This document shows positions 1-64,000 of a DNA stretch of 64,000 nucleotides, in pieces. The notes beneath the pieces were generated by a model. That model did no database searches. It was given only the letters and a program-made list of their open reading frames with translations, and had not been told where the DNA came from. Both the position numbers and the translations under genes were made by a program. Positions within the stretch are counted from its first letter, which is position 1. Every line of letters starts with the position of its first letter. The stretch lies in the IMG/VR virus record IMGVR_UViG_3300042892_005961, positions 1 through 64,000 of that record. One strand, given 5' to 3'.

Positions 1-177
1 TTAATGACCGATTAAATACTGACCTACGATTTCATCACCCTTTAATTCGGTTTTAATAAGATATCTCTCCATCTCTGAGATATGTTTTAACTTACGTTCA
101 GCCTGTTCAAGTGATTCACACTCAACGACTTCATTACCAATCTCAATGTGGTACTTAACTTTTATTTTTACTTTCAT
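1..177 (-). CDS. hypothetical protein (MKVKIKVK...)
   Basis: ORF 1..192; ATG at 177 preferred because it lies 4 nt downstream of a Bacteroidota-type promoter. Confidence 0.6.
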   Translation of the reverse strand: MKVKIKVKYHIEIGNEVVECESLEQAERKLKHISEMERYLIKTELKGDEIVGQYLIGH

Positions 178-181
178 GGGA

Positions 182-213
182 CAAATATACAACCCCTATT
201 TGGAATATCCAAA
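182..213 (-). promoter_or_regulatory. Bacteroidota-type sigma70 promoter (TTTG-N20-TATATTTG)
   Basis: Minus strand reads TTTG gatattccaaataggggttg TATATTTG tccc ATG; matches -33 TTTG / -7 TAnnTTTG. Confidence 0.7.
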
Positions 214-215
214 TT

Positions 216-1061
216 TTATTTAGATTTTGGAGTGACGTCTACCTCTGTGTATGTTTCATCAGGGGACACCGAATTAGGACTAAAAATGGAGTATTTTGGA
301 ACTTGTCCTCCCCAATATACGGTTATACCATGTTTCTTAAATTGATCCGTAATTTTACTTGAAACTATATGTTTATCACCGTTTCTCAATGGTTTATCAT
401 TGGTTTTGGTATAATTTATGGTTTCAGTATTTAATAATAATATAGGATAAGTGTCGGCACCGGTAAGTTCAGTTTCTTCTTTATTACGATGTTTAATTTT
501 TACATAAAATTTATTGGGTAGTGTCCAATGTACTTCATGATATGGACTATCAACAGGACTGAACCCTATTTTTCCTCCTTTTTTTAATCCCTTATAAATA
601 AGTTTAGTCTTATTGATTAATTTTTGATCCTCTTCTTTACTTTCATTAACCAAACTTTTCTTTCCTTTTCCGTCTGATTGTCGCATATAACGGAGTTCAA
701 TGTTAAAACTAGCAAACTTATCTTCAATTTTGTTCTCAATTTCCGAAACTAACCAAAGAGGTAATTTTTCTGTTATTTCACTACCGTCTTCATTAAGAAT
801 ATCTATATCATCATAATAACAATCCATTACACAGATAACTTCTCCATTGGTATAGTCAACAATTGATCTAAAGTGTGCGTTGTGTATTTCATATTGAAAT
901 ATAATGTCGGGAACCGTCCCATCTTCATCATACCGACCAACCACAACCTTAACCTTACCTTTTTTAAAAGTTTTGAAGATTAAGTTGCCTCTTTTTCGTT
1001 GGCGTTCTTGTTCTTTCTTAAGGTCTTCACTACTTAATTTAATTGTTGTTAATCCACTCAT
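216..1061 (-). CDS. hypothetical protein, putative late gene
   Basis: 281-aa ORF; TATTTAT motif 5 nt upstream of ATG. Confidence 0.65.
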   Translation of the reverse strand: MSGLTTIKLSSEDLKKEQERQRKRGNLIFKTFKKGKVKVVVGRYDEDGTVPDIIFQYEIHNAHFRSIVDYTNGEVICVMDCYYDDIDILNEDGSEITEKLPLWLVSEIENKIEDKFASFNIELRYMRQSDGKGKKSLVNESKEEDQKLINKTKLIYKGLKKGGKIGFSPVDSPYHEVHWTLPNKFYVKIKHRNKEETELTGADTYPILLLNTETINYTKTNDKPLRNGDKHIVSSKITDQFKKHGITVYWGGQVPKYSIFSPNSVSPDETYTEVDVTPKSK

Positions 1062-1075
1062 TAGATATAAATATC

Positions 1076-1198
1076 CTATTTACCTCTTCCCGTCTTCTTA
1101 ATTTGGGTATTAGTTTTAACGGGTTTAGTTGTTGCCGGTTTCTTTACCCCTTTATCTATCTTAGATTGTTGTGGGTTGTTAAAAAATTTTGAACTCAT
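1076..1198 (-). CDS. small basic protein (MSSKFFNNPQQ...KKTGRGK, 40 aa)
   Basis: Hand-translated ORF filling an intergenic gap, preceded by TATTTAT at 1203-1209. Confidence 0.55.
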   Translation of the reverse strand: MSSKFFNNPQQSKIDKGVKKPATTKPVKTNTQIKKTGRGK

Positions 1199-1210
1199 AT
1201 TAATAAATAT

Positions 1211-1546
1211 TTAAACTTCTGGTATCCATCTTAAAAAGGTTATGCGAAGTGGTGTTCCTCCTAATATATTAAAAGGCCATGGGTCATGATCGTTATCTAT
1301 TGTCATCGTTATGTTATCTCCCGTTATGGATAATATAGGTACTATCATTTGTTCAGGAAAGTTCATTAAAAAAGTTCTAATACTTGTGGTGGTCATTACT
1401 TCTTCCACCCAATTTGGTTCTCTATCTAAATAGTCTCTTCCTGTCCACATCCAACTTGCAAACCCATCATGAAGATCGTGAACAAACCCTCCGAATTCTA
1501 ATTCATTAGTCTCATTATCGGTTAAGAATTTGAAGTTTCTAATCAT
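1211..1546 (-). CDS. hypothetical protein, N-terminal FKFL motif
   Basis: 111-aa ORF starting MIRNFKFLTDNE. Confidence 0.65.
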   Translation of the reverse strand: MIRNFKFLTDNETNELEFGGFVHDLHDGFASWMWTGRDYLDREPNWVEEVMTTTSIRTFLMNFPEQMIVPILSITGDNITMTIDNDHDPWPFNILGGTPLRITFLRWIPEV

Positions 1547-1821
1547 AAATCAATATTAACTAAAAATCTTTCGGTTATGTATCCTGGATTTCTTGGTACC
1601 CAACAAACAACAGAATGATAATTATTTTCTCTTTGTTGAACGTAAAGAACTCTCCAAGTTCCTTGAGTATGTGGGTATTCTTTTGGGAATACTGTTGTTT
1701 CCCATTCATCAGTACTAATTAAACTTTCAAGAATATATTTTGCATTGTCATAACAACAATTAGGACTAAATCTCATTGTTGTTTTTTCATTGTCACTAAA
1801 AAATTTGAACTCACTTACCAT
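1543..1821 (-). CDS. hypothetical protein, N-terminal FKFF motif
   Basis: 92-aa ORF starting MVSEFKFFSDNE; 4-nt overlap with the next gene. Confidence 0.65.
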   Translation of the reverse strand: MVSEFKFFSDNEKTTMRFSPNCCYDNAKYILESLISTDEWETTVFPKEYPHTQGTWRVLYVQQRENNYHSVVCWVPRNPGYITERFLVNIDL

Positions 1822-2258
1822 ATACTTAATATTTTAGCAATTCCAATGATTGTAACGATTGTTGTAAGTGCACTAACAAATACAACACCAATCGGTTCTG
1901 CTCTCCAAGTTTCAATTAAAACCAATTTAACTCTAGTTCCAAATATCTTGACTTTAGTCCATAACGTTGGGTTCAACGTTATGGTTGTTGTTGCTTGAAA
2001 TAATCTAATTCGTTCATCGGTTTCTCTTGAGTGATTTATCATTCCTAATCTTCTTATTCTTTCTTGTTCAATCAACATATCTCTATTTCTCATGTATTGT
2101 TCATGTGATATATTTTGAAAATGTTCAGCATAATATCTTTCCATTTCATTATTGGAATCTAATCTTGGGTAATATAACGATGCTGTCGCATATGTTTCTC
2201 CGTCCATTATATCTAATGTTCCAATATAACCTCTGAAAAAATTGAATTTACTTTTCAT
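1815..2258 (-). CDS. hypothetical membrane protein, N-terminal FNFF motif
   Basis: Starts MKSKFNFFRG; C-terminal hydrophobic helix. Confidence 0.65.
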   Translation of the reverse strand: MKSKFNFFRGYIGTLDIMDGETYATASLYYPRLDSNNEMERYYAEHFQNISHEQYMRNRDMLIEQERIRRLGMINHSRETDERIRLFQATTTITLNPTLWTKVKIFGTRVKLVLIETWRAEPIGVVFVSALTTIVTIIGIAKILSIW

Positions 2259-3207
2259 TATTTAAAATATAAGATTTGTTTTTAAAAATTTCTCTAAACT
2301 CGTTATCAAATGATACTTCATAAATAACTTTATTATTATTATCCACCCTAACGTGTGTTATTTCATTGAATTGATCTAAAATTCTTGTAGTCCAAAATCC
2401 TGATTTTGTAATTATCTTAACTACCTTTTCTTTATTTATTATTACAGTAATTTCCTCCGACTTTACCAATTCTAAAGCGTTGTAAAAAATATTTAATGTT
2501 CCATCTTCAGGATTATAATACAACGTAAAATGTAAACCTCTATGTTCGTTTATATTACCTTTTATAAATCTATCTTTTGGTGGTTCGTTTTTAAATAAGA
2601 CATTACCCGACTCGATTAATATTTTTTTAGTTAAAAATTCCAAATGTGTTTGGTCTAACTTCCTCATCTCAGAGTCAATAAAATCTCTATCGTAATTTTT
2701 AAATTTATCAGGTAACGATTTAACTCTAAACGATTTAAATGAACCATATAACCATCCGTTTTTATCGCCGGTATCTGTACTAATTACTGAATCATATTCT
2801 TTTAGACTTTCTATATTTTCAAAAATTAAATTTTCATCTAACAATTCACAATCGTACTCAATATGATGTACGTTTTCATAACCAAAATTTGTAGCAATTT
2901 GACTAGCCATCGAGAACATTCTGTATATTGCAAATCCGTAAAATTTTTTATTAAAAAATCTTGATTGTATTCGTCTATCACCAAAATGAAATGTAAAATG
3001 TCCCAATAAATTGTGGTCTCCACTAACATCGTTATTGTAATCATAGAAATAATAATTACATTTTTTTTGAATGTGGAATGGTATATGTGAATGTGATAAT
3101 AATGCGATATGAAGTCCACACTTCATAACGGAATTTATACAACGTTCCAAGAGTTCTTCTTGTTTTTGAGTTTCACAATAAGCGGTAATAAAAATTAAAT
3201 CTTTCAT
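2248..3207 (-). CDS. hypothetical glycosylation-associated protein
   Basis: 319 aa; resembles the N-terminal domain of 53714..55843 (YYFYDYNND vs YYLYDGNND; HHIEYD vs HFLEYD). Confidence 0.55.
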   Translation of the reverse strand: MKDLIFITAYCETQKQEELLERCINSVMKCGLHIALLSHSHIPFHIQKKCNYYFYDYNNDVSGDHNLLGHFTFHFGDRRIQSRFFNKKFYGFAIYRMFSMASQIATNFGYENVHHIEYDCELLDENLIFENIESLKEYDSVISTDTGDKNGWLYGSFKSFRVKSLPDKFKNYDRDFIDSEMRKLDQTHLEFLTKKILIESGNVLFKNEPPKDRFIKGNINEHRGLHFTLYYNPEDGTLNIFYNALELVKSEEITVIINKEKVVKIITKSGFWTTRILDQFNEITHVRVDNNNKVIYEVSFDNEFREIFKNKSYILNNEK

Positions 3208-3803
3208 TAAAATTCTTTGAATAAATCGTTTTTTGTTAAATCAGGATAATCCTCAACTGTGTCTTCATTATGTTTTGGTAATGATGACATCAACCATAAT
3301 CCGTCAGCCGCATCTGGTGGTGTCATATACATATTCCAACCTAAAAACTTAATGTTATCTTGGGTATATGGTATTTCATCTCTCCCCTCGTGTCTTGCCC
3401 TTTTAAACCATTTATACGCGTCTTCATTATCTGTCAATATCATTCCACCTTTTCTCATTTGTAATATTTTTTTAGGGTGAAAAGAAAGACACATAAAACT
3501 ATTTGGTATGTACATACCACTTGTGAATCGTCTTGCTGAATCGTATATCTTATACGGTTTTAATTCATAAACACCCTTCCATTCAGTATCATCAAACTTT
3601 ACTTTACCTCCTGAAGACATAATTGCTTGCGGAACGGAAAGATAAGTTTTTTTAGGAATAGTTACTTCGGTTACTTTTGAATAAACGCAACAAAGAAATA
3701 ATGCGTCAGTACAATTATCTAATGCAATTGCGTAAGGGGATCCAGTATATTCCGCAATCTCCTCCTCAAACATTTCAACTATTTTATATGGATTGTGTTT
3801 CAT
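3207..3803 (-). CDS. short DegT/DnrJ/EryC1/StrS-family PLP aminotransferase
   Basis: FEEEIAEY-GSPYAIALDNCTDAL, DSA, SFHPKK (PLP lysine), GGMILTD; only 198 aa. Confidence 0.8.
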   Translation of the reverse strand: MKHNPYKIVEMFEEEIAEYTGSPYAIALDNCTDALFLCCVYSKVTEVTIPKKTYLSVPQAIMSSGGKVKFDDTEWKGVYELKPYKIYDSARRFTSGMYIPNSFMCLSFHPKKILQMRKGGMILTDNEDAYKWFKRARHEGRDEIPYTQDNIKFLGWNMYMTPPDAADGLWLMSSLPKHNEDTVEDYPDLTKNDLFKEF

Positions 3804-4437
3804 ATTGATAATTTATTATTTTACAGGGGCTACCATAGGCAACCACATTATTTGGAATGTCTTTAGTGACTAATGAACCAGCACCTATTACTGTATTATC
3901 TCCTATTGTAATTCCGTCAATTATATTTGCCCCAATACCTATTTGACATCCTCTACCTATGGTTACATTACCGGCAATATTAGTACCTGGATTTATCGAG
4001 GTAAAGTCTCCAATAGTTGTGTGATGACCGATTGATACGTGTCGATTTATTGTAACAAAATTGCCTATTGTTGTGTGAGCAGCGATCGATACTTTTGGGT
4101 TAATTAATATTCCATATCCAAGTGTACTTGTATGTGAAATATCTAATCCTTTGTGAATAACATTAATGAATTTATTTTTATTAGGGTTCAATGTTTCTAA
4201 AATTTTAATTTTATGTTTAGGTTGATAAACCCCTAAAACGTAGGAATCGTAATCATCAATGTTGATCTCATTTAAAACCTCAATATTAAATTTATTGTGG
4301 TCAAATGAATTTAATATTGGTAAATTTAAATTATTATACACAACAATACCTTTTAAATTAAGTGTTGAATAAAGATTGTCTAATATCATTGTAATGATAT
4401 TGTCTCCCTTACCTAATACTAATATTTTTGTTTCCAT
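3784..4437 (-). CDS. NeuD/PglD-family sugar acetyltransferase
   Basis: Hexapeptide repeats, IGAGSLVTKDIP, YGSPCKII. Confidence 0.9.
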   Translation of the reverse strand: METKILVLGKGDNIITMILDNLYSTLNLKGIVVYNNLNLPILNSFDHNKFNIEVLNEINIDDYDSYVLGVYQPKHKIKILETLNPNKNKFINVIHKGLDISHTSTLGYGILINPKVSIAAHTTIGNFVTINRHVSIGHHTTIGDFTSINPGTNIAGNVTIGRGCQIGIGANIIDGITIGDNTVIGAGSLVTKDIPNNVVAYGSPCKIINYQYETQSI

Positions 4438-5236
4438 ATCCTAAATCTCTTAGTTCTTTTGATGATAAAATTTCCAATTCCATTTCATTCATAATGTTAT
4501 GAATTATTTTTAATAATTGTATATTGGTCGCTTTCTCCTTATCTTTATAATATAAATTATCTTCCAACCCAACCCTAACACCATCCGCTTCAAGTAACCC
4601 ATAAACATTACTCCTCAATTGTTGTGAACCAATACCGCCGAAACATACTTTTGCGTTATTAGGTAATGAAGATTTAATGGATGCAATTGTGTAAATATCA
4701 GATTGTGAATTGTATATGTTCCCCAATATCACATTAATGTAGTGTGGTTCTTTCAATATATTTTTTGATATTAAATAATTTGTGTAGTTAATCATTCCAG
4801 AATCAAAACATTCAATTTCAGGATTAACTCCATACTTTTCCATTTCATTAATTAATGATAAAATCATATTTGGTTCATTAACTGACGCACCTGTTGGGAA
4901 GTTTAACGATGACATCGTTAATGATCCCATATCGGGACGTAATTGTAGAACTTCAGTTCTCTTCTCTAACTCAGGAAAGTTTCTACCGGTTAATGAAACA
5001 CAAATTAATAATTCAGGACAATGTTTTTTTATTCCTTCAATAATTTGAGAGTAAACCTCTTTCTTATATGTATTCTTTAATGTTTCTTCATCTCTTGCAT
5101 GTAAATGAACTATAGATATACCTAATTCATTTGCTTCATGAACCTCTTCAATTATCTCATTTGGTAATAATGGAGCATAAGAATTTTCACGAGTAGTTTG
5201 AGTACCTGTTGGTGTGAAATTAATTATTTTTTTCAT
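4409..5236 (-). CDS. beta-keto acid cleavage enzyme (BKACE/Kce, DUF849)
   Basis: TPTG start, VHLHAR metal motif, PDMGSL, PEIECFD, VRVGLEDNLY. Confidence 0.9.
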   Translation of the reverse strand: MKKIINFTPTGTQTTRENSYAPLLPNEIIEEVHEANELGISIVHLHARDEETLKNTYKKEVYSQIIEGIKKHCPELLICVSLTGRNFPELEKRTEVLQLRPDMGSLTMSSLNFPTGASVNEPNMILSLINEMEKYGVNPEIECFDSGMINYTNYLISKNILKEPHYINVILGNIYNSQSDIYTIASIKSSLPNNAKVCFGGIGSQQLRSNVYGLLEADGVRVGLEDNLYYKDKEKATNIQLLKIIHNIMNEMELEILSSKELRDLGYGNKNISIR

Positions 5237-5605
5237 TTAGTATAATTTAAAACTACTACTTGAATAAGTTGCCGTTCCTGTTGTTAAAGTATTAAGTGTT
5301 CCTGTTGTTGTATATGTTGTTCCGTTAGTATTTGATGTTGTTAAACTATATCCCGTTGCGGTATTGATTGTACCGTTGTAAGGTATTGTATAAGTTCCTG
5401 TGCCAGGTGTTGTGGTTATAGTATAGTTTGGTGGGGTATAGGTTATTAGTCCTGGATTTACAACCCATGTTGGAGTGTATGTTATTCCGCCCCAATTTGG
5501 AGTAATAATAGTGTTGATATTATTCAATCTGTTGATTGCATCCCAATCAATATCCAATAATGGATGTTCTTCTTGGTACCCGTGGAAAAATACAAATCTT
5601 TTCAT
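5237..5605 (-). CDS. hypothetical protein, N-terminal FVFF motif with Thr-rich tail
   Basis: Starts MKRFVFFHG; Thr/Gly-rich low-complexity C-terminal half. Confidence 0.65.
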   Translation of the reverse strand: MKRFVFFHGYQEEHPLLDIDWDAINRLNNINTIITPNWGGITYTPTWVVNPGLITYTPPNYTITTTPGTGTYTIPYNGTINTATGYSLTTSNTNGTTYTTTGTLNTLTTGTATYSSSSFKLY

Positions 5606-5606
5606 G

Positions 5607-5720
5607 TTACTCCTTTCTCTTAAATATCTCGGTTATTTCACTTACGACCACCATCAGGACAAATCCCAAGAAAACGGTAAGGAATGGATGTTCAGCCATT
5701 ACGTCAAATGCTTCTCTCAT
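5607..5720 (-). CDS. small single-pass membrane protein (37 aa)
   Basis: Hand-translated MREAFDVMAEHPFLTVFLGFVLMVVVSEITEIFKRKE. Confidence 0.5.
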   Translation of the reverse strand: MREAFDVMAEHPFLTVFLGFVLMVVVSEITEIFKRKE

Positions 5721-5765
5721 TTATCTATTTATTTACCTTTAATATAAGAAAAATAAATCAATATG

Positions 5766-6347
5766 TCAAATCAATTTTTTACTTGACACGTTCCGTAATT
5801 TTTTAGCTGCGGGATCAATAATATTTAATATGTCGATATATCTTAAACTATTGATTTCCAAATAATTAACTAATTTTTGGATGTCCTTTTTTGTTTCAAA
5901 TATATCTTCATAGGTAACTTGCAAACCATTAATAACATTTAAAATTTCTATTTTTGATTTATTAAGATACTCCTCATTTAAACGAAATTCAGATTCATTT
6001 AAATTTAACCAATCTGTTGTTATGATATTATATTGTTCATATTTATCTTTCCTAATAAATGTCTGTAAACTAATTGCACATTCTTTAATATCATTTCTTG
6101 TTAAACATATTATCTTATCAAATGTATTAAGATATTCCTCATAGTCCAAACCAAATTCTTTAATTGATTCCGGTATTTCCTCAATTAAAACATTGTCACC
6201 ATTTAATGCACGTTCAGCGTTATGTCTATTAAATGGGTTGTCTTCACCTAAAGGTTCGTGATAATGATGAAGTTGTAATTCCGATGCTATCCATTGTGAT
6301 AAAACAAAACCACCCGCTCTTCTATGTTTAAGTATTAATATTCTCAT
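5766..6347 (-). CDS. sulfotransferase-like (P-loop) protein
   Basis: ILKHRRAGG 5'-PSB-like start, LTRN, VTYEDIF; ends KKLI. Confidence 0.6.
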   Translation of the reverse strand: MRILILKHRRAGGFVLSQWIASELQLHHYHEPLGEDNPFNRHNAERALNGDNVLIEEIPESIKEFGLDYEEYLNTFDKIICLTRNDIKECAISLQTFIRKDKYEQYNIITTDWLNLNESEFRLNEEYLNKSKIEILNVINGLQVTYEDIFETKKDIQKLVNYLEINSLRYIDILNIIDPAAKKLRNVSSKKLI

Positions 6348-7125
6348 ATTTTAAAATGTATTCGTAAAATAGTTCTGCCTGTACTTTATGTCCTTTCTCA
6401 CCTAAATGAGTGTCATCTTCAACTACATGGTTTGTTTCCATATATATGGTTTCACCACCTTTAAACATAATCATAGACATAAAGTCACCCCCATGATATT
6501 CCTTAACATACTGACGTGGTGTTATTACATTATGTAATATATATTTCTTTTGGTTGTATTTTTCAGGAGGTAATGAATATATTATATCATTGTCAGTAGA
6601 CCAAAAATAAATTTCAAATCCTCTCGCATCGGCATACTGTTCAATTATGTTCTCATAATTGTAAATCTCATCAATATATAAACTGGTTGATCTGTTAACA
6701 ACTATTTCCTCCTTGGTTGATTTAGAGATATAATTAAAATCGTCAGGATTACCATTATGTGAACTTAACTTTCTCCAAGTGTGTAATGGATTACCTTCTT
6801 TATCTTTATGTGCCCATGATCCGTCAGCGTGTTTTATTAAACATGACCATCTAAACCTATCCCTATATGCCCAATTTACAAACACGATGTCTCCTTTCTT
6901 AAAAGTGTGAGCATTTTCACAAACATCCTGAAATATTTGAACGTTTGAATTACCACCGACTCCGTGGTTGATTGTTTCCATTCCTAACTTTTCACCTAAT
7001 ATATCTACCCAACACGGTGGTAGATTTCCACCTCTTAATTCCCTCCATTGAATAAACGGTGGGTAGGTACATTCGTATGGTTGTCCTTCGGTATAACTAT
7101 CCCCAAATGCATGTATTGTATTCAT
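6328..7125 (-). CDS. SGNH/GDSL-like hydrolase/acyltransferase
   Basis: FGDSYT, GVGGNSN, DTHLGEKGH. Confidence 0.7.
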   Translation of the reverse strand: MNTIHAFGDSYTEGQPYECTYPPFIQWRELRGGNLPPCWVDILGEKLGMETINHGVGGNSNVQIFQDVCENAHTFKKGDIVFVNWAYRDRFRWSCLIKHADGSWAHKDKEGNPLHTWRKLSSHNGNPDDFNYISKSTKEEIVVNRSTSLYIDEIYNYENIIEQYADARGFEIYFWSTDNDIIYSLPPEKYNQKKYILHNVITPRQYVKEYHGGDFMSMIMFKGGETIYMETNHVVEDDTHLGEKGHKVQAELFYEYILKYENINT

Positions 7126-7126
7126 T

Positions 7127-7777
7127 TTAATCCGGTATTAAATCTATAAAGTTAATATAAGTGTATCTATTCCAATTTTCAACTTTAGATACCTCATGTC
7201 TTAAATTATTATTTGTAAAATCTAAAATTGTATATGTTGTATATTTTGGTTCAACAATAACTTTAATACCATGTGAATCTTCAATTGTTAAACTACCTCC
7301 GATAGCATCTTCAGGTATTTCTTTATTAAGATAAATTAAAACAACACATATTCTGTTTTTAGAATCTTTATCATTATCCACGTGTGAGTCTATAAAACAA
7401 CCATCGTTGAACATGGTATATTCATCGTTGTAAATTAATTTACTATCGTCCTTTAAATCATATAAGTCTTTAATTAATTCAAAAGATAATTTCCTAAGAT
7501 TATCACTTACCGGTATGTCAACACTAAACCATTTTTGGAATACTCCAAAAACATTTTCGTCAGTTTCTTTAACGTATTTATCATACGTTAAACTTTGTTC
7601 ATAAGTGCAACTTTTAGTAAAATGTAATTTAATTAAATCTTTTCCTGCGATGTCATATCTACAAGATAAATTGTTTGTATCTTTTGATTTTTCAATTACT
7701 AAATCAATATCATCTTTAATGATACTATCATAATCAAATGAACCAATTAGATATCCGTTATTAAATAATGTATTCAT
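7127..7777 (-). CDS. 2OG-Fe(II) oxygenase
   Basis: HVD...VLIYLN...GGSL...HEV...R. Confidence 0.8.
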   Translation of the reverse strand: MNTLFNNGYLIGSFDYDSIIKDDIDLVIEKSKDTNNLSCRYDIAGKDLIKLHFTKSCTYEQSLTYDKYVKETDENVFGVFQKWFSVDIPVSDNLRKLSFELIKDLYDLKDDSKLIYNDEYTMFNDGCFIDSHVDNDKDSKNRICVVLIYLNKEIPEDAIGGSLTIEDSHGIKVIVEPKYTTYTILDFTNNNLRHEVSKVENWNRYTYINFIDLIPD

Positions 7778-8544
7778 TAAATATTTTTTATAATATAGTT
7801 ATAAAACAAATCACATTGAACCTGATGACCCGTTACACCATAATGCCAATCTCTGACTTTTTCATTTGTTTCTTCCATTATTGTTTTAGCACCTTCTTCT
7901 TTAAATAAACTCATATAATCTCTTTCACCTAAAATATCTGATAATAAATACTTTTTATCATTTTTGATTTCTTTATTCTTATAATTTACAATATTATTAT
8001 CTACTGTCCAATAAAATATATTAAATCCTGTATTATCAGCAAATTGATTTAATAGTTTCTGTTGAATAAATAATTCATTGATCCATAATGGATTTGTTCT
8101 ATTAACAAATATATTCTCCGCTGTATTATTATCGATGTAATCTGGATAATCGGGTATACTAGTACCAGGGACCAACGCGGGATAAACAGATATCATTGAT
8201 TTACCTGTTTCGTTCGCCCATTTAAACCTTTCAATATACGTCCATTCAACAATAACAATGTCTCCTTTCTTAAACTGATTACAATAATAAGCGATGTTGT
8301 TTAATATCGATTGATTACAATTACCTTCCCCAAAATTATTAATCGTGTTTTTATAACCCCCATTACCTGAATAATTTTTAATATCAAATCCTAACTTTTT
8401 AGATAACATCGTTGGCCATGAATCTGGAGCAACACCATTAAAGTATTGTTCAATATAATCAACTCTTGTATTGGGTGATGTTCTTGGTAGTAGAACACTA
8501 AATTCCTCACTAAAACTACAACCAAATGTAAATAATGTGTTCAT
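7777..8544 (-). CDS. SGNH/GDSL-like protein
   Basis: FGCSFS, DWHYGVTGH; ends LFYNYIIKNI. Confidence 0.7.
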   Translation of the reverse strand: MNTLFTFGCSFSEEFSVLLPRTSPNTRVDYIEQYFNGVAPDSWPTMLSKKLGFDIKNYSGNGGYKNTINNFGEGNCNQSILNNIAYYCNQFKKGDIVIVEWTYIERFKWANETGKSMISVYPALVPGTSIPDYPDYIDNNTAENIFVNRTNPLWINELFIQQKLLNQFADNTGFNIFYWTVDNNIVNYKNKEIKNDKKYLLSDILGERDYMSLFKEEGAKTIMEETNEKVRDWHYGVTGHQVQCDLFYNYIIKNI

Positions 8545-8547
8545 TCA

Positions 8548-9321
8548 TTAAATATTTTTTATAATATAATTATAAAATAATTCAAATTGAACTCTATGTC
8601 CACTTTCTCCTAAATGTGTGTCGGTACAATTTCCATTTGTTTCTTCTTTAACTATTAACCCACCATATTTTCTAATGGTTTTAAAAAAAGTACCTCCCAC
8701 ATCATCAAAAAATAAAGGATCTCTTTCAATGATTAAATCATTAATTATATATTTTTTTTGGTGTAATTTTTCGGGTGGTAAAGTATAGATAATGTCACTA
8801 TCACCAGACCAATAAAAAACATTAAATCCAATCGATTTAGATAATTGGTCAATTATTTTTTCATAATTATAAATTTCTTCAACATATAAAATTGAAGATC
8901 TGTTTTCAATAATATCTATTTTTGTTTGTTTTTTTATATCTTCACTATTATCGGAAGCGATGGATATTCTTATCCAATCAGGAATATTATATAAACCTTC
9001 TAGCTCTCTATTTCTTAATACCGCCCATCTAAATCTGTTTAAAACAGCCCAATTAATTATTACAATATCTCCATTTTTAAATTGGTCACAATTTTTACAT
9101 ATTGTTTCAAATATTTCTTGATTTGAATTACCTCCATGTCCATAATTCACAACATCCATATTAAGTTTTTTACCTAATAAATCAATCCATATTGGAGGTA
9201 AATTACCTCCCCTATATTCTTTCCATTGTTGATATGGTTTGAATGTCTTATCTTGAAAATGTCCGGCGGTAAAACTATCACCAAATCCAAATAATGTTGC
9301 CATAAATTTATTATTTAACAA
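8548..9321 (-). CDS. SGNH/GDSL-like protein (start probably MATLF)
   Basis: FGDSFT, GHGGNSN, DTHLGESGH; same last 10 aa as the neighbouring paralogue. Confidence 0.7.
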   Translation of the reverse strand: MLNNKFMATLFGFGDSFTAGHFQDKTFKPYQQWKEYRGGNLPPIWIDLLGKKLNMDVVNYGHGGNSNQEIFETICKNCDQFKNGDIVIINWAVLNRFRWAVLRNRELEGLYNIPDWIRISIASDNSEDIKKQTKIDIIENRSSILYVEEIYNYEKIIDQLSKSIGFNVFYWSGDSDIIYTLPPEKLHQKKYIINDLIIERDPLFFDDVGGTFFKTIRKYGGLIVKEETNGNCTDTHLGESGHRVQFELFYNYIIKNI

Positions 9322-9667
9322 ATAATTGTACGAGTATTATTGTGAGTCCTAAACCTAAACATATGGCATTTTTAAGGTCTAGTGGCTCTTTAAAAAGATA
9401 ATGTGACATAAGTGTAAATACTATTACACCAACCCCAAAACCAACCAACCTTGACGGCCATATTTGACCACCAAAACCTTGTATGAAGTTATTGACTGAT
9501 AGGATATAGACCCAACCTAAAGGAACACTTGCCAATATAACCAACCACGGGTATTTATCATACCAACCATACTTGTATGAAACTTGTAATTGACAGAAGG
9601 TTCCTGTTTGACCTATTATCCCAAATAGAATACCTAAAAATACTTTACTATAATCCATTATTTTCAA
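9311..9667 (-). CDS. small multi-pass membrane protein (DMT/SMR-like size)
   Basis: About four hydrophobic segments; LFKEPL motif before the last helix. Confidence 0.55.
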   Translation of the reverse strand: MKIMDYSKVFLGILFGIIGQTGTFCQLQVSYKYGWYDKYPWLVILASVPLGWVYILSVNNFIQGFGGQIWPSRLVGFGVGVIVFTLMSHYLFKEPLDLKNAICLGLGLTIILVQLFVK

Positions 9668-9899
9668 TATTATAATCTACCGATTCAATAACAAATTTAT
9701 CAGTTGGGTATTGTCCAACAATTTGAAAACCTGTTTCAGGTGTTCCATAAAGACCTAACACCTCAACTTTTTTCTGAAATCTTGTGGCACATGTTGAATC
9801 GGGATGTACGGTATCAGCCTCGATTGTGATTGATTTTAATTCACTACCAACAACTAAAAAACAATGATATCTATTCATGTTATAAAATTGAAATTTCAT
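9648..9899 (-). CDS. hypothetical protein (start probably MNRYH)
   Basis: ORF tiles between neighbours. Confidence 0.55.
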   Translation of the reverse strand: MKFQFYNMNRYHCFLVVGSELKSITIEADTVHPDSTCATRFQKKVEVLGLYGTPETGFQIVGQYPTDKFVIESVDYNIENNGL

Positions 9900-10311
9900 T
9901 TATTTTATCTCCTTGTTGGATCATATCTATAACATCTAAACCATCAATAACTTTACCAAAACAAGTATGATTTCTATCTAAATGTTGTGTTCCTTGTCTA
10001 CTATGACAAATAAAAAATTGTGATCCACCTGTGTTTCTTCCAGCGTGTGCCATTGATAATACTCCTTTATCGTGGTATTGTTTTTCGGCTGTAACTTCAC
10101 AAGGAATGTTATACCCAGGTCCACCAGATCCTGTTCCGTTTGGACATCCACCTTGAATTACAAAGTTTGGTAACACTCTATGGAAATTTAATCCGTTATA
10201 AAATCCTTCACTGATTAATTTTTTAAAGTTATTTGTTGTGATTGGTGTTTCGTTGTCGTATAACTCTACGATCATGTCACCTTTACCTGTTGAAATTTTT
10301 ACTTGACTCAT
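9880..10311 (-). CDS. cyclophilin-type peptidyl-prolyl cis-trans isomerase
   Basis: FYNGLNFHRV, FVIQGG, LSMAHAG, GSQFFI, HLDRNHTCFGKV. Confidence 0.95.
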   Translation of the reverse strand: MSQVKISTGKGDMIVELYDNETPITTNNFKKLISEGFYNGLNFHRVLPNFVIQGGCPNGTGSGGPGYNIPCEVTAEKQYHDKGVLSMAHAGRNTGGSQFFICHSRQGTQHLDRNHTCFGKVIDGLDVIDMIQQGDKINEISIL

Positions 10312-11474
10312 ACTGTTTTATTTATTAATAGATTTATTTCTTTTGTTTTATCTGAATAAATGTATTCCTCTAATTTTATTTTATTTAGTTTACTTTTTTC
10401 GTAGGTTCTATTGAATAGGTCATCTAATTGTTTATCGGACGCATTTTTTAAAAAGTCACAAAACTTTTCATAATTTTCATATCCATATTTACCAAACTCT
10501 TCATTTAAAAAATAAAATCCATAATTTTTTAACACATCATAAACCTCTTCTTGTAATAGAACATAAGCCGGTGTTGCCACTATTAAAGATTTGATTGTTT
10601 TCTCACTAAAGAACTTACATGTTTGTATGTGTTCTTCTCCTGTGTTAGGTTTTAATAATGGTAATGTTTCGGTAACTAAATTAAACTTACATGAATTATA
10701 ATCAATTACAAATGGAGTGTGATAATAGTTGTAGTTGTTAAAATACCAAAAGTAATCCTCATCGGTATATGACTTCTCATAAATTTTACCAGTTTCTAAT
10801 GCTTCATTAATTGATTCTGTCCTATGTCTATTCTGTGTTTTAGAATACAAGAATACTTTATTTTTTCTATTTGCAATTTCAATAATGTGATCTCCCTTTT
10901 GAAAATAACAAAATCCTAATTTTGTGTAGAAATATGTGAATGAATATTTGTAATCTAAAATGAATTTAGTTGGGTTATTGATTGGGAACTTTGAATTTCC
11001 GTGAATATGATTCTTATCTCTTTCTAAAATATTTGTACAAGCAAAGAAATACTTAATTTTTTTATACTCATTTAAATTATGTGGTTCATCATCAAAAACG
11101 ATCTCCGACATATTATTAACTAACGAATAATCAAAATTAAGTAGGTCGTTATTTTCAAAATACATAACTAACTCACGAGTTTCTCTAAACTTCCACATTA
11201 CAAAATGAACGTAGTTATTAACTATAAGTTCATTTATGTATTCAATTACTTTATCTTTATTATCTGTTGTAAAATATACAAAATAAACATCAAACTTTTT
11301 TGAATACGATATTACGTAATTCTTAGATACCGACACCTTTTCATTATCGGAAGCCAAATAATAAACCCAATACATTGCAAAATCAGATATTAAACAAGAT
11401 ATGATCTTCTTATCTCTGATATCACTTAAATTAAGTTTATCATTTAGATGTTCGTATTTTTTTAGTAAGTCCAA
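10308..11474 (-). CDS. hypothetical protein, possible glycosyltransferase-like C-terminal domain
   Basis: FNLVTET...FFSEKTIK motif reminiscent of GT10-like proteins. Confidence 0.4.
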   Translation of the reverse strand: MDLLKKYEHLNDKLNLSDIRDKKIISCLISDFAMYWVYYLASDNEKVSVSKNYVISYSKKFDVYFVYFTTDNKDKVIEYINELIVNNYVHFVMWKFRETRELVMYFENNDLLNFDYSLVNNMSEIVFDDEPHNLNEYKKIKYFFACTNILERDKNHIHGNSKFPINNPTKFILDYKYSFTYFYTKLGFCYFQKGDHIIEIANRKNKVFLYSKTQNRHRTESINEALETGKIYEKSYTDEDYFWYFNNYNYYHTPFVIDYNSCKFNLVTETLPLLKPNTGEEHIQTCKFFSEKTIKSLIVATPAYVLLQEEVYDVLKNYGFYFLNEEFGKYGYENYEKFCDFLKNASDKQLDDLFNRTYEKSKLNKIKLEEYIYSDKTKEINLLINKTV

Positions 11475-11477
11475 TAA

Positions 11478-12023
11478 TTAAGATTTATATAATCTATTAT
11501 TATTATAAAAAGCCACAGGGTTTGTTTCTGCAATCAAACCATATTCTTTCTTTACATTTTCATGTATAAGTTCTTTGTCTTCGTTAATATGTTTTGCTAT
11601 AATATTACAAAATCCATAATTAGATTCGTCAACAATTTCTTGACTCATACCAGGTAAACCACAATAGTTTGCCTCACCTACTTCACTGATGAACATACCA
11701 GAATAAAATCCTTTTAATCCAAATACATCAACAAATTTATCGGCATTACACCAAATATAAACATTGTTTTGTTTTTGTTTTAAATAAGGGATCATAGATT
11801 GATCTATGATATATGCTCCCACATTTTTGAATTGTCCCACCGCAAATAATCCAGCAGGACTGCCGTGACCCATCATCATTATACGATCATGTTCATCAAT
11901 TAATCTAATTAAATCACCTTTAGATACTCCACCAGTTATTAATGTTTTATCTTGGACTGATTCATACACAATATCTAAGAACGATGTACTCGGGTCTGCC
12001 GGATGTATAATTAATGTTTTCAT
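11478..12023 (-). CDS. hypothetical protein, possible caspase/gingipain-fold His-Cys peptidase
   Basis: MMMGHGS and YIWCNA motifs. Confidence 0.35.
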   Translation of the reverse strand: MKTLIIHPADPSTSFLDIVYESVQDKTLITGGVSKGDLIRLIDEHDRIMMMGHGSPAGLFAVGQFKNVGAYIIDQSMIPYLKQKQNNVYIWCNADKFVDVFGLKGFYSGMFISEVGEANYCGLPGMSQEIVDESNYGFCNIIAKHINEDKELIHENVKKEYGLIAETNPVAFYNNNRLYKS

Positions 12024-12024
12024 A

Positions 12025-12423
12025 TTATTTTGTTATTCCTATTTTGTCATAAACGTTGTGAACTAACATACGATAATGTTCTTCGTTCTGATATCTATCG
12101 TGATATTTTTCAATTGAATGGATAACGGTTGTGTGATCTCTACCCCCAACAAATTCTCCAATTTTTTTTAATGAATATCCAAAATGTTCTTTCATAATGC
12201 CACAGAATATAAAACGACCGTTAATTACTTCTCTTTTTCGTGTTCTATCGGCAATATCACTTACCTTAATACAACATTCTTCGGCAATAATTTCTAAAAT
12301 CTCATCTTTAGATATACGATACCTTAAAGATCTTTGATTGTTTTTAAAATTCTCTCTTTCTCGTTGTGTTAGTTTTAATCCAGGAAAAACATAAGGATTA
12401 ACACATGTAGTTTTTTTACCCAT
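12025..12423 (-). CDS. stand-alone DnaA C-terminal (domain IV) DNA-binding protein
   Basis: SLKKIGEFVGGRDHTTVIHS matches the DnaA signature; no AAA+ domain. Confidence 0.85.
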   Translation of the reverse strand: MGKKTTCVNPYVFPGLKLTQRERENFKNNQRSLRYRISKDEILEIIAEECCIKVSDIADRTRKREVINGRFIFCGIMKEHFGYSLKKIGEFVGGRDHTTVIHSIEKYHDRYQNEEHYRMLVHNVYDKIGITK

Positions 12424-12440
12424 ATTTTTAATTTAGACTA

Positions 12441-12471
12441 CAAAGATAGTGTATTTTTGGAATATACCAAA
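12441..12471 (-). promoter_or_regulatory. Bacteroidota-type promoter (TTTG-N19-TATCTTTG)
   Basis: Consensus match upstream of the DnaA domain IV gene. Confidence 0.7.
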
Positions 12472-12477
12472 AATATT

Positions 12478-12711
12478 TTAGAAATTTCCAAATAAAAATT
12501 GGTGGATAGTTTGGGGGATACGAGTTGCCATTCTAACCTCTCCTTTCTCGTTTTCTACGGGTATATGAGGTAATTTTTTAATATAATCTTTTATGTATTT
12601 AGGACCTTTTCTTAGTCTATCAACGATTTTTTCTCTATCGTACAACTTTTCTCTGTCCCAATCACTCTCTATTAAACGGGTATACTGACTTTCAGTTAAC
12701 ATAACTTTCAT
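12478..12711 (-). CDS. hypothetical late protein (MKVMLTESQY leader)
   Basis: ATG at 12711 follows TATTTAT at 12717-12723. Confidence 0.65.
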   Translation of the reverse strand: MKVMLTESQYTRLIESDWDREKLYDREKIVDRLRKGPKYIKDYIKKLPHIPVENEKGEVRMATRIPQTIHQFLFGNF

Positions 12712-12724
12712 AATCAATAAATAT

Positions 12725-12922
12725 CTACCTGTATCCCTTTTTTAACTCCTCCCTTATTTTATCCTCAGTATCCTTTATTTTACTCGTTAAAGTGGTAACC
12801 CTAACACTTCTACCCCATTTACCCATATTACCTGAAGGTTGGAACTCCACTTCCCAATAGTGGAGATCCTCCTTAAGTTTCTTTAACTTCTGTTGTAGTT
12901 TATCTATCTTAACTGCGTTCAC
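12725..12922 (-). CDS. hypothetical coiled-coil protein
   Basis: 3' part of ORF 12725..13039; a GTG start at 12922 avoids a long overlap. Confidence 0.5.
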   Translation of the reverse strand: MNAVKIDKLQQKLKKLKEDLHYWEVEFQPSGNMGKWGRSVRVTTLTSKIKDTEDKIREELKKGYR

Positions 12923-13964
12923 GGGGTGTTCTAATTTCAGTTCTTGATGACCATTGCATTCTATCAATTGTACTTTCGGGTTGTTCGGGTTGATACGATA
13001 TTGTTGGTCCCTCTTCCTCCGTTTCATCACCTCTCTCATCGTAAAATGGTAATTCAGGTTGTTCCATTACTGATTCTTCTATTGGTTCACTTACTTCAAT
13101 CTCTTCTTGTGCTCTTCTTACTGCCGATGCTACTCTCTCACTAATTGCAGCCTTTCTTCCACTTACCAACTCTTTCTTTTTTTGATCTCCACTCAACATT
13201 GCCGTGTTTGATTTAACCTTTGGATCTTTAACATAATCACGAATAAAACCAATTAATTCTAACGGTAAATTAGAATCAGTTGAATCAATACGAGTATCTT
13301 TTTGATTCCAATATGAAAATTCAGGTTCGTTTTTATCTAATGAATAAAATGCGGCAACCTTATAACCAGTCTTCTTATTGATACAATAAACTAACACACC
13401 TCTCTTAGCATATTTGTTATAGTATTCTTGATTGTGTTCTGTTGTTGTGCACCATTTAGTATTTGCACCATACTTACAAGATGATTTGAATGTTAAAGGT
13501 CTAATTAATAACCACTCAGCATCTTCATGTATTTTAATAACTTGTGTTTCTAATTCTTTCTCTTCTGATTTCATTTCAGCAACTCCCATTGCCGCAATCA
13601 TCTGTTCAAATGATTTGTATTTTGTTAAATCATTTTCTTCAATTAAATTTCTTTCGTTGTATTCACAGAACTTTCTATACTTCTGTAAATCTTCTGTATT
13701 AAAAAATCCATCAATAAATTTATATAATAACATCATTTGGATATCACTCATCAAGTCTAACTTACTTTTTTCTATAAATGGAAACTTATCAACTAAGAAC
13801 AATTTAATTTCTTTGGTGTGTTCTTTTAGATTTGGTGTGTTCTTCATCATACGAAGTAATGTCTCCGTATATTTTGATTTACCTTCAGGACTAAACATTT
13901 CTAAAATAGAAACAATGTTTAAGTTGTGATCTTCATTAGTTCTTAAGTCTTTAATTCTCGACAT
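12909..13964 (-). CDS. hypothetical phage protein (PcfJ-like domain, acidic tail)
   Basis: WLLIRPLT..SSCKYGANTKWCTT motif. Confidence 0.55.
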   Translation of the reverse strand: MSRIKDLRTNEDHNLNIVSILEMFSPEGKSKYTETLLRMMKNTPNLKEHTKEIKLFLVDKFPFIEKSKLDLMSDIQMMLLYKFIDGFFNTEDLQKYRKFCEYNERNLIEENDLTKYKSFEQMIAAMGVAEMKSEEKELETQVIKIHEDAEWLLIRPLTFKSSCKYGANTKWCTTTEHNQEYYNKYAKRGVLVYCINKKTGYKVAAFYSLDKNEPEFSYWNQKDTRIDSTDSNLPLELIGFIRDYVKDPKVKSNTAMLSGDQKKKELVSGRKAAISERVASAVRRAQEEIEVSEPIEESVMEQPELPFYDERGDETEEEGPTISYQPEQPESTIDRMQWSSRTEIRTPRERS

Positions 13965-14015
13965 GGTGTATTGTTTTATTCTAAAATATAAATATTTTAA
14001 TTGGTAATTCCAAAT

Positions 14016-14261
14016 TTAGTCCATTAATTCATCCACAGAAATATTATGTTCTTTTAATATTTCATAAATCTTATCAAATACTAACTCTAACGCATCATAT
14101 TTGTCTAACTCTTTACCCTCCATTGACCATTCCAATCCTTTCTTTGTGTTGTGTGTGATATCCCACAATGCGATTGCCATATCAAGGGATTTAACCGCTC
14201 TTAAATGTGCCATTTTATCGTCGTGATCATTTAAATCAAACTCTAATGTTGCCTTTGCCAT
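14016..14261 (-). CDS. hypothetical protein (MAKATLEFDLND)
   Basis: ATG at 14261 directly follows the upstream stop. Confidence 0.65.
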   Translation of the reverse strand: MAKATLEFDLNDHDDKMAHLRAVKSLDMAIALWDITHNTKKGLEWSMEGKELDKYDALELVFDKIYEILKEHNISVDELMD

Positions 14262-14262
14262 A

Positions 14263-14412
14263 TTATTTCTTTTTAGTTTTTTCTTCAACAATCTCTCTCT
14301 TAAAGATAAAGATGTTTTGATTTATACATACTAGTTCCCAACCTTCTTGACCTAAGGTGTTAAGATGTTCGGTAGTTTGTAATGGTCTTGATAGGTATTC
14401 GTATTTTTTCAT
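14263..14412 (-). CDS. DUF4177-like small protein (49 aa)
   Basis: Hand-translated MRKYEYL...LNTLGQEGWELV...FIFKRE. Confidence 0.7.
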   Translation of the reverse strand: MKKYEYLSRPLQTTEHLNTLGQEGWELVCINQNIFIFKREIVEEKTKKK

Positions 14413-14413
14413 A

Positions 14414-14665
14414 TTAAACGTTTGGGTATTTCATAAACCATTGAGTGAATTTATATAACAACTGAATCGTAGCAACAACAATAAACATTGGTGCTGTTAC
14501 AAACCAACTCAATGAAAAGAATAGATACGCTTCTGCATTATTTTTATAATCATCATAGTCAGGTTCGTGTGGTGGATCGTAATCAATCTCCATTTTCTTA
14601 CCGAATAACTTTAAAAATGTTAGTGTTAGAATAAATCCAACAACATAAATTAAAAAGAATATCAT
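14414..14665 (-). CDS. small membrane protein
   Basis: Two hydrophobic segments. Confidence 0.6.
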   Translation of the reverse strand: MIFFLIYVVGFILTLTFLKLFGKKMEIDYDPPHEPDYDDYKNNAEAYLFFSLSWFVTAPMFIVVATIQLLYKFTQWFMKYPNV

Positions 14666-14666
14666 A

Positions 14667-14855
14667 TTATCTACGATTTATTAAATTATAAATTGCGATG
14701 ACTGTAATCATCCCACATAAAATATAACTAAAATAACCGAAGAAAAAAAATGCAATTATAATCCATATCCAACCAACCCTTGCACGTGGATATGTTCCAT
14801 AAAATTCTAAATGAAGAACCAATTCTTTTCTGATAAAATATAATAACTTATCCAT
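14667..14855 (-). CDS. small membrane protein
   Basis: Hydrophobic C-terminal half. Confidence 0.55.
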   Translation of the reverse strand: MDKLLYFIRKELVLHLEFYGTYPRARVGWIWIIIAFFFFGYFSYILCGMITVIAIYNLINRR

Positions 14856-14973
14856 TATTTATATTTTTTTAGTTTACAATATTCATTGTGCATCCAAAAC
14901 TTTATTTGTAATCTTTTAAAAAACCCTTTAGTTTCGGTTAATAACGTTTCGTAATATAATATTTTCTTTTGGA

Positions 14974-15171
14974 TTAGTCTCTTTGCCATTTGTTTCTTTT
15001 TTCTCGTTTTAAAAATTCAACTCGATAACCAAATAGGTTAAAGGTTTTACGATATCCATATCTTATGGAAAATGGCACAAATCCGTGTTTGAAGGATCTA
15101 AAGGATAATCCATATCCAAAGATCCGGAACCAAAATATCTCTGGTCCTTTGTAGTAAGTTAGTGGTTTCAT
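14974..15171 (-). CDS. hypothetical protein
   Basis: 65-aa ORF tiling after the ferredoxin. Confidence 0.55.
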   Translation of the reverse strand: MKPLTYYKGPEIFWFRIFGYGLSFRSFKHGFVPFSIRYGYRKTFNLFGYRVEFLKREKRNKWQRD

Positions 15172-15173
15172 TT

Positions 15174-15488
15174 TTATCTAGGTTTGTAAGTTTGTCCGTA
15201 AAATTCATAGTTCTTGTTAACATATTCCAACTCACCGTCCTTGATTGCCCATTCTTCAGTTGGGTGGATAGCATCCACAGGACATTCAGGAAGACACGCA
15301 CCACAGTCAATACACACGTCTGGGTTGATATATAGTTGTTTTCCCACCTTCTCCTCATCAGTCAACGTAAGAGACTCTTTACCCATTTTATCGGGGTAAA
15401 TTGGACCGTTAATACAATCAACAGGACACACTTTTAAACATGATCCGTCAACACAACTAACGCACTTACTACCTATAATATAACTCAT
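15174..15488 (-). CDS. dicluster (7Fe/8Fe) ferredoxin
   Basis: CVSCVDGSCLKVCPVDCI and CIDCGACLPECPVDAI. Confidence 0.92.
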   Translation of the reverse strand: MSYIIGSKCVSCVDGSCLKVCPVDCINGPIYPDKMGKESLTLTDEEKVGKQLYINPDVCIDCGACLPECPVDAIHPTEEWAIKDGELEYVNKNYEFYGQTYKPR

Positions 15489-15492
15489 GGGA

Positions 15493-15524
15493 CAAAGATA
15501 TAAAATATATTTTGGAATATCAAA
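15493..15524 (-). promoter_or_regulatory. Bacteroidota-type promoter (TTTG-N20-TATCTTTG)
   Basis: 4 nt upstream of the ferredoxin ATG. Confidence 0.7.
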
Positions 15525-15532
15525 GAAAATAA

Positions 15533-15562
15533 TAAAAAAACCCCAAAGTATTTTTTGGGGTT
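15533..15562 (-). terminator. rho-independent terminator
   Basis: aaccccaaa/tttggggtt stem followed by a U-run on the minus strand. Confidence 0.7.
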
Positions 15563-15588
15563 CTAAATGTGTGTAAAATGTGTATAAC

Positions 15589-15798
15589 TTATTTCATTCC
15601 TAAAACTTCACCTGTTTTGATGTTAATAACGGCAAACTTACCATCATCACTCTTGGCAACCATAAACTGTTCACCACCCGTATTTTCAGTCATATCTTCT
15701 TCCTTTGCGATTGAATTCTCTTGATCCATCTCATTTGAGACAATATTTTCAACGATACGTTCTATATCTGATTGTTTAATTTTTACTACTTTTGACAT
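15589..15798 (-). CDS. hypothetical late protein (KVVKIKQSDIERIVE leader)
   Basis: TATTTAT at 15813-15819. Confidence 0.65.
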   Translation of the reverse strand: MSKVVKIKQSDIERIVENIVSNEMDQENSIAKEEDMTENTGGEQFMVAKSDDGKFAVINIKTGEVLGMK

Positions 15799-15821
15799 AA
15801 TCTTCTTTTTATATAAATACT

Positions 15822-16361
15822 TTATAACGATAAAAAGGTGGGTAGTACTAAATCCTTTTCAGATAATCTTTCTAAGTAACCACTCACCCTCCATTTAATA
15901 TTCAAAGTTGGGTCGTTGTATATTATCCCACCTTCACTTTCTTTGTTGTATGGGTTATCAACTTTATATTGGACTATTGTATTGTCACTTAACGCTGAGA
16001 ATCCGTGAGCACATCCTCTTGGTACGAACACTTGTTTGTTTTTCCCCCAACCAAGTTCAACCTCAACAACCTTACCATAACTTGGAGATTCCTTTCTAAT
16101 ATCAACGATAACGTCCAATACTCGTCCGGTGATACACGTAACAAGTTTAGCTTGTTCGTATCTACCTGTTTGAAAATGAAGTCCTCTAATCGTTCCTATA
16201 TGAGAATACGACATATTATCCTGAACGAACTCCACATCATAACCCACGTTATGGTTGAATATTTCTTTATTGTATGGTACCCCGAAGTACCCACGGTGAT
16301 CCACGAATGTATCGTAAGTTATTATATAACAACCTTCTATGTCTGTCTTGTTAAACTTCAT
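15822..16361 (-). CDS. rmlC: dTDP-4-dehydrorhamnose 3,5-epimerase
   Basis: DHRGYF, FVQDNMS, GTIRGLHFQ, QAKLV, VPRGCAHGF, YNDPTLNIKW. Confidence 0.93.
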   Translation of the reverse strand: MKFNKTDIEGCYIITYDTFVDHRGYFGVPYNKEIFNHNVGYDVEFVQDNMSYSHIGTIRGLHFQTGRYEQAKLVTCITGRVLDVIVDIRKESPSYGKVVEVELGWGKNKQVFVPRGCAHGFSALSDNTIVQYKVDNPYNKESEGGIIYNDPTLNIKWRVSGYLERLSEKDLVLPTFLSL

Positions 16362-16642
16362 TATTCGTGTCCTCCTAAATCAAAATTATCTTCCCAATCT
16401 TTTACTGATTTGGGTTTGCGTTTTCTGGTTTTTACAAATGGTTCTTCACTTTTAACCCCATCAAATTGTTTTGGATTTGGTTTTGGGGTAAATGTAATCT
16501 TAACCGCGTCCTTTTCTAACTTGGTTAATCTTTCTTCTAACCATCGTAGTCTATCGTTTGTTATCCCTATCTCCATCTTAAAAAAAATGACACCGGGTAC
16601 TACAACAAAAATCACTAATAAAATAACCACAAATAACATCAT
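16361..16642 (-). CDS. membrane-anchored hypothetical protein
   Basis: N-terminal transmembrane helix. Confidence 0.6.
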   Translation of the reverse strand: MMLFVVILLVIFVVVPGVIFFKMEIGITNDRLRWLEERLTKLEKDAVKITFTPKPNPKQFDGVKSEEPFVKTRKRKPKSVKDWEDNFDLGGHE

Positions 16643-16653
16643 ATAATATAATT

Positions 16654-16896
16654 TTAAATTTCAATAAAAATTGGTGTCTTTTCACCAACATAAGCATTCC
16701 ATGTGTTGTATTCCAAATACTCTATAGCATCAATCTCTTCCATCTCCTCATCTGTCATCAATATACCAATCATCTTATCACGATCATATACTAATCTCAT
16801 ACTATTTGGTTCAACACCAACTATTGCACCATCAAAACCATCTGCGGTTAAGAACTCCTCCTCAGGAAACATTTCAATTATTTCTTCTAAAGTCAT
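16654..16896 (-). CDS. hypothetical phage protein
   Basis: ADGFDGAIVG...AIEYLEYN...AYVGEKTPIF, a common small phage family pattern. Confidence 0.7.
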   Translation of the reverse strand: MTLEEIIEMFPEEEFLTADGFDGAIVGVEPNSMRLVYDRDKMIGILMTDEEMEEIDAIEYLEYNTWNAYVGEKTPIFIEI

Positions 16897-16931
16897 GATA
16901 TAATATAAATAAAAATTACGAAATAAAAAAA

Positions 16932-17162
16932 TTACTCGTAGATATTTCTTAATAATTTAAACGCGGCAATGTTTTCAGGTGACCATCCTGAAGGTGACTG
17001 ATGATTATCTAAATCGTTCTCATAATCGTATAAAGTTTGACGACTAAACCACCCTGGTGATGAATCTATTGATCCTATTTGATAAACATACCCCTCAAAG
17101 ATAAATTTTATTGATCCATCAATATCTTCTTCAAAACTTGCGTCATTGTTAATCATTTTCAT
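16932..17162 (-). CDS. hypothetical protein
   Basis: 76-aa ORF. Confidence 0.55.
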   Translation of the reverse strand: MKMINNDASFEEDIDGSIKFIFEGYVYQIGSIDSSPGWFSRQTLYDYENDLDNHQSPSGWSPENIAAFKLLRNIYE

Positions 17163-17173
17163 AATATAATATT

Positions 17174-17440
17174 TTAAAACGGCATTTCTTCCCCGTTTTC
17201 GTCATAGTGGATTGGATCAACGTGATTGGCCCTTACTTCCTCACACTCTCTTAGATATTCTTGGTATTCAAGGTCTTCTTCTTTTTTGTAATCAAAGGTT
17301 CTAACAACCCAATCATACCATTCCATTTGATTAAAATGATCGGCTACCTGTTCTAAATCCCATATCTTTTCATACCCCCATTTATGAAGGTACTCTTGTA
17401 GAGTAAGTTTACCTGCAAAAAATTTGAAGTCACTATTCAT
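17174..17440 (-). CDS. hypothetical protein, N-terminal FKFF motif
   Basis: Starts MNSDFKFFAG. Confidence 0.65.
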   Translation of the reverse strand: MNSDFKFFAGKLTLQEYLHKWGYEKIWDLEQVADHFNQMEWYDWVVRTFDYKKEEDLEYQEYLRECEEVRANHVDPIHYDENGEEMPF

Positions 17441-17469
17441 ATATTGAAATATAAGAAAATAAATTGGGA

Positions 17470-20295
17470 TTAGGAAATCTTTTTATTTTTTGGATTTCTT
17501 AAATCTTTAAAAGCCACATCAATTAAAAAATTACCATTCTCGTCTTTAGTTTCTTTCAAATATTTCCACAAAGTGCTTTCTTTTCTACAACAATCTTGTT
17601 TACCTTTGAATTTTTTTGCCATTTTTAATGCTGATTTTGGTGTGTATAATTTTCTATTTGGGTTTCTAAGTTGTCTTTCTTGAAATGTGATAATTGGAAA
17701 TTTACATTCAGTATAAAGTATTTTCATTGCATTTGCATTTTTCCAAGCACTTGGGACGGCTCGTAAATCTTGTGCTTCTTTATAAACTCTTTCCCCATTC
17801 TCATCGACTTTTAACGCTTCCGCCAATATATTCTTTTTAATTGTCCAATATCCTTTTTGTTTTCGCTGAGTTGGTAGATAGATTTGTAACTCATCAATTA
17901 GTCCAAACTTCTCAAAGAAATTATAAATTCTTAATCCTTCAGGTTTTGTTCTTTGTAAATCACTTATGATATTATATTTTCTTTTACCGTTTTCATCCGT
18001 AGACAGTATAGTTTTTATGTATTCTTTTTTTATTTTTTCACTAAATGTAATTTTTTGTGTGGTATCGGGAAAAAAATCTAATATTTTGTTATTTTTTCTT
18101 AACCAAGACCCTAATCCAGACCCCATTTTGAAATTGCTCAAATCTGATATTGTATTTGGTTTATGTTTTTCAATAAAAAACTTTGCTAAATCATCATTCC
18201 AATCTATTTTTTCTAATTGAATTTCATATTTTTTAATAAGTACGTCAATAATTTTATTTCTTTCCGCGTATGATAATGCCTTTGGTTGTTCGTGTTGAAT
18301 TTGTCTTCTATATTTACCTTTATATTGTGAAAATATCTCATCACAATACTTAACATTCATTTCTTTTGATTTTACTTTACAATCAACATTACCAAGTATT
18401 CTGGATTTAAATAAACTATACACCTCTTCTAAATAGAATCTTTGCATAGGTTCTACAGTTGTATCTCTATCTTCAGATATTTCTATTAATTTTTTCTTAG
18501 GTGAACCAATTACTTCTTCATTATTATCAATAATTGTGTCTCCATCGGCAACTTGGTATGGGTTTACATCTTCTCTAAAAAAATTCGCAACCGTTAATAG
18601 AGGAGGTATTTTTTTTGCGTTAGGGTTAGTAACAATATAAATTATTGATTTTTTACCTTCATATCCAATTCTAACGGCTCTTAAAGAACCTTGAGCTCCT
18701 CTTCTAACACTTTTAGAACCATATCCAAAAATCAATGCGTCCGTATTCAATGTGTCCATACCCCTAGTTAACCAAGGACTACCAACAACTATTGCGAATT
18801 TATCATTGTCATATTTTTTTAAGGTTGATTCATCACCGTTTAATGCCAAATAAGGTGTATATTTTTTAGGTATGTATTTCTTTTCAATTAATAGTTTTAA
18901 TAATTCGTAAAATTTTTCACAATCATTAATCATACTGATAATTAACATACAATGTGTCTTTTTATCTTCTTTAATTGATTTTATTAAAGTAACAATAGAA
19001 CGTATAATATTACCTCTTGTTAATTTTGGAATATCTTTATATACTACATCAATAATTCCATTATCGTTTATTAAATCAAACAATGGATGTTGATCACTAA
19101 CTTCAGTTATTTTAAATTCATACGGACAATTGACACCTTCGTTAACTGCTTGGTGTGGTGTAACTATCACACAAATTTTTCCAAAATATTTTTCATCATC
19201 ATTATATATTATTGATTTATTTTTATCTTTATTATTTCTTAATGATAATGTTGCAGTAAAACTAACCAAATAATCTGTTATTGAATTTACAACGGCGTCA
19301 TTAGTATCATTACCTATGTGTCCCGTCATTGAATCCATTTCATCAATAAAACCAATAGTTTTTTTATTATAAGATAATTTATTCTTAATTTTATTGAACA
19401 TCTTTCTAAATGGTTTAGCGCTTTTATTAACAACATAAAAATTAACTTCTTCTCCATTTAACATATAAAGTTCAATAATGTGTTCTAAACTTTTATTAGA
19501 CGCCGATTTATTATCAATATTATATTCCTTTTGATTTTTAATGTATGTTCCATCAGAAGAAATAACAATTCTTTTTACTAATCCTTCTCTGTAAGTTCCC
19601 TCATCATATTGAGCGTGTTTAATAGCCATTTGTTTAGCTAACGATATATTTGGGTGATAAAAAACTTTAATTTTAATATTTTTACAAATACTCCATTCAA
19701 AATTAAAATATTGTAATAATGTTTTTCCGTAACCACCAACAATGTTATTGTAAACCTTATTATATTTTTTAAGAAAATTACCAATTTTTTTTAATACTTC
19801 ATTTTGACTTCCTCTTTTTTTAACTGTATCAGTTTTAACATTTTGATTTTTATTTAAAAATAATAAAGCATATTCAAAAGCATTGTTCCATTCCTCAATT
19901 AATATTTTCTTCCATCCATTTATTGGTAATCTGACAAACTCAGTCCCGACATCTTTAGTTTTAAGTATTTTTCTTAATTGGTAATTTTTTTCATACATAC
20001 TATCCTTAAAAAACATATCCATTTTTAATACAGTTGAATTCGCATCTTCTAAAGATGTACCTTTAGGAAGGTATTTTTTTTCTTCCCATAATGATTCTTG
20101 TATATAACCTTTACCTCTTGTTAAAACCGATTCTTTCATTACATCATCCACCGATGACTTTGTAATTCCCGTTTTAAAATCAAAACTACCGGTTTGTTTT
20201 TTATCGGGTACGACGTGGCACCAAGCATAAGTTATAGTATAATATTGTTTTAATTTTTGATCAAACCCTAGTCCATCAACCATATTATTTTTCAT
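17470..20295 (-). CDS. superfamily 2 helicase-like protein with basic C-terminal extension
   Basis: GYGKT (motif I), IDEMD (II), FTAT (III), LTRGMD (V), QGSLRAVR (VI). Confidence 0.75.
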   Translation of the reverse strand: MKNNMVDGLGFDQKLKQYYTITYAWCHVVPDKKQTGSFDFKTGITKSSVDDVMKESVLTRGKGYIQESLWEEKKYLPKGTSLEDANSTVLKMDMFFKDSMYEKNYQLRKILKTKDVGTEFVRLPINGWKKILIEEWNNAFEYALLFLNKNQNVKTDTVKKRGSQNEVLKKIGNFLKKYNKVYNNIVGGYGKTLLQYFNFEWSICKNIKIKVFYHPNISLAKQMAIKHAQYDEGTYREGLVKRIVISSDGTYIKNQKEYNIDNKSASNKSLEHIIELYMLNGEEVNFYVVNKSAKPFRKMFNKIKNKLSYNKKTIGFIDEMDSMTGHIGNDTNDAVVNSITDYLVSFTATLSLRNNKDKNKSIIYNDDEKYFGKICVIVTPHQAVNEGVNCPYEFKITEVSDQHPLFDLINDNGIIDVVYKDIPKLTRGNIIRSIVTLIKSIKEDKKTHCMLIISMINDCEKFYELLKLLIEKKYIPKKYTPYLALNGDESTLKKYDNDKFAIVVGSPWLTRGMDTLNTDALIFGYGSKSVRRGAQGSLRAVRIGYEGKKSIIYIVTNPNAKKIPPLLTVANFFREDVNPYQVADGDTIIDNNEEVIGSPKKKLIEISEDRDTTVEPMQRFYLEEVYSLFKSRILGNVDCKVKSKEMNVKYCDEIFSQYKGKYRRQIQHEQPKALSYAERNKIIDVLIKKYEIQLEKIDWNDDLAKFFIEKHKPNTISDLSNFKMGSGLGSWLRKNNKILDFFPDTTQKITFSEKIKKEYIKTILSTDENGKRKYNIISDLQRTKPEGLRIYNFFEKFGLIDELQIYLPTQRKQKGYWTIKKNILAEALKVDENGERVYKEAQDLRAVPSAWKNANAMKILYTECKFPIITFQERQLRNPNRKLYTPKSALKMAKKFKGKQDCCRKESTLWKYLKETKDENGNFLIDVAFKDLRNPKNKKIS

Positions 20296-20316
20296 GTTAT
20301 ATATATTTTAACCCTA

Positions 20317-20346
20317 CAAAGATACAATAATTTAGAATATTCCAAA
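20317..20346 (-). promoter_or_regulatory. Bacteroidota-type promoter (TTTG-N18-TATCTTTG)
   Basis: Upstream of the helicase ATG. Confidence 0.6.
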
Positions 20347-20408
20347 AAATATTTTGATTATTTTAATAAAAAGTAGGATTTTACCTACTTATTGGATATT
20401 TATTATAT

Positions 20409-20561
20409 ATGAAACAGCCAAAGAAAGAGGAAGAAAAGAAGGTTAAAATATCAATTACTTTAAATCCAGATCTAAATGCCCGTATGGAAAGGGAACTAAC
20501 CAATAAATCTCGTTTAATAGAAAAACTTCTAACTGAACATTATGGAAAGAAAAATATGTAG
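20409..20561 (+). CDS. ribbon-helix-helix-like DNA-binding protein (50 aa)
   Basis: Hand-translated MKQPKKEEEKKVKISITLNPDLNARMERELTNKSRLIEKLL...; alternating beta strand then NKSRLI helix; TATTTAT upstream. Confidence 0.7.
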   Translation: MKQPKKEEEKKVKISITLNPDLNARMERELTNKSRLIEKLLTEHYGKKNM

Positions 20562-21180
20562 TAAGTGTTTGATTGATAAGGAGTTATGTGAATTTAACAA
20601 AAATTCTTATGGTCTTAACTCATCCTGTAAAGAATGTAAAAAAGAATACGATAAAGAATATCGTAAAAAGAATAAACAAAGGATCGATCAACGAGTTGAT
20701 AATTGGAACAAACAGAATAAGGAATGGGTTAGTCAAAGAAAATTAAATTGGTCTAGAACAAATAAAGATAGAATTAATAAAAGAATTAAGGCTAGAAAAG
20801 AAATTGATCCTGTTTACAAATTAAAATTATTATTTAGAAGTAAATTAAATAAAATATTAAAATGTAAAAAAGAAAAAACATTTGATATAATTGGTTGTAC
20901 ACCTAACGAATTAAAACAACATCTTGAGTCTCAATTTAAAGAAGGGATGACATGGGAAAATCATGGAGTGTTTGGTTGGCACATCGACCACATTAAACCT
21001 TTATACTTTGGTGAAGATGACACAGAATTAAAGTTATTATCCCATTACACTAATCTACAACCGTTGTGGTGGAATGAAAACTTAGACAAAAGAATGGTAG
21101 ATAAAACATTTCCTTTTAACCAACCACGTTCTTTAACTCATCAACATGATGATCTTCTACCCCAAGTTCAGAACCAATAG
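20542..21180 (+). CDS. HNH (homing-type) endonuclease
   Basis: N-terminal CxxC..CxxC, GMTWENHG, WHIDHIKPL, HYTNLQPLW..N. Confidence 0.85.
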   Translation: MERKICSKCLIDKELCEFNKNSYGLNSSCKECKKEYDKEYRKKNKQRIDQRVDNWNKQNKEWVSQRKLNWSRTNKDRINKRIKARKEIDPVYKLKLLFRSKLNKILKCKKEKTFDIIGCTPNELKQHLESQFKEGMTWENHGVFGWHIDHIKPLYFGEDDTELKLLSHYTNLQPLWWNENLDKRMVDKTFPFNQPRSLTHQHDDLLPQVQNQ

Positions 21181-21769
21181 GTCTTTTCTTCATATCGTTT
21201 ATCACCTTTCTTAAATCATAAGGTGCAAAGTCTGGATTACCATCCACACCAACGTCCATTCTACGACCATTACCATACTTTTTATGATTAGGTAAGTGAA
21301 CGTGTCCGTGAAGATGAATACGTCCCTTATTCAGTCCGTTCCATGATGCAATTGGAAAGTGCATACACTCTATCGTCTCTCCCAAATAATTCAATTGTAA
21401 GAACCATTGGGTTGATGCAAATAAACTTTGTATATTATCTTTGTTATTGACTTGGAAATGATCGTGATTACCAAAAATTAAATGAATTTCTTGCACTATC
21501 AATCTATTTCTAAATTCCTCTATCTTCTCAAATCCACCGAATGACCAATCACCAAAATGTATCAACACATCGTCCTGACCAACGACCTCGTTGATGTTAT
21601 TCACAATTGATGCATTCATCTTATCCAATGTTTCAAATGGGCGTGTTTGTTTCTCTGGTACATCACCATTAGGCAATCTCCAATTAGTTATTCCACGACA
21701 TATGTTTGTGTGTGAATAGTGTGTGTCCGAAGTCACCCATACTTTTCTATCGTTATCAATCTTTAACAT
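21116..21769 (-). CDS. calcineurin-like metallophosphoesterase
   Basis: SDTH, HFGD, GNHD, HFP, HGHVH, DVGVD. Confidence 0.9.
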   Translation of the reverse strand: MLKIDNDRKVWVTSDTHYSHTNICRGITNWRLPNGDVPEKQTRPFETLDKMNASIVNNINEVVGQDDVLIHFGDWSFGGFEKIEEFRNRLIVQEIHLIFGNHDHFQVNNKDNIQSLFASTQWFLQLNYLGETIECMHFPIASWNGLNKGRIHLHGHVHLPNHKKYGNGRRMDVGVDGNPDFAPYDLRKVINDMKKRPIGSELGVEDHHVDELKNVVG

Positions 21770-22169
21770 TACTCCTCAAAAATTTGAAGTCTTTTAATTT
21801 ATTTTTATCTATTCTTTCTATTGCCGACCTAACTGCTTCATCTCTCTCTGATTGTGCTTGGGCAATTCGTGATATTGGTGGTGGAGGTGGAATGGACCTA
21901 CCAAAACTTGTCATTCGTTGTCTATTAATTTCTGACATTGTTCTAAACCATCCTCTATGTCTATCATTACTCTCCTGTTCCATTACCCCATAATATTTCT
22001 TCTTCTCTTCAACATCCTTTCCCACTATTAAAGCTAATATTGGTCCTAACAATATTGCACCTATTACCATATCCAAACCTAATGTGTAATGTTTATTATG
22101 ATAATACATCACATATACCGATGAGGTTGTCCAAACCAATATTAGAAAAATTAATAGTAATGTATTCAT
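21756..22169 (-). CDS. membrane protein with C-terminal FKFL motif
   Basis: Two TM helices, poly-Pro, ends KDFKFLRSNVKD; ATG at 22169 follows a promoter. Confidence 0.6.
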   Translation of the reverse strand: MNTLLLIFLILVWTTSSVYVMYYHNKHYTLGLDMVIGAILLGPILALIVGKDVEEKKKYYGVMEQESNDRHRGWFRTMSEINRQRMTSFGRSIPPPPPISRIAQAQSERDEAVRSAIERIDKNKLKDFKFLRSNVKD

Positions 22170-22174
22170 ACCAA

Positions 22175-22205
22175 CAAAGATATTAAATGTTTTTGAATAT
22201 ACAAA
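22175..22205 (-). promoter_or_regulatory. Bacteroidota-type promoter (TTTG-N19-TATCTTTG)
   Basis: Consensus match 5 nt upstream of ATG. Confidence 0.7.
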
Positions 22206-22212
22206 ATAATAC

Positions 22213-22242
22213 AAAAAAAAATCCCCAAATTTCTTTGGGGAT
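22213..22242 (-). terminator. rho-independent terminator
   Basis: ATCCCCAAA-GAAA-TTTGGGGAT followed by a U-run. Confidence 0.8.
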
Positions 22243-22296
22243 CAGGGCGAAACACGTACGTGTGTCAATCCAGGGATACTATCCAAGGAGGGGCTC

Positions 22297-23532
22297 TTAT
22301 TTTTTACGTTTAATTATATTATTAATTTTATTAATAACTTGTTTTGCTACATTAACACTTTCGTTAACGTTATTTTTCTTGGTAATATCGTATTGTTTAA
22401 CGTTAGCTTTCTTCAACATCTCAACTGGTTTGAATTGGGTCATGATCATGTCCTTTAATTCGTCCAATGCTTCGATGAGTGCGGTCTTGATAGGTAAACT
22501 ATCCATAACCGTCATTTTATCGTTAAAATCAGTCCCTGGTTCCAATTCAGCCGTCTTTCTAATGGTTTCATCTCTATCTAATTCCAAACCATTATTAACC
22601 CATCTGTCTTCCTTAAGTTTTCTACCGAATTTAGTTTTAAATCTAACAGTCCAAAGATATTGATTATCAAGTAATTGTCCTTTAATTGATAAGTCCATTC
22701 TAACCGTTACATCTAAATTTGCTTCATCAAAACCATAAGCGTCCAACATATATGACGGGGTTTTACCCAAATATTGTTGGCTATTCTTCTTGGTCTCTTC
22801 CCAATTCATGTATTGTTGGTTAAACTGACGAGCCAAATGGTATGATTTATATTCATCTTCTAACTTCTTACCACTAATTCTCGCCGTCACAAACTTTAAA
22901 AATTGAGTTGATGATGAATAAGAATTGAACGTATGTGTTTGATAATTGATTTGATCATTATCTACTCTACCATATCTATTTAAGTGTTTTCTATCTCTTG
23001 ATTTAATCTCAGGGATACTCAATCTTTCTAAACGAGCAGACACTTCAGGATTACCTAAGTATTCTTCAACCGTACGGTTAAGTTCTATTTTGATTTTAGT
23101 TGTTGCTGGTTTGTTAACACCTGAGTGTTGGTATGTTGTTCCCGCCTTACCACTTCTTGGTTGATCTTTAACTTTTTTAGCCGCCACCAATTCAGGTTCC
23201 ATTCCATATTGATCAGCTAAACTATCTAACCATTCTTGGTTCGCCTCTTTAAAAGCTTCCAATTCCATTCCGTCTAATGGGATCCATATACGTTCACTAC
23301 CAGGAACAAGTTCCTTTCTCTTTAAACCTGTGTTAGGATCTTCAATTGTATTTAACTTTTTAAGTTCCCATCCATCAGGTATATTCGTGTTATTCCCATC
23401 TCTAAAAATAGGTCTAAACGCTGCAAGTTTATTAGATGTGTCCTGTGTTCCTTTTTTAGTATAGGCGAACTCATCCACTTCACCTTGTTCTCTTAATTGA
23501 ACTAATAAGTCTTTCTTTGATATTTCTTTCAT
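22297..23532 (-). CDS. hypothetical late protein
   Basis: 411 aa; TATTTAT at 23555-23561. Confidence 0.65.
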   Translation of the reverse strand: MKEISKKDLLVQLREQGEVDEFAYTKKGTQDTSNKLAAFRPIFRDGNNTNIPDGWELKKLNTIEDPNTGLKRKELVPGSERIWIPLDGMELEAFKEANQEWLDSLADQYGMEPELVAAKKVKDQPRSGKAGTTYQHSGVNKPATTKIKIELNRTVEEYLGNPEVSARLERLSIPEIKSRDRKHLNRYGRVDNDQINYQTHTFNSYSSSTQFLKFVTARISGKKLEDEYKSYHLARQFNQQYMNWEETKKNSQQYLGKTPSYMLDAYGFDEANLDVTVRMDLSIKGQLLDNQYLWTVRFKTKFGRKLKEDRWVNNGLELDRDETIRKTAELEPGTDFNDKMTVMDSLPIKTALIEALDELKDMIMTQFKPVEMLKKANVKQYDITKKNNVNESVNVAKQVINKINNIIKRKK

Positions 23533-23572
23533 TTGAGTATACTTCTATGTCTATATAAATACTCCGATTATA

Positions 23573-24034
23573 TTAATTAAACCAACTTGGGATGTCTCTA
23601 TTCTTCCAAGTACAGAACAGTCTTTTCTCCCCCATATAATAATCTCTATATGATTGAATGGTATTCACTCCTTTGTACTCGTCTGGCATGGCCATAGGAG
23701 GTGGTGTAAATTTAACATCAGGGATTTTAGGGTGATTATCACAACACCACAGGATCACATCATAGGACTTATGTGTCTTCCCATATCTATGGGTATATTC
23801 ATAACAAAGGTGGATACCAAGTTCACATAACCATATGTAATTATGGAGATCTTGTCTAACCCATTTTGCTGATGGATGATTAACGTGGGATAATTTATAT
23901 TGTGCCTGACCTCCCGTTGCCCAATGAGATCCACAAAGTAATTGGGCAGTTTCTAATATCATTTTAACAACGTGTTTATCGTTATGATATTGTGCACATT
24001 TTGTTGGGGACTTATCTAAATAAAATATATTCAT
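23573..24034 (-). CDS. pyrimidine-dimer DNA glycosylase / endonuclease V-like protein
   Basis: MNIFYLD...HNDKHVVKMILETAQLL, HVNHP, EYTHRYGKTH, AMPDEYK, YRDYY. Confidence 0.8.
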   Translation of the reverse strand: MNIFYLDKSPTKCAQYHNDKHVVKMILETAQLLCGSHWATGGQAQYKLSHVNHPSAKWVRQDLHNYIWLCELGIHLCYEYTHRYGKTHKSYDVILWCCDNHPKIPDVKFTPPPMAMPDEYKGVNTIQSYRDYYMGEKRLFCTWKNRDIPSWFN

Positions 24035-24420
24035 TATACATTCATTTTCAATACACACTCTAAATGATCGGTATTAACTAAGTAGTCATATTCAATCTCA
24101 GACGTATCTCTACCACAATAACTACAAGTCATTTGTGGTTCAGGTGTTTCTCCTGTGATCTCCCAACATTTTTGTCTAACCTTTGCACCGAGTTCTTGGT
24201 CGTTAGATGTGTTTAGGATGTCTTCGGCCGAAATAGTAATAAGGGTTGTTCTGTTTCTCATAGTCCTACTTACATAATCATCAGATGGTCCATAGGTTCT
24301 GTCGTAACATTGTTTACAACATTGACCAGCTCCTTCAACATAACCATATCTTAAATCGATATGTGTGTTTACATCAATCGTAGTTTGCTTTCCGCAGATA
24401 ATACAAATTTCATTTGGCAT
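24034..24420 (-). CDS. zinc-finger hypothetical protein
   Basis: CIIC, CKQC, CSYC, HLEC. Confidence 0.6.
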   Translation of the reverse strand: MPNEICIICGKQTTIDVNTHIDLRYGYVEGAGQCCKQCYDRTYGPSDDYVSRTMRNRTTLITISAEDILNTSNDQELGAKVRQKCWEITGETPEPQMTCSYCGRDTSEIEYDYLVNTDHLECVLKMNV

Positions 24421-24474
24421 AAAAAAAAGTTTAGATTATAAATTTAAACTTCTTTTTTGATATAACGAAATATT

Positions 24475-25875
24475 TTAAGAATTTGTTCCTAAATTTTTAG
24501 CAATTTTATTTACTTGTCTTGCGATTGATCCAACCACCTTTTCGTAGTTAGGAGCCCCCGCGTATCTTAAATTTTTTTGGTTAACAAAATTGTTAATTAG
24601 GTCTTGTGCGGTTCTACCTTTACCTATATAATCTTTTGCTATAAGATTATAATATGCATCAATACCCGATTGTGTTGAACTATGGTTTATCGTACCTCCA
24701 TCATCTGTGTTTCCAACGTTAAATGGATTTTTTGTTTTTATTGGTAGACTATTTGCATCGGGGTTTCCAATACCTCCTTCAGCTGCCAATTGTCCTAAAG
24801 CCAATTCAGGTGGGATATATTTGTTACGTTTCTCAAATGTTCTTTTAGCACTTGATGCCATCATATCTCCCGTGATATTCAATAAGTTAGGGGTTCTTGA
24901 TTTTATGAATACATCACATATTTCACTATACATCTTATAACCTTCTTCCGTTGTTAAATCTAAATCAGTAAAGACATCGCTTCCTCCTGTTGTAACCTTA
25001 TCTATTAATTGACTTAATTGTTCTTTAGTTACACCCTTTAATTCTAATTTAGATGCCATTGATTGAGCCATCTCAGGTGTAACCGATTCCACTGGACTTT
25101 TATTGGTGTCCGAGTTACTCATAGTGACTGACTCTCCACCACCTATTTCGGTTGATACCCAATTAAATAATTCTTCCATTTTACCCGCATCACCACTAAC
25201 ATCTAAACCTTCACCTACCTTTTTACCATTAACAGTTTGACTAAATGTATTATAATGATGACTATTACCCACATGTACGGGGTTAACTTTAGATGTGTAA
25301 GGATTCTCACCAGCGTGTAAACCTAATTCTAATGCCTTTTCCATTACTTTAACAGCAACTTGAGCATCCGTAAACCCAAAATGGATATGTGTATCGTGAT
25401 TTGACCATTTAATACCGTCTACTTTATTACCAGCATCAATACCCCATGGCATCTTATTCCACACCATTTCATCAATACCTGATATAAAACCTTCACTTAT
25501 AATATTATTATCTGTCTTATATTTTTTAACCGCATCCGCAGTCTCGGGACCAAACAACCCATCAACACCATGTCTTGGTAATTCATACCCTAATAGGACT
25601 AATCCAATTTGAATTGTTTCCACTTCTTTTTGATGTTGCATTGAACCTAACTTCTGTTGGGTAACCGGTTCTTTGATTGATTTAAGATCGGTAAGGAATT
25701 TTCTAACATCATCATCTACAAAATCCGCCTTTGACGGAACGTCTATTGGTTTAATGGCATTCGTGTCTCCTCCTTGAATTAACTTAGTTAGTAAGTCGTC
25801 CTCCAACAATACTTTCTTACCATAAGTGATACTGTGTATTCTTTCCAGTTCTTCTTTTAAGGTTCTTTTCTTCAT
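24475..25875 (-). CDS. putative virion-associated peptidoglycan hydrolase (PG-binding + His-rich + glucosaminidase/lysozyme-like domains)
   Basis: GVDGLFGPETADAVKKYK (PG_binding_1); ELALGQLAAEGG, NPFNVG, RYAGAPNYE. Confidence 0.7.
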   Translation of the reverse strand: MKKRTLKEELERIHSITYGKKVLLEDDLLTKLIQGGDTNAIKPIDVPSKADFVDDDVRKFLTDLKSIKEPVTQQKLGSMQHQKEVETIQIGLVLLGYELPRHGVDGLFGPETADAVKKYKTDNNIISEGFISGIDEMVWNKMPWGIDAGNKVDGIKWSNHDTHIHFGFTDAQVAVKVMEKALELGLHAGENPYTSKVNPVHVGNSHHYNTFSQTVNGKKVGEGLDVSGDAGKMEELFNWVSTEIGGGESVTMSNSDTNKSPVESVTPEMAQSMASKLELKGVTKEQLSQLIDKVTTGGSDVFTDLDLTTEEGYKMYSEICDVFIKSRTPNLLNITGDMMASSAKRTFEKRNKYIPPELALGQLAAEGGIGNPDANSLPIKTKNPFNVGNTDDGGTINHSSTQSGIDAYYNLIAKDYIGKGRTAQDLINNFVNQKNLRYAGAPNYEKVVGSIARQVNKIAKNLGTNS

Positions 25876-25903
25876 ACGAATATAAATATCCCAAATTGTG
25901 GTT

Positions 25904-26065
25904 TTATCCTAAATAATCCTTGTCCTCGTCGTCAAAATCTCCGAACAAGTCTTCTCCCTTATAATCAGGATGATTCTCTTTCATATGGTCAATACCTCTA
26001 ACCCAAAAGAAAGAAACTATCGCCGCTAAAACAAAACTACATCCAATACCAATTACGTATCCCAT
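25904..26065 (-). CDS. small membrane protein (53 aa)
   Basis: Hand-translated MGYVIGIGCSFVLAAIVSFFWVRGIDHMKENHPDYKGEDLF... Confidence 0.6.
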   Translation of the reverse strand: MGYVIGIGCSFVLAAIVSFFWVRGIDHMKENHPDYKGEDLFGDFDDEDKDYLG

Positions 26066-26137
26066 AACTTATTTAATTATTTTTTTAAATATATAACAAA
26101 TATATACAAAATTTAGTAATTGTATATGTTTTAATTA

Positions 26138-26860
26138 TTAAAATAAAGTTTTAATTGTTTTTGTTAAATCAAACCTATCATATATTGTGTTGTATTTTTC
26201 AATAAAATTGTCATTCATCTTTAAATTACCGGTAAAATGTTTACTTGAATTTATTTTTTCTAATTTAAAATTAATATTAAGTTTATTAGACACCCATTCT
26301 TCAAGTTCGTATAATTTATCGATATCAAACCAAATAATTTTTTTATGATGTTGGTGCCACGTTGAACATGGTAGAAATAATACTGATAACATATTTGCCA
26401 GTCGGCCTTCATACTCAATAAGTTTATGTTTTATAATAAAGTGGGACACATATTCTTGATGGGTATCACGCAATACATCAGATGGTGTGATATCAAAAAA
26501 TATATCATTTTCATCCATTTTAATTAATTTATTATAATTTTCTACCAAGCCTGTTCTATTTTCCTCATCAATAATATGATACCATAATGATAAAAATCGT
26601 TCGTATCTATTACGTTTAACCGAAATTACTTCATAATTATTTCCGAATTTAGATTCTAAATAATCTAATGGTTCGTGCATATGATAGAATGTATCTGCAA
26701 TTATTTCATTATCAAGTGTTATATCAATATTATTATATTCAATTTGATGTTCATTCATTAAAGTTTTTACATTTAATTTATTTTTAGCACAGGAAATAGC
26801 AAATGATGTGGATGCACATCTGGGTAAACTAATGTATATGAATTTGTTTTCTACTAACAC
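26138..26860 (-). CDS. sulfotransferase family 2-like protein
   Basis: FIYISLPRCASTS (5'-PSB), RNRYERFLSLW (3'-PB); ends KTIKTLF. Confidence 0.7.
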   Translation of the reverse strand: MLVENKFIYISLPRCASTSFAISCAKNKLNVKTLMNEHQIEYNNIDITLDNEIIADTFYHMHEPLDYLESKFGNNYEVISVKRNRYERFLSLWYHIIDEENRTGLVENYNKLIKMDENDIFFDITPSDVLRDTHQEYVSHFIIKHKLIEYEGRLANMLSVLFLPCSTWHQHHKKIIWFDIDKLYELEEWVSNKLNINFKLEKINSSKHFTGNLKMNDNFIEKYNTIYDRFDLTKTIKTLF

Positions 26861-26875
26861 AATAATAATTTTAAA

Positions 26876-27145
26876 TTAAAATAAAGTTTTGGTAGTCTTT
26901 GTGGGTGGAAAATATAGACTATCCACCGATTCCCATTTTTTTAATGGACAATCATTAAATGTTGCACTAAATATTTTTTTGGAAAGTGGACATCCACATT
27001 CATTGCATTTATAATACGATAAAATAGTTTTAACTTTGGATGGACATGTATTGCATATATCATGTCTTTTTTCAGCCAATTCTAATTGTTTATCAGTTGG
27101 GTTTGCGGATGCAATCCAAGCTTTTGCAATTTTTAAAAAATCCAT
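26876..27145 (-). CDS. small Cys-rich (DUF6171-like) metal-binding protein
   Basis: RxxICxxCP...CNECGCPL..K...CPLKKW; ends KTTKTLF. Confidence 0.7.
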   Translation of the reverse strand: MDFLKIAKAWIASANPTDKQLELAEKRHDICNTCPSKVKTILSYYKCNECGCPLSKKIFSATFNDCPLKKWESVDSLYFPPTKTTKTLF

Positions 27146-27165
27146 GTAACTTATTTTTTATTTGA

Positions 27166-27243
27166 TTAAGAATTTGCAGTGATAATTAATGCACCAATTT
27201 GTGTCATTGTACTATCTATTGTTTGCTTTTCTATTAATGTCAT
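27166..27243 (-). CDS. 25-aa micro-ORF (MTLIEKQTIDSTMTQIGALIITANS)
   Basis: Hand-translated ORF filling the gap between the Hint gene and the Cys protein. Confidence 0.45.
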   Translation of the reverse strand: MTLIEKQTIDSTMTQIGALIITANS

Positions 27244-27266
27244 TTTATATTATTTTAAATTTTTTA

Positions 27267-28793
27267 TTAGAACCATCCGTAACATGCAGGACAAAAAGTA
27301 TTTTCTACTCTACATAGTCCATTACCATCGGTATAACAACAGATGTAACCTTTATTACAAGATGCCTGTGCACACGCTGGTCCGCCGGTACAATCTTGTG
27401 CATTGTGTTCAATTGAAACATATGTTTTATTTGCATCAACATCCGATTTAGTTAAGAATAAGTGAGCGTTTTCAACACTAATTTCAAATCCACCAAAAAA
27501 TTGATGAAGTTGTTCTATGTTTGAAATTTCTTTAGTTACGAATGATGGTGTCGTTGGATTTGTTGTATCTAATAATAAAATACTATCTCCAATTATCATT
27601 TTGTATTCACTAGTTACAACATCACCCAATATCAAAAATCTAACTTCGTTGTTTCTAATTGATAGATAAGATGATCCCGTATTATCATACCAATCACTAC
27701 CATCTGCAAATGTTAATTTAATAACATTAGTATAGGTATTTACTCTTTTTAGTGCCGTAATCGCATTTGTGCTATATGTGGTTCCAGTTTGTAATTCGGA
27801 TAACGATATCCTATAATTGGTTGTATCATTTAAATTATCCGCATCGAATGGATTTGGTACATCAATTGTTTTAATAATATCACCAACCACCAATTCAGTT
27901 GCAAGTTTGGTACTACCATCTGCCATTTCCACTAAATCCGTATCTAATAATTTTGGTAACCTCATTTGATAATCACCACTAATGTATTTATTTCTATCTT
28001 GTGTTAATTCAAATGTTGTAACATCAAATATAGAATCTGTTTCTACTGAGTTATCACACACTCTTGTATAACCACCCAATGATATTGACTCTAAATTAGG
28101 AGGGAATAATAAATTTAAACCTCTAAATACTTTTATATGATTTTCAAATAATTGTGTTGCATTAAAATAAAATTCCATTAAAAAATAATCATCCGTAACT
28201 ACATTTGAAATAAGTGTATTAAGCTCTTCTTGTGTTGTTACTTTGTAAAATTTAGGATATACTTCTCTGTCGTATTGTGGTAATCTATCTTTTAATATAA
28301 AATTAGGATGTCCACCATTATCATTGATGGTTGTTATATTATTAACTAAATTATTGTTTTCATCCATATACGCAAATTGAGAACCAAATGACGACTCTTT
28401 AATTAAATTTAAAAAATTAATTTTATCTTTACAATATGTATCGTCCACTAACGCTGTCGTATCGTAAGCACTTCTAATGATTAATGTTTGGTCGGTGTCT
28501 TCAACAGATGGTATAGTTATTGCATTTGATGCGACGATGTGGTCTTCAAATTCAATTCCTAATGTTTGACATGAAGATGATAAATTATTTTTAAAAACCG
28601 TCATTCCACCTATATAAATAACTTTAGTAAACCCGTTTTCAGTTATAAATGAATTAAGTGTTGTTAAATCGATACAATCAATATCATCTTCGATTTTATT
28701 ACGATGCCAACCAACTGCGGTATTGATTTCAATTGGTACTAAATTACCAATTTTATTGTACATAAAGTCCGATCCAATTAAGACTGTTCTCAT
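27267..28793 (-). CDS. circularly permuted ATP-grasp-like + Hint domain + C-terminal Cys-rich peptide
   Basis: N-terminal GSDF..GNLVPIEINT precedes FILK and LMEFY; Hint block A LVEMADGSTKLATELVVGD; Hint end HLFL...IEHN; then 44 aa with 8 Cys. Confidence 0.7.
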   Translation of the reverse strand: MRTVLIGSDFMYNKIGNLVPIEINTAVGWHRNKIEDDIDCIDLTTLNSFITENGFTKVIYIGGMTVFKNNLSSSCQTLGIEFEDHIVASNAITIPSVEDTDQTLIIRSAYDTTALVDDTYCKDKINFLNLIKESSFGSQFAYMDENNNLVNNITTINDNGGHPNFILKDRLPQYDREVYPKFYKVTTQEELNTLISNVVTDDYFLMEFYFNATQLFENHIKVFRGLNLLFPPNLESISLGGYTRVCDNSVETDSIFDVTTFELTQDRNKYISGDYQMRLPKLLDTDLVEMADGSTKLATELVVGDIIKTIDVPNPFDADNLNDTTNYRISLSELQTGTTYSTNAITALKRVNTYTNVIKLTFADGSDWYDNTGSSYLSIRNNEVRFLILGDVVTSEYKMIIGDSILLLDTTNPTTPSFVTKEISNIEQLHQFFGGFEISVENAHLFLTKSDVDANKTYVSIEHNAQDCTGGPACAQASCNKGYICCYTDGNGLCRVENTFCPACYGWF

Positions 28794-28962
28794 AATTTAC
28801 TAATTTTTAAATAAAATAGCAAATATAAAGTGTCTATGCTAGATGGATTTCTTGAATCCTTTGGGTTATTATAGATAAATATACATAAATTGTTTAAATA
28901 ATCAATATCATTAAATTAAATTATCAAAACAATTTGTTATTTATGACTGTAATTGGGTGTTT

Positions 28963-29646
28963 TTACTTGTTAAATTTACAAAAATTACGTTTAAACTCCT
29001 TTTCGTACACTTTTAATTCCTTTGTGTTTAACCCATTATATAGTCCTGTGGACATAAATGCTTGGATTTCATCATCAATAATTTTCTTATCATCAACATA
29101 TCCCATCTTAATAAGTTTCTTTTTTAACTTATTATAATGAGTTAATTTAATGTTACCAATCAGTTCATTTACCTTTTTCTTATAATCTTTGTTGGTAAAA
29201 TATAGTCCGTGAGCAATTTCGTGATTCATAGTTCCTTTATCTTTAGAACTTGCACCAATCAAATACCAATCACATCTTGTTCCGTTATTTTTATTTTGTG
29301 AATCAATTGCACAATAAAAATAAATGTCATTCATTATCACATCATACTCGGTTTCTTTATAAAACGCATCCACCCCTCCGTCCAATATATTTGATGGGAT
29401 ATTATATCCAGCCCAATCATCAGGATATGTAAATGTTCTTTTCTTCCACATATCTTTGTAATGTCTCATATATTCCATCCAAGTAAAACGTTTACCTCTA
29501 AACTTTTTATATGGTGATTCATAATATTCTTGATAACGACAGAATAACATTGCACGATCATAATCATCATCAATTTGGGCACAATATATTTGTGGAACAA
29601 TCTCTTTAACCACACCTTTAACTAAAGGATGTTTAATTTTTTTCAT
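28963..29646 (-). CDS. hypothetical protein with HExxH motif
   Basis: MLFCRYQEYYESP, HEIAHG, DEIQAF. Confidence 0.6.
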   Translation of the reverse strand: MKKIKHPLVKGVVKEIVPQIYCAQIDDDYDRAMLFCRYQEYYESPYKKFRGKRFTWMEYMRHYKDMWKKRTFTYPDDWAGYNIPSNILDGGVDAFYKETEYDVIMNDIYFYCAIDSQNKNNGTRCDWYLIGASSKDKGTMNHEIAHGLYFTNKDYKKKVNELIGNIKLTHYNKLKKKLIKMGYVDDKKIIDDEIQAFMSTGLYNGLNTKELKVYEKEFKRNFCKFNK

Positions 29647-30394
29647 ATATTAAATCTATTATTCTTTGAGCAACTATTTTATTACCCTCAATACCTAAAT
29701 GTTCATCTTTAGATAGTCCCTTTGTTTCATGTTTAATTAATATTTCATGTTTATTCATCCAATTACATAATGCGTCTTTATCGAACCAAATAAAATTAAA
29801 ATCGTCATTTGATAAATTATGATTCTTAAGATACATCTGAAAGTCTCCACTATCAATAATCAAATAGTCTAATCCTAATAATTTAATATAGGAAACTAAA
29901 CCAAAAAAAGTGGACATCATTTTATTTTTTTCAAAATCATCTTCAACAAAATTATAAAAATAATTTGTTAAATCTTTATAAATTCTTGGTAAATCTTCTC
30001 TTGGATTACCATTAGCAAAATCCGTAATATCTGTGTATGAATGTATACTTGATATCGTTAAGTTAATGGTTCTTTTTAATTCATTTGAATATAATTCATC
30101 TCTCCAATATGGTGGTATTTCTAATATAAAAAACGTACCTTCTAAATTGTCTTTATTTTCATACAGATATTCATAGGTTGTTCTAACCAGTCTATTAGAA
30201 GACCCTCCTGGTACTGAGTTATTTACTACATCAACACCTAATTCTTTACCAATTACATTAGGGTAAGCATAATCTAAATGATTAACTATTTCAATACCTA
30301 AATTTGCTTTGTATATTTCCTTAACATCCTCCCAATGTAATCCACCTGCATAAGTGAAACTACAACCATTTGCAAAAATTTTATTTATTTTCAT
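29633..30394 (-). CDS. SGNH/GDSL-like protein
   Basis: NGCSFT, GGSSNR, DEHLGIEGN. Confidence 0.7.
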   Translation of the reverse strand: MKINKIFANGCSFTYAGGLHWEDVKEIYKANLGIEIVNHLDYAYPNVIGKELGVDVVNNSVPGGSSNRLVRTTYEYLYENKDNLEGTFFILEIPPYWRDELYSNELKRTINLTISSIHSYTDITDFANGNPREDLPRIYKDLTNYFYNFVEDDFEKNKMMSTFFGLVSYIKLLGLDYLIIDSGDFQMYLKNHNLSNDDFNFIWFDKDALCNWMNKHEILIKHETKGLSKDEHLGIEGNKIVAQRIIDLIYEKN

Positions 30395-30493
30395 CTGACA
30401 ATTTATTAATTTGTCTAATCATATTAATAAAAGAAAATACTGACAGTGTTGCAAATCCAAAATATCCTAATATAATTAACATTTGCATATTAT

Positions 30494-30691
30494 TTAACTT
30501 TTAATTTTAAAATCTTTGTTATAAATGTTGTTGTCTTTGATGAATTTGACAATATTTCTAATTTCTGTGGATCTAACACCACTATAAGCATCGTCCATTT
30601 CACTTAAATCATCTGCACGTTTAAGTAATTCATCTAATGCTGTTCTTTCTAATACTACAAATTGTTTGTAATCACCTATTATTTGTTCCAT
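30494..30691 (-). CDS. hypothetical protein
   Basis: 65-aa ORF. Confidence 0.55.
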   Translation of the reverse strand: MEQIIGDYKQFVVLERTALDELLKRADDLSEMDDAYSGVRSTEIRNIVKFIKDNNIYNKDFKIKS

Positions 30692-30727
30692 AGGTATAAT
30701 ATAATAAAAATAAATGAGAAATAAAAA

Positions 30728-31069
30728 TTAGAGAGCAAAACTTTCTCCACATCCACAAGTCCGACTTGCTTGGGGGTTAACCCAATTGAATCCTTTTCCG
30801 TTTAATCCATCGGAATAATCTAATTCGGTTCCATATAGATATAGAACTGATTTTTTATCTATAATCACTTTCAAGACCTTTAAATCAACAACTTCATCCA
30901 TATCTGTTATTGTATCATCAAAATCCATGGCGTAAGATAATCCACTACAACCACCTCCCTTAACCCCAACACGAAGAAAGTGGGTATCTGGTGTTATTCC
31001 TTTTTCCGTCATTAATTCAACAACATGATTAAGTGCTTTCTCTGATATTGTAACCATCTTAATGTTCAA
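30728..31069 (-). CDS. iscA: A-type Fe-S carrier (IscA/HesB)
   Basis: LRVGVKGGGCSGLSY, NPQASRTCGCGESF. Confidence 0.93.
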   Translation of the reverse strand: MNIKMVTISEKALNHVVELMTEKGITPDTHFLRVGVKGGGCSGLSYAMDFDDTITDMDEVVDLKVLKVIIDKKSVLYLYGTELDYSDGLNGKGFNWVNPQASRTCGCGESFAL

Positions 31070-31460
31070 ATACTAATACATCCATACCATTCTTAACACG
31101 GTAATCGTTTATTGCAGATTTGATGGCGTCCTCCGCCAAAACTGAACAGTGAATCTTAACTGGTGGTAGGTTTAATTCTTCCACTAAATCCATATTATCA
31201 ATTGTCAATGCCTCATCAACGCTCTTTCCTTTTAACCATTCAGTTGCAACGGATGATGATGCAATTGCTGAACCACATCCAAAGGTTTTAAATTTTGCGT
31301 CGATAATGATGTTATCCACAACTTCAATTTGTAATCTCATCACATCACCACACTCAGGTGCACCAACCAAACCAGTTCCTACGTTTGATTTGGACTTATC
31401 TAATGTTCCCACATTTTGTGGGTTGGAGTAATGATTCAATACTTTATCTGAATATGCCAT
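31059..31460 (-). CDS. iscU: Fe-S scaffold protein IscU
   Basis: GAPECGDVMRLQI, FKTFGCGSAIASSS, LPPVKIHCSVLAEDAI. Confidence 0.95.
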   Translation of the reverse strand: MAYSDKVLNHYSNPQNVGTLDKSKSNVGTGLVGAPECGDVMRLQIEVVDNIIIDAKFKTFGCGSAIASSSVATEWLKGKSVDEALTIDNMDLVEELNLPPVKIHCSVLAEDAIKSAINDYRVKNGMDVLVFEH

Positions 31461-31483
31461 ATTAGTTGTTTATATGATAAATA

Positions 31484-31624
31484 TCATCTTTTCTTTTTAA
31501 ATAAATCTGATAGTTTATTACCTGGTTTAGTTATTCTACCGTCGTCATCCATCATAGGTGCGGTGTACATTTCGTATACCATCCAAAGAGTGGTTCCAAC
31601 AATACCAATTATAAAATAGATCAT
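31484..31624 (-). CDS. small membrane protein (46 aa)
   Basis: Hand-translated MIYFIIGIVGTTLWMVYEMYTAPMMDDDG... Confidence 0.5.
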   Translation of the reverse strand: MIYFIIGIVGTTLWMVYEMYTAPMMDDDGRITKPGNKLSDLFKKKR

Positions 31625-31929
31625 ATACTTAAAGTTTTACTTTTCCAAAATTGGTACCATTTACGTTTAGGTGCGGGTTGACATTGTGAGAATGGATTAT
31701 CCCCAAATGAAACTCTACCTAAATATTTTGTAGACATCATGTTTAAAAATACTTCATGATATTCTTGGGGTATTGTGTTAAAATCTGCTGATATTTCAAC
31801 ATTCAAACTTATCGCTCCGTTTTCGGGTGTGGTTAAATGTAATGTTTGGTATGTATTAACATATTGAGATGATTTCATTTCCATATTATTCCCTGCACCT
31901 AAAAATATTTCAGTTTCTTTATTTTTCAT
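31621..31929 (-). CDS. hypothetical protein
   Basis: 102 aa ending KRKWYQFWK motif. Confidence 0.6.
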   Translation of the reverse strand: MKNKETEIFLGAGNNMEMKSSQYVNTYQTLHLTTPENGAISLNVEISADFNTIPQEYHEVFLNMMSTKYLGRVSFGDNPFSQCQPAPKRKWYQFWKSKTLSI

Positions 31930-32215
31930 ATGATAATCCTTCTGTATTTTTTAAAACTTTATTCACTACTTTGGGGGTTTCTTGTTTCATTTCATAAACC
32001 GCCATTTCATATTTACCAATTTGATCGTCTTTAAATTCACATTCTTGTTTCAAAGAATCTATTATTTGATTGGAGTATTTCACACTGTCAGTTAATATTT
32101 GTCTTTCGGCCGTCATGGTTCTATTAATAACCGAAGCTGATGCTAATGTGATTAACGCAAATAAAACTAGTGATAATCTTAACCACCAATTTTCTGATTT
32201 ATTTATTATTCCCAT
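31919..32215 (-). CDS. membrane-anchored coiled-coil protein
   Basis: N-terminal TM/signal, then heptad region. Confidence 0.55.
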   Translation of the reverse strand: MGIINKSENWWLRLSLVLFALITLASASVINRTMTAERQILTDSVKYSNQIIDSLKQECEFKDDQIGKYEMAVYEMKQETPKVVNKVLKNTEGLSYEK

Positions 32216-32218
32216 ATT

Positions 32219-32455
32219 TTATTTTTGTATTTCTATCATTTTATTTGATATTTGTTCTTCAGTCAATTCCATAATAACGGTCGTACCAACCACTTCGTCG
32301 TTAAACAATTCAGCCGCTTCATACAAGTTATTATCACCTATATGTATATGTCCTTGAACAACACTTATTCCTCTCCCGTTATTAAATTGTAATCTTGCGA
32401 TTCTACCATAACCCGCAGGGTGTGGTATAAATTCTAAATCTTTAAATGTTTTCAT
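32219..32455 (-). CDS. hypothetical phage protein
   Basis: MKTFKDLEF...FNNGRGISVV...LYEAA. Confidence 0.65.
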   Translation of the reverse strand: MKTFKDLEFIPHPAGYGRIARLQFNNGRGISVVQGHIHIGDNNLYEAAELFNDEVVGTTVIMELTEEQISNKMIEIQK

Positions 32456-32457
32456 AA

Positions 32458-32622
32458 TTAAAATATTTCTTCAGCAATTCCAAGTGCTTCGGCTATAATT
32501 AGTAATCCTCCCGCATCTACAAAAGATCCGTCAATTAAAGCAACACCCGCACAAATTCTAAAAAAAGATTTAACTAAACTAATCCAAAAGTGTGTACTGG
32601 TTTTTGATTCTTTTTCTTGCAT
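32458..32622 (-). CDS. small membrane protein (54 aa)
   Basis: Hand-translated MQEKESK...ISLVKSFFRI...AEALGIAEEIF. Confidence 0.65.
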   Translation of the reverse strand: MQEKESKTSTHFWISLVKSFFRICAGVALIDGSFVDAGGLLIIAEALGIAEEIF

Positions 32623-32688
32623 ATCATTACTGTTTATACAAATATATCAAAATATTTTTGAAATAAAAAATGGATGTGGATAAAATTA

Positions 32689-34104
32689 CTAACTTATTGA
32701 TTGTGAGTTAGTTAGGAAATCATATTTCTCTTTTTTCCATTCCACCGTTGGGTGTTTCTTAAATCTTTCTGTCAAGATATTTGTTGGGTCTTCAAATATT
32801 TTAATAACAGGAGTGTTAGCTTTACCATATGATTGTATTAAACTACCCTTCCTATATTGTAAATTAATTCTCTTTCTCTTGTGTTGTAATGATACAAATA
32901 TGTAGATAGCTCCATGTGCAAATTGTTTGGACATACAGTTCTTCATATTAAATCCCTCTATTCTAAAATCATCTTCAGTAAGTAATATTTTTGGTTTGAA
33001 TGTCTCATCTCTAATTACAATGTCTTCTTCTATTTCTTTTATGAAGTCTTCGGGTATAAGATATTTTACTTTATACCCACGTGCGAAGTGTAATTTTAAT
33101 CCTGACCATATCTCCATTACATTATCAAACTCACTATCATTCTTTGCTTTGAACTTAAGATTAACTCCTCTTTGTTCTAATAGATCTCTAATTGAGAATA
33201 GTTTATTTAATGTGTAAATTAATGAGTCGGTCTTAATTGTGTCTATCTCCCAATCATTGATGACTTTAACTAAAAAGTCTTTTTCAGATTCATTCTTTAA
33301 GTAATGTAATTTCTTGTTGGGCGGTGTGTCATAACAATGTATCTCCCAAATAAATTTCTTTAAATATTCAATGTGATTGTCCCCAAATAATTTACAAAAG
33401 TAATTTAACGTACTAATTTGAATCTGTCTGACGTTTTGACTTAATTCTTTTATTAGATATTTTGATTTAATACCGTAATGATCTAAAACTGCCGGTAGAA
33501 ATTTATTATCATTTTTATCTAACCATTTCTTTTTAGGGTAATCATTTTGAATATCATAGTATACCGCATTATGTCCTTTAATACCTTTAATGTCTAAGTG
33601 ATAATCAACTAACATATCATAGATAGTATTATAGAAGGGTTTTAAATCGTAATTCTTTTCTTTATAAAATTGTGATTTAAAATTTGGTACTGTTTGTTGA
33701 ACAAACAAACTACTTATCTTTTCAACTGCTCTTTCATATTTCACTCCCCAATACCCCCTTCGTTTTTCTCCACGTATAATACCATTCTCAATTAAATCAA
33801 ACAATAACTTAAAATCATTTTTCTTTTCTCTGTCGGTGTTCCTAAACATCTTAACATCCGTATCTAAATTATTTTTGATTTTATATTTTATAAACACATC
33901 GCCACTAATTAAATTAATAACTAAATTATGTTCAAAAGTTATTTGTTGTGCCTTACCGTATCTATCATAGTCAAATTCAAATATACCTTCATAGGTTAAT
34001 TCGTCATTATGTTTATGTAATCTCAATAAACACTGACTAACTGATTCATCTCTCTTTCTATTCTTATCCTTTTTTTGTTGGGAGTACGAAAATAATAAAT
34101 CCAT
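32689..34104 (-). CDS. PcfJ-like domain protein
   Basis: C-terminal EGFNMKNCM...QSYGKAN; paralogue of the neighbour (YPKKKWLDKNDNK vs YPTEKYLKKNDRK). Confidence 0.65.
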   Translation of the reverse strand: MDLLFSYSQQKKDKNRKRDESVSQCLLRLHKHNDELTYEGIFEFDYDRYGKAQQITFEHNLVINLISGDVFIKYKIKNNLDTDVKMFRNTDREKKNDFKLLFDLIENGIIRGEKRRGYWGVKYERAVEKISSLFVQQTVPNFKSQFYKEKNYDLKPFYNTIYDMLVDYHLDIKGIKGHNAVYYDIQNDYPKKKWLDKNDNKFLPAVLDHYGIKSKYLIKELSQNVRQIQISTLNYFCKLFGDNHIEYLKKFIWEIHCYDTPPNKKLHYLKNESEKDFLVKVINDWEIDTIKTDSLIYTLNKLFSIRDLLEQRGVNLKFKAKNDSEFDNVMEIWSGLKLHFARGYKVKYLIPEDFIKEIEEDIVIRDETFKPKILLTEDDFRIEGFNMKNCMSKQFAHGAIYIFVSLQHKRKRINLQYRKGSLIQSYGKANTPVIKIFEDPTNILTERFKKHPTVEWKKEKYDFLTNSQSIS

Positions 34105-34139
34105 ATAGTAATATATATGGATTTAATGAAAATGTGTAG

Positions 34140-36068
34140 TTAAAATGGTAATGGTTCCGCGTCGTCTAAATCTAAAATATCTATTAGTCTTCTTGGTTCT
34201 CTCATTTCTGGCGCAATTTCAATTCCATTTATCATAACAGGTACTCTATCCTTCTTTAACCAGTTAAGTGTTCCAAATCTCGCATGCATTCTAATCAAAT
34301 CACTTACATCATCTATCGCATTTTGATAATGTTTTGGTGGTTGTGCGTTTGAGAAATATTTTGATTGCACCATTCTTCCATCTGATATTTTAAACTCACA
34401 CGTAACTCTATCTTGTTTATCTTCGGTCCTCAATGATACAATGATTGATGTGTCTGTCTCCGCATATGATGCGACACAGTGATGCATAAACCTACCTTCT
34501 TCAACGTATTCCTCTTCTCTTGTTAGAACATATGGATGTATCATTATTTCACCATCACTTACAGTGGTAATGAGTTCTTTATTACCGTTACTACTGTGTT
34601 TCCACAACTCACTTTTTTTCTCACAACTAATTGGTTGTTGAATTTGTCTCACCGTTTCTTCGGGATAAAAATATTGAATGACCCAACCTTTTTTAATTGC
34701 TGATATCATTCTAGATAATTCATTGTGTTCACTATGAAACTTAACTCTAGTATTTGCTCTCATTCTAATATTAGGATCATACTCTCTTATTTTACTCAAC
34801 ATCCTAAAATGATCCATCACTAACCCCATAAAATTTTCATCTACCGATATTCCTTTTTCTGTTTCACTTGTTAACACCGATAATAAATTTTCTTTTTCAA
34901 TATCAGATATGTCATATCCGTGATTTTTAATTCTGTCACGTATATTTTCCATCATTTTTAATGATGATGCACCAATTAAATGTCCCTTATCGTTATCGGA
35001 TGTTGTTCCAAATAAATCTTTATTTATGGAACCGATATATTTTTGGTAGTTATTACCAAACAAATAACATAACATATATAAAGAACCTAAATCAATGTTA
35101 GGTTTCTCATGTAATAGTTTTATTGTCACTTTAGATTTTATTTGATAAACATCTAATACTGACGCAATTAATTTTCTATCGTTTTTCTTTAAGTATTTTT
35201 CTGTTGGGTAATAATGAACTAATAGTTTTTTATAGTCATTCGGTATCTTTATTTTCTTAGTATTAATAAACCATCTTATCACCTCTTCATAAAAAAAAGT
35301 TTTAAAAAATGACCCATCTGTTGGAAAATTAATATTAAACACCTTACTCAATACGTCATTAAATTCTTTATCTTTAAAAATATTTTTTAATTCTTTATAC
35401 AATGGATTATTTTTACCCATATGATTTCTTAAAAACTTAAATGGTCCATCACTACTATCTAAAAAATTATTAAATTGTTGAAATCCGTTCTTTCTAAATT
35501 TAGGTTTGGTTTTAGTTCTTCCATGTTTACCGCTATCAACTAATAAAAAATCCCCTTTAATCATATCAAAAGTAACTGATGTGGTGTATTTGTTTGTTTT
35601 AAAATACTTACAGTTAAATCCTCTACATTTTGTGAATTTGTTTGTTTTAATTGTAACCTTATCTCCTTTTTTTATTATTGACCTTTCTAATATGTGAACT
35701 GATATTTCACTAAGGGGTTCGTTATAGTATTTCTTGATGTGCCTATCCTTCGTAGTATAAAACTCCCCCGGTGTTCCATTTAGTTTATGAGTGGAAGCGT
35801 ACATAATAATCGGAGCATTTTTATATTCATCGTCCCAATAAAAAAATCTTGTTTTTTTCTTTTTGATTTCATCTGTAAGTGGTGATATTGGAACCCCACT
35901 ACCCCCATCATAATATTCAGTGGTCGTACTACCACCATACTTGTCTTCATACGATAATTGTTTATGGATACCACTATGTGATGTGTCCACTCTTGGGAAC
36001 TTAGAATAGTTCTTATATGGGGTAATTCTCGCGTAAGTATATGTTTGGTAGAGTAATATTTCCTCCAT
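34140..36068 (-). CDS. PcfJ-like domain protein
   Basis: EEGRFMHHCVASY...IVSLR...RVTCE...QSKYFSN. Confidence 0.75.
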   Translation of the reverse strand: MEEILLYQTYTYARITPYKNYSKFPRVDTSHSGIHKQLSYEDKYGGSTTTEYYDGGSGVPISPLTDEIKKKKTRFFYWDDEYKNAPIIMYASTHKLNGTPGEFYTTKDRHIKKYYNEPLSEISVHILERSIIKKGDKVTIKTNKFTKCRGFNCKYFKTNKYTTSVTFDMIKGDFLLVDSGKHGRTKTKPKFRKNGFQQFNNFLDSSDGPFKFLRNHMGKNNPLYKELKNIFKDKEFNDVLSKVFNINFPTDGSFFKTFFYEEVIRWFINTKKIKIPNDYKKLLVHYYPTEKYLKKNDRKLIASVLDVYQIKSKVTIKLLHEKPNIDLGSLYMLCYLFGNNYQKYIGSINKDLFGTTSDNDKGHLIGASSLKMMENIRDRIKNHGYDISDIEKENLLSVLTSETEKGISVDENFMGLVMDHFRMLSKIREYDPNIRMRANTRVKFHSEHNELSRMISAIKKGWVIQYFYPEETVRQIQQPISCEKKSELWKHSSNGNKELITTVSDGEIMIHPYVLTREEEYVEEGRFMHHCVASYAETDTSIIVSLRTEDKQDRVTCEFKISDGRMVQSKYFSNAQPPKHYQNAIDDVSDLIRMHARFGTLNWLKKDRVPVMINGIEIAPEMREPRRLIDILDLDDAEPLPF

Positions 36069-36139
36069 AAAGTAAGTTTAGATGTCAAATATACGAAAAA
36101 AGTTAGAATATACGCCTATTTATTAAAAAACACACAATT

Positions 36140-36265
36140 ATGGCGAAAGGAAAAAGTGCTAGCAACAACAAAGTCTCTTTTGGTAAGAGAAAGAGAGGTT
36201 CGGCAACAAAAACTCACAACAAACACGATAGAACTGAAAAGAACTACCGTGGACAAGGAAGATAA
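36140..36265 (+). CDS. small basic protein ending YRGQGR (41 aa)
   Basis: Hand-translated MAKGKSASNNKVSFGKRKRGSATKTHNKHDRTEKNYRGQGR; TATTTAT upstream, terminator downstream. Confidence 0.75.
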   Translation: MAKGKSASNNKVSFGKRKRGSATKTHNKHDRTEKNYRGQGR

Positions 36266-36276
36266 TAATTCCTTAT

Positions 36277-36314
36277 AAAACCCTGACAACTAACAACTAA
36301 CGTCAGGGTTTTTT
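36277..36314. terminator. bidirectional rho-independent terminator
   Basis: aaaaccctgac...gtcagggtttt between convergent genes. Confidence 0.75.
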
Positions 36315-36945
36315 ATATTATTTTCTTATAATTACCATTTATTTTACTTAATAAAATTTCAGATAACTGTTTTTGTCCCTTTTCACTAAAATGTGCGTCT
36401 TTTATAACACCATTGGTTTCGTTTGTAATTTGTTCAATATCCTTAACAAAAATACCATCTATTTTACCTTGATTAAATGTTGACCAATTAATAACTTTAA
36501 AATTTTTTACGGTTTTTTTAATAAAATTAATCCATATATTGATCTCACTAATATAAACATCAGATAACCTATTAACACATAATTCCATTATTGTTTGATT
36601 ACTAATGTTTTCCATATCTGTATAATTATTTTCATGATTTGGAACAAAAGAATTCCATGAGTTATTTTTAGTTGCTAATCTAAATCTACCAATATCAGAC
36701 CAACCTATTATTACAATATCTCCGTCTTTGATGTTATCTATGTTTTTAATAAATGATTCAAATATTGTGTTATTATCTGATCCACCCTTACCTAAATTAA
36801 TTAGATTGTAATTTAATTTTTTAGATATAATTTCACCATATGTTAATGGAATGTAACCTTTCCATTCAACATATTTTTTCGCCCATATGTTATCAGATCT
36901 AAATCCATCGGTTAAACTATCTCCAAATGTCCATACTGTATTCAT
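36313..36945 (-). CDS. SGNH/GDSL-like protein
   Basis: FGDSLT, GKGGSDN, DAHFSEKGQ; ends KKII. Confidence 0.7.
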   Translation of the reverse strand: MNTVWTFGDSLTDGFRSDNIWAKKYVEWKGYIPLTYGEIISKKLNYNLINLGKGGSDNNTIFESFIKNIDNIKDGDIVIIGWSDIGRFRLATKNNSWNSFVPNHENNYTDMENISNQTIMELCVNRLSDVYISEINIWINFIKKTVKNFKVINWSTFNQGKIDGIFVKDIEQITNETNGVIKDAHFSEKGQKQLSEILLSKINGNYKKII

Positions 36946-36948
36946 CTA

Positions 36949-37131
36949 TTATGATGGTCTTTTTGTGGTTATAAAAACCTCCATTGGAATATCAATTTCA
37001 GGTACTTCTGGTGTTACATATATTTCTAATCCAACACATTCTCCATCATTATAGAGGGGATGTAAACTAAAATGTTCTATATCATACCCTAATGTTTTTT
37101 CTATCTGTTCTTTTTTAATCTCTATTTTCAT
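36949..37131 (-). CDS. hypothetical protein
   Basis: 60-aa ORF. Confidence 0.55.
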   Translation of the reverse strand: MKIEIKKEQIEKTLGYDIEHFSLHPLYNDGECVGLEIYVTPEVPEIDIPMEVFITTKRPS

Positions 37132-37315
37132 TAATTTTCTGTATTTGAAATCCTATCATGTAGGTTAACCATCTTATTGTTAAACCCCACGAAGGTGAAG
37201 TTTTACCATCATCATAATAAGATTCTTTATCATAATAAAATATGACGGCAGGGATAATATACCAATGATGTTTCTTATTGTAAATAAAAAAATCTTTATA
37301 ATAATTCTTTAACAT
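37115..37315 (-). CDS. hypothetical protein
   Basis: 66-aa ORF. Confidence 0.55.
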   Translation of the reverse strand: MLKNYYKDFFIYNKKHHWYIIPAVIFYYDKESYYDDGKTSPSWGLTIRWLTYMIGFQIQKINENRD

Positions 37316-37319
37316 AAAA

Positions 37320-37886
37320 TTAAATTGATTCGTATTCTATATCACCATAATCATAATATTCACTATCATCATTATGTTTTATACCTACTTGGTCTTCGTC
37401 CTGTTCTAACATTTTGATAGCTTCACACGCACTTATCGCCGTTACGGTGTATGTCCACGATTCGGTTAATGATCTTTCGGCCTTAATTTCCCATTCTTGT
37501 TCTTCAGCATCTTCGTCATCATCGCAATTATCAGTATCAACAACAACTTTTTCTTTCACTAGTGGTCTTTGGAATGTATCAATTGCTTTCATTAATTCAT
37601 TTCTTAATTCAATTAATTTTTTCAATTCTGTTATTGAAAAATCAACGCTAATGATACTACCATTAAATCTAATATCAACTTTATCTCCGTAATCGTATAT
37701 ACTATAATCACCCAATACCCCAAAATCAATTTCACTTTCCTTTGGGGTCATATAATTTATTGACCATTCATCAGGATTTGTATCCTTCATTTCTTTATAT
37801 TCAGCCTCCAAATTTTTTAATTCGAGAACCGCAGTGGAATATCTTTTCTCAAATTCCTTCTGCCATTTTTTTGTAAACTTTGACAT
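37320..37886 (-). CDS. hypothetical acidic protein
   Basis: 188-aa ORF. Confidence 0.6.
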   Translation of the reverse strand: MSKFTKKWQKEFEKRYSTAVLELKNLEAEYKEMKDTNPDEWSINYMTPKESEIDFGVLGDYSIYDYGDKVDIRFNGSIISVDFSITELKKLIELRNELMKAIDTFQRPLVKEKVVVDTDNCDDDEDAEEQEWEIKAERSLTESWTYTVTAISACEAIKMLEQDEDQVGIKHNDDSEYYDYGDIEYESI

Positions 37887-37887
37887 A

Positions 37888-38067
37888 TTATTTCTTTTTA
37901 GGTTTTCTAATGTAATCTAATACTAAATTGAATGAACCGAGGCTAATCACCCCCCATCCAAAGTATTTTACCAATTCAGGATCCGCACCTTTAAGTCCGT
38001 ATTTCTCAACCAATATCCCCGTTAGTATCATCATTATGTAGATGATCTCTTTGATTTTTATTTGCAT
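37888..38067 (-). CDS. small membrane protein (59 aa)
   Basis: Hand-translated MQIKIKEIIYIMMILTGILVEKYG... Confidence 0.45.
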   Translation of the reverse strand: MQIKIKEIIYIMMILTGILVEKYGLKGADPELVKYFGWGVISLGSFNLVLDYIRKPKKK

Positions 38068-38257
38068 CGTCTTTTAATTTTTTTAAACATTTATAAATAA
38101 AATACGTTTCTTGCACCGTATATAAATTATTATGATGACCATATTCAAGAGCCTTTTCAATAATTGAAAGTGCGTTTTTTTCATTGATGTCTTTAACAAA
38201 TTCATCAAAGTCATTTTCAGTATTAAATTCTATTAAACCTCCGAATATACTTTCCAT
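38006..38257 (-). CDS. hypothetical protein
   Basis: 83-aa ORF with a promoter directly upstream. Confidence 0.6.
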   Translation of the reverse strand: MESIFGGLIEFNTENDFDEFVKDINEKNALSIIEKALEYGHHNNLYTVQETYFIYKCLKKLKDDANKNQRDHLHNDDTNGDIG

Positions 38258-38261
38258 AGTT

Positions 38262-38293
38262 CAAATATAATAATATATTTTGATAATTCCAAA
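38262..38293 (-). promoter_or_regulatory. Bacteroidota-type promoter (TTTG-N20-TATATTTG)
   Basis: Consensus match 4 nt upstream of ATG. Confidence 0.7.
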
Positions 38294-38304
38294 TAATTAT
38301 AGTT

Positions 38305-38670
38305 ATGTCAGTTCACATTAATAACAAAACATTCCCCGCCGAATACTTATCCACACCTGAGGATATTGAAAGAGGTATGATGGGTAGAGAAGAATTAAAC
38401 GGTTGTATGGTATTCAAAATGGGTAGAGGTCATCATTCGTTTTGGATGAAGAACTGTTTAATCCCATTAGATATCGTTTTTATCCTCAATAAACACATCA
38501 GTCATATTCATCGTAATTGTCCCGTTGAAGATCCTCATCGTATGACCTTACCCCGTTACACAGGTATTGGTGACCATGTAATTGAATTCCCTGCCGGTTC
38601 CACCGATGGATGGAAAATTGGTGACAAAGTTGCTATGTATTTGGGATCTCCTCAGAATCCAGTTCAATAA
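38305..38670 (+). CDS. DUF192-family protein
   Basis: RGMMGR, FWMKNCLIPLDIVF, VIEFPAG...IGD. Confidence 0.88.
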   Translation: MSVHINNKTFPAEYLSTPEDIERGMMGREELNGCMVFKMGRGHHSFWMKNCLIPLDIVFILNKHISHIHRNCPVEDPHRMTLPRYTGIGDHVIEFPAGSTDGWKIGDKVAMYLGSPQNPVQ

Positions 38671-39322
38671 GTGGGGTTAGAAAATTATACTTAACCCTTG
38701 GTTTCACTTTCTCAAACACCCAATAATAACTGTGGTATTTCCTTGCATGTTCTTGTTTAGTCCATTTAGTTCCGAAACTGTTGATCCTCACCTTGTTATG
38801 TAGGATAAACATATCTCTTGGATAAAATCCTATCTCCATTGCCATATTCATAATAAGACAATGAGTAAAGTGATTCTTACCACCTGATACTGTGTCCTGA
38901 CATTTCATTACTACATACCCACCTTTCTCACATACCCGATATAATTCCTTTAATGTATTGTAATAATTTTCAGTTAATTCTTTATAGTTGGTATAACCCT
39001 CAAATCTTTTCGCAATGATTGAACTACCCTCTTTATTGTTCTTATAGGATGCACCCGCCACAACGAATGGAGGATCGTACATAATGGTTCTCATTGACCC
39101 GTCCTCAAATGGTAAGTTCTCAGAATTAGCCTCAACTACTGTATCGTTTGCTGGTATCAAATCTGTCTTATAAACGGGTCCAGGTAGGTCTTTCCAAAAA
39201 CTACCCTTAGAATATGTACAGTCTAAATCAAACCTTTCTATGTTATAGAGGTGCATTATGTTTGTAATCACGTCGTAGTTTGAGGTGTAGACACTTTTCA
39301 CCATTTTGAAATCCTTATCCAT
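38633..39322 (-). CDS. amino (N6A/N4C)-type DNA methyltransferase-like protein
   Basis: LDCTYSKGSFW SAM-binding-like motif, YDPPF catalytic motif, ELYRVC..GG...KCQD. Confidence 0.75.
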   Translation of the reverse strand: MDKDFKMVKSVYTSNYDVITNIMHLYNIERFDLDCTYSKGSFWKDLPGPVYKTDLIPANDTVVEANSENLPFEDGSMRTIMYDPPFVVAGASYKNNKEGSSIIAKRFEGYTNYKELTENYYNTLKELYRVCEKGGYVVMKCQDTVSGGKNHFTHCLIMNMAMEIGFYPRDMFILHNKVRINSFGTKWTKQEHARKYHSYYWVFEKVKPRVKYNFLTPLIELDSEEIPNT

Positions 39323-39323
39323 T

Positions 39324-39998
39324 TTATATTATATTTTTTAATTGTAGGTTTATAAATTCTTCAAATATTTGTTTGTGTTCTTCCGATCCATAATGTCCGT
39401 TACCCGGTATTCCTTTGATATTATTATCATTTATAAAATTATTAACCGACCCTTTTAGTATATTCATTTTATCTAATATATTACCATATCCTATTTCATT
39501 TGCAAGTGATTGTAAATCAATGTACCAACTAAAAATAATCAACTTTACACCATAAAAATTACATATATATTGAATTGACATTAAAGTATGGAATATTTTA
39601 TATTTTTGATTCAAATCTGAAGTTAGTACATGTTTTTTAAAGAAATCATGTATGTGATAGTCCTTTTTAAAATGATTTTTAAGTTCGTTGTCGTCGTTTG
39701 ATAACCTAATTGTGTAATGTCTCAAATCACCTAATTCTTTATCTCTACTATCCCATTCATAATCAACATTATCAATACCAAAATCAAATCTAGATGGGTC
39801 GGTAAGCTGTAAAATAAAGGTTTTCATATCAGGATAACGATTTATTAACATTTTAACCTTCTCAATGTTGATTTCATTACCTGAACCTGAGGAGGCTCCA
39901 AATTTAATATCTGCACCGTATTCTTGACCTAAATAATAATGCCACGGGTGTCCGTAAGTGTCAGAAGAATGGGAACAACCCTGAACACCTATTTTCAT
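39324..39998 (-). CDS. SGNH/GDSL-like protein
   Basis: QGCSHS, GSGNE, GHYGSEEH; ends KNII. Confidence 0.65.
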   Translation of the reverse strand: MKIGVQGCSHSSDTYGHPWHYYLGQEYGADIKFGASSGSGNEINIEKVKMLINRYPDMKTFILQLTDPSRFDFGIDNVDYEWDSRDKELGDLRHYTIRLSNDDNELKNHFKKDYHIHDFFKKHVLTSDLNQKYKIFHTLMSIQYICNFYGVKLIIFSWYIDLQSLANEIGYGNILDKMNILKGSVNNFINDNNIKGIPGNGHYGSEEHKQIFEEFINLQLKNII

Positions 39999-40091
39999 AT
40001 TTTTTATTGATTTTAAGAATTATTTTCTGTATTATTAAAATATAAGAAATAAAAAACAATAAACCAAAATATTTATAAAAAAAGAAATACT

Positions 40092-40262
40092 ATGGGATGC
40101 GGATGTAAAAAAAACAAGAACACAGAAGTGGTTTCACAACCAACAGAAATTAAGGTTAGTTTAGACGAAGCTCAGATTACTAACCAAACTCCAACGTTGA
40201 CTGAAGAACAACAAAAAACAGTTGACGCGATTGTTGCGAAATTAAATCAACTTAATTCGTAA
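40092..40262 (+). CDS. small protein starting MGCGCK (56 aa)
   Basis: Hand-translated; TATTTAT at 40070-40076. Confidence 0.65.
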   Translation: MGCGCKKNKNTEVVSQPTEIKVSLDEAQITNQTPTLTEEQQKTVDAIVAKLNQLNS

Positions 40263-40352
40263 TATCCTCAACATTAATGATAATCAAAAATATCGTCTTA
40301 ATTGATGATATTTTTTTGGTTATCTAATATATCAATAAATATATATTTGAAT

Positions 40353-40550
40353 ATGAAAGTAGAAAAAAAATTAACGAGTGTCCATGTATTGGAAGACGTT
40401 TACAGAAAATTTAAAATAAATGCAATTGATGGTAATATTAATTTACAAAAGTTAGTTAATCGTACGTTAGATCTTTATGTTAAAGATGATGTGTTTAGAA
40501 ATAAAATAAATAACTACACAGATTTATCTGTGAGTGGATCAAAATATTAA
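40353..40550 (+). CDS. RHH-like small regulator
   Basis: KLTSVHV strand plus NLQKLVNRTLDLY helix; heads the glycosylation operon; TATATTTG just upstream. Confidence 0.6.
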   Translation: MKVEKKLTSVHVLEDVYRKFKINAIDGNINLQKLVNRTLDLYVKDDVFRNKINNYTDLSVSGSKY

Positions 40551-40551
40551 T

Positions 40552-41913
40552 ATGGGTAAACCAAGAATATTATTACTATCAGATGATTTACGAATGACAT
40601 CAGGTATTTCCACAATGTCTAGAGAATTTGTAATGGGTACTTTGGATAGATTTAATTGGGTTCAATTGGGTGCTGGAATTAATCATCATGAAGCTGGTAA
40701 ATTTGTTGACGTTAACGAAGATGCTAGACAAAAGACAGGAGTTAAAGATGCTGAATTAAAAATTATACCATATAATTCATATGGTGATATTGTAATGTTA
40801 AGAAAGATATTATCAGAAATGAAAATAGATGCTATCTTACATTTTACTGATCCCCATTATTGGCAATGGTTATATGACTCCGAACATGAAATAAGACAAC
40901 AAGTCCCAATTTTATATTATCATATATGGGACAATTTACCTGACCCAATGTATAATAAAGATTACTACGAAAGTTGTGATTGGTTAGGATGTATCTCTAA
41001 ATTAACATATGGTATTGTTAATCGTGTTGGTAAAATGGAAGATGAGTTTCGTAAACCATTACAAGATTGGCAAATTAGTTATGTTCCTCATGGAATAAAT
41101 CCAGATACATTTAAACCATTAGAAGATAAAGAATTGATTGATGTTAAAAAGGGTTTATTCGGTGATAAAGAATATGACTTTGTTTTATTTTTTAACAGTA
41201 GAAATATTCGTAGAAAACAACCTTCAGATGTTATTGAATCATTTAAATTATTTTGTGATAAGTTAACCAAAGAACAATCAGACAAATGTGTTTTAGTTAT
41301 GCATACAACTCCGATTGATAACAATGGTACAGATTTATATGCGGTTAGAGATAAAATATGTCCTAATTATGATGTGGTCTTCTCAACCAATAAAATAGAA
41401 AGTGATATTTTAAATAAATTATATAATATCGCCGATTGTACAATTAACATTGCAAATAATGAAGGATTTGGTTTAGGTACCGCCGAAAGTATTATGGCTG
41501 GCACACCCATCATTGTAAGTGTAACAGGTGGTTTACAAGATCAATGTGGTTTTAATTACACTGCAGATGATTACATCAATATTAAAACTTTACACAATAA
41601 ACAAATTCATAAAGATACACCTCACGGTGTGTGGGCTAAACCGATATGGCCTTCCGCAATTAACATTAATGGTTCTCCATTAACACCTTACATTTATGAT
41701 GATAGAGTTAATGATGAAGAAGTTGCTGATGCTATTACTGAAATGTATTTGTTAGGTAAAGAAAAAAGAAAAGAGAATGGTCAAGTGGGAAGAGAGTGGG
41801 CAATCAATAACTTATCGTCAAAAGTTATGTGTGATGCTATGAGTGAAGGAATACAAAAAACAATAAAGAATTTTACACCACGTGAAAGATTTAATTTATA
41901 TAAAGTAGTTTAA
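40552..41913 (+). CDS. GT4 (GT-B) glycosyltransferase
   Basis: VPHGIN, RNIRRKQ, NEGFGLGTAESIMAGTPII. Confidence 0.88.
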   Translation: MGKPRILLLSDDLRMTSGISTMSREFVMGTLDRFNWVQLGAGINHHEAGKFVDVNEDARQKTGVKDAELKIIPYNSYGDIVMLRKILSEMKIDAILHFTDPHYWQWLYDSEHEIRQQVPILYYHIWDNLPDPMYNKDYYESCDWLGCISKLTYGIVNRVGKMEDEFRKPLQDWQISYVPHGINPDTFKPLEDKELIDVKKGLFGDKEYDFVLFFNSRNIRRKQPSDVIESFKLFCDKLTKEQSDKCVLVMHTTPIDNNGTDLYAVRDKICPNYDVVFSTNKIESDILNKLYNIADCTINIANNEGFGLGTAESIMAGTPIIVSVTGGLQDQCGFNYTADDYINIKTLHNKQIHKDTPHGVWAKPIWPSAININGSPLTPYIYDDRVNDEEVADAITEMYLLGKEKRKENGQVGREWAINNLSSKVMCDAMSEGIQKTIKNFTPRERFNLYKVV

Positions 41914-43175
41914 TGAAACCAACAATATTATTTAGAGGACCAGTTAAAACAAGAAGTGGTTATGGTTCACACTCAAGAGATTTATTAGAGGCACTATATC
42001 AAATGAATATATTTGATATTAAAATTGATAGTTGTATGTGGGGGAATACTCCCATGACTGCTTTGGAACCGGATAATACATTTCATAAATGGATTGAAAG
42101 TAATATCGTTTATAAATTTGACGGTCTACCTGATATCTATATACAAGTAACGGTACCTAATGAATTTAAAAGATTTGGTAAATTTAATATAGGTATCACC
42201 GCAGGAATTGAAACAACTGTTGCACCTAAAGATTGGATTGATGGTTGTAATCAAATGGATTTAATAATTACAACATCTAATTTTTCTAAAGATGTTTTAT
42301 TATCTACAGTTTATGATGAAAGAAATAAAACAACAAATGAATTAACTAATCAACATAAGATAACAAAACCAATTGAAGTGTTATTTGAAGGTGTTGATAC
42401 ATCAATCTTTAATGATGTAATCAATAAAGATTTTAAATTAGATATTAAAGAAAACTTCGCATTTTTATTTGTTGGTCATTGGTTAAAGGGAAACATAGGT
42501 CAAGACAGGAAAGACATTGGTATGTTGATTAAATGTTTTGTTGAGGCATTTAAGGATGGTAATGATATGCCGGCGTTGGTATTAAAAACATCATCATCAA
42601 GTTTTTCAATTAAAGAAAGAGAAGTTTTTACTAAAAGAATAAAAGATATTGTTTCTGATATTAAAAATCCTCCGTCAATTTATTTATTATTTGGTGATTT
42701 AAGTAATAAAGAAATGAATGATCTATATAACCATCCAAAAATTAAACTAATGGTTTCACTAACTAAAGGTGAGGGATTTGGTAGACCTTTATTAGAATTT
42801 ACAATGACTGGTAAACCTGTAATGGCTTCCAATTGGTCGGGTCATAAAGATTTTTTATCTGTTGATAAATCAATTATGATTGGTGGTAAATTAACAGATG
42901 TTGACGATAGTGCAATTGATCAGTTTATTATTAAAGGATCTAAATGGTTTACCGCAAATTATGGTGAAGTTGCTGAAATTATGAAAATAGCTAGAAACGA
43001 TTATAGTAATTTCTTACTAAAATCTTTAAAACTTAAAGAAGAGAATAAACAAAACTTTTCTTTAGAAAAAATGAAAGAACGTTTTGAGGAGATATTAAAA
43101 CCATATTCAATTGCGTTTCAACCTCCTCCACAACAAACCAAATTAATTTTACCTAAATTAAATAAAGTTAAATAA
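41913..43175 (+). CDS. GT4 (GT-B) glycosyltransferase
   Basis: SGYGSHSR, DRKDI, GEGFGRPLLEF, WSGHKDF. Confidence 0.88.
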   Translation: MKPTILFRGPVKTRSGYGSHSRDLLEALYQMNIFDIKIDSCMWGNTPMTALEPDNTFHKWIESNIVYKFDGLPDIYIQVTVPNEFKRFGKFNIGITAGIETTVAPKDWIDGCNQMDLIITTSNFSKDVLLSTVYDERNKTTNELTNQHKITKPIEVLFEGVDTSIFNDVINKDFKLDIKENFAFLFVGHWLKGNIGQDRKDIGMLIKCFVEAFKDGNDMPALVLKTSSSSFSIKEREVFTKRIKDIVSDIKNPPSIYLLFGDLSNKEMNDLYNHPKIKLMVSLTKGEGFGRPLLEFTMTGKPVMASNWSGHKDFLSVDKSIMIGGKLTDVDDSAIDQFIIKGSKWFTANYGEVAEIMKIARNDYSNFLLKSLKLKEENKQNFSLEKMKERFEEILKPYSIAFQPPPQQTKLILPKLNKVK

Positions 43176-43405
43176 TGAACTTCAAATTTTTTAAAGGTGA
43201 TGAAACACCTACATTATGTTTTACACCTCATAGATATGAACCAGAAAATGCTGAATTTTGTTTTCAATTTGGTGATGAAGAACCCGTTGTTTTCGCTTCG
43301 GGTCCAAATGATTGTAGTATTCGTTTAAGTCCAACGAGTAATACTGAAATGACGTTTAATGATAATGGTAGAGTATTTAAATTATTCGCAAGAGAAAGAC
43401 AATAA
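43175..43405 (+). CDS. hypothetical protein, N-terminal FKFF motif
   Basis: Starts MNFKFFKG. Confidence 0.65.
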   Translation: MNFKFFKGDETPTLCFTPHRYEPENAEFCFQFGDEEPVVFASGPNDCSIRLSPTSNTEMTFNDNGRVFKLFARERQ

Positions 43406-43406
43406 T

Positions 43407-43649
43407 ATGGGAGTTAGAGAGTTTAGATTTTTTCACGGGATCACAATTCAATCGGAAGGTATTCAAAATATCGTTAGAACACTACGTGCTCAATGGAGAC
43501 CTGAGTTGGTTGATGATTTAAATACTGTTTACTCAATTGATGCTGAGGCAGAATTAACAAGATTAATGTCGGAACAAATTGTGGAAGAAATTGACAACGA
43601 AGTAATAAATATATTAACGGGAAGAATAAACGGAGGACAAAGAGCATAA
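43407..43649 (+). CDS. FRFF-motif miniprotein containing a T4-like major capsid protein fragment
   Basis: MGVREFRFFHG then RTLRAQWRPELVDDLNTVYSIDAEAELTRLMSEQIVEEIDNEVI, recognisably gp23-like. Confidence 0.7.
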   Translation: MGVREFRFFHGITIQSEGIQNIVRTLRAQWRPELVDDLNTVYSIDAEAELTRLMSEQIVEEIDNEVINILTGRINGGQRA

Positions 43650-43650
43650 T

Positions 43651-44271
43651 ATGAAAATAAGTTTTGCAATTACAGTTTGTAATGAATTAGAGGAAATAAA
43701 AAAATTGGTTTCATTTTTATTTAAACATAAAAGAAAGGAAGACGAGATTGTTATTCTCTATGATGAGAAGAACGGCAATCCCGAAATATTAGATTTCTTA
43801 TTACCATATAATAAATTCCCTCACGTTCAAACGTGGAGAGGGTTTGATTTTGAAAGTAACTTTGCAGATTGGAAAAATAAATTAAATGACTACTGTCAGG
43901 GAGATTATATCTATCAAATAGATGCCGATGAAATGGTTAGTGAATATATAGTTAAAAATCTTAATCAAATATTAGAATTAAATCCAAAGGTTGATTTAAT
44001 ATTTGTTCCTCGTATTAATACAGTTAATGGTATAACACAAGAACACATTAATAAATGGGGTTGGAATGTTAATGAAAAAGGATGGGTAAACTTTCCCGAT
44101 GCTCAAGGACGAATATATCGTAAAGGTATGAGTTGGTATGGTAAGGTTCACGAACGAATAATAGGTGGTCAAAAATTTTCATCATTACCTTTAGATGAAG
44201 AATATTGTATACAACACCATAAGACGATTGATCGTCAAGAAAAACAAAACAATTACTATAGTTCATTATGA
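43651..44271 (+). CDS. GT2 glycosyltransferase
   Basis: ISFAITVCNE, NFADWKN, QIDADE, VHE. Confidence 0.88.
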   Translation: MKISFAITVCNELEEIKKLVSFLFKHKRKEDEIVILYDEKNGNPEILDFLLPYNKFPHVQTWRGFDFESNFADWKNKLNDYCQGDYIYQIDADEMVSEYIVKNLNQILELNPKVDLIFVPRINTVNGITQEHINKWGWNVNEKGWVNFPDAQGRIYRKGMSWYGKVHERIIGGQKFSSLPLDEEYCIQHHKTIDRQEKQNNYYSSL

Positions 44272-44882
44272 GTTATCAATACCCAAAACATTTTAAGTAC
44301 CCAGAAGGAGAACGTTATTTCTTTTTAAATCATGTAGATTCATGGAAACATTTCTTACCTAACTATGGTGATGAACCAAGAGTGTGTTTAGAGATAGGTG
44401 CATTGTATGGTGGATCTTCAGTTTATATTTTAGATGAATTCTGTAAAAAAGAAGGTTCACATCATTATATAATGGATATCAATACAAATGAATTTATTGA
44501 AAATAATATTAAACCATATAAAGATAAGGTAACATATATTTTAGGTGAATCGGCCGATAGTTTTAAAACATTTAACCATAATGGTGAAACTAAAGAGTTT
44601 TTAGACTTTGTTTACATAGATGGTAATCATATGTGTAAATATGTTTTAGAAGATGCTGTAAATGCATTTTACTGTTTGAAAGATTATGGTTATATTATCT
44701 TTGATGATTACGGTGGAGGACTTGAACAAGATCAATATTTACAAGTTAAAACTGGTGCTGACGCGTTTTATCATGGATATCACAAATATTTAGAAATAGT
44801 GTATAACGGTTATCAAGTCATTATGAAAAAAATAAATTATATAAATGAAAATGATTTAAAAGAAAATTATTATAAAGTATGA
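44268..44882 (+). CDS. class I SAM methyltransferase (Methyltransf_24-like)
   Basis: LEIGALYGGS, DFVYIDGNH, IIFDDY. Confidence 0.85.
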   Translation: MSYQYPKHFKYPEGERYFFLNHVDSWKHFLPNYGDEPRVCLEIGALYGGSSVYILDEFCKKEGSHHYIMDINTNEFIENNIKPYKDKVTYILGESADSFKTFNHNGETKEFLDFVYIDGNHMCKYVLEDAVNAFYCLKDYGYIIFDDYGGGLEQDQYLQVKTGADAFYHGYHKYLEIVYNGYQVIMKKINYINENDLKENYYKV

Positions 44883-45874
44883 AAATATTAATTACAGGAG
44901 TTGCGGGATTGTTAGGTTCAAGATTATCGGATTACATTATTGAAAATCATTCAGATGTTTATATCGTTGGTATTGATGATATGAGTGGTGGATATAGGGA
45001 GAATGTTAATCCAAAGGTTGAGTTATGGGAAATGAATTTAGTTAATGGTAATATTAGTGAATGTTTTGAAAGACATCAATTTGATTATGTTTACCATTTC
45101 GCAGCATATGCCGCTGAGGGATTATCCCCATTCATTAGAACATATAACTATCAAAACAATTTAGTTGCAACGTCGCGCATTATTACACAATGTATTAAAC
45201 ACAATATTAAAAGATTAGTATTCACGTCTACATTGGCGGTATATGGTCACCAGGATGGTAATATATTTGACGAAATTCAAGTACCTAAGCCTATTGACCC
45301 GTACGGTGTTGCTAAATATGGTTGTGAAATGGATATACAGATTGCTGGTGAGCAACATGGACTTGATTGGTGTATTATTAGACCACACAACGTTTACGGT
45401 GTTAAACAGAACGTATGGGACAAATATAGAAACGTATTAGGTATATGGATGTATCAACATACAATCAACGAACCTATGACAATATTTGGTGACGGTACAC
45501 AAACAAGAGCTTTCAGTTATATTGATGACAGTCTTGAACCATTATGGAAAGCATCTCAAGATATTAGAGCATCAAAAGAAATAATTAACTTAGGTGGTGT
45601 TAAAGAATACTCAATAAACGAAGCTAATGAAATTTTACGTGAAGTAGTTGGTGGAGGTGAGGTAAAATATTTTGAAGGTAGACATGAAGTGAAACACTCA
45701 ATACCTACTTGGCAAAAATCAATTGACTTATTAGACTTTGAACATAAAACAGATTTGAAGGAAGGTTTAACTAAAATGTGGGAGTGGGTTAAAAGTCAAC
45801 CAGTTAGAGAGAGGTTCGTGTGGCCGTTCTACGAATTAGATAAAGGAATTTATTCATTTTGGAAAACAAAGTAA
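44879..45874 (+). CDS. NAD-dependent nucleotide-sugar epimerase/dehydratase
   Basis: ITGVAGLLG, YGVAK, RPHNVYG, GDGTQTRAFSYIDD. Confidence 0.92.
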   Translation: MKILITGVAGLLGSRLSDYIIENHSDVYIVGIDDMSGGYRENVNPKVELWEMNLVNGNISECFERHQFDYVYHFAAYAAEGLSPFIRTYNYQNNLVATSRIITQCIKHNIKRLVFTSTLAVYGHQDGNIFDEIQVPKPIDPYGVAKYGCEMDIQIAGEQHGLDWCIIRPHNVYGVKQNVWDKYRNVLGIWMYQHTINEPMTIFGDGTQTRAFSYIDDSLEPLWKASQDIRASKEIINLGGVKEYSINEANEILREVVGGGEVKYFEGRHEVKHSIPTWQKSIDLLDFEHKTDLKEGLTKMWEWVKSQPVRERFVWPFYELDKGIYSFWKTK

Positions 45875-45875
45875 T

Positions 45876-46898
45876 ATGAAAAAAGTATTAGTATTAGGTG
45901 CTGGTGGATTCATCGGTTCACATTTAGTAAAAAAATTAAAAGAACAAGGATGTTGGGTTAGAGGAGTTGATTTAAAATATCCTGAATATGAAACAAGTGT
46001 TGCAGATGATTTTGTTATTCGTGATTTAAGAGACCCAAGAAATGTTGAGTCTGTGATTAAATTAGAGTCATATAATAATCATCCTTTACCATATAAGTTT
46101 GACCTTTATCCATTCTCAGATAAATTACAATTTGATGAAGTGTATCAATTAGCTGCCGATATGGGTGGAGCTGGTTATATTTTTAGTGGTGATAATGATG
46201 CAAATGTGATGCACAATTCTGCAATGATTAATTTAAATGTTGCATATGAATGTTCAAGACAGGAAGTTAAAAAAGTATTTTATTCTTCTTCCGCTTGTAT
46301 GTATCCAGAACATAATCAATTAGATCCAACTAATCCAAATTGTGAAGAATCTTCAGCCTATCCAGCAAATCCAGATTCAGAATATGGATGGGAAAAATTA
46401 TTTAGTGAAAGAATGTTTTTAGCTTTTCATAGAAATTATAATTTAGATATTAGAATTGCTAGATTTCATAACATATTTGGACCATATGGAACATATAAAG
46501 ATGGAAAAGAAAAGGCACCTGCAGCTATATGTAGAAAAGTTGCTGAGTGTTTAGATGGTGGTGAAATTGAAGTATGGGGAGATGGTGAACAAACTCGTTC
46601 TTTTTTATACATCGATGAATGTATTGAAGGAGTATTAAAATTAATGGAATCAGATTTTATTGGTCCAGTAAATATTGGTAGTGATGAAATGGTAACCATA
46701 AATGATATGGTAAATAGTGTAATCGACATTAGTGGTAAAACGGTACATGTTAAACATGTCGACGGTCCAACTGGTGTTAGAGGTAGAAATAGTGACAATA
46801 CTTTAATTAAAGAAAAATTAAATTGGTCACCAAAACAACCTTTATATGATGGACTAATAAAAACATTTAATTGGATAAACAAAGAAATTATTAAATGA
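45876..46898 (+). CDS. GDP-mannose 3,5-epimerase-like extended SDR
   Basis: GAGGFIG, QLAADMGGAG, YSSSACMYP, YGWEK, KEKAPAAICRK, GVRGRNSDN. Confidence 0.88.
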   Translation: MKKVLVLGAGGFIGSHLVKKLKEQGCWVRGVDLKYPEYETSVADDFVIRDLRDPRNVESVIKLESYNNHPLPYKFDLYPFSDKLQFDEVYQLAADMGGAGYIFSGDNDANVMHNSAMINLNVAYECSRQEVKKVFYSSSACMYPEHNQLDPTNPNCEESSAYPANPDSEYGWEKLFSERMFLAFHRNYNLDIRIARFHNIFGPYGTYKDGKEKAPAAICRKVAECLDGGEIEVWGDGEQTRSFLYIDECIEGVLKLMESDFIGPVNIGSDEMVTINDMVNSVIDISGKTVHVKHVDGPTGVRGRNSDNTLIKEKLNWSPKQPLYDGLIKTFNWINKEIIK

Positions 46899-47470
46899 AA
46901 ATAGAATTTATTATACCGACATACAATAGACCTCATCAATTAATGGGTGTGATAAGTTCTATATATTCACAAACATCACCTAATTGGAAAATACACGTTG
47001 TTGCAGATGCTGTTTATGATGGTTATCAAAAAGTAAAAGATTATTTTAACGGTGACGATAGAATAAGATTTACAGAATTAAATGGTCCACATAAAGATTG
47101 GGGACATACCCCAAGAAATTATGGATTACAACATGCAACGGAAGAATGGGTTGTTATGACAGGTGACGATAATTACTATATGCCAATCTTTGTCGAAGAT
47201 TTTTTAAATTCTGTGGAAAAAAACACACATTTTGTTTATTGTAATATGGTTCACAATTGGGTTAATAATCAATACATTGTTTTAAATTCAATTCCTAAAT
47301 TAGGTGCCATAGACATCGGTAATTTTATGTCTAAAACAGATTTGGCTAAAAATATAAAATTAGATATTACATATGAACAATCTGATGGTTTATTTGTTGA
47401 GGAGTATCTAAGAAAATATCCTCACGGAACTATTAAAAAAATAAATAAACCACTATACGTACATAATTAA
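46895..47470 (+). CDS. GT2 glycosyltransferase
   Basis: IIPTYNR, RNYGL, GDDNYY. Confidence 0.85.
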   Translation: MKIEFIIPTYNRPHQLMGVISSIYSQTSPNWKIHVVADAVYDGYQKVKDYFNGDDRIRFTELNGPHKDWGHTPRNYGLQHATEEWVVMTGDDNYYMPIFVEDFLNSVEKNTHFVYCNMVHNWVNNQYIVLNSIPKLGAIDIGNFMSKTDLAKNIKLDITYEQSDGLFVEEYLRKYPHGTIKKINKPLYVHN

Positions 47471-47473
47471 ATT

Positions 47474-47953
47474 ATGAAACAACAAACAAAACAAGAATTA
47501 GAGGATTGGTATAAAAAAAATGATCCTTGGTCATATAAAACAACTAATGATGATATTATTAGAAAAGAAAAAATATTATCATTATTAGAAAACTATAATA
47601 CGGCATTAGATATTGGTTGCGGTGAAGGATTTATTACGACAGATTTACCCGCAAACAAAATTTACGGAATAGAATTATCTGATAATGCGTCCTTAAGATT
47701 ACCAAATAACATTATTAGATTAATGAAACCAATGGAAAAATATGATTTGGTAATGACAACCGGTACATTATATACTCAATATAATAATGAACAAATAAGA
47801 AATTGGATTTTTGAGTCATCAAAAAAACACATACTGGTTGGTGGAATTAAAGATTGGATGTTGTGGTCCGACTATGGTAAAATAATAAAAGAAATAGAAT
47901 TTAAGTATAGAGAATATACACAAATAATTAGATTATATGAGGTTACTACATAA
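47474..47953 (+). CDS. SAM methyltransferase (NodS-like)
   Basis: DPWSY, ALDIGCGEG, YDLVM..GTLY. Confidence 0.75.
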   Translation: MKQQTKQELEDWYKKNDPWSYKTTNDDIIRKEKILSLLENYNTALDIGCGEGFITTDLPANKIYGIELSDNASLRLPNNIIRLMKPMEKYDLVMTTGTLYTQYNNEQIRNWIFESSKKHILVGGIKDWMLWSDYGKIIKEIEFKYREYTQIIRLYEVTT

Positions 47954-48449
47954 TATAGGAGATATAAGACATTCAAATTATCACACTCGTGATCAAATTT
48001 TAAAATCAAACGAACCATTAGGTTTTGATGGAATATATCTTAATGTTTATGAAAACAAGGATGTGTTAAAAGAGAAGATCGGAATTTTTTTTGTAATGGG
48101 TAATTACATCGGTGGAGACAATTCATTTGATTTAAAATATGTACCGAAGTTAGAAAAATATTGTACATGGGAACAAATACATGAAATGTGTGAAGAGTTT
48201 GATTTTGAAATAGGTTGGCATACTTGGAGTCATCCAGATTTAAGGACATTATCAAAAGAAGAAATAATAAAGGAAATTACTCCCCCATTTCCTATGAGAT
48301 ATTTTGCATATCCATACGGACACTTTAATGATTTAGTTATCGAATGTGTTAAGGAAGTTGGTTTTGAAAAAGCATGGAGTGTTCACCAAGGTTCAAGAAA
48401 TCCAAATGAAAAGGATTATAATTTTAAAATATACAGACCATACTTATGA
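47937..48449 (+). CDS. polysaccharide deacetylase (NodB/CE4-like)
   Basis: GFDG, FFVMG, EIGWHTWSHPDL, FAYPYG. Confidence 0.85.
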   Translation: MRLLHNIGDIRHSNYHTRDQILKSNEPLGFDGIYLNVYENKDVLKEKIGIFFVMGNYIGGDNSFDLKYVPKLEKYCTWEQIHEMCEEFDFEIGWHTWSHPDLRTLSKEEIIKEITPPFPMRYFAYPYGHFNDLVIECVKEVGFEKAWSVHQGSRNPNEKDYNFKIYRPYL

Positions 48450-49180
48450 TTAATTTTGAACAACTTAAGAAAGAATATAACGAAAAAGGTATTATAGTTA
48501 TGTCAAATGTTTTTACGTCAGAAGAGTGTGACGAAATTAAAAAGAATGCTTATTCTGTGAGAGATGAGGATATTAAAAAAAGTGGTTATCCACACGTACC
48601 AAGTGAAAAGAAAAATGGTAAAAGATTGTTAGTTTTTTTTCCGTCACTTGTTAACGAATATCTGAATAAAATTAGAACGGATGAAAGGATGATTAATTTG
48701 GTTAAAAATTTTATTGGTGATGATGTTAAACAAATAAATAATCAAATTTATTTTAGAGAAAGTGGTGACCAAGATCAATTTGCGTGGCATCAAGACGTTA
48801 TGTTTAGAGAGGATATAAATTTCAATAACGATGTAGAGGATGATTATTTCCAAACAATAATTGCCGTTGATGATATAACAGAGGACAATGGTGCAATTGA
48901 ATTTATTGATGGTTCACATAAGACAATGAGGATTCCGATTCCAAATAATTTACGAGAATTTAAAAGAGGTGACTTAAGTGGTAAGAAATATACCGCAAAT
49001 AAAGGTGATGTTTTGATATGGTCAGTTTTATCTGTTCATGGTAGTGAGCCAAATCAATCAAAGAAAGATAGAATGACATATATGAATGGATTCTGTAGGT
49101 CAAAATCAACAAAAACATATCCTGATTACTTGAAAAATGGTGAAATAATTCGTAATATTAATGTAAACCATATACCATGA
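48446..49180 (+). CDS. PhyH-family 2OG-Fe(II) dioxygenase
   Basis: WHQD, NGAIEFIDGSH, GDVLIW, HGSEPN..R. Confidence 0.9.
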   Translation: MINFEQLKKEYNEKGIIVMSNVFTSEECDEIKKNAYSVRDEDIKKSGYPHVPSEKKNGKRLLVFFPSLVNEYLNKIRTDERMINLVKNFIGDDVKQINNQIYFRESGDQDQFAWHQDVMFREDINFNNDVEDDYFQTIIAVDDITEDNGAIEFIDGSHKTMRIPIPNNLREFKRGDLSGKKYTANKGDVLIWSVLSVHGSEPNQSKKDRMTYMNGFCRSKSTKTYPDYLKNGEIIRNINVNHIP

Positions 49181-49791
49181 GTACTATAACAGTTGTGATT
49201 GCTTCATATCAATATGGACATTTAGCCGCACATTGTATTGAAAGTGTTTTATGTCAATCGAGAAAACCTGATAAGATTTTATTTGTAGATGACGGTGTTG
49301 GTGATTGTAGTCACCTACCAAAAATATATCCTGAAGTTGAATATGTGTTGAGGGAAAAAAACATGGGTACTGTTGCAAATTTTCAGGATATGTTGATGAG
49401 AGTGACAACCGATAAATGTATGTTTTTAGGTGCAGATAATTGGTTAAGGGCAGATACTTTAGAAATATTAGACAAAATTGATGCTGATGTTGTTGTTTAT
49501 GATATAGTAGTTACCGGCGATTCAAAAAAAGGTTTACATGATAGACACGGGAATGAAATGACATCATATCAAGGGGATTTATATTGGACTAGATATAAAC
49601 AACATCATGGCTCAATGTTATATAAAACAAAATTAGCACAATCAATTGGTTACAAGGGAACCGGTGGTAAACATTCAGAAGAAGATTTATATCTTTTTAG
49701 AGAAATGAAAAATCGCGGTGCAAAAATGGAATGGGTTAAAGAAGGTCTTTTATATTACAGAAGACATAGAGAAAATTTTATAAAAACATAA
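49177..49791 (+). CDS. GT2 glycosyltransferase
   Basis: VVIASY, VDDG, GADN, EEDL, YYRRH. Confidence 0.85.
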   Translation: MSTITVVIASYQYGHLAAHCIESVLCQSRKPDKILFVDDGVGDCSHLPKIYPEVEYVLREKNMGTVANFQDMLMRVTTDKCMFLGADNWLRADTLEILDKIDADVVVYDIVVTGDSKKGLHDRHGNEMTSYQGDLYWTRYKQHHGSMLYKTKLAQSIGYKGTGGKHSEEDLYLFREMKNRGAKMEWVKEGLLYYRRHRENFIKT

Positions 49792-49792
49792 T

Positions 49793-50905
49793 ATGAAAAT
49801 AAGTTTAGTGCTAGCGGTTTACAATAAATTAGATTTAACAACGGAATGTTACAAAAGATTACGTCAGTTATATCCCAACGCACCATTAGTTATTAGTAGT
49901 GGTGGATCAAGTGATGGAACCAAAGAATGGTTAGAATCATTAGAAGATGAAAACCTATCTTTCTTTCATGATGATGATCGTTTAACATTCTCAGAAACAT
50001 ATAACGCAGGTATTGATCTTGTTGATACGGAAAAAATTGTTCTTATCCATAACGATATGGTTATTGGTGAAGGTTTCTTAGAGGCAATAGAAAGACTATT
50101 AACTGAAAATATGATCTTATCCTACACAACAATTGAACCTCCTATTTTTAAAGGTCATTCAAGACCTGGTAAAGTATTGTTAGATTTGGGTAGTGGGTTT
50201 GATAACTTTGATCAAACTAATTTTAATAATTACATTCAAAAATGGAAAGATACTGATACACTACACGATGGTGCGGTCTTCTTTATGTCAGCATATAAGA
50301 AAACATTTATTGACTTAGGTGGTTTTGATGGATTTAGTTTTGTTCCATGTTTTTGTGAAGATGATGACTTTTTAATCCGTGCGAAACTAAAAGGGTATGA
50401 ATTAAAAACTTGTGATTCTGCAATTACCTATCATTTTGTTTCGCAGACATCAAGGTTCAGTGATGAAATGAAAGATGTACGTGGAACAATTGAAGCTCAT
50501 TCAATTAGAAACTTTATAAGAAAATGGGGGATTAGTATTCCAATGTTTAACGCGATGGATTATCAAACAACAGATAACTTTACATACGTTAAGAAAATTG
50601 TTGGTGTTAAATTAAGTAGTACCAAACATATTGAATTATTGGAACCATTCTTTGATAAGATTGAGATTGATGAGTTCCCAACGGAATATGTTGAAAAGGA
50701 ACAAGGATCTACTCGTTACAATTTAACTAAGAAATTTGAAGATGTTAATGATGTTGATATTAAAGTATTTGTTACCGATAACTTTAATCAGGATGATTTT
50801 AACATGGTCAACGCATTGAGAGTATCTCTTGATGATTACGGACCTGGTGTTTATGAAAATGGTAATATAACAGTGTTGATAATAGATAAGGATCAAAAGG
50901 CATAA
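49793..50905 (+). CDS. GT2 glycosyltransferase
   Basis: GSSDGT, YNAGI, IHNDM, GGFD, EDDDF. Confidence 0.88.
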   Translation: MKISLVLAVYNKLDLTTECYKRLRQLYPNAPLVISSGGSSDGTKEWLESLEDENLSFFHDDDRLTFSETYNAGIDLVDTEKIVLIHNDMVIGEGFLEAIERLLTENMILSYTTIEPPIFKGHSRPGKVLLDLGSGFDNFDQTNFNNYIQKWKDTDTLHDGAVFFMSAYKKTFIDLGGFDGFSFVPCFCEDDDFLIRAKLKGYELKTCDSAITYHFVSQTSRFSDEMKDVRGTIEAHSIRNFIRKWGISIPMFNAMDYQTTDNFTYVKKIVGVKLSSTKHIELLEPFFDKIEIDEFPTEYVEKEQGSTRYNLTKKFEDVNDVDIKVFVTDNFNQDDFNMVNALRVSLDDYGPGVYENGNITVLIIDKDQKA

Positions 50906-51528
50906 TTGCCGACGTGTTTAACCATCATACTTAAGTATGTGTCAATAAACACTTCATATCCTAATTCTCTTAACTTACCTAATAAAATAAAGTCTTCACC
51001 GAAGTAATCTTCGGTGTTTTCTTTATATCTAAATTCAAAATATGGTTTTTCTAATTTATCGAATGTATCTAATTTCATTAACATACATCCCATACCTACT
51101 CCCTCCACTTTAACGAGGTCTTCCTGTATTTCCATTGGTAACCAACTATTCCAATCATTTAAATCGGTGTATGCAACCGTTTTAAGGGGTTTTGAACGTC
51201 TCATATAGTTACATGCTACAATGTCCTTATTGTGTTCTAAAAGACGTAATGCGGTGGTTGGTGGGAACATCATATCACTATCTAACCAAAGGACATAATC
51301 TGAATTTACTTCCTTTGCTTTCTTAATAAGATTGTTTCTTTGATTTAATAATATTGTACTTGAATCGTAGAATAAATAAGCATCTATACCTGCCTCTCTT
51401 GTTGTATTAAATAATTGAGTTATACAATAAGAGAACTGACTATGAACAGTATCCCTCGTTGGGACTAATATTGATAACTTAAGTGGTTTTACCTCCCACA
51501 TTGAGCTATTGTTGATTGATTTACTCAT
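50893..51528 (-). CDS. GT-A fold glycosyltransferase-like protein
   Basis: RN.L, LWLDSDM, GMGCMLM, GEDF, HVG. Confidence 0.75.
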   Translation of the reverse strand: MSKSINNSSMWEVKPLKLSILVPTRDTVHSQFSYCITQLFNTTREAGIDAYLFYDSSTILLNQRNNLIKKAKEVNSDYVLWLDSDMMFPPTTALRLLEHNKDIVACNYMRRSKPLKTVAYTDLNDWNSWLPMEIQEDLVKVEGVGMGCMLMKLDTFDKLEKPYFEFRYKENTEDYFGEDFILLGKLRELGYEVFIDTYLSMMVKHVGNYAF

Positions 51529-51968
51529 AATCCCGGTATGTTGTCTGTTATGGTGTTATTTTGATATGTTATGTTTCTACCCGCTTCAACCATTTCTTCA
51601 ACCCTTTTAGATATAAGTTGAAAGTCTTTAATTGGGAGATTACTAATTGTTGTGTAAGTTAATCTTGAATATGTATTTGTTAGTAAGATATCTACAGCAC
51701 CAATCCTTGCCCATTTCTCAATAAAACACATTCTTAATATGTTCTCATCCCCACATAATAAACCTTCAATACGAACCTTATCGTACGTGTTTAATATCTC
51801 CACAAGTATTTGATGTTCCCTTCTGTAATAGGGTATAAAAGATAAAAAATACGTTAATTTGAGACGTTTAACAAACTTGATGAGTCTTTCTCTATCAAAG
51901 TTAATTCCGTTCCATTTAACGTACTGTAATTCGTATTTTGAGGGGTGATATTTATAACGTAAATCCAT
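51525..51968 (-). CDS. hypothetical protein
   Basis: 147-aa ORF. Confidence 0.6.
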   Translation of the reverse strand: MDLRYKYHPSKYELQYVKWNGINFDRERLIKFVKRLKLTYFLSFIPYYRREHQILVEILNTYDKVRIEGLLCGDENILRMCFIEKWARIGAVDILLTNTYSRLTYTTISNLPIKDFQLISKRVEEMVEAGRNITYQNNTITDNIPGL

Positions 51969-52005
51969 ACATTATAATATAATAAAAAAAGGTGAAAATG
52001 TAAAA

Positions 52006-52224
52006 TTAATATGTACCTGAACCTGATAAACCACCAAAAGATGCTCCTTCAGCAGTTTCAGATCCACTTGGGATACTTGCAACCCCCGAATACGATCTAT
52101 TACGACCAACACCTAAAGTTGAATTTAAACCCACCTCTATTGAACCGGCAGTAGCTGTTAATCCTAAAACTACACTAATTCTTCCCATACTTACTTCGGT
52201 TCCCGTTGCTGGTACTGTACCCAT
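52006..52224 (-). CDS. small Gly/Ser/Thr-rich putative virion protein
   Basis: MGTVPATGTEVSMG start; downstream of the tail fibre; TATTTAT at 52255-52261. Confidence 0.55.
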   Translation of the reverse strand: MGTVPATGTEVSMGRISVVLGLTATAGSIEVGLNSTLGVGRNRSYSGVASIPSGSETAEGASFGGLSGSGTY

Positions 52225-52257
52225 GATATATTTCTTTTAACTAAGTTCTTTGTTATA

Positions 52258-52294
52258 AATACTTACCACATTTTTTTAAGACGTGGTAAGTATT
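52258..52294 (-). terminator. inverted repeat / probable terminator
   Basis: aatacttaccac...gtggtaagtatt 12-bp stem just after the tail fibre stop. Confidence 0.55.
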
Positions 52295-52306
52295 CATTTA
52301 ATGTAA

Positions 52307-53653
52307 TTATTTTATTTTAGCTTCTAAAGCTTCAACACGAATTAATAATTCTTTGTTTGTTTCAATTAACAAAGCAACTAATTTTTCATATTTAACAGCC
52401 ATATAACCGTTGTCTCTTGTTGTTACAATTTCAGGTAAAACTGCATCAATTTCTTGTGCAATAACTCCTATATCGTGACCTTCGTTCTCATGTATACCCG
52501 GCATTTCTTTCCAATCAAAATAATAACCGTTGATTTGTTTTAATATATCTAAAGAACCTGTAATTGAATGAATGTTTTCTTTTAGTCTTTCATCAGAACT
52601 GTAAAATGCAATAACGTCATTTGTCGCTCTAATTAAACCGACAGTTGTTGGTGTTGACGTACCTACACCCAAAGCTCCTGTTAATGATACTGTTGTTCCG
52701 TTATCAGTTATTGATGAGTTACCCACAGTCGATGCTGATGTGAATTTAGTCAATATATTGGTAGTACCTGATGTTGTGATTGAAGTTCCTGAAGAACCAT
52801 TTGATCCTGAAGAACCTGATGTTCCTGAAGAACCATTTGATCCTGAAGAACCTGATGTTCCTGATGAACCTGAAGAACCACTTGTTCCTGAAGAACCTGA
52901 TGTTCCTGAAGAACCGTTAGAACCTGAAGAACCACTTGTTCCTGAAGAACCACTTGTTCCTGAAGAACCTGAAGAACCATTAGATCCTGAAGATCCACTT
53001 GTTCCTGAAGAACCATTAGATCCTGAAGATCCACTTGTTCCTGAAGAACCTGAAGAACCACTTGTTCCTGAAGAACCTGAAGAACCACTTGTTCCTGATG
53101 TTGCTGCAGTATATGATGTTCCATTAATGAATAATGAACCAGTCACAACCATACTACCACTAACAGACATGCTACCTGTGATAGATTGACTACCAGTAAT
53201 ATTTTGACTACCTACTAATGTACTTTGACTTGATCCTGCAGAACCTGTTGGAGGAACTGGTAGACCTACCGCCGCCAAACTTGCTGAAGTTTGTACAACT
53301 TGAGTACCTATTTGGATTGTACCATCAGTGTTTGTACTGATAGCTTTTATACCACCAATAAAGATAGATCCTGTAGATACATAGATGTCCTTCCACCAAT
53401 GTGTCGCATCACCCAAATCGTAAGCATTATTAACAGATGGGATTATAGATCCGCTAATTGTTTGGTTTGCTGTGAATAGGTTACTACCTGTGGTAGCGAA
53501 ACGAGCAGAACCCGTTGTGTTTAGGGATAGTGCGTTTGTGGATGTACCACTAATCGCAGCATTTATTGTTCCGTCTACCGTAAGATCTCCAAAAAAACGA
53601 GCCGAGCCCGATACGTTTAGTGATCCAGAGACATTTGCGTCAAATATTTTCAT
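52307..53653 (-). CDS. tail fibre/spike protein with Ser-Gly repeats and C-terminal peptidase S74 intramolecular chaperone
   Basis: YDLG..WKDIYV beta repeat; (T/S)SG repeats; YSSDERLKENI...IGVIAQE...VKYEKLVALLIE. Confidence 0.85.
   Translation of the reverse strand: MKIFDANVSGSLNVSGSARFFGDLTVDGTINAAISGTSTNALSLNTTGSARFATTGSNLFTANQTISGSIIPSVNNAYDLGDATHWWKDIYVSTGSIFIGGIKAISTNTDGTIQIGTQVVQTSASLAAVGLPVPPTGSAGSSQSTLVGSQNITGSQSITGSMSVSGSMVVTGSLFINGTSYTAATSGTSGSSGSSGTSGSSGSSGTSGSSGSNGSSGTSGSSGSNGSSGSSGTSGSSGTSGSSGSNGSSGTSGSSGTSGSSGSSGTSGSSGSNGSSGTSGSSGSNGSSGTSITTSGTTNILTKFTSASTVGNSSITDNGTTVSLTGALGVGTSTPTTVGLIRATNDVIAFYSSDERLKENIHSITGSLDILKQINGYYFDWKEMPGIHENEGHDIGVIAQEIDAVLPEIVTTRDNGYMAVKYEKLVALLIETNKELLIRVEALEAKIK
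52787..53101 (-). repeat. 9-bp tandem coding repeat, ~35 x (SSG/TSG/SNG)
   Basis: Units such as cctgaagaa / cctgatgtt / ccacttgtt; Gly at every third residue. Confidence 0.95.
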
Positions 53654-53713
53654 AGGTTATATTGTTATACCCTAATAAATACTTTGAACTTTCAAATTGT
53701 ATAAAAAATATCT

Positions 53714-55843
53714 CTAAATTGGTAGAAGTTTTTCGAGTTTTTCTATAACTTCTCCTCCTGTAATAGTTTTTGAACATTCAAATTGGTTTTCTGTCTTTTC
53801 ATGAATAGGACACCAATTCCAATTACCTGGATCAAATTCATGGTTAGACCAACAACTATTACATACATTTTTATTGATTACCCTTGTTACACCGTCTAAT
53901 GGTTCTAAATCTACGTCAGTAAAACCTGAAATAATTACTGTAGGGGTTCCTGACGCCCAAGATAACCAACTTAATCCACTGCTTATACCTATAAATAATT
54001 CAGACTCTTGTAAAACTTTTATGATATCGGTCAGTTTACCCTTAGGTTGTACCGTAATTCCTTTAGGATGTTTGTTACCCATGTAACCATCTTCCTCACG
54101 AGATAAGAGTCTGACTTCATAATTCTTAGCTTTAAGATAATCTACCACCTCCTGCCAACCGGTTGGATTATTCCAATATTTACATTGAGCTGTTGAATGA
54201 ATAGCAATTGAAACCAATTTTTTCTTCTTCTTACCTAATTTCTTTAATTTAGGTTTAAGTTCCACATAATCCAATCCGAGAATATCGGATGCCACTTTCA
54301 TTAATGGTTCCTTTTTAGGGTCGTTGTAATGTTTTGTATAATCAATTTTACGTTCATTAGTATAAAATAACCCCAAACGATATAACGCGTGTATATTATT
54401 TACGTTTGATCCAGGTAAAACAAACTCAATATCGGGATACTGATCTTTGAATAGATCATTATTGAATGATGAACAAATTACTTTACATTTATTATCTGTT
54501 CTAAATTTCTCAACATATGGTATCCAAGCTAAACTATCTCCTAATGATTTAGATTCAAAACATATCATTACTCTTTTATCCGTTAAATCAAAATTATACT
54601 CTTGGTAGAAATTATTATCAACACCTTTAATTTTAATTAACCAATCTACATAGTATTTTTTAGACGATCTAACCCAATGATTACTCTTTAAATTAAACTC
54701 AAATTCTAATTTACCATTTTTCTTATCTATAAATTGAACGTTGTAAAGATAATCACCTTCTTCTAATACCTCAACAAATGGACCATCAACAAAATGAATG
54801 TTTGTTCTTCTATTTGTGTTAACATTATTTCTTGATAGTTTATTCTTTCTTCTAAACTCATTCATTTCATCTTTAAGTTCCTGTGTGAATATTTCCAATC
54901 CTTGATGACGTACTTCAACTACTTCATTTTGTTTATATTCACCGAGTCTTTCTAATTTGTATTCACCCTTTTTAACTGTATGGAATTTTTTATATGTTCC
55001 ATAGTTAACTTCAATTAAATAATCCTTATCAGCTGGTTGTTCTGAAAATCCGGATATAAAATGAATAAACAATTGTCCCGCATCATCAACACCTAAATAA
55101 GTTTGTAAACGAGCACCATTTTTTAATATACCATTCCTATTCCATACCGCAAACATATTAAGTTCATTATCATTAGGGATATACTTACTAACAAATATAC
55201 TATTGGTAACCTTCTTAATTGATTGGTATAATTGTTTTTCTAATTGCCATCTATCGGGTTTACCCTTGAAGTATTCTTCTTTACTATTAATAAGACTAAT
55301 CATCTTTAACGCAACATCGGTCTTAATTGAAAAGATATAAGCTGAACTATATGGATTACTTTCTTTTGTTGATCCTTCTGAATACTCGTAAACTACGGCA
55401 TCATTACTTCTAATATATTCCATAAATGCTTGACGATACTGAATTTCATCTGGTAAGTTATCATACTCTAAGAAATGAATATATTGTTTACCTAATTGTT
55501 TAACAAGATTGAAAGCATTTTTCATTGTCAACCAAATTGCATAGTCGTGATGAAAATCTATTTTATTAGTTATCTTATACGTTCCCATATCAGTCCATCT
55601 ATCACTATTAATACCATACTCAGCAAAATCCTTTTCTAATAATATGTCGTTATTACCATCATATAGATAGTAATCCGCTAACACTTGTATCTCAGGTGAA
55701 ACTGCATAATGTCCACATAATATAATGGGACAATTATAAACCTTTAAACTTATAAGTAATTTCTTTAAAACATTTTCTTTATCTTTATTATCAGGCCAGC
55801 AGTCAACTACAAAAACATCATCATTAAATTGTGTATATCCCAT
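53714..55843 (-). CDS. TibC/Aah-like (autotransporter O-heptosyltransferase, GT9-related) glycosyltransferase with N-terminal extension
   Basis: SKSLGDSLAWIPY, HSTAQCKYWNNPTGW, FIGISSGLSWLSW, VIISGF, CNSCW...CP...FECSK Cys cluster. Confidence 0.8.
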   Translation of the reverse strand: MGYTQFNDDVFVVDCWPDNKDKENVLKKLLISLKVYNCPIILCGHYAVSPEIQVLADYYLYDGNNDILLEKDFAEYGINSDRWTDMGTYKITNKIDFHHDYAIWLTMKNAFNLVKQLGKQYIHFLEYDNLPDEIQYRQAFMEYIRSNDAVVYEYSEGSTKESNPYSSAYIFSIKTDVALKMISLINSKEEYFKGKPDRWQLEKQLYQSIKKVTNSIFVSKYIPNDNELNMFAVWNRNGILKNGARLQTYLGVDDAGQLFIHFISGFSEQPADKDYLIEVNYGTYKKFHTVKKGEYKLERLGEYKQNEVVEVRHQGLEIFTQELKDEMNEFRRKNKLSRNNVNTNRRTNIHFVDGPFVEVLEEGDYLYNVQFIDKKNGKLEFEFNLKSNHWVRSSKKYYVDWLIKIKGVDNNFYQEYNFDLTDKRVMICFESKSLGDSLAWIPYVEKFRTDNKCKVICSSFNNDLFKDQYPDIEFVLPGSNVNNIHALYRLGLFYTNERKIDYTKHYNDPKKEPLMKVASDILGLDYVELKPKLKKLGKKKKKLVSIAIHSTAQCKYWNNPTGWQEVVDYLKAKNYEVRLLSREEDGYMGNKHPKGITVQPKGKLTDIIKVLQESELFIGISSGLSWLSWASGTPTVIISGFTDVDLEPLDGVTRVINKNVCNSCWSNHEFDPGNWNWCPIHEKTENQFECSKTITGGEVIEKLEKLLPI

Positions 55844-56511
55844 TATCTTTTTCTTATTAAAATTATTCCATTAAGGAAGGTTATTGATTCTATATCAGTT
55901 CTACAATCAGGTTGTACTTTATTTGAATATGGTATTAGTTTATCTTCTCGTCGATCCCATACTGCGGCTTGATCATCTAAGTTCTCAACACCTCTAAAGT
56001 TAATATCATCCGTTAATTTCTTGAAGTATTCCATCATACTCTTAGGGTCATTTAAACCTCCACCGTACCAAGGGAAATAGGATGTTGCAACATCTTCAAC
56101 AATGTACATACCACCCGATTTAACGTATTGAAATAGTGTTTTAAATGAATAAATAACATGTTCATTCAAATGTGATCCGTCATCTAATATAAAATCAAAT
56201 GGACCATATTCATTTGAAATTTGATTTAAAAACTTATCATCATCTTGTGAACCTATTTCAACAAAAATTCTATCTTCCTCATATTTTTTACAATCAGGAT
56301 TGATGTCAATACCTAAAATATTAGAACGATAATAATAATCCTTCCAAGTTAATAGTGATTTACCATCTAAGACACCAATCTCCAATATGTTTAATTTATC
56401 ATATCTGTTAAATGGTAAATACTTTTCATATTTAACACAATAATTGTGATTGTCGGAAGACTTATCAGTTCCGTATACTTTAGCCAAATTATCTAATGTA
56501 CTCATTTCCAA
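55843..56511 (-). CDS. class I SAM methyltransferase (sugar O-methyltransferase-like)
   Basis: YGTDK, LEIGV, GIDI, GSQ, DFILDDGSH, GGMYIVED. Confidence 0.85.
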   Translation of the reverse strand: MEMSTLDNLAKVYGTDKSSDNHNYCVKYEKYLPFNRYDKLNILEIGVLDGKSLLTWKDYYYRSNILGIDINPDCKKYEEDRIFVEIGSQDDDKFLNQISNEYGPFDFILDDGSHLNEHVIYSFKTLFQYVKSGGMYIVEDVATSYFPWYGGGLNDPKSMMEYFKKLTDDINFRGVENLDDQAAVWDRREDKLIPYSNKVQPDCRTDIESITFLNGIILIRKR

Positions 56512-59237
56512 AAATATATCATTTGTAAACTGTTATTATTACCCATAAATAATAGATATGAATTGAATCCTAATCCATTCATTTTATTTATAAAATTTGT
56601 TCTTAATTCATCATCAAAATCAAAATGACTATGATGATATTCCATTGCTATGGTTTTAACTTTTTGTAAGTTCTCATCACTGATACCCGCAAATGCTGCA
56701 TGTTCTGCTCCTTCAATATCGACCTTAAGGAAATCAATATGATCCACCAAACCACTTTCAAAAAGATAGTTTAATGTATATGTTTTAACACTATATCCTT
56801 CCTGACCTTCAATACCAAAAACATTTGATCCTCCTAAGTGAGTACTCTCATATAAATTCAATTCTCCAATTTCATGTGCAGCAGCCGCATTAAATAATAT
56901 TGAACGTGGGTCAGCATTAAGTGACAGTAATTTAAAATATCGTCTATCTGGTTCAAATGAAATTACTTTACTCGCACCTTGATGATATGCCCACCTATTG
57001 AAGATACCCATATTACCTCCCAAATCAACCACAATATCTCCTTCATGTATTCTTCTTTCATTACCACCTTTATAGTAATCGTGTAAGTTAAAAATTTCAT
57101 GGTAGATAGCTCTTGCCCACCCATACTTATCTGCAACTTCAATGGTTCCACCTTGTACATCTTTAATATCACCTAAGTTCTCTAACTTATATGTGTTAAC
57201 ATCTAATGATGTGTAAAATTGTTCTGATTTATAAAAACTATTATCACGTTTCATCTTAATGAAGTCCATCATGAAATCAGACATCTGTGCATTCTTATTA
57301 CCGTGGAAATAAAGAATTTGATTCTTATCTTTTGGTATTGCTTGGTACCCAAATATTCTATTGAAATTCTGAGGTCCTTCCTCGTTCCAAAACTTTAAGA
57401 AATGATGTTGCGTTTCATTTGTCATTCCATCATCACCATCGTAAGATGATGTATCAAAATTTGATAGTGGTAAATGTTTTTTAAAGTTGTATTTCCATCT
57501 CATCACATTATCAATACCCTCATCGTTCCATAGGTATAAACGTTTGTAATCTTTACCTCCGTCTTCCATTACTTTTACATAATGACTAAGAATCTCTTCA
57601 AACCACCATTTACATTCTTTATTATAGATATACATACAAACGTGCATATAAGGTTGTTGTTTTTGAACTCCCCATTCTTTTGCAACTTGTTCGTTAAATA
57701 GTTGTGAATTTTTTCCATCATCATACCAACCAAAGAATTCTTCCTGAACATGTATATCGGATATCGGATAGTTTTCAATCTGTTTGAAATAAGATTTAAT
57801 ATTATCTACGTTGTAGTTTACGACAACATCACCATCCATCCAAACGTAATTATCAAATCCTTCATTAATAGATTCAATACATGCCATTTGTTTCCAATAC
57901 CATTTATCGTGTTCAGATATCTTTGGTGTTGTTATCGTTCTTTTGATAATATTTGGATAGTCAAATGGAACCTCACAATCAATACCGTATACTATAATCT
58001 TACGTTTAGAAAATTCTAATAATGATTGAACTAACTTTTCAATAACCGGCATGTATCCGATATTACCAGTTGTGATGAAAGCAAAGTCATCAAATTTATT
58101 TTCAAGTATATCTGAAGCACCCTTTGCAACAGTACTCCAATTAAACTCTTCATGTATTTCTTTTGATTCAACCACAGCAAATGATTTATGTCGTTTATAT
58201 TCGTTAAATGCACTTAACATTTGTTCTCCCAAATTATTCCAATCAGGTTCACAATATTCACCAGGGAAATCTTTATGTTCCACATTAGCAGGTTTTAATC
58301 CATCTATCTTTACAGGAATACCTTTACCTTCCGCAAACTGTAACTGACCTCCCCAATCTGAATAGATCGACGGTGTTCCACAAGCCATAGCTTCAATCAA
58401 CGGTAAGTTCCATCCTTCACTACGTGCACATGTAACAAACACATCACCCTCTTGCAAATATTTTACATATTCTTCCTGTGGTGTGAATTTTATAAACTTG
58501 ATATTCGTTGTATCTATGTTGTGATGTTTAACTCTTTCTTCGGTTGTTTTAAGTCCGTCAAATGGATATGGGTTTTCAACTGATGCAATTAACTCCACAT
58601 CATCTCTATCTTTAAATGTCTCACTAAACGCTCTTAAAACCTCTGTAGTTCCCTTTCTATAATCCCATCTACCAAAATGTAAGAACCTAAATTTGTCCTT
58701 CTTTGATGTCTTAGTTAACGGTTTAAATGTATCTACATCAACTCCCTCAGGAACTATTGATATTTTATGTGATGGATAACCCTGTTCAACCAAACAATCA
58801 AATTGCCATTGTGTTGGAACCCATACCTCGTCAAAGTAATGTAATCTTTTAAAGAAATTATCGGGATAACGTGTTGATTCCCAAACATTATAAGCTATTT
58901 TATAACCATCATAGTCATCATAAAAATAACGATTGTTAGTATCAACCAAAACAATATGAACGTCAGGTTTATAACCACCATCATATCCATAGATTGGGTA
59001 ATCCGATCTACTACCATCCGAATTATTAAGAGTTTGAAGAATTAACATATCCTTCATCTCATCTGTAATATAAGGTTCATTATCGTGTGGGGTATCATTC
59101 ATACCCTTCCAACCACCTCCGATTGTTGAATTCCTAACTTTAACTGTGTGGTATTTGTTCAGAGCACAAAAAAAGGACTTTGCGTGATTAGCATATCCTG
59201 TTACTCCGATAAAACATGTATGTGCAAGTATTTTCAT
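56502..59237 (-). CDS. fusion: GT4 glycosyltransferase + GT-A-like domain + FkbM methyltransferase
   Basis: TGYANH, RKG, SEGWNLPLIEAMACG; central WMDGD; C-terminal VVDLGGNMG, SFEP, LKVDIEGAE. Confidence 0.85.
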   Translation of the reverse strand: MKILAHTCFIGVTGYANHAKSFFCALNKYHTVKVRNSTIGGGWKGMNDTPHDNEPYITDEMKDMLILQTLNNSDGSRSDYPIYGYDGGYKPDVHIVLVDTNNRYFYDDYDGYKIAYNVWESTRYPDNFFKRLHYFDEVWVPTQWQFDCLVEQGYPSHKISIVPEGVDVDTFKPLTKTSKKDKFRFLHFGRWDYRKGTTEVLRAFSETFKDRDDVELIASVENPYPFDGLKTTEERVKHHNIDTTNIKFIKFTPQEEYVKYLQEGDVFVTCARSEGWNLPLIEAMACGTPSIYSDWGGQLQFAEGKGIPVKIDGLKPANVEHKDFPGEYCEPDWNNLGEQMLSAFNEYKRHKSFAVVESKEIHEEFNWSTVAKGASDILENKFDDFAFITTGNIGYMPVIEKLVQSLLEFSKRKIIVYGIDCEVPFDYPNIIKRTITTPKISEHDKWYWKQMACIESINEGFDNYVWMDGDVVVNYNVDNIKSYFKQIENYPISDIHVQEEFFGWYDDGKNSQLFNEQVAKEWGVQKQQPYMHVCMYIYNKECKWWFEEILSHYVKVMEDGGKDYKRLYLWNDEGIDNVMRWKYNFKKHLPLSNFDTSSYDGDDGMTNETQHHFLKFWNEEGPQNFNRIFGYQAIPKDKNQILYFHGNKNAQMSDFMMDFIKMKRDNSFYKSEQFYTSLDVNTYKLENLGDIKDVQGGTIEVADKYGWARAIYHEIFNLHDYYKGGNERRIHEGDIVVDLGGNMGIFNRWAYHQGASKVISFEPDRRYFKLLSLNADPRSILFNAAAAHEIGELNLYESTHLGGSNVFGIEGQEGYSVKTYTLNYLFESGLVDHIDFLKVDIEGAEHAAFAGISDENLQKVKTIAMEYHHSHFDFDDELRTNFINKMNGLGFNSYLLFMGNNNSLQMIYFWK

Positions 59238-59268
59238 TAACGATAATATAACGAAAATAAATGAAAAA

Positions 59269-60039
59269 TCAAATCAAATTTTGTATATTTTTTGATACGA
59301 AATCGTATAGTTTATGTGAGTAGGTTTTATTATGTATAGGACCTGGATGATAATTATCCACACCTAAATCTAAATATTCTCCGTAATCCCCATCAAACCT
59401 ATTAGGTTCATCATATTCAAGTGATTTTAATTCTCCACCATTCCAAATCCAATTACATTTTTTTGATTCTAAAAAATATTTTATTAATAAATGATTTTTA
59501 TACCAATTTATTGTGTCCTCATTATTATTTTGTAAATAAGTTAAATATTCTTGTGTTTTAATACCGTCATCCGTCTCCTTTAAATAACCCCAAGAAGTTG
59601 TTGGAATAAATGGTTCAATTCCACCATCTTCGGTATAAATTTCTCTTCTATGTGGGAATGTATACATTATTAAAACCAAATCTGGTTTAATCAAATCATA
59701 ATAACTCATTAAACATCTACATATAAAATCATTACTTCTTCCACCTGTTCCGAAATTAAAATTTACCGCATTTTCCATATGACTACAAAATTGTGCAGGC
59801 CAAGTTTCATTATCATTTACACCAACTCCTTCCGTAATTGAACAACCCAAAGACATTACTTTAAATCCTTCTTTTTTTATACTATCCCCCCTAAATCCTA
59901 ATTCATTATAGGTGTATGTACATAAACCTGTATTATCTGATCCCGATGTTGTATATGTTCTGCCGACCCTTTCTTTTAGAGAATATTTATAAGATGATAT
60001 TTCAAATCCTTCTGGATTCCAATATTTTATTACTTTCAT
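59269..60039 (-). CDS. SGNH/GDSL-like protein
   Basis: YNELGFRG, LGCSITEG, GRSND, YHPG; ends QNLI. Confidence 0.7.
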   Translation of the reverse strand: MKVIKYWNPEGFEISSYKYSLKERVGRTYTTSGSDNTGLCTYTYNELGFRGDSIKKEGFKVMSLGCSITEGVGVNDNETWPAQFCSHMENAVNFNFGTGGRSNDFICRCLMSYYDLIKPDLVLIMYTFPHRREIYTEDGGIEPFIPTTSWGYLKETDDGIKTQEYLTYLQNNNEDTINWYKNHLLIKYFLESKKCNWIWNGGELKSLEYDEPNRFDGDYGEYLDLGVDNYHPGPIHNKTYSHKLYDFVSKNIQNLI

Positions 60040-60536
60040 ATTAATTTATTTATATCAAATTTTACATGTTCACTTTGTAAAAACCAAAGTAATGAGTATC
60101 TTTCCCCACTTAAAATAGGTGTAATTTCATGTTCAATTCTCACATCAAATAAATAAGTATTTCCCATTTCTTTATTTAACATATATTCATTTGGATTATA
60201 TAATTTAAAATCTCCTCCCTCAAAGTCATCATTTAATAAAACTCCCACCGCATATACTCTATTATTTCTAATATCATTATGTTTTCCAAACCAATCACCA
60301 TTTGTAAATTTATGAAAATGTATTGTTTTTTTTATTGTTCCAATTTTAATGTTTGTTTCTTTTTCCACAAAAACCTTCAACTTATCAAATAACCAAATAG
60401 TATTTTTATTATATTCTATGCTCGTTGATTCATATATTCTATCTTTATAGTTCCAATTTTGTTTTTTTGATTTTGTTATATCAATAATAGATTGACACTC
60501 TTGTTGATTAAATAATATTTTTTGTATTAAAATCAT
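60036..60536 (-). CDS. 2OG-Fe(II) oxygenase (prolyl-4-hydroxylase-like)
   Basis: HND, LNDDFEGG, HEITPI.SGERYSL; ends NKLI. Confidence 0.85.
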   Translation of the reverse strand: MILIQKILFNQQECQSIIDITKSKKQNWNYKDRIYESTSIEYNKNTIWLFDKLKVFVEKETNIKIGTIKKTIHFHKFTNGDWFGKHNDIRNNRVYAVGVLLNDDFEGGDFKLYNPNEYMLNKEMGNTYLFDVRIEHEITPILSGERYSLLWFLQSEHVKFDINKLI

Positions 60537-61162
60537 AATAACATTTTATTTTTCTTTTTAAATTTATTTATAAATAAATCGGATAATTGTAGATGACCAT
60601 TTTCACTAAAATGCCAATCATTTAATTCACCATTTGTTTCTATAAATATGGTTTCAAATTTATTTAAAAACATACAATCCAATCGTTGGTCAAATGGTGT
60701 CCAATGAATTATTTTTTTATCTAAATTGTTTAATAATTTAATCCAACTATTTACTTCATTACAATATCTTATATCATCTCTGTTTAAAAGAATCTCAATA
60801 AGAGTAGATTCGGATATTTTTGTTTTGTCAATTTCTTTAGTTGAAAATTTATCGTAATTTGGTAAAATTGTTATCCAATCATTAGAAACTAACCTAAATC
60901 TCAACGGAGATGACCATCCAATTATTACTAAATCGTTTTTTTTAATATTTTTTACGTTATCACAAAATTTTTGTAATATAGAATAATTGTCAGATGCATT
61001 ATCAGCTAGATTAATTAATTCTAAATTTAATTTTTGTGAAATGATTTCACTAAACCCTTTTGGTGTATAACCTTTCCAATTTACATAATTATTTGTCCAA
61101 TTAGATTCAAATGAAAATCCAGCAGAAAAACTATCTCCAAATATATAAAGTTTTTGTTTCAT
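60533..61162 (-). CDS. SGNH/GDSL-like protein
   Basis: FGDSFS, ASDN, DWHFSENGH; ends KMLL. Confidence 0.7.
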   Translation of the reverse strand: MKQKLYIFGDSFSAGFSFESNWTNNYVNWKGYTPKGFSEIISQKLNLELINLADNASDNYSILQKFCDNVKNIKKNDLVIIGWSSPLRFRLVSNDWITILPNYDKFSTKEIDKTKISESTLIEILLNRDDIRYCNEVNSWIKLLNNLDKKIIHWTPFDQRLDCMFLNKFETIFIETNGELNDWHFSENGHLQLSDLFINKFKKKNKMLL

Positions 61163-61176
61163 TTAAATTAAATAAT

Positions 61177-61764
61177 TTATATTAGATGCATTTTTTCTAA
61201 TATATCTCTTTTCAATATAGTTAAAACAATTGACCACCTTTCACCATCAACTATTTCTTTTATTTCATGTAAGGTTGTGGCATCATATGCAATCGCATTG
61301 CCCACTTCTTTACTTAACAAAATTTCTTTATTGTTTTCATCGTAACAAATATATTCACCACCAATATAATTGTCATTTAATTGTATTCCCAAATTCCATC
61401 TTCTATTTGGAAAGTTACTATTAAAATCCATATGTTTCATAAATGAATCACCTTTTGAATACTTGTGTAGTGAACAACCAACTGGCTTATTATCGGGATT
61501 ACGTTCAACTTTTGAAACCATTAAAAACCAACTAAAAAGTTTTTCAAACATCCATTCCGATTCTGTATCATTTACTATATCCCAAACATTAAAAAATTTT
61601 CCCAATTTTTTACCATTCTCCATTTTTGTAAATTCGTTAATTCTTCTATTATCCAAATCTAATCTATATTCTGATTTTCTAAATGGTAAATCGGTATAAA
61701 TTTTTGTATATGATAATATTTTATCACATTCTTCTTTTGTAAATATTTTTTCTTGATAAATCAT
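61177..61764 (-). CDS. 2OG-Fe(II) oxygenase
   Basis: HMD, LNDNYIGG, HEIKEIVDGERWS; ends KMHLI. Confidence 0.85.
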   Translation of the reverse strand: MIYQEKIFTKEECDKILSYTKIYTDLPFRKSEYRLDLDNRRINEFTKMENGKKLGKFFNVWDIVNDTESEWMFEKLFSWFLMVSKVERNPDNKPVGCSLHKYSKGDSFMKHMDFNSNFPNRRWNLGIQLNDNYIGGEYICYDENNKEILLSKEVGNAIAYDATTLHEIKEIVDGERWSIVLTILKRDILEKMHLI

Positions 61765-61774
61765 ATTAATTTAA

Positions 61775-62251
61775 TTATATAATATTTTTTATTTTTTTAC
61801 TAACCCATACTACCATCATCTCTCTACGGCCTGATTTTATCTCTTTAACTTCATGATATTCTTTCTGTCCATCGAATACTACCACATCTCCTTTTTTAAA
61901 GGGAATTAAATTGTCATTAACATATAACTCCCCTCCTTCGAAACTATCATTTAACATAATCAAATACGTTTTATTTGCTTTAATATCTAGATGTTTTTTG
62001 GCATAATAACCGGATTCATATTTAATATAGTGTAATGAATATATTATTTCATCTTCTTCTAATGTTACATATTTTAATAATGTATCAACTAATATCTTAT
62101 TAGTTAAATCACAATAAAATATTTCTTTTAAATGAATTACATTTTTAAAATCGTGATATGATTTTATTTTTTTATTTTCATTTCCAAAATTATAATTTTT
62201 TAACATTATATCAATGTCATCATAATTAATTTTATTTTTAAATATATTCAT
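61775..62251 (-). CDS. 2OG-Fe(II) oxygenase
   Basis: HLD, LNDSFEGG, HEVKEIKSGRR; ends KNII. Confidence 0.85.
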   Translation of the reverse strand: MNIFKNKINYDDIDIMLKNYNFGNENKKIKSYHDFKNVIHLKEIFYCDLTNKILVDTLLKYVTLEEDEIIYSLHYIKYESGYYAKKHLDIKANKTYLIMLNDSFEGGELYVNDNLIPFKKGDVVVFDGQKEYHEVKEIKSGRREMMVVWVSKKIKNII

Positions 62252-62257
62252 TATGTA

Positions 62258-62815
62258 CTAAATAAGTGTTTTTGTTTTATTAATTCTATATTTGTTACCA
62301 ATTGGAAATCCTATATTTTTAACTTCTTCTATATTAAGATAATTAACAATTTTTTTAAATCCATTATTATAATATAATTCTTCGTAAGAAATTGTAAAAA
62401 AATCTTTATTAACATATTTTTCTTTAAATTCAGATTTTAATATCTTAAAATATTCTGTTTTTTCTTTGGTAATTGAATTTTCTGATGTTTTATAAACATA
62501 TGGTAGATGCCAGTTATCCGTATTTACCGCATTTAAAAATGATTCCAATTGTTCTTGTGTATTTTCTCTATATAGTACAATAATTTTATCGGATACATTT
62601 AACAATGAATTCCAATTTAAAGTAGGATAATATATTTCTTTAATACAAAGATGTTTAGTTTTATATTTATAATCTTTTGGGTCAATATTATTTTGAAACC
62701 ATTTACTATTAGGATTTTCCGGTTCAAATAGTGTGGTAAAGTTTTTATTAAAATAAAACCAATTCGTAAGATTTGTTGAACCACTTCTCGGTTCTGCTAA
62801 AATTGTGATAATCAT
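62258..62815 (-). CDS. sulfotransferase-like (Stf0-like) protein
   Basis: LAEPRSGST, FEP, LYREN, ISYEELY; ends KTKTLI. Confidence 0.7.
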   Translation of the reverse strand: MIITILAEPRSGSTNLTNWFYFNKNFTTLFEPENPNSKWFQNNIDPKDYKYKTKHLCIKEIYYPTLNWNSLLNVSDKIIVLYRENTQEQLESFLNAVNTDNWHLPYVYKTSENSITKEKTEYFKILKSEFKEKYVNKDFFTISYEELYYNNGFKKIVNYLNIEEVKNIGFPIGNKYRINKTKTLI

Positions 62816-62833
62816 ATTAATAATATTTTTATA

Positions 62834-63421
62834 TTAAAGTATTGTTTTTTTTTCCTTTAAAATCGGAAAATCAAATAATACATTTGCGGCAATTACAATT
62901 CTATCGATAGTAGAATTAATTGAAGTATCAGGTCTATGATATACATCTGCAGGGAAAATAACAAGTTCATTTTCTTCTGGTAAAAACATCCTTTGTACAT
63001 TATCTTCTTTATCCATAAAAAATAATTTACCATCGTTCCCAGTTAAATTATTTGGCATTTGTACATAATAAGTGAATGTGCAATTGCTTTCTATTGATTT
63101 TTTTACATGTGGAGCAAACATTGTGTGGTTATGATAATGAGATTGTGTATCCTCATCCCTAGAAATAAAAATCCAAGAATATAAACAATAATCAACTTCT
63201 TCAACTTTTTTATCTTTTTTAAATAATTCTATACATCTCTTAACACCATAATTTAAAATAAAATCAATTTCTTTACATGTTAATACTATGTTAGTTTGAA
63301 TACCTGGTGTCAGATGTGATGGTTCATAATTAAATAATGATACGTTTTGATATATTTTTTTTATCAAAATTTCTTTTTCATATGGATATTTTATTTTTTC
63401 TCTATATATTTTATCAATCAT
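62834..63421 (-). CDS. 2OG-Fe(II) oxygenase-like (cupin) protein
   Basis: HNH, TYYVQMP, GKLFF, VIFPADVYH, RIVIAAN; ends KKTIL. Confidence 0.75.
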   Translation of the reverse strand: MIDKIYREKIKYPYEKEILIKKIYQNVSLFNYEPSHLTPGIQTNIVLTCKEIDFILNYGVKRCIELFKKDKKVEEVDYCLYSWIFISRDEDTQSHYHNHTMFAPHVKKSIESNCTFTYYVQMPNNLTGNDGKLFFMDKEDNVQRMFLPEENELVIFPADVYHRPDTSINSTIDRIVIAANVLFDFPILKEKKTIL

Positions 63422-63999
63422 AGTAAACTAATTATATTTTTTGTTTTAAGATTTGTTTCATAAATCCACCCACTTATAGAATATCTTTTATAATTTTTAT
63501 CAATAATTTCATCTACACAATGTAAATCTTTTATATTTTCAACATCAAAAATATTTAAACTATTAAATTTGGGTAATAATTTGTATGTAATATTATTTTT
63601 ATCATCTATGAAGTTTAAGCAACCACCTTTTTTTTCATCTGCATCTTTTGTTAAATTGTAAACAAAAGCATATTTTCTACCCAAAGATACATCGTTATGT
63701 GGAGATAAAAAATGGCCATATGTATATTTTGAGACAAATACACTCTGTGCTGTAAAAAACTTATCTTCTAACAATTTACTAATTTCTAATTCCAAATTTA
63801 ATAGAAAAAATAAGTTTTGTATAAATTCTTTGTTTTCAATACTACTATACCAATATGAAAATTCACCTTCTTTAAATTTTGATTTTTCATATTCATAAGA
63901 TTTTTTATGTTTTGAATTTGTAATCCAATCAGTTTGAGAATCGATTATATCATATACATTATTTGCAATACCATCAGATAAAAAATTTTCTATTTGTAT
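63418..63999 (-). CDS. 2OG-Fe(II) oxygenase (5' end outside the window)
   Basis: Frame is open from 63999 (IQIENFLSDG...); HND, GGCL, HCV, RYSISGW; ends KNIISLL. Confidence 0.8.
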   Translation of the reverse strand: MQIENFLSDGIANNVYDIIDSQTDWITNSKHKKSYEYEKSKFKEGEFSYWYSSIENKEFIQNLFFLLNLELEISKLLEDKFFTAQSVFVSKYTYGHFLSPHNDVSLGRKYAFVYNLTKDADEKKGGCLNFIDDKNNITYKLLPKFNSLNIFDVENIKDLHCVDEIIDKNYKRYSISGWIYETNLKTKNIISLL

Positions 64000-64000
64000 T

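What the first reader, a model, noticed from the sequence alone, without database searches (positions are those of the whole stretch)
1211..43649. Unrelated small proteins share an N-terminal F-[KRNV]-F-[FL] motif
Seen at N-termini: MIRNFKFLTD (1546), MVSEFKFFSD (1821), MKSKFNFFRG (2258), MKRFVFFHG (5605), MNSDFKFFAG (17440), MNFKFFKG (43175), MGVREFRFFHG (43407). One C-terminal copy: KDFKFLRS (21756). The rest of each protein differs (TM helix, Thr-rich tail, capsid fragment, acidic domain), and they occur in tandem runs. Inference: a modular short linear motif that docks diverse cargo to one hub protein or membrane. Less likely, a shared 5' nucleotide element (ttcaaatt) or a recombination cassette that generates new genes.
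Basis: seen in the sequence. Interest (0 to 1): 0.7.

Follow-up and report, generated by a model that had tools for sequence, protein, structure and literature searches.

The report
Shared FKFF address tag on phage proteins
A group of very large lake-water phages puts the same four-residue tag (Phe-Lys-Phe-Phe/Leu) at the very start of dozens of otherwise unrelated small proteins, most likely to send them all to one partner or place in the infected cell; no such tag has been described.

Summary
All seven N-terminal copies and the one C-terminal copy are at the stated places. The window is the edge of a 211-kb, 63%-complete contig of a T4-like jumbo phage from lake water. A complete 335-kb relative has about 24 tagged genes, 20 of them in one tandem array. 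There FKF and FKFF are the most N-terminally enriched words of the proteome (p about 1e-17).

I collected 133 distinct tagged proteins from about 18 related contigs. They fall into 38 body families with almost no detectable relation to each other. The constraint is on the protein:
- synonymous codons vary;
- upstream DNA is not conserved;
- every copy near a start codon is in frame;
- orthologues keep F-K-F while their flanks change.

AlphaFold places the tag outside the confidently folded domain. A membrane protein keeps the same motif at its C-terminus in 18 orthologues.

Best reading: a modular terminal docking tag. The receptor is unknown. The closest analogue is T4's capsid-targeting sequence, but the T4-type cleavage site is absent. 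A membrane-targeting peptide remains a live rival. Nothing comparable turned up in the literature searches.

The parts
1211..1546 (-). Tagged gene, 111 aa, MIRNFKFLTDN... The F-K-F-L codons are 1523-1534. An acidic linker follows, then a beta-rich domain.
   Evidence: In 33 orthologues I2, F5, K6, F7 and N11 are invariant while the linker varies and has indels. In the AF2 model the tag is a low-confidence strand (residues 4-8), the linker to residue 28 is low-confidence, and the domain (29-107) has pLDDT 79-85.
1543..1821 (-). Tagged gene, 92 aa, MVSEFKFFSDN... The F-K-F-F codons are 1798-1809. Its stop overlaps the start of the next gene (ATGA).
   Evidence: In 26 homologues F7 is invariant and F5 and K6 nearly so, with variable flanks. 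In the AF2 model residues 1-21 have pLDDT below 50 and the fold spans 22-92.
1815..2258 (-). Tagged gene, 147 aa, MKSKFNFFRGY... The F-N-F-F codons are 2235-2246. It has a C-terminal transmembrane helix, so it is tail-anchored.
   Evidence: Fourteen homologues down to 35% identity keep F-[KNV]-F-F.
5237..5605 (-). Tagged gene, 122 aa, MKRFVFFHGY... The F-V-F-F codons are 5585-5596. It has a Thr/Gly/Tyr-rich low-complexity tail.
   Evidence: Orthologues carry FVFF, FIFF or FKFF. In relatives it lies directly upstream of the 2258 orthologue (joint 2252>5231).
17174..17440 (-). Tagged gene, 88 aa, MNSDFKFFAGK... The F-K-F-F codons are 17417-17428. The body is acidic. This is a strain-specific ORFan next to a helicase gene.
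   Evidence: No orthologue in IMG/VR and no atlas hit.
43175..43405 (+). Tagged gene, 76 aa, MNFKFFKGDE... The F-K-F-F codons are 43181-43192.
   Evidence: The orthologue in G001 at 303169-303399 has the same tag.
43407..43649 (+). Tagged gene, 80 aa, MGVREFRFFHG... The F-R-F-F codons are 43422-43433. The tag is fused to a fragment of a T4-type major capsid protein (strand plus long helix region).
   Evidence: Pfam Gp23 positions 135-194, E 4.8e-12. Residues 14-70 are 49% identical to residues 349-405 of G001's capsid protein, E 1e-16. The tag lies outside the homology. The gene is conserved in G001.
21756..22169 (-). Membrane protein, 137 aa from the ATG at 22169, with two N-terminal TM helices and a C-terminal copy of the motif: ...NKLKDFKFLRSNVKD*. 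The F-K-F-L codons are 21777-21788.
   Evidence: K-D-F-K-F-[FL] lies within the last 2-8 residues in all 18 orthologues, down to 43% identity, while the residues before and after it change.

Best explanation
The motif is a protein-level, terminally exposed address tag. Its form is Met, 1-5 residues (usually I/V, K/R, P/D/E), then F-K-F-[F/L], then three polar residues (often x-G).

A clade of roughly 335-kb T4-like jumbo phages from lake water has grafted it onto at least 36 unrelated small accessory proteins of 68-190 aa, about 6% of the genes of a complete genome. Most of these lie in one tandem array, of which this window holds only the edge.

Shown: the tag is selected as amino acids, it sits on a flexible stretch outside the folded body, and it is portable between unrelated bodies.

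Inferred: it works as a common handle by which one receptor recognises all these proteins. My favoured receptor, at about 0.3, is the prohead core or shell, by analogy with the capsid-targeting sequence of T4 internal proteins. The tagged proteins would then be packaged and injected as a changeable arsenal. The membrane proteins carrying the same tag at a cytoplasmic end would tie the assembling prohead to the membrane. A host protein (chaperone, protease adaptor or other hub) is an equally open receptor.
For: Positional enrichment is far beyond an AT-rich null.

Modularity:
- 133 distinct tagged proteins fall into 38 body clusters, and only 2 of 703 profile pairs are related.
- One body is a piece of the capsid protein, whose own sequence has no tag at that place.

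The constraint is on the protein, not the DNA:
- Phe is written TTT or TTC, Lys AAA or AAG, and Leu with both TTR and CTN codons; DNA upstream of the ATG carries about 0.1-0.2 bit per base.
- Within 14 orthologue clusters the two Phe codons vary in 7 and 9 clusters, whereas flanking positions change residue in 11-14. The unchanging Phe residue is partly by selection, because these clusters hold only motif-bearing proteins; the unbiased check is.
- All 17 DNA copies near a start codon in G001 are in frame 0, at spacings of 1-5 whole codons, and there is no enrichment upstream of starts.

Retention in homologues: 136 of 151 body homologues keep the strict motif. The rest are cut by contig ends, start with GTG, or carry FKLL, FRMF or YKFF. 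The only true exception is the real capsid protein.

The hydrophobic core is bracketed by polar positions on both sides. It is unstructured or low-confidence in the AF2 models of two families.

The same motif is conserved at the cytoplasmic C-terminus of a membrane protein in 18 orthologues. It also ends a second, unrelated membrane protein in five genomes.

The complete relative has the T4 head machinery: an S77 prohead protease, an acidic scaffold-like protein and gp23. In T4, diverse internal proteins share only a 10-19-residue N-terminal capsid-targeting sequence (PMC3012670, PMC9026906).
Against: No receptor was identified.

Against the T4-type reading specifically:
- The L/I-x-E cleavage site that ends a T4 capsid-targeting sequence is not enriched after the tag (14% of proteins against 26% of control windows) and is not conserved in any family.
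- The proteins are not basic as a class: median pI 6.3 against 5.7 for all small proteins.
- Three tagged families are membrane proteins, which cannot themselves be packaged.
- No tagged gene lies in the head module.

The composition of the tag (aromatic plus basic, at a terminus, followed by a flexible linker) also fits a membrane-binding peptide.

The body families may still share an origin too old to detect, because the alignments are shallow.
Confidence: 0.55

Rival explanations
1. Membrane-targeting peptide. The tag is a short amphipathic, aromatic-plus-basic segment that sticks the proteins to the inner face of the cytoplasmic membrane. Terminal peptides of MinD, FtsA, MreB, SepF and Noc do this (those examples are from memory).
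For: The tag can sit at either terminus. Its composition is Phe plus Lys/Arg. It is followed by polar, often acidic, low-confidence linkers. The helical hydrophobic moment of the first 10 residues is 0.42 against 0.30 for other N-termini of the same genome.
Against: The hydrophobic core is only four residues, often between Pro and Gly, which is short for a membrane helix.

The first Phe is never replaced by Leu, Ile, Val, Met or Trp in about 150 homologues; one Tyr is the only variant. That is stricter than simple partitioning into lipid would demand.

Three families already have transmembrane helices. 21% of ordinary N-termini reach the same moment.
Confidence: 0.2
2. Remnant of common ancestry. 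All tagged genes are paralogues of one fast-evolving family, and the motif is merely the best-kept piece (for example a first beta-strand) of a shared fold.
For: The genes sit in tandem arrays, which grow by duplication. A few clusters join at low stringency. Two of 703 profile pairs reach about 90% probability. In one AF2 model the tag is a strand.
Against: 701 of 703 profile pairs show nothing.

The bodies include a capsid-protein fragment, a Thr-rich low-complexity tail and a tail-anchored membrane protein.

The tag lies outside the confident fold in both models, which have different secondary-structure orders.

The same motif also sits at C-termini of unrelated membrane proteins. Even if this reading is true, it does not explain why only these four residues are kept.
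Confidence: 0.1
3. Nucleic-acid element. The conserved thing is the DNA or RNA TTYAAATTTTTT near start codons, acting as a translation-initiation enhancer, a regulatory site, or a microhomology that drives cassette exchange.
For: Five of the seven window copies share TTCAAATT. TTC at the first Phe (44% against 20% genome-wide) and GGG at the Gly (45% against 7%) are over-used.

Arrays differ between genomes gene by gene, with junctions at gene starts. The C-terminal copy lies 6-10 nt upstream of the next gene's ATG in most orthologues.
Against: Wobble positions vary freely, and Leu uses both codon families. All 17 near-start copies are in frame 0 at whole-codon spacings, and only one genuine copy lies upstream of a start. 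Upstream DNA is not conserved. Twelve bases with wobble variation are too little for ordinary homologous recombination.
Confidence: 0.05
4. Chance in an AT-rich genome. Phe and Lys codons are common, so FKFF-like words recur.
For: The genome is 31% G+C. One look-alike in the window, MKFQFY, is indeed chance.
Against: Expected 0.5 against 6-7 observed in this contig. p is about 1e-17 in the complete relative. Control patterns give 0 hits. The motif is conserved in orthologues.
Confidence: 0.01

Closest known systems
Capsid-targeting sequence (CTS) of phage T4 internal proteins IPI, IPII, IPIII and Alt
   Same: It is a short N-terminal peptide and the only thing shared by otherwise diverse small proteins of a T4-type phage. 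It is portable to foreign proteins. The gene set differs between related phages (PMC3012670, PMC9026906). The relative G001 has the same head machinery: S77 protease, scaffold-like protein and gp23.
   Different: - No L/I-x-E cleavage site follows the tag.
- The proteins are not basic as a class.
- There are about 24 genes per genome instead of a handful.
- The motif also occurs at C-termini of membrane proteins.
- The sequence is unlike the T4 CTS as I recall it.
- Packaging has not been tested.
Terminal membrane-targeting peptides of bacterial cytoskeletal and division proteins (MinD, FtsA, MreB, SepF, Noc; from memory)
   Same: They lie at a terminus, have aromatic-plus-basic composition, and are followed by a flexible linker and then a globular body. 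They can be N- or C-terminal.
   Different: Those are amphipathic helices of 9 or more residues with loose sequence requirements. Here a four-residue core is kept almost letter for letter across unrelated proteins, and it also sits on proteins that already span the membrane.
Cargo-loading peptides of encapsulins, and N-terminal packing signals of contractile injection systems (PVC/eCIS; from memory)
   Same: Short, disordered terminal peptides address unrelated cargo to the inside of an HK97-fold shell or a phage-tail-like tube.
   Different: The sequences and position differ (encapsulin peptides are mostly C-terminal). No shell-binding evidence was obtained here.
Mobile promoter/stem-loop cassettes (PeSL) of T4-type hyperplastic regions (from memory)
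   Same: They are found in variable accessory regions where small ORFan genes come and go one at a time.
   Different: Those are conserved intergenic DNA elements. Here the intergenic and upstream DNA is not conserved, and the repeat is inside the reading frame, selected as protein.

Membership tests
T4-type capsid-targeting sequence / internal proteins | An N-terminal peptide of 20 residues or fewer shared by otherwise unrelated small phage proteins | tested here: met
   38 body clusters share only M-x(1-5)-F-K-F-[FL].
T4-type capsid-targeting sequence / internal proteins | The phage has a gp21-type (S77) prohead protease, a scaffolding core and a gp23 shell | tested here: met
   In the complete relative G001, PF03420 matches at 123018-123485 (E 5e-21) and PF07068 at 125175-126695 (E 2e-63), with an acidic 420-aa protein between them. 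The window's own contig is incomplete and lacks this module.
T4-type capsid-targeting sequence / internal proteins | The tag ends in a protease site L/I-x-E and is removed | tested here: not met
   [LI]-x-E within 24 residues occurs in 19 of 133 proteins (14%) against 26% of control windows. It is conserved in no family. The specificity of this phage's protease is unknown.
T4-type capsid-targeting sequence / internal proteins | Small basic proteins | tested here: not met
   Median pI is 6.3 (quartiles 4.9-9.0), like other small proteins of the genome.
T4-type capsid-targeting sequence / internal proteins | Present inside virions and injected | not testable with these tools
   There is no isolate and no virion proteome. 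The complex prediction gave no answer.
Membrane-targeting amphipathic peptide | A terminal segment with a high helical hydrophobic moment | tested here: inconclusive
   Mean moment is 0.42 against 0.30 for control N-termini, and 21% of controls reach it.
Membrane-targeting amphipathic peptide | Binds lipid bilayers | not testable with these tools
   This needs liposome or localisation assays.
Single paralogous protein family (shared fold) | Sequence or profile similarity beyond the motif | tested here: not met
   Only 2 of 703 hhalign pairs exceed 80% probability. There are no Pfam or PHROG families. The two AF2 models have different secondary-structure orders, with the tag outside the confident core.
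Conserved regulatory DNA cassette (promoter, stem-loop or translation element) | Nucleotide conservation independent of reading frame, including upstream of the start | tested here: not met
   Upstream information content is about 0.1-0.2 bit per base. All 17 copies near starts are in frame, and there is no upstream enrichment.
Sliding-clamp binding motif of T4-type replication and transcription proteins | A gp45-type clamp is present, and the polymerase or late factors carry the same terminal motif | tested here: not met
   PF09116 has no match in G000 or G001. No large protein ends in the motif. Other clamp types were not searched.
Secretion signal peptide or lipoprotein signal | A hydrophobic stretch of about 10 or more residues after a basic N-terminus | tested here: not met
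   Only four hydrophobic residues are present, followed by 82-100% polar positions.

The most novel reading that the evidence does not exclude
The FKFF tag is a previously unknown phage address system. One receptor, phage- or host-encoded, reads a four-residue terminal motif on about two dozen interchangeable effector proteins and on dedicated membrane anchors. The phage can therefore create a new addressed effector simply by placing any coding fragment, even a piece of its own capsid gene, behind the tag. If the address is the prohead, this would be a far larger and cleavage-independent counterpart of the T4 capsid-targeting system. It would also be a ready-made marker for finding injected proteins in uncultured jumbo phages.
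Probability: 0.4. Interest if true: 0.85.

Novelty: new variant of a known kind. Interest (0 to 1): 0.72.

Why it matters
Most genes of jumbo phages are small ORFans with no handle for study. Here a four-residue terminal tag groups about 6% of a genome, at least 36 unrelated families, into one functional class and predicts a single shared receptor. That makes the class directly testable with tag-reporter fusions, pull-downs and virion proteomics.

If the tag directs packaging or localisation, three things follow:
- It would extend the T4 capsid-targeting idea to an abundant, uncultured freshwater lineage.
- It would give a sequence rule for finding delivered or co-localised effectors in metagenomes.
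- It would offer a very short portable tag for loading cargo.

It also shows how a phage can mint new addressed genes by fusing arbitrary fragments behind a fixed start.

Tried and rejected
- Complex prediction (capsid protein + 141-aa head-module protein + the 1821 protein): no answer, so it is evidence neither for nor against binding.
- Fold searches of both AF2 models against PDB and AlphaFold DB clusters: nothing below E 0.04, all TM-scores under 0.5.
- Pfam and PHROGs on 17 tagged proteins and on their untagged neighbours: no family, apart from the capsid fragment.
- Protein atlas look-alikes: none usable.
- Megablast and tblastn against named phages: no close relative.
- The nearest named or deposited phages by capsid protein are LR756508, LR756511, Flavobacterium phage immuto and Microcystis phage Mel-JY01. 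None shows the tag above the control pattern.
- T4 late-promoter word TATAAATA: enriched in intergenic DNA, but not upstream of head genes or of the array, so gene timing could not be read from it.
- Sliding-clamp idea: no gp45-type clamp, and no polymerase with the motif.
- A C-terminal ...KLFNF[YH]KSKK on the 141-aa protein beside the prohead protease looked like a lead. Its fourth position differs, and the orthologues are too similar (77% or more) for the conservation to mean anything.
- A family of roughly 280-aa proteins next to the arrays has tag-like internal hairpins, but shows no profile relation to the tagged families.
- Literature: no paper holds 'FKFF' together with 'phage'. A 2025 paper on large aquatic Bacteroidota phages ('moraphages') could not be tied to this clade.
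- Metatranscriptome contigs cover only short pieces of relatives' tag genes. This is weak evidence of transcription.


Full report
**What the window is.** The 64-kb window is the first part of a 211,168-bp IMG/VR virus record (31% G+C, CheckV completeness 63%).
- Its genes are phage-like and tightly packed. The rest of the contig holds large genes whose size and N-terminal sequences look like myovirus tail parts (my reading of the gene list; no family search was run on them).
- A complete 335,630-bp relative (G001) carries a T4-type head module: portal, S77 prohead protease, an acidic scaffold-like protein and a gp23 capsid protein.
- The capsid protein has thousands of close relatives in metagenomes.
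- The window itself is held by 20 lake-water or freshwater DNA runs from 2020 to 2025.
- The nearest named phages are distant, at 45% or less over half of the capsid protein. They include a Flavobacterium phage.
- A relative encodes a protein that starts with a lipoprotein-type signal sequence, MKKTLYFILFLLIISCKKE. A Bacteroidota host is therefore likely but not shown.

**The observation.**
- In my gene call of the contig, 6-7 genes carry F-x-F-[FL] within about ten residues of the start, against 0.53 expected from the same proteins' interiors.
- BLAST among the seven proteins finds only the first 15-18 residues.
- Pfam and PHROGs recognise none of them, except that the 43407 protein contains a piece of gp23.

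**The window shows only the edge of something larger.** Searching viral contigs with the 2258 protein gave ten related loci.
- These hold long tandem runs of 70-190-aa genes that all begin M-[IV]-[KR]-x-F-K-F-[FL].
- The complete relative has about 24 such genes out of 399, with 20 between 3.3 and 17.5 kb.
- The window's contig ends exactly where that array continues in its relatives.
- In G001 an unbiased count of all 3- and 4-residue words ranks FKF and FKFF as the most N-terminally enriched words (p about 1e-17). They rank ahead of the catalytic block of a true paralogous family, the SGNH hydrolases.
- Of 29 F-[KRN]-F-[FL] words in G001's proteome, 21 are at N-termini, 2 at C-termini and 6 internal.
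- A scan of 2.9 million viral contigs for DNA encoding MIKPFKFF found 14 stretches in 13 contigs; 12 of these have about 30-34% G+C and 11 of them carry several tagged genes or are known relatives.
- The nearest deposited huge phages and named phages lack the tag.

**Are the bodies really unrelated?** I collected 133 distinct tagged proteins from about 18 contigs.
- With the tag removed they form 38 clusters (BLAST 1e-5, at least 50% coverage).
- Only 2 of 703 cluster pairs reach 80% probability by profile comparison.
- The bodies include a tail-anchored membrane protein, a Thr-rich low-complexity tail and acidic domains.
- In the 43407 family the body is a capsid-protein fragment: residues 14-70 are 49% identical to residues 349-405 of G001's capsid protein, which has no tag at that place.
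- A second family may contain the capsid protein's N-arm region, but that match is below threshold.
- The alignments are shallow, so very old common ancestry of some families cannot be excluded.

**Protein or nucleic acid?**
- Across the first 89 tagged ORFs collected, the first Phe is TTT 56% and TTC 44%.
- Lys is AAA 80% and AAG 20% of the Lys codons, as genome-wide.
- Leu at the fourth place uses TTA, TTG, CTA, CTC, CTT and CTG.
- The 30 bases before the tag's first codon, which include the 5' leader, carry almost no information apart from the ATG.
- Within 14 orthologue clusters the two Phe codons vary in 7 and 9 clusters, and positions on either side change residue in 11-14 clusters. Those clusters hold only motif-bearing proteins, so the unchanging Phe there is partly by selection.
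- To avoid selecting on the motif, I searched with bodies alone. Of 151 distinct homologues, 136 keep the strict motif. The others are cut by contig ends, start at GTG, or carry FKLL, FRMF or YKFF. The only true exception is the capsid protein itself.
- In independent database homologues of two window proteins, F-K-F is invariant or nearly so, while residues 2-4 and the following linker vary and carry indels.
- All 17 DNA copies near a start in G001 are in frame 0, at spacings of whole codons, and the word is not enriched upstream of starts.
- A chance look-alike in the window, MKFQFY, is lost in its orthologues.

The constraint is on the peptide.

**Anatomy of the tag.** The four-residue hydrophobic core is bracketed by polar positions: 84-97% polar at -2 and -1, and 82-100% at +4 to +6. 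AlphaFold models built on orthologue alignments agree:
- In the 1821 protein, residues 1-21 have pLDDT below 50, ahead of a helix plus four-strand domain.
- In the 1546 protein, the tag is a low-confidence strand, followed by a low-confidence acidic linker and then a confident domain.

The two models differ in secondary-structure order, and neither matches a known fold.

**The C-terminal copies.**
- The window's membrane protein (21756-22169) has two N-terminal TM helices. In all 18 orthologues, down to 43% identity, K-D-F-K-F-[FL] lies 2-8 residues from the C-terminus. What precedes and follows it changes...NKLKDFKFLRSNVKD...NNKKDFKFFH...NLKDFKFFRG.
- A second, unrelated membrane protein in five relatives ends ...KLTFKFFRG.
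- By the positive-inside rule, which I judged by eye, both tails are cytoplasmic, as is the N-terminus of the tail-anchored 2258 family.
- The motif therefore works at either terminus and on the cytoplasmic side.

**Mechanism.**
- Shown: this is a portable, terminally exposed, protein-level motif under strong purifying selection on unrelated bodies.
- Inferred: it is a common handle read by one receptor.

The closest known system is T4's capsid-targeting sequence. This is a 10-19-residue N-terminal peptide, the only feature shared by the diverse internal proteins. It brings them into the prohead core and works on foreign proteins (PMC3012670, PMC9026906). The clade has the matching head machinery. 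T4 proheads assemble on the membrane (PMC9026906), which would give the tagged membrane proteins a role.

Two defining T4 features are not met: no L/I-x-E site follows the tag, and the proteins are not basic. I therefore put capsid targeting at about 0.3, within an overall 0.55 for 'docks to a common protein receptor'.

A membrane-binding peptide is the main rival, at 0.2. The composition, terminal position and linker fit, and the helical moment is somewhat raised. Against it, the core is very short, its first Phe is never exchanged for another hydrophobic residue, and three families already span the membrane.

**How the tag spread.**
- Arrays differ between genomes gene by gene.
- One tagged gene has no orthologue at all.
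- One tagged body is a captured capsid fragment.
- In this window a 3-kb sugar-gene block sits between two tagged genes that are adjacent in relatives.

This fits new genes arising by placing sequence behind an existing start-plus-tag.

**Novelty.** The full-text search found no paper holding 'FKFF' together with 'phage'. Nothing comparable turned up in the related searches. I rate it a new variant of a known kind, namely terminal address tags on diverse phage proteins. There is a fair chance that it is a new address system altogether.

Noticed in passing
window 6328-7125, 7777-8544, 8548-9303, 29633-30394, 36313-36945, 39324-39998, 60533-61162 (more beyond the window): A large expansion of SGNH/GDSL-type hydrolase paralogues, identified by their N-terminal sequence block, not by a family search. 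All start with ...F(G/T)FG(D/C)S(F/Y)... Their N-terminal block (GCS, FGDS, GCSF) is the most enriched N-terminal word in this contig, above FKFF.
   Followed up: partly
window 43407-43649; G001 302958-303137: A small conserved gene made of the tag plus a roughly 57-residue piece of a T4-type major capsid protein (strand plus long helix). It is only about 50% identical to the phage group's own capsid protein, so it is not a recent copy.
   Followed up: yes
L012 (G001) 12980-13453 and homologues in L029, L034, L035, L040: A tagged family whose body resembles the conserved N-arm segment of gp23 (...RRGAGRTIAQDLVPVQPLG...). From memory, this is the region that in T4 forms the Gol peptide, which binds EF-Tu. 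The match is below threshold: Pfam E 0.001, BLAST E 0.33.
   Followed up: partly
window 2248-5236: Four sugar-modification-type genes lie between two tagged genes (5605 and 2258) that are adjacent in relatives. A metatranscriptome contig of a relative joins 2252 directly to 5231. This looks like an inserted cassette.
   Followed up: partly
window 216-1061; G001 4515-5357, 15550-16395, 18951-19784, 19784-, 21498-, 21952-22311: A second paralogous family of roughly 280-aa two-module proteins sits in and beside the tag arrays. Each module starts with a tag-like hairpin (LIFKTFKKGKV, LIYKGLKKGGK, TIFKALKKGKI). There is no profile relation to the tagged families.
   Followed up: partly
window 1076-1198: A 40-aa, very basic ORF (MSSKFFNNPQQSKIDKGVKKPATTKPVK...) is conserved in G001 at 4378-4500. 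There it lies 9 nt downstream of TATAAATA.
   Followed up: no
G001 whole genome: By my count, the T4 late-promoter word TATAAATA is about 24 times denser in intergenic than in coding DNA. Yet only 19 copies lie within 150 nt upstream of a same-strand gene, and none before the head genes. The minus-strand bookkeeping of the first count was rough.
   Followed up: partly
contig 97-104 kb (outside the window): A run of fibre-like genes have similar N-termini (MPLITNSN.., MPLDLNGN.., MPINVGGN.., MATLIGTT.., MATLQNTT..). This suggests paralogous tail-fibre or spike proteins.
   Followed up: no
window position 1 (contig end): The record is classed as a provirus and 63% complete. Its left end falls inside the accessory region where relatives continue with the main tag array. 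The low count of tagged genes in this window therefore reflects where the contig ends.
   Followed up: yes
L018 (G001) 2449-2874: A 141-aa protein between the portal region and the prohead protease (the place of T4 gp68, from memory) ends ...K(K/N)LF(N/V)F(Y/H/N)K(S/T)KK in about 50 orthologues. This resembles the tag but has a different fourth residue.
   Followed up: partly

What the first reader, a model, noticed from the sequence alone, without database searches (positions are those of the whole stretch)
5766..63999. Shared C-terminal tail (basic, then two hydrophobics) on ~15 unrelated tailoring-type proteins
Seen: proteins of four different folds end alike. Sulfotransferase-like: KKLI (5766), KTIKTLF (26138), KTKTLI (62258). 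Cys protein: KTTKTLF (26876). SGNH-like: KKII (36313), KNII (39324), QNLI (59269), KMLL (60533), and looser IIKNI (7777, 8548). 2OG oxygenases: NKLI (60036), KMHLI (61177), KNII (61775), KKTIL (62834), KNIISLL (63418). Most other genes here (glycosyltransferases, IscU/A, helicase, PcfJ) lack it. Two genes co-transcribed with the Hint gene both end KTLF. Inference: this is a terminal docking or sorting signal (PDZ/TPR-like recognition of a free carboxylate) that recruits enzymes to one scaffold or compartment. Alternatively it is the carboxylate substrate of the ATP-grasp ligase at 27267-28793.
Basis: partly seen in the sequence, partly recalled or inferred. Interest (0 to 1): 0.85.

Follow-up and report, generated by a model that had tools for sequence, protein, structure and literature searches.

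The report
Shared C-terminal tag on phage enzymes
A group of large uncultured phages puts the same four-to-five-residue ending (Lys-x-polar-Leu/Ile-Ile/Leu-COOH) on about twenty unrelated families of small modifying enzymes, all encoded next to one unusual ligase-intein-like protein, which points to a plug-in "address tag" not described in the papers I could search.

Summary
Thirteen of the 15 listed proteins end in K/N/Q-x-[L/I]-[L/I/F]; the two IIKNI ends do not fit. It occurs in 0 of 179 ORFs of an equally AT-rich control phage that carries 13 2OG oxygenases.

In 140 related viral loci, sequence families are either about 75-100% tagged (19 families) or 20% or less tagged (18 families). Tagged families include 2OG oxygenases, SGNH hydrolases, radical SAM enzymes, Trp halogenases, two sulfotransferase-like families, DUF6734 and a small zinc-ribbon protein. 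The last two residues stay fixed at 25-35% identity, with free codon choice, whether or not a gene follows. In a confident structure model they lie on a low-confidence, probably disordered extension.

Tagged genes sit directly downstream of a conserved protein made of an ATP-grasp-like domain, a Hint domain and a hypervariable 8-Cys peptide.

Best reading: the tail is a docking tag that recruits interchangeable tailoring enzymes to a shared partner, most likely that protein. The partner is inferred, not shown. I found no published description in the literature I could search.

The parts
59269..60039 (-). Tagged enzyme, SGNH-like on weak evidence (DUF6071 below cut-off); tail ...IQNLI. Last gene of the array, followed by a 31-nt spacer that holds a promoter-like motif.
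   Evidence: 17 of 22 family members tagged
60036..60536 (-). Tagged 2OG-Fe(II) oxygenase; tail ...INKLI
60533..61162 (-). Tagged SGNH/GDSL-like hydrolase (below Pfam cut-off); tail ...NKMLL
61177..61764 (-). Tagged 2OG-Fe(II) oxygenase; tail ...KMHLI
61775..62251 (-). Tagged 2OG-Fe(II) oxygenase; tail ...IKNII
62258..62815 (-). Tagged sulfotransferase-like protein (PAPS loop PRSGST); tail ...TKTLI. In the model the last 4 residues have pLDDT below 50.
62834..63421 (-). Tagged 2OG-Fe(II) oxygenase; tail ...KKTIL
63418..63999 (-). Tagged 2OG-Fe(II) oxygenase, cut at its 5' end by the window edge (204 aa in the contig); tail ...IISLL. The array continues beyond the window to a second ATP-grasp-Hint gene at contig 65138-66634.
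27267..28793 (-). Untagged array leader (family F3). It has an N-terminal domain resembling the circularly permuted ATP-grasp fold of eukaryotic glutathione synthetase. This is followed by a Hint/intein-like domain without the first Cys but with an invariant His-Asn, and then a hypervariable Cys-rich peptide of about 44 residues.
26876..27145 (-). Tagged small zinc-ribbon protein (family F12; CxxC...CxxCGC...C); tail ...TKTLF after a linker of variable length. It is the most constant neighbour of the leader.
26138..26860 (-). Tagged sulfotransferase-2-like protein (family F8; loop PRCAS); tail ...IKTLF. Followed by about 260 nt with no gene.
5766..6347 (-). Tagged sulfotransferase-like protein (same family as 62258), away from the arrays; tail ...SKKLI
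36313..36945 (-). Tagged SGNH/GDSL hydrolase; tail ...YKKII, followed by a terminator-like hairpin
39324..39998 (-). Tagged protein of unknown family; tail ...LKNII
7777..9321 (-). Two SGNH-like paralogues ending IIKNI. They do not fit the motif (Asn at -2) and I do not count them.
56502..59237 (-). Untagged conserved flank: glycosyltransferase-methyltransferase fusion (ends YFWK). It lies immediately downstream of the array in 64 loci.
53714..55843 (-). Large GT9/TibC-like glycosyltransferase next to the tail-fibre gene. About half of its relatives end in x-K-L/F-L/I; the window copy ends KLLPI.
52307..53653 (-). Tail-fibre protein with collagen-like stretches. It gives the genomic context: the cluster adjoins the tail-fibre module.

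Best explanation
The tail is a genuine, selected C-terminal short linear motif. Its consensus is K(-4), T/S/K/N(-3), L/I(-2), I/L(-1), then the free carboxylate, preceded by a Lys-rich linker that the one structure model places at low confidence.

It marks the members of a hypervariable array of small tailoring enzymes. The array belongs to a conserved phage gene cluster with this order: PAPS synthesis genes (APS kinase and a sulfate-adenylyltransferase-like protein), DUF2061, an ATP-grasp-like/Hint/Cys-rich-peptide protein (F3), a zinc-ribbon protein, a sulfotransferase, then 8-14 tagged enzymes. In many phages a glycosyltransferase-methyltransferase fusion and the tail-fibre module follow.

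Proposed mechanism (inferred). The two terminal hydrophobic side chains, the free carboxylate and the upstream lysines dock into one shared receptor site. The receptor is most likely on F3, the only constant untagged protein at the head of every array. F3 also carries at its own C-terminus a hypervariable 8-Cys peptide downstream of a Hint His-Asn cleavage motif. That peptide is a plausible common substrate.

On this model any enzyme that acquires the tail can be plugged into the pathway. That would explain why unrelated folds carry it and why array content differs between close relatives.

Shown: the motif, its selection at the amino-acid level, its family distribution and its genomic link to F3. 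Inferred: that it is bound non-covalently, that F3 is the receptor, and that the Cys-rich peptide is the substrate.
For: Enrichment in the window, 12 of 91 against 0.9 expected.

Conservation in homologues down to 25% identity, and in 118 of 120 homologue clusters of the 62258 protein.

Bimodal family distribution: 19 families at least 70% tagged, 18 families at most 20% tagged, 4 intermediate. Tagged families include 2OG oxygenase, SGNH, radical SAM, Trp halogenase, DUF6734, sulfotransferase-like and zinc-ribbon proteins.

Selection is on amino acids, not DNA. Tail codon usage mirrors usage in the rest of the genes, and Ser at -3 uses both TCN and AGT codons. No shared DNA motif surrounds the stop codons.

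The tail does not depend on a downstream gene: 96% tagged when the next gene is close and 88% when it is far in tagged families, against 14% and 15% in untagged families.

The tail lies on a low-confidence, probably flexible extension: the 62258 model has mean pLDDT 91.8, and below 50 for the last 4 residues.

The tail was acquired on joining the arrays. Nine of the 13 closest short-form halogenase representatives match the tail pattern (a tenth ends STLL), against 3 of 137 canonical forms.

The same enzyme families in HTVC008M and P-SSM2 lack the tail. No relative of F3 was found in 50,697 GenBank phage records.

Position relative to F3: tail frequency is 0.79, 0.88, 0.71 and 0.74 at gene offsets +1 to +4 in 56 distinct loci, and falls to about 0.05-0.2 from +12 onward and at most positions upstream of -5.

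In a distant F3 relative (28% identity) the only member of this gene set kept beside it is the zinc-ribbon protein, which still ends KKNKTMI and overlaps the F3 start.

Against: No direct evidence identifies the receptor. No complex could be modelled with the tools at hand.

The tail logo is nearly the same across the three F3 subfamilies, so there is no co-variation signal pointing to F3 specifically.

Tagged genes also occur far from any F3 gene within the genome (5766, 36313, 39324). The link is therefore at genome level, not strictly at operon level.

Some array members lack the tail, for example a 2OG subfamily ending FWFH.

The ATP-grasp assignment of F3 rests on Foldseek E about 5e-5 with low TM-score, an invariant E-x-N motif and sub-threshold Pfam and ESM Atlas leads.

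A host factor could equally well read the tail.
Confidence: 0.45

Rival explanations
1. The tail is a covalent substrate. The ATP-grasp domain of F3 would activate the terminal carboxylate of tagged proteins and ligate it to an amine or thiol. The result would be a C-terminal extension, or conjugation to the Cys-rich peptide or to another target. This compares with RimK, tubulin-tyrosine ligase, LysX/LysW, or C-terminal conjugation of bacterial cGAS-like enzymes.
For: The strict end position and the invariance of the last two residues fit recognition of a free carboxylate. The F3 N-terminal domain resembles glutathione synthetase, which acts on a peptide's C-terminal carboxylate. ESM Atlas look-alikes include TTL, RimK and YheCD-type ATP-grasp families; these are leads only. 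The pairing of a small zinc-ribbon protein that has a flexible tail with an adjacent ATP-grasp gene recalls LysW/LysX from general knowledge, and it is the pairing kept in the most distant relative. Putative Mg/ATP residues are invariant in F3: E22, N24, K168, R107, R224.
Against: It is hard to see why 10-15 different enzymes per phage should all be ligated at their ends. A fused ATP-grasp would more naturally act on its own attached Cys-rich peptide. No acceptor is identified. The known ligases of this type use acidic tails, not Lys-rich hydrophobic ones (from general knowledge).
Confidence: 0.2
2. The tail is read by a host factor, not by a phage protein. It could be a degradation tag or a chaperone/unfoldase recognition tag, like the ClpX 'C-motif 2' of MuA (basic residues followed by a hydrophobic end). 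That would give timed turnover or remodelling of the enzymes.
For: The pattern of basic residues followed by two hydrophobic residues at a free, flexible C-terminus resembles the MuA RRKKAI signal (from memory, a lead only). No phage-encoded PDZ, TPR or Clp domain was found in the window proteins scanned.
Against: It does not explain why tagged genes cluster behind F3. It does not explain why the same enzyme families in two other marine AT-rich phages lack the tail, although their hosts differ. Maintaining a degron on about 20 accessory families under strong purifying selection has no obvious benefit.
Confidence: 0.12
3. The tail is a sorting signal to a place rather than to a protein scaffold. 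It could direct packaging into the virion (by analogy with encapsulin cargo-loading peptides, which bind an HK97-fold shell). It could instead give weak attachment to the membrane through a polybasic stretch plus a hydrophobic end.
For: In many loci the cluster adjoins tail-fibre and baseplate genes on the same strand. The tail is Lys-rich and ends in hydrophobic residues. C-terminal cargo peptides are the known way to load enzymes into phage-capsid-like shells (general knowledge).
Against: The enzymes need cytoplasmic cofactors (2-oxoglutarate and Fe, SAM, reduced flavin, PAPS), and 10-15 of them per virion seems unlikely. A membrane-targeting helix would tolerate extra residues after it, whereas this motif is strictly terminal. 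F3 arrays also occur away from structural genes.
Confidence: 0.1
4. There is no signal. On this view the endings are a by-product of AT-rich composition, of shared descent among paralogues, or of nucleotide constraints from the start region of the next gene.
For: The genome is 30% GC, and K, I, L and N are the four commonest residues. Many array genes overlap the next start as ATGA, and the last codon is biased to A-ending codons: ATA is 66% against 38% in the gene body.
Against: Internal positions of the same proteins give 0.9 expected against 12 observed. An equally AT-rich control genome gives 0 of 179. Untagged families in the same tightly packed operons stay untagged, and terminal genes of operons keep the tail. 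At least six unrelated folds carry it. Ser at -3 uses both codon families.
Confidence: 0.02

Closest known systems
Encapsulin cargo-loading peptides
   Same: A short C-terminal extension shared by unrelated enzymes directs them to one partner. The tag is portable between folds.
   Different: The published consensus as I recall it (a Gly/Ser/Leu-rich motif) is unlike K-x-x-L-I. No encapsulin shell gene was seen. Here the constant partner gene is an ATP-grasp-like/Hint protein, and the clients are arrays of tailoring enzymes in a phage.
RiPP leader peptide recognised by RRE domains of tailoring enzymes
   Same: Many different tailoring enzymes are directed to one ribosomal precursor by a single shared recognition element. 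The candidate core peptide has a conserved Cys framework with hypervariable loops.
   Different: The polarity would be reversed: the short peptide is on the enzymes, and the folded domain is on the precursor. No RRE domain was detected in the enzymes. That the product is a modified peptide is not shown.
Borosin-type precursors (core peptide fused to its own modifying enzyme)
   Same: An enzyme domain and a candidate core peptide lie in one polypeptide, with the core at the C-terminus.
   Different: Here the fused enzyme is an ATP-grasp-like domain and not an N-methyltransferase. A Hint domain with a His-Asn cleavage motif separates enzyme and peptide. Many further enzymes act in trans.
LysW/LysX amino-group carrier system; RimK-S6; tubulin-tyrosine ligase
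   Same: An ATP-grasp ligase works with a protein's flexible C-terminal tail. LysW is a small zinc-ribbon protein encoded beside its ligase, as the zinc-ribbon family F12 is here.
   Different: Those tails are acidic and are found on one client protein. Here the tail is basic-hydrophobic and is carried by about 20 families. Ligation is not shown.
ClpX recognition 'C-motif 2' (MuA C-terminus) and class I PDZ ligands
   Same: A free C-terminus with hydrophobic last residues preceded by basic residues. Ser/Thr at the third residue from the end (PDZ position P-2) in about half of the tails matches the class I PDZ rule.
   Different: Lys or Asn replaces Ser/Thr in about a third of tails. No PDZ or Clp gene was found nearby. 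The distribution follows a phage gene cluster, not a host.
CheR/CheB tethering by the NWETF pentapeptide of chemoreceptors
   Same: A terminal pentapeptide on a flexible linker raises the local concentration of modifying enzymes near their substrate.
   Different: There the substrate carries the tag and the enzymes bind it. Here the enzymes carry the tag.

Membership tests
Class I PDZ-binding C-terminus | Ser/Thr at P-2 (third residue from the end) and a hydrophobic last residue with a free carboxylate | tested here: inconclusive
   The last residue is I/L in 89% of tails. In the family-weighted logo P-2 is T 26%, S 22%, K 24%, N 11%. So only about half of the tails obey the rule.
Class I PDZ-binding C-terminus | A PDZ-domain reader is present | tested here: not met
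   No PDZ hit in about 48 window proteins and about 26 family representatives scanned with Pfam, PHROGs or NCBIfam. About half of the window's ORFs, the rest of the 211-kb genome and the host were not scanned.
Encapsulin cargo-loading peptide | An adjacent encapsulin (HK97-fold) shell gene and the family's consensus tag | tested here: not met
   No shell-like gene in the arrays. The tail consensus differs from the recalled encapsulin consensus; that comparison is from memory.
ClpX C-motif 2 degron | ClpX-dependent recognition of a basic-then-hydrophobic C-terminus | not testable with these tools
   Only the resemblance in pattern can be stated.
Hint/intein superfamily (F3, residues about 280-465) | Hint fold | tested here: met
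   The F3 family profile hits the MJ0781 (KlbA) intein at E = 3.4e-5. Foldseek best match is a BIL2 domain, target-normalised TM 0.78, followed by many inteins and Hedgehog.
Hint/intein superfamily (F3) | Terminal His-Asn for Asn cyclisation | tested here: met
   H463 and N464 are invariant in 32 sequences. They are present in 118 of 120 further homologues.
Hint/intein superfamily (F3) | Nucleophile (Cys/Ser/Thr) at position 1 of the Hint domain | tested here: not met
   By my reading of the aligned block (PKLLDTD, YHTDDDS, HGLLENE), position 1 is K, H or G. Full splicing or N-terminal thioester formation by this domain is therefore unlikely. Seven relatives carry a second, complete Hint domain beginning with Cys.
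ATP-grasp superfamily (F3, residues 1 to about 275) | ATP-grasp fold with the Mg-binding E-x-N motif and conserved Lys/Arg | tested here: inconclusive
   Foldseek E = 4.5e-5 to eukaryotic glutathione synthetases, but query-normalised TM is about 0.24. E22-x-N24, K168, R107 and R224 are invariant. Pfam ATPgrasp_ST matches only at E = 0.06 in 2 of 32 members. ESM Atlas look-alikes are ATP-grasp families.
PAPS-dependent sulfotransferases (62258, 5766, 26138) | 5'-phosphosulfate binding loop and sulfotransferase fold | tested here: met
   The loop is PRSGST in 62258 (R10 and G12 invariant, S13 nearly so) and PRCAS in 26138. In 5766 it is degenerate (HRRAGG); 5766 is placed here by family membership only. 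The 62258 model has pLDDT 91.8. Its best structural matches are Stf0, SULT7A1 and tyrosylprotein sulfotransferases, at modest TM of 0.5-0.57. PAPS-synthesis genes lie in the cluster. No Pfam hit.
RiPP-like biosynthetic cluster | A ribosomal precursor with a hypervariable core, encoded next to tailoring enzymes | tested here: inconclusive
   The peptide after His-Asn has a median length of 37 aa, and 8 Cys in 95 of 118 cases. It has a conserved Cys/SCPK framework with variable loops. Radical SAM, halogenase, 2OG oxygenase and sulfotransferase-like genes are adjacent. Cleavage, modification and the product are untested.

The most novel reading that the evidence does not exclude
These phages run a peptide-tailoring pathway with reversed recognition logic. 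The precursor is a large protein (ATP-grasp-like domain, Hint domain, then an 8-Cys hypervariable peptide released by Asn cyclisation). This protein carries the receptor. Every tailoring enzyme carries a 4-5-residue C-terminal address tag. Enzymes of any fold could then be swapped in and out, giving combinatorial chemistry on a disulfide-rich peptide. The chemistry would include hydroxylation, halogenation, sulfation, radical SAM reactions and glycosylation, a repertoire reminiscent of cone-snail toxins. The peptide may end up on the tail fibre or be released.
Probability: 0.3. Interest if true: 0.95.

Novelty: categorically new. Interest (0 to 1): 0.82.

Why it matters
If the tail is a portable docking tag, it is a simple rule of four or five residues by which a virus assembles interchangeable enzyme toolkits. 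It would be a ready-made handle for finding all members of the pathway in metagenomes, including ones of unknown fold. It would also be a handle for identifying the receptor by pull-down, and for engineering enzyme recruitment.

The tag also points to a widespread uncharacterised phage system. There are 341 loci in IMG/VR and 692 protein clusters in the public protein collection. The system is built around an ATP-grasp-like/Hint protein that ends in a hypervariable 8-Cys peptide, with its own PAPS supply. Phage-encoded, heavily modified, disulfide-rich peptides have not to my knowledge been described. They would bear on host recognition, on warfare between microbes and on natural-product discovery.

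Tried and rejected
Nucleotide-level motif or recombination site at gene ends: rejected. Sequences around the stop codons share nothing beyond AT-richness, stop codons and spacers vary, and codons in the tail vary.

Translational coupling with the next gene: rejected. The tail is kept on terminal genes, and tightly coupled untagged families lack it.

Composition artefact: rejected by the internal-position null and by the HTVC008M control genome.

Common descent of paralogues: rejected as the sole cause. Unrelated folds carry the tail, and canonical halogenases lack it.

Tail 'dialects' co-varying with F3 subfamilies: looked for, none found.

The conserved 126-aa gene upstream of F3 as a possible small receptor: rejected. 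It is a cytidylyltransferase-like, sulfate-adenylyltransferase-like protein.

Searches that found nothing:
- No DNA match of the window to GenBank phages.
- No protein match for F3, the zinc-ribbon protein or the helicase in GenBank phages.
- No natural fusion of a tagged protein to F3.
- Five literature searches found no description of the tail or of an ATP-grasp-Hint-Cys-peptide protein.

Read mapping was not used. It would not bear on the function of the tail.

Full report
**What the window is.** The window is positions 1-64000 of a 211-kb uncultured viral contig, IMGVR_UViG_3300042892_005961. It is about 30% GC. It encodes a tail fibre, a helicase, an endolysin-like protein and many sugar-modifying enzymes. 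It has no DNA match in GenBank phages. Related contigs reach 335 kb.

**Checking the observation.**
- Thirteen share the form K/N/Q, x, L/I, L/I/F at the end. The two IIKNI ends (7777, 8548) do not fit.
One of the 12 is probably a spurious antisense ORF.
- The simpler criterion, last two residues both L/I/F, gives 15 against 3.8 expected.

Because the pattern was chosen after looking at the data, I relied on independent data for the rest.

**Orthologues and families.** A search with the glycosyltransferase-methyltransferase gene 56502-59237 brought in 64 loci (one of them this contig itself) at 51-100% identity. Homologues of every gene of the 59269-63999 array keep the tail at 25-35% identity. 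They often keep it even where the alignment ends 10-15 residues before the C-terminus.

I clustered 897 dereplicated ORFs from the window and 63 related loci:
- 19 families are at least 70% tagged.
- 18 families are at most 20% tagged.
- 4 families are intermediate.

The family-weighted logo is K 60% at -4; T, K, S or N at -3; L/I 91% at -2; I/L 89% at -1. Positions -5 to -9 are Lys-rich.

Tagged families:
- three 2OG oxygenase families
- two SGNH-like families
- a radical SAM family
- a Trp-halogenase family
- two DUF6734 families
- two sulfotransferase-like families
- a small zinc-ribbon protein
- several families of unknown function

Untagged families:
- the glycosyltransferase-methyltransferase fusion
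- a methyltransferase
- a GT2 glycosyltransferase
- epimerases
- APS kinase
- a cytidylyltransferase-like protein
- DUF2061
- a carbamoyltransferase
- F3 (described below)
- genes linked to the tail fibre

Among 120 homologue clusters of the 62258 protein (58-97% identity), 118 end in a hydrophobic pair. The last residue is Ile in 113, while positions -5 to -8 vary freely.

**Ruling out trivial causes.**
- *DNA-level motif:* the DNA around the stops shares no motif.
- *Codon constraint:* tail codon usage mirrors usage in the gene body. Ser at -3 uses both TCN and AGT codons. The only bias is toward A-ending last codons, as expected where ATGA overlaps occur.
- *Translational coupling:* tagging does not depend on whether another gene follows closely. 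It is 96% (close) against 88% (far) in tagged families, and 14% against 15% in untagged families.
- *Base composition:* Pelagibacter phage HTVC008M is equally AT-rich (33.4% GC) and carries 13 2OG oxygenases, a Trp halogenase, carbamoyltransferases and glycosyltransferases. None of its 179 ORFs matches the pattern, and none of the 13 oxygenases has the tail. Prochlorococcus phage P-SSM2 likewise lacks it on its halogenase and neighbouring genes.
- *Common descent:* among the 150 best 50%-identity cluster representatives of the halogenase, 9 of the 13 short forms closest to the phage enzyme match the tail pattern (a tenth ends STLL). Only 3 of 137 canonical ~500-aa forms do. The tail was therefore gained when this lineage joined the arrays.

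**The tail lies outside the fold.** A model of the 62258 protein has mean pLDDT 91.8. Its best structural matches are sulfotransferases. Confidence falls to 78 for residues 171-180 and below 50 for the last four residues. In the 2OG oxygenases the Pfam domain ends 2-16 residues before the C-terminus.

**Genomic anatomy.** The tagged genes form contiguous same-strand arrays within a conserved cluster. The gene order is:
1. carbamoyltransferase (not always present)
2. APS kinase
3. sulfate-adenylyltransferase-like protein
4. DUF2061
5. F3
6. zinc-ribbon protein (F12)
7. sulfotransferase-like protein (F8)
8. 8-14 tagged enzymes, whose identity differs even between close relatives
9. in many phages, the glycosyltransferase-methyltransferase fusion, a methyltransferase, a large GT9/TibC-like glycosyltransferase and the tail fibre

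A profile search with F3 found 341 loci in IMG/VR. In 56 loci with distinct F3 sequences, the tagged fraction is 0.79, 0.88, 0.71 and 0.74 at gene offsets +1 to +4. It decays to about 0.05-0.2 from +12 onward and at most positions upstream of -5.

This genome has two F3 genes:
- The second (46% identical) is just beyond the window at contig 65138-66634. It heads the array whose downstream part is 59269-63999.

One hit came from the genome collection, on a contig binned as Flavobacteriaceae. There F3 is 28% identical. The only member of this gene set kept beside it is the zinc-ribbon protein, which overlaps the F3 start and still ends KKNKTMI. F3 has no relative among 50,697 GenBank phage records.

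**What F3 is.** The model is good (mean pLDDT 80, pTM 0.75). F3 has three parts.
- *Residues about 280-465: a Hint domain.* The family profile hits an archaeal intein at E = 3.4e-5. Foldseek matches intein-like (BIL) domains, inteins and Hedgehog. His463-Asn464 is invariant. The first-position nucleophile is missing.
- *The N-terminal half: resembles eukaryotic glutathione synthetase.* This is a circularly permuted ATP-grasp fold. The match has Foldseek E about 5e-5 and low TM-score. The E-x-N motif near the N-terminus and several Lys/Arg residues are invariant. Pfam and ESM Atlas give only sub-threshold ATP-grasp leads.
- *After His-Asn: a low-confidence peptide.* Its median length is 37 residues. 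It is 20% Cys and 13% Pro. It has 8 Cys in 95 of 118 homologues, with a conserved framework around an SCPK motif and hypervariable loops rich in Trp, Tyr, Pro, Asn, Ser and Thr. Seven relatives have a second, complete Hint domain in its place.

**Interpretation.**

*Shown:* a selected, strictly terminal motif on a low-confidence, probably flexible extension. It has been gained by unrelated enzyme folds. It is confined to phages that carry F3 and is concentrated directly behind F3.

*Inferred:* the tail is a docking tag read through its free carboxylate and two hydrophobic side chains. F3 is the likeliest reader, being the only constant untagged protein at the head of each array. The Cys-rich peptide that F3 carries behind a self-cleavage motif is a plausible shared substrate.

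The enzyme set fits a peptide or glycopeptide target:
- prolyl-hydroxylase-type 2OG oxygenases
- Trp halogenases
- sulfotransferase-like proteins with a dedicated PAPS supply
- radical SAM enzymes
- glycosyl-, methyl- and carbamoyl-transferases
- a cyclophilin and Fe-S assembly proteins elsewhere in the window (IscA-type ending seen)

**The main rival and lesser ones.** The main rival is that the ATP-grasp domain ligates the tagged C-termini. The conserved pairing of an ATP-grasp gene with a small zinc-ribbon protein that has a flexible tail recalls LysX/LysW. Sequence alone cannot separate the two models. Lesser rivals are reading by a host factor (ClpX-type degron, chaperone) and sorting to the virion or the membrane. 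The composition-artefact explanation is refuted.

**Limits.**
- The receptor is not identified, and no complex could be modelled.
- I found no co-variation between tail and F3.
- A few tagged genes lie far from F3 within the genome. Some array members are untagged.
- ORFs were called mechanically.
- Only 69 kb of the 211-kb genome was inspected.

**Novelty.** Five literature searches and the Pfam, PHROGs and NCBIfam libraries hold no description of the tail, of F3 or of the zinc-ribbon family. Terminal docking tags are known in principle: encapsulin cargo peptides, PDZ ligands, the chemoreceptor pentapeptide. A tag shared by about 20 enzyme families of a viral tailoring array, tied to an ATP-grasp-like/Hint/Cys-peptide protein, matches none of them on the features that could be tested.

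Noticed in passing
window 27267-27400 (C-terminal ~44 codons of the 27267-28793 gene); the same region in L003-L064 and in P0271-P0390: Behind an invariant Hint His-Asn, the ATP-grasp-like/Hint protein ends in a hypervariable Cys-rich peptide. Median length is 37 aa, with 8 Cys in 95 of 118 homologues. The framework is CP..C...C...C.SCPK...C....C.P.C with variable loops. It looks like a self-released precursor of a disulfide-rich peptide.
   Followed up: partly
L016, L023, L028, L039, L041, L047, L053 (F3 homologues of 615-635 aa): In seven relatives the Cys-rich peptide is replaced by a second, complete Hint domain. It begins with Cys (CF.AGT...) and ends VHNK. The conserved Cys of the peptide versions aligns with its first Cys.
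   Followed up: partly
contig 65138-66634, just beyond the window end (L002:2604-4112, L129): A second ATP-grasp-like/Hint paralogue (46% identical) has its own zinc-ribbon and sulfotransferase-like genes. The genome therefore carries two leader triads.
   Followed up: partly
L002:1545-2600 and most related loci (not inside the window): An APS kinase, a cytidylyltransferase-like (sulfate-adenylyltransferase-like) protein and a DUF2061 membrane protein lie directly upstream of the array leader. This is a phage-encoded PAPS supply for the sulfotransferases.
   Followed up: partly
window 5740-5757, 30697-30714, 59244-59261 (- strand); looser copies near 16896-16918, 40036-40055, 51975-51992: A promoter-like intergenic motif, TTTATTTTNNTTATATTA, has three exact copies, each lying 5-134 nt upstream of a minus-strand start codon (6 nt before the GT-MT start, 5 nt before the 30494-30691 gene, 134 nt before the 5237-5605 gene). 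With up to 3 mismatches there are 47 matches against 26 expected.
   Followed up: partly
window 36270-36312 (- strand, just after the 36313-36945 gene): A terminator-like hairpin with a GC-rich stem (CCCTGAC...GTCAGGG), flanked by A and T runs, follows the tagged SGNH gene.
   Followed up: no
window 53714-55843 and relatives (family F4): The large GT9/TibC-like glycosyltransferase sits next to the tail-fibre gene, and the tail fibre has collagen-like stretches. TibC-type enzymes glycosylate proteins, so the fibre may be glycosylated. About half of the relatives end in x-K-L/F-L/I, an intermediate state of tagging.
   Followed up: partly
window 6328-7125, 7127-7777, 7777-9321: A mini-operon of SGNH and 2OG paralogues has untagged or deviant ends (NINT, LIPD, IIKNI twice). 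It lies just upstream of the tagged sulfotransferase-like gene 5766-6347. These may be decayed tags or members of another system.
   Followed up: no
window 9880-10311; 30728-31460; 4409-5236; 3207-4437: The window also encodes a cyclophilin-type prolyl isomerase, IscA/IscU-like Fe-S assembly proteins, a beta-keto acid cleavage enzyme, a DegT-type aminotransferase fragment and a hexapeptide acyltransferase. All are untagged.
   Followed up: no
It lies antisense to minus-strand ORFs (15822-16642), so it is probably spurious. It slightly inflates the window count.
   Followed up: no
window 56502-59237 and 55843-56511, and their relatives: The untagged flanking enzymes have their own conserved ends: Y-F-x-K/R for the GT-MT fusion and I-T/R-K-R for the methyltransferase. 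This appears to be ordinary family-specific conservation, which contrasts with the cross-family tag.
   Followed up: no

What the first reader, a model, noticed from the sequence alone, without database searches (positions are those of the whole stretch)
26138..28881. Compact operon around the Hint polyprotein: micro-ORF, Cys metal-binding protein, sulfotransferase
Seen: the polyprotein is followed co-directionally by an unannotated 25-aa ORF (27166-27243), an 89-aa CxxC/CxxCGC/CP protein and a sulfotransferase-like gene. The ~170-nt upstream gap contains TATTTAT (28875-28881), TATATTTG (28820-28827) and a short GGATT/AATCC hairpin. Inference: this resembles a precursor-plus-tailoring cluster, for example Cys/metal chaperoning and sulfation of the peptide's Tyr residues.
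Basis: partly seen in the sequence, partly recalled or inferred. Interest (0 to 1): 0.6.

Follow-up and report, generated by a model that had tools for sequence, protein, structure and literature searches.

The report
Phage peptide-tailoring cassette with micro-gene
This stretch of a large lake-water phage genome is one copy of a conserved gene cassette: a self-cleaving protein that carries a cysteine-rich peptide at its end, a real 25-residue micro-gene, a small zinc-ribbon-like protein and a sulfotransferase-fold enzyme, which together look like a virus-encoded factory for modified peptides of a kind I did not find described.

The parts
28874..28881 (-). Promoter-like element TATTTATC, a 7/8 match to the phage motif TATTTATA. 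It overlaps a sigma-70-like pair: TAAACA at 28896-28891 and TATAAT at 28873-28868.
   Evidence: sequence; the motif lies upstream of the precursor ATG in most related loci; in the whole record, 34-35 of 62 TATTTATA copies lie upstream of same-strand starts, against 9 for the reverse orientation; the sigma-70-like site scores 10/12, but such sites are no more frequent here than in shuffles.
28845..28859 (-). Small hairpin GGATT-CAAGA-AATCC in the about 80-nt leader.
   Evidence: both arms are identical in L016 and the loop differs, so there is no covariation; the leader's fold z-score is -1.24, not significant.
28820..28827 (-). TATATTTG. It is present and conserved as TACATTTG in L016, but not supported as a general signal.
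27966..28793 (-). Precursor residues 1-276: a conserved N-terminal domain with weak ATP-grasp (glutathionylspermidine-synthetase-like) fold similarity.
27402..27965 (-). Precursor residues 277-464: a Hint (intein/BIL-like) domain ending in an invariant E-H-N. It has no N-terminal Cys/Ser nucleophile.
27270..27401 (-). Precursor residues 465-508: a hypervariable core peptide with 8 Cys and 3 Tyr.
   Evidence: cores are 32-62 aa, have 6, 8 or 10 Cys in 36/36, and at least 1 Tyr in 36/36; mean pairwise identity 21%.
27166..27243 (-). Conserved micro-gene of 25 aa. It is probably an amphipathic helix and ends in ...IG-x-LI-x3-NS.
   Evidence: the paralogue has the same length and 15/25 identical residues; present in 41/42 loci; pN/pS is 0.20 and 0.55, with Ser TCN/AGY codon switches and a varying stop codon; no Rfam match.
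26876..27145 (-). 89-aa six-Cys zinc-ribbon-like protein with the C-terminal tail ...KTLF.
   Evidence: invariant W10, R27, C31, C34, C47, C50, C52 and K57; only sub-threshold zinc-ribbon matches; phrog_13558, E 5e-9; 1345 homologues, the 120 listed without a Pfam domain and nearly all unnamed or 'hypothetical'.
26138..26860 (-). 240-aa sulfotransferase-fold enzyme of a family absent from Pfam and NCBIfam, with the C-terminal tail ...KTLF.
25904..26065 (-). 53-aa membrane-type ORF that may be co-transcribed; the next TATTTATA lies at 25881. It is not part of the conserved cassette.
   Evidence: (found only in L016).
59269..63999 (-). Downstream end of the paralogous cassette 2, whose precursor lies just outside the window at record position 65138-66634. 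It holds four 2OG-Fe(II) oxygenases, a P-loop 'PRSGST' protein and GDSL/DUF6071-like genes.

Best explanation
The region is a compact copy of a phage-restricted cassette that makes a ribosomal, post-translationally modified, cysteine-rich peptide. Shown here: the gene order, the conservation, the folds and the motifs. Inferred: the whole mechanism that follows. The genes are probably transcribed as one unit from a phage promoter-like TATTTAT(A/C) element. The 508-aa protein acts as both leader and scaffold. Its conserved ATP-grasp-like and Hint domains hold a hypervariable C-terminal core of 32-62 residues. Tailoring proteins act on that core. Here they are the sulfotransferase-fold enzyme, which would use PAPS made by the phage's own APS kinase and adenylyltransferase-family protein encoded beside the sister cassette. 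Elsewhere they also include hydroxylases and a radical SAM enzyme. Sulfate would go onto Tyr or onto hydroxylated residues. The Hint domain has no N-terminal nucleophile but keeps the terminal His-Asn, so it should cleave only at its C-terminal side by Asn cyclisation and release the mature peptide. The even Cys count fits disulfide or other paired cross-links. The universally linked micro-protein and six-Cys zinc-ribbon-like protein are accessory subunits of unknown role, such as an adaptor, an activator or a folding/metal factor. The shared C-terminal K-(T/S)-L-(I/L) tail on the enzymes and on the Cys protein suggests they dock on a common receptor.
Against: No product, cleavage, sulfation or translation was observed. 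The sulfotransferase's closest structures act on carbohydrates. Its 5'-PSB Lys is Arg in the window copy. Pfam and NCBIfam do not recognise it. L016, the relative that shares this exact genomic context, has no sulfotransferase, so that gene is accessory here. The precursor has no recognisable export signal (by inspection only), so where disulfides would form is unclear. No RRE-like domain was found. The complex prediction for precursor plus Cys protein gave no verdict. The tail also occurs on some enzymes far from either precursor. RNA-library contigs cover only parts of the precursor gene and may be DNA carry-over.
Confidence: 0.55

Rival explanations
1. The sulfotransferase-fold enzyme, and the oxygenases of the larger cassettes, modify something other than the peptide: a host or phage glycan, a virion protein or a small molecule. 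On this view they sit near the precursor only because both occupy a hypervariable accessory region.
For: The best structural matches are heparan sulfate 2-O-, N- and 3-O-sulfotransferases. The window is rich in glycosyltransferases and has an FkbM methyltransferase. L016 has the same context without the sulfotransferase, and 6/38 loci lack this family. Earlier comparative work proposed collagen-like or tail-collar proteins as substrates of linked hydroxylase/sulfotransferase/PAPS operons (PMC2938197). The window also encodes a collagen-repeat protein.
Against: The order precursor, micro-ORF, Cys protein, enzymes is kept across loci whose precursors are only 43-70% identical to the window's. 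The PAPS genes abut the precursor start in 14/35 loci. The enzymes share their C-terminal tail with the universally linked Cys protein. Both cassettes of this genome carry their own copy.
Confidence: 0.2
2. This is a polymorphic toxin-immunity module. The Hint domain releases a variable C-terminal toxin peptide, and the micro-protein and/or the Cys protein encoded immediately downstream is its immunity or neutralising factor.
For: A HINT autopeptidase placed just before a variable C-terminal toxin is the standard layout of polymorphic toxins (PMC3482391). Here the core is hypervariable at 21% identity, and small genes follow at once.
Against: Immunity proteins normally vary together with their toxin. 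Here the micro-protein and the Cys protein stay well conserved while the cores diverge. The precursor has no signal peptide, RHS, filamentous or other trafficking domain; it has an ATP-grasp-like domain instead. The Cys protein carries the same tail as the enzymes.
Confidence: 0.12
3. The 25-codon ORF is not a protein-coding gene. It would be a chance ORF in a conserved spacer, or an upstream ORF whose translation, not its product, tunes expression of the Cys-protein gene.
For: It is very short, has no Shine-Dalgarno sequence, and lies 20 nt before the next start. No direct evidence of translation exists, and the RNA-library contigs do not cover it.
Against: It is present with an ATG start at the same place in 41/42 loci. 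pN/pS is 0.20 and 0.55, the final Ser switches between TCN and AGY, the stop codon varies, and the invariant residues cluster in ...IG-x-LI...NS. In many loci the gene that follows it is a 2OG oxygenase rather than the Cys protein, so it is tied to the precursor and not to one downstream start. There is no Rfam match.
Confidence: 0.05

Closest known systems
RiPP biosynthetic gene clusters, especially ATP-grasp (microviridin/graspetide) and sulfated-peptide systems such as Xanthomonas RaxX-RaxST with RaxPQ PAPS synthesis (recalled from my own knowledge, not tested here)
   Same: A ribosomal precursor with a conserved leader-like part and a variable core. Tailoring enzymes are encoded beside it. 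In the RaxX analogy, a PAPS-dependent sulfotransferase has dedicated APS kinase/adenylyltransferase genes.
   Different: The 'leader' is a 464-residue two-domain protein (ATP-grasp-like plus Hint) that should remove itself. No RRE/PqqD-like domain was found. The sulfotransferase is of an unclassified family closest in fold to HS2ST. A conserved micro-protein and a six-Cys protein are obligatory partners. The system is viral.
Polymorphic toxins with a HINT releasing peptidase (Zhang et al. 2012, PMC3482391)
   Same: A Hint domain lies directly upstream of a hypervariable C-terminal module and is predicted to release it by autoproteolysis.
   Different: There is no secretion or trafficking domain or repeats. 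The released module is a 32-62-aa Cys-rich peptide rather than an enzyme toxin. The downstream small genes are conserved rather than co-varying. The cassette carries tailoring enzymes.
Bacterial/ciliate intein-like (BIL) domains, e.g. BIL2 of the Tetrahymena BUBL1 locus (PDB 6tmm)
   Different: The first-residue nucleophile is replaced by Leu, and no block-B His aligns. Only C-terminal cleavage is plausible. Pfam Hint/intein models do not detect it.
Heparan sulfate 2-O-sulfotransferase and the Sulfotransfer_2-type enzymes
   Different: 13-14% identity. The protein is 240 aa with no membrane anchor. It has Arg instead of Lys in the 5'-PSB loop of the window copy. There is no HMM match above threshold, and the acceptor is unknown.
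Cyanophage tandem 2OG-dioxygenase arrays and bacterial hydroxylase-sulfotransferase-PAPS synthetase operons (Iyer et al. 2010, PMC2938197)
   Same: Phage-borne arrays of several 2OG oxygenases. The paper also predicted hydroxylation followed by sulfation of a co-encoded protein substrate.
   Different: Those systems had no Hint-bearing precursor, micro-protein, six-Cys protein or common C-terminal tail. Their proposed substrates were collagen-like or tail-collar proteins or secondary metabolites.

Membership tests
PAPS-dependent sulfotransferase superfamily (240-aa protein) | Sulfotransferase alpha/beta fold | tested here: met
PAPS-dependent sulfotransferase superfamily (240-aa protein) | 5'-phosphosulfate-binding loop P-K-x-x-(S/T)-(T/S) | tested here: met
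   P13, A16, S17 and S19 are conserved, and the loop aligns to PKTASTS of HS2ST. Position 14 is K or R across the family and R in the window copy.
PAPS-dependent sulfotransferase superfamily (240-aa protein) | Catalytic His and the 3'-phosphate-binding R...S motif | tested here: met
   H60/H62, R83 and S91 are invariant or nearly so. They align to HGH and RDPIERLVS of HS2ST.
PAPS-dependent sulfotransferase superfamily (240-aa protein) | Match to a curated family model above threshold | tested here: not met
   No Pfam or NCBIfam sulfotransferase hit. hhalign to a Pfam-positive neighbour gives only 6% probability.
PAPS-dependent sulfotransferase superfamily (240-aa protein) | PAPS-dependent sulfuryl transfer to a defined acceptor | not testable with these tools
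   Needs an enzyme assay.
Tyrosylprotein sulfotransferase-like function | Tyr acceptor in the co-encoded peptide and similarity to TPST/RaxST | tested here: inconclusive
   Every core has 1-6 Tyr. No TPST appears among the top 50 structural matches.
Hint/intein/BIL superfamily (precursor residues 277-464) | Hint fold | tested here: met
Hint/intein/BIL superfamily (precursor residues 277-464) | C-terminal His-Asn for Asn cyclisation | tested here: met
   E462, H463 and N464 are invariant in 36 sequences.
Hint/intein/BIL superfamily (precursor residues 277-464) | N-terminal Cys/Ser/Thr nucleophile and block-B T-x-x-H | tested here: not met
   The aligned first position is Leu (PKLLDTD...). No conserved His lies in the block-B region. 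Splicing or N-terminal cleavage is therefore unlikely.
Hint/intein/BIL superfamily (precursor residues 277-464) | Match to Pfam Hint/intein models | tested here: not met
   0 Pfam families for the 508-aa protein.
RiPP-type biosynthetic cluster | Precursor with a conserved leader part and a variable core | tested here: met
   58% / 49% / 21% mean identity for the N-domain, Hint and core.
RiPP-type biosynthetic cluster | Co-localised tailoring enzymes conserved across genomes | tested here: met
RiPP-type biosynthetic cluster | RRE/PqqD-like recognition element | tested here: not met
   No such Pfam hit in any cassette protein scanned. The search was not exhaustive.
RiPP-type biosynthetic cluster | Modified mature peptide observed | not testable with these tools
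   Needs mass spectrometry.
Polymorphic toxin system | N-terminal trafficking domain and a co-varying immunity gene | tested here: not met
   The N-terminus is ATP-grasp-like with no signal-peptide-like start (by inspection). The downstream small genes are conserved while the cores vary.
Zinc-ribbon proteins (89-aa protein) | Two CxxC knuckles with zinc-ribbon spacing | tested here: met
   C31-x2-C34 and C47-x2-C50 are invariant, plus C52 and C66.
Zinc-ribbon proteins (89-aa protein) | Family model above threshold, or a solved relative | tested here: not met
   DZR_2 scores 18.4 bits against a cut-off of 27. DUF6171 matches only the paralogue at 20.8 bits against 27. The best PDB E-value is 0.013.
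Zinc-ribbon proteins (89-aa protein) | Metal binding | not testable with these tools
   Needs metal analysis of purified protein.
ATP-grasp ligases (precursor residues 1-276) | ATP-grasp fold and nucleotide-binding residues | tested here: inconclusive

The most novel reading that the evidence does not exclude
Lake-water large phages encode a venom-like peptide factory of a new architecture. A self-cleaving ATP-grasp-Hint scaffold presents a hypervariable, disulfide-rich core. Enzymes of at least eight unrelated folds (sulfotransferases, prolyl/aspartyl-type hydroxylases, radical SAM and others) are recruited to it through a shared C-terminal K-(T/S)-L-(I/L) docking tail. A 25-30-residue stand-alone helix acts as a trans-acting, leader-like activator or adaptor. 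The ATP-grasp domain may further ligate or cyclise the released peptide.
Probability: 0.2. Interest if true: 0.9.

Novelty: new variant of a known kind. Interest (0 to 1): 0.7.

Why it matters
If the model holds, bacteriophages make highly diversified, multiply modified, cysteine-rich peptides. The predicted modifications (sulfation, hydroxylation, disulfides) are the set best known from animal venom peptides and extracellular matrix proteins. Release would rely on a built-in Hint autoprotease rather than a leader peptidase. That would add a new precursor logic to RiPP biology. It would give phage 'auxiliary' APS kinase genes a concrete purpose, PAPS supply for sulfotransferases rather than sulfur assimilation. 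It would also provide a validated, deeply conserved micro-protein to study. The shared C-terminal tail on unrelated enzymes is a directly testable candidate for a new recruitment or targeting signal. The peptides' targets (host, competitors or grazers) are unknown and could reveal a new layer of phage ecology in lakes.

Tried and rejected
1. megablast and tblastn of the region and the precursor against 50,697 GenBank phage records found nothing.

2. Single-sequence pattern scans of viral contigs found nothing. Scans with paralogue alignments were needed.

3. Pfam, PHROGs and NCBIfam gave nothing for the precursor or the 240-aa protein.

5. Complex prediction for precursor plus Cys protein gave no verdict (scores 0.48, 0.01, 0.00). 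It is not evidence either way.

6. The P-loop 'PRSGST' family (window 62258-62815 and relatives) could not be shown to be a sulfotransferase. Its Pfam Sulfotransfer_3 E-value is 0.044, PDB gives nothing, and hhalign to the 240-aa family covers only the P-loop.

7. Cys-protein relatives in cultured Rhizobium and Synechococcus phages match weakly (E about 1e-3) and sit in unrelated contexts, so they are uninformative.

8. The bS21 marker of known large Bacteroidota phages is absent from the 211-kb record, so the host remains unassigned.

9. TAnnTTTG as a Bacteroidota-type promoter is not enriched.

10. The leader hairpin is not significant.

11. A tRNA-like stretch upstream in L016 is not a tRNA.

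12. One metatranscriptome library holds short contigs inside the precursor gene only. This cannot show transcription or operon structure.

13. Five full-text literature searches found no description of this architecture.

Full report
**What is there.**
The window is the first 64 kb of a 211,168-bp viral record of about 30% G+C. Near-identical DNA occurs in lake-water metagenomes from more than twenty studies. Four ORFs lie head to tail on the minus strand:
- a 508-aa protein (27267-28793);
- a 25-aa ORF (27166-27243);
- an 89-aa protein with CxxC, CxxCGC and CP (26876-27145);
- a 240-aa protein (26138-26860, GTG start).

The gaps between them are 23, 20 and 15 nt, and no terminator-like site lies between genes.

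**Is the neighbourhood conserved?**
Yes, strongly.
- The same record holds a second cassette 38 kb away: precursor 46% identical, then a 25-aa ORF, an 87-aa Cys protein and a 229-aa relative of the 240-aa protein, in the same order.
- Alignment-derived pattern scans of IMG/VR found 57 loci with precursor relatives (43-70% identity) and 13 more through the Cys protein.
- Among 42 non-redundant loci, the Cys protein is present in 42. A micro-ORF directly follows the precursor stop in 41. The 240-aa family is present in 32 of the 38 loci with enough downstream sequence.
- Among 185,579 bacterial and archaeal genomes, only one 2-kb contig in a MAG holds a relative. No GenBank phage does. The system is essentially confined to uncultured viruses.

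**The micro-ORF is a gene.**
It is 24-30 codons long, starts with ATG and always sits in the 100-170-nt gap after the precursor. It comes in two flavours, 25 aa and 29 aa, both ending in ...IG-x-LI-x3-NS. Pairwise pN/pS is 0.20 for 18 distinct 29-codon sequences and 0.55 for 16 distinct 25-codon sequences. The terminal Ser is encoded by both TCN and AGY codons, and the stop codon varies. In many loci the next gene is an oxygenase rather than the Cys protein, so the ORF is tied to the precursor and not to one downstream start. No Rfam family matches. Its hydrophobic residues are spaced 3-4 apart, which by inspection fits a single amphipathic helix. Translation itself has not been observed.

**The 240-aa protein is a sulfotransferase-fold enzyme.**

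The family profile aligns three motifs to those of HS2ST:
- its P-(K/R)-C-A-S-x-S loop to the 5'-PSB loop;
- its H-x-H to the catalytic histidines;
- its R-x4-R-x2-S to the 3'-PB motif.

These residues are the most conserved in the family. The window copy has Arg where Lys is canonical. Fold and motifs fix the cofactor chemistry, not the acceptor.

**Context that supports sulfation and tailoring.**
- Directly upstream of the paralogous precursor lie DUF2061 (2e-15), a 128-aa HxGH adenylyltransferase-family protein and an APS kinase (PF01583 8.7e-18; TIGR00455 3e-18). This trio recurs in 17-18 of 35 loci and abuts the precursor in 14. That the adenylyltransferase makes APS is an inference from context.
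- Larger cassettes insert further genes between the micro-ORF and the Cys protein, or after it. These are P4H-type 2OG oxygenases (PF13640), an Asp/Asn beta-hydroxylase (PF05118), a sulfotransferase that Pfam does recognise (PF03567/PF00685 above threshold) and a radical SAM enzyme.
- The downstream end of cassette 2 lies inside the window at 59269-63999 and holds four 2OG oxygenases.

**The precursor.**
- The domain ends in an invariant E-H-N. The first Hint position is Leu, and no block-B His is conserved. Only C-terminal cleavage by Asn cyclisation is plausible.
- After N464 comes a core of 32-62 residues. It has 6, 8 or 10 Cys, always an even number, in 36 of 36 sequences. It has at least one Tyr in all 36 and is 10.6% Pro.
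- Mean pairwise identity falls from 58% (N-domain) to 49% (Hint) to 21% (core).

This is the signature of a conserved leader/processing unit with a diversifying product.

**The Cys protein.**
Six Cys are invariant or nearly so (C31, C34, C47, C50, C52, C66), as are W10, R27, K57 and K70-W71. Only sub-threshold zinc-ribbon similarities appear (DZR_2, TFIIB, L37e, RPB12). It matches phrog_13558. It has 1345 homologues; the 120 listed carry no Pfam domain and nearly all are unnamed or called 'hypothetical'. The nearest ESM Atlas clusters are all viral. Metal binding is plausible. A chaperone role is untested. The complex prediction with the precursor gave no verdict.

**Upstream signals.**
- TATTTATA in the sense orientation lies within about 100-120 nt upstream of 34-35 gene starts in the record, out of 62 copies. 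The reverse orientation does so 9 times.
- The motif lies about 20-30 nt before the precursor ATG in most related loci.
- The window has a 7/8 match (TATTTATC, 28881-28874) about 80 nt upstream. L016, the one relative that shares this context, has the exact motif and an otherwise largely conserved leader.
- The next copy lies at 25881, before the 466-aa peptidoglycan hydrolase gene. The transcription unit may therefore run from about 28870 through the 53-aa ORF.
- TATATTTG and the hairpin are real strings without statistical or covariation support.

**An unexpected shared tail.**
The Cys protein and the enzymes end in a basic-then-hydrophobic tail, most often KTLI, KTLL, KSLI or NKLI. In the window both end in KTLF. 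The folds involved include 2OG oxygenases, both sulfotransferase families, radical SAM, GDSL-like and others.
- 179 of 300 distinct ORFs within 6 kb downstream of precursors carry the tail, against 28 of 278 elsewhere in the same loci. The background is 0.9% per position.
- The tail codons vary synonymously, so the constraint is on the protein.
- The precursor, the micro-protein and the PAPS genes lack the tail.
- In the record, 16 of 219 ORFs have it, some of them far from either precursor.

Its receptor is unknown. Docking on a common scaffold is an inference.

**Interpretation.**
The best-supported reading is a phage-encoded, RiPP-like cassette (confidence 0.55). The sulfotransferase would use phage-made PAPS to modify the tethered core, and Hint-mediated Asn cyclisation would then release it. 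The rivals are a non-peptide acceptor (0.2), a toxin-immunity module (0.12) and a non-coding or regulatory micro-ORF (0.05).

**Comparison with what is known.**
The nearest described systems are RiPP clusters, HINT-released polymorphic toxins (PMC3482391), BIL domains, and the phage dioxygenase arrays and hydroxylase-sulfotransferase-PAPS operons noted by Iyer et al. (PMC2938197). Five full-text searches found no description of this combination. I rate it a new variant of a known kind.

**Limits.**
No operator restriction was triggered.

Noticed in passing
G000:C1:63638-68134 (locus L002), continuing into window 59269-63999: A second, larger paralogous cassette. It holds an APS kinase, an HxGH adenylyltransferase-family protein, DUF2061, a 502-aa precursor, a 25-aa micro-ORF, an 87-aa Cys protein and a 229-aa sulfotransferase-fold protein. 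Four 2OG oxygenases, a P-loop 'PRSGST' protein and GDSL/DUF6071-like genes follow inside the window.
   Followed up: yes
C-termini of window 26138-26860, 26876-27145, 60036-60536, 61775-62251, 62258-62815, 62834-63421, and of most ORFs downstream of precursors in L003-L072: A shared C-terminal tail, K-x-x-K-(T/S)-L-(I/L/F)-COOH, on enzymes of unrelated folds. It occurs on 179/300 downstream ORFs against 28/278 elsewhere, and the constraint is at the protein level. Its function is unknown (docking, targeting or degron).
   Followed up: partly
Whole record; in the window e.g. 1066, 13987, 15812, 23554, 25881, 52254: TATTTATA in the sense orientation lies 4-105 nt, mostly under 30 nt, upstream of many gene starts, including large genes late in the record. 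It is a candidate phage promoter. It reads as the reverse complement of the T4 late-promoter core (the T4 core is from my own knowledge).
   Followed up: partly
window 25904-26065 and 24475-25875: Immediately downstream of the cassette lie a 53-aa membrane-type ORF and a 466-aa protein with a PG_binding_1 domain and a weak glucosaminidase match. This may be a lysis module, so the peptide could be released at lysis. The same pair follows the cassette in L016.
   Followed up: no
L016 (IMGVR_UViG_3300042691_007119) compared with window 28790-29646: L016 shares the upstream 227-aa gene (88% identical) and a largely conserved leader. Its precursor is only 53% identical and it has no sulfotransferase. 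This suggests cassette contents are exchanged or diversify much faster than their flanks.
   Followed up: partly
window 40534-59237: An accessory region rich in glycan enzymes: several GT4 and GT9 glycosyltransferases, and a 911-aa GT4 plus FkbM methyltransferase fusion. It also holds a collagen-repeat protein with an S74 chaperone domain (52307-53653), probably a tail fibre.
   Followed up: no
L073 (CAIWXP010000069.1, 2,044 bp): The only hit among 185,579 representative genomes is a 2-kb contig binned into a 'Candidatus Diapherotrites' archaeal MAG. It is most likely a mis-binned viral fragment.
   Followed up: no
window 27755-27909, 28329-28497, 28493-28772: Short contigs from one metatranscriptomic library (run X24) match inside the precursor gene, two of them without any difference. 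None covers the micro-ORF, the Cys protein or the sulfotransferase. DNA carry-over cannot be excluded.
   Followed up: partly
window 23573-24058: A 161-aa pyrimidine-dimer DNA glycosylase (DenV-like; Pfam Pyr_excise, phrog_624 at 3.9e-55).
   Followed up: no
L012:7488-7856: This is the single locus without an ATG micro-ORF. It also has an aberrant Cys-protein gene with an N-terminal extension and a truncated C-terminus, so it is possibly a decaying cassette or an assembly error.
   Followed up: no
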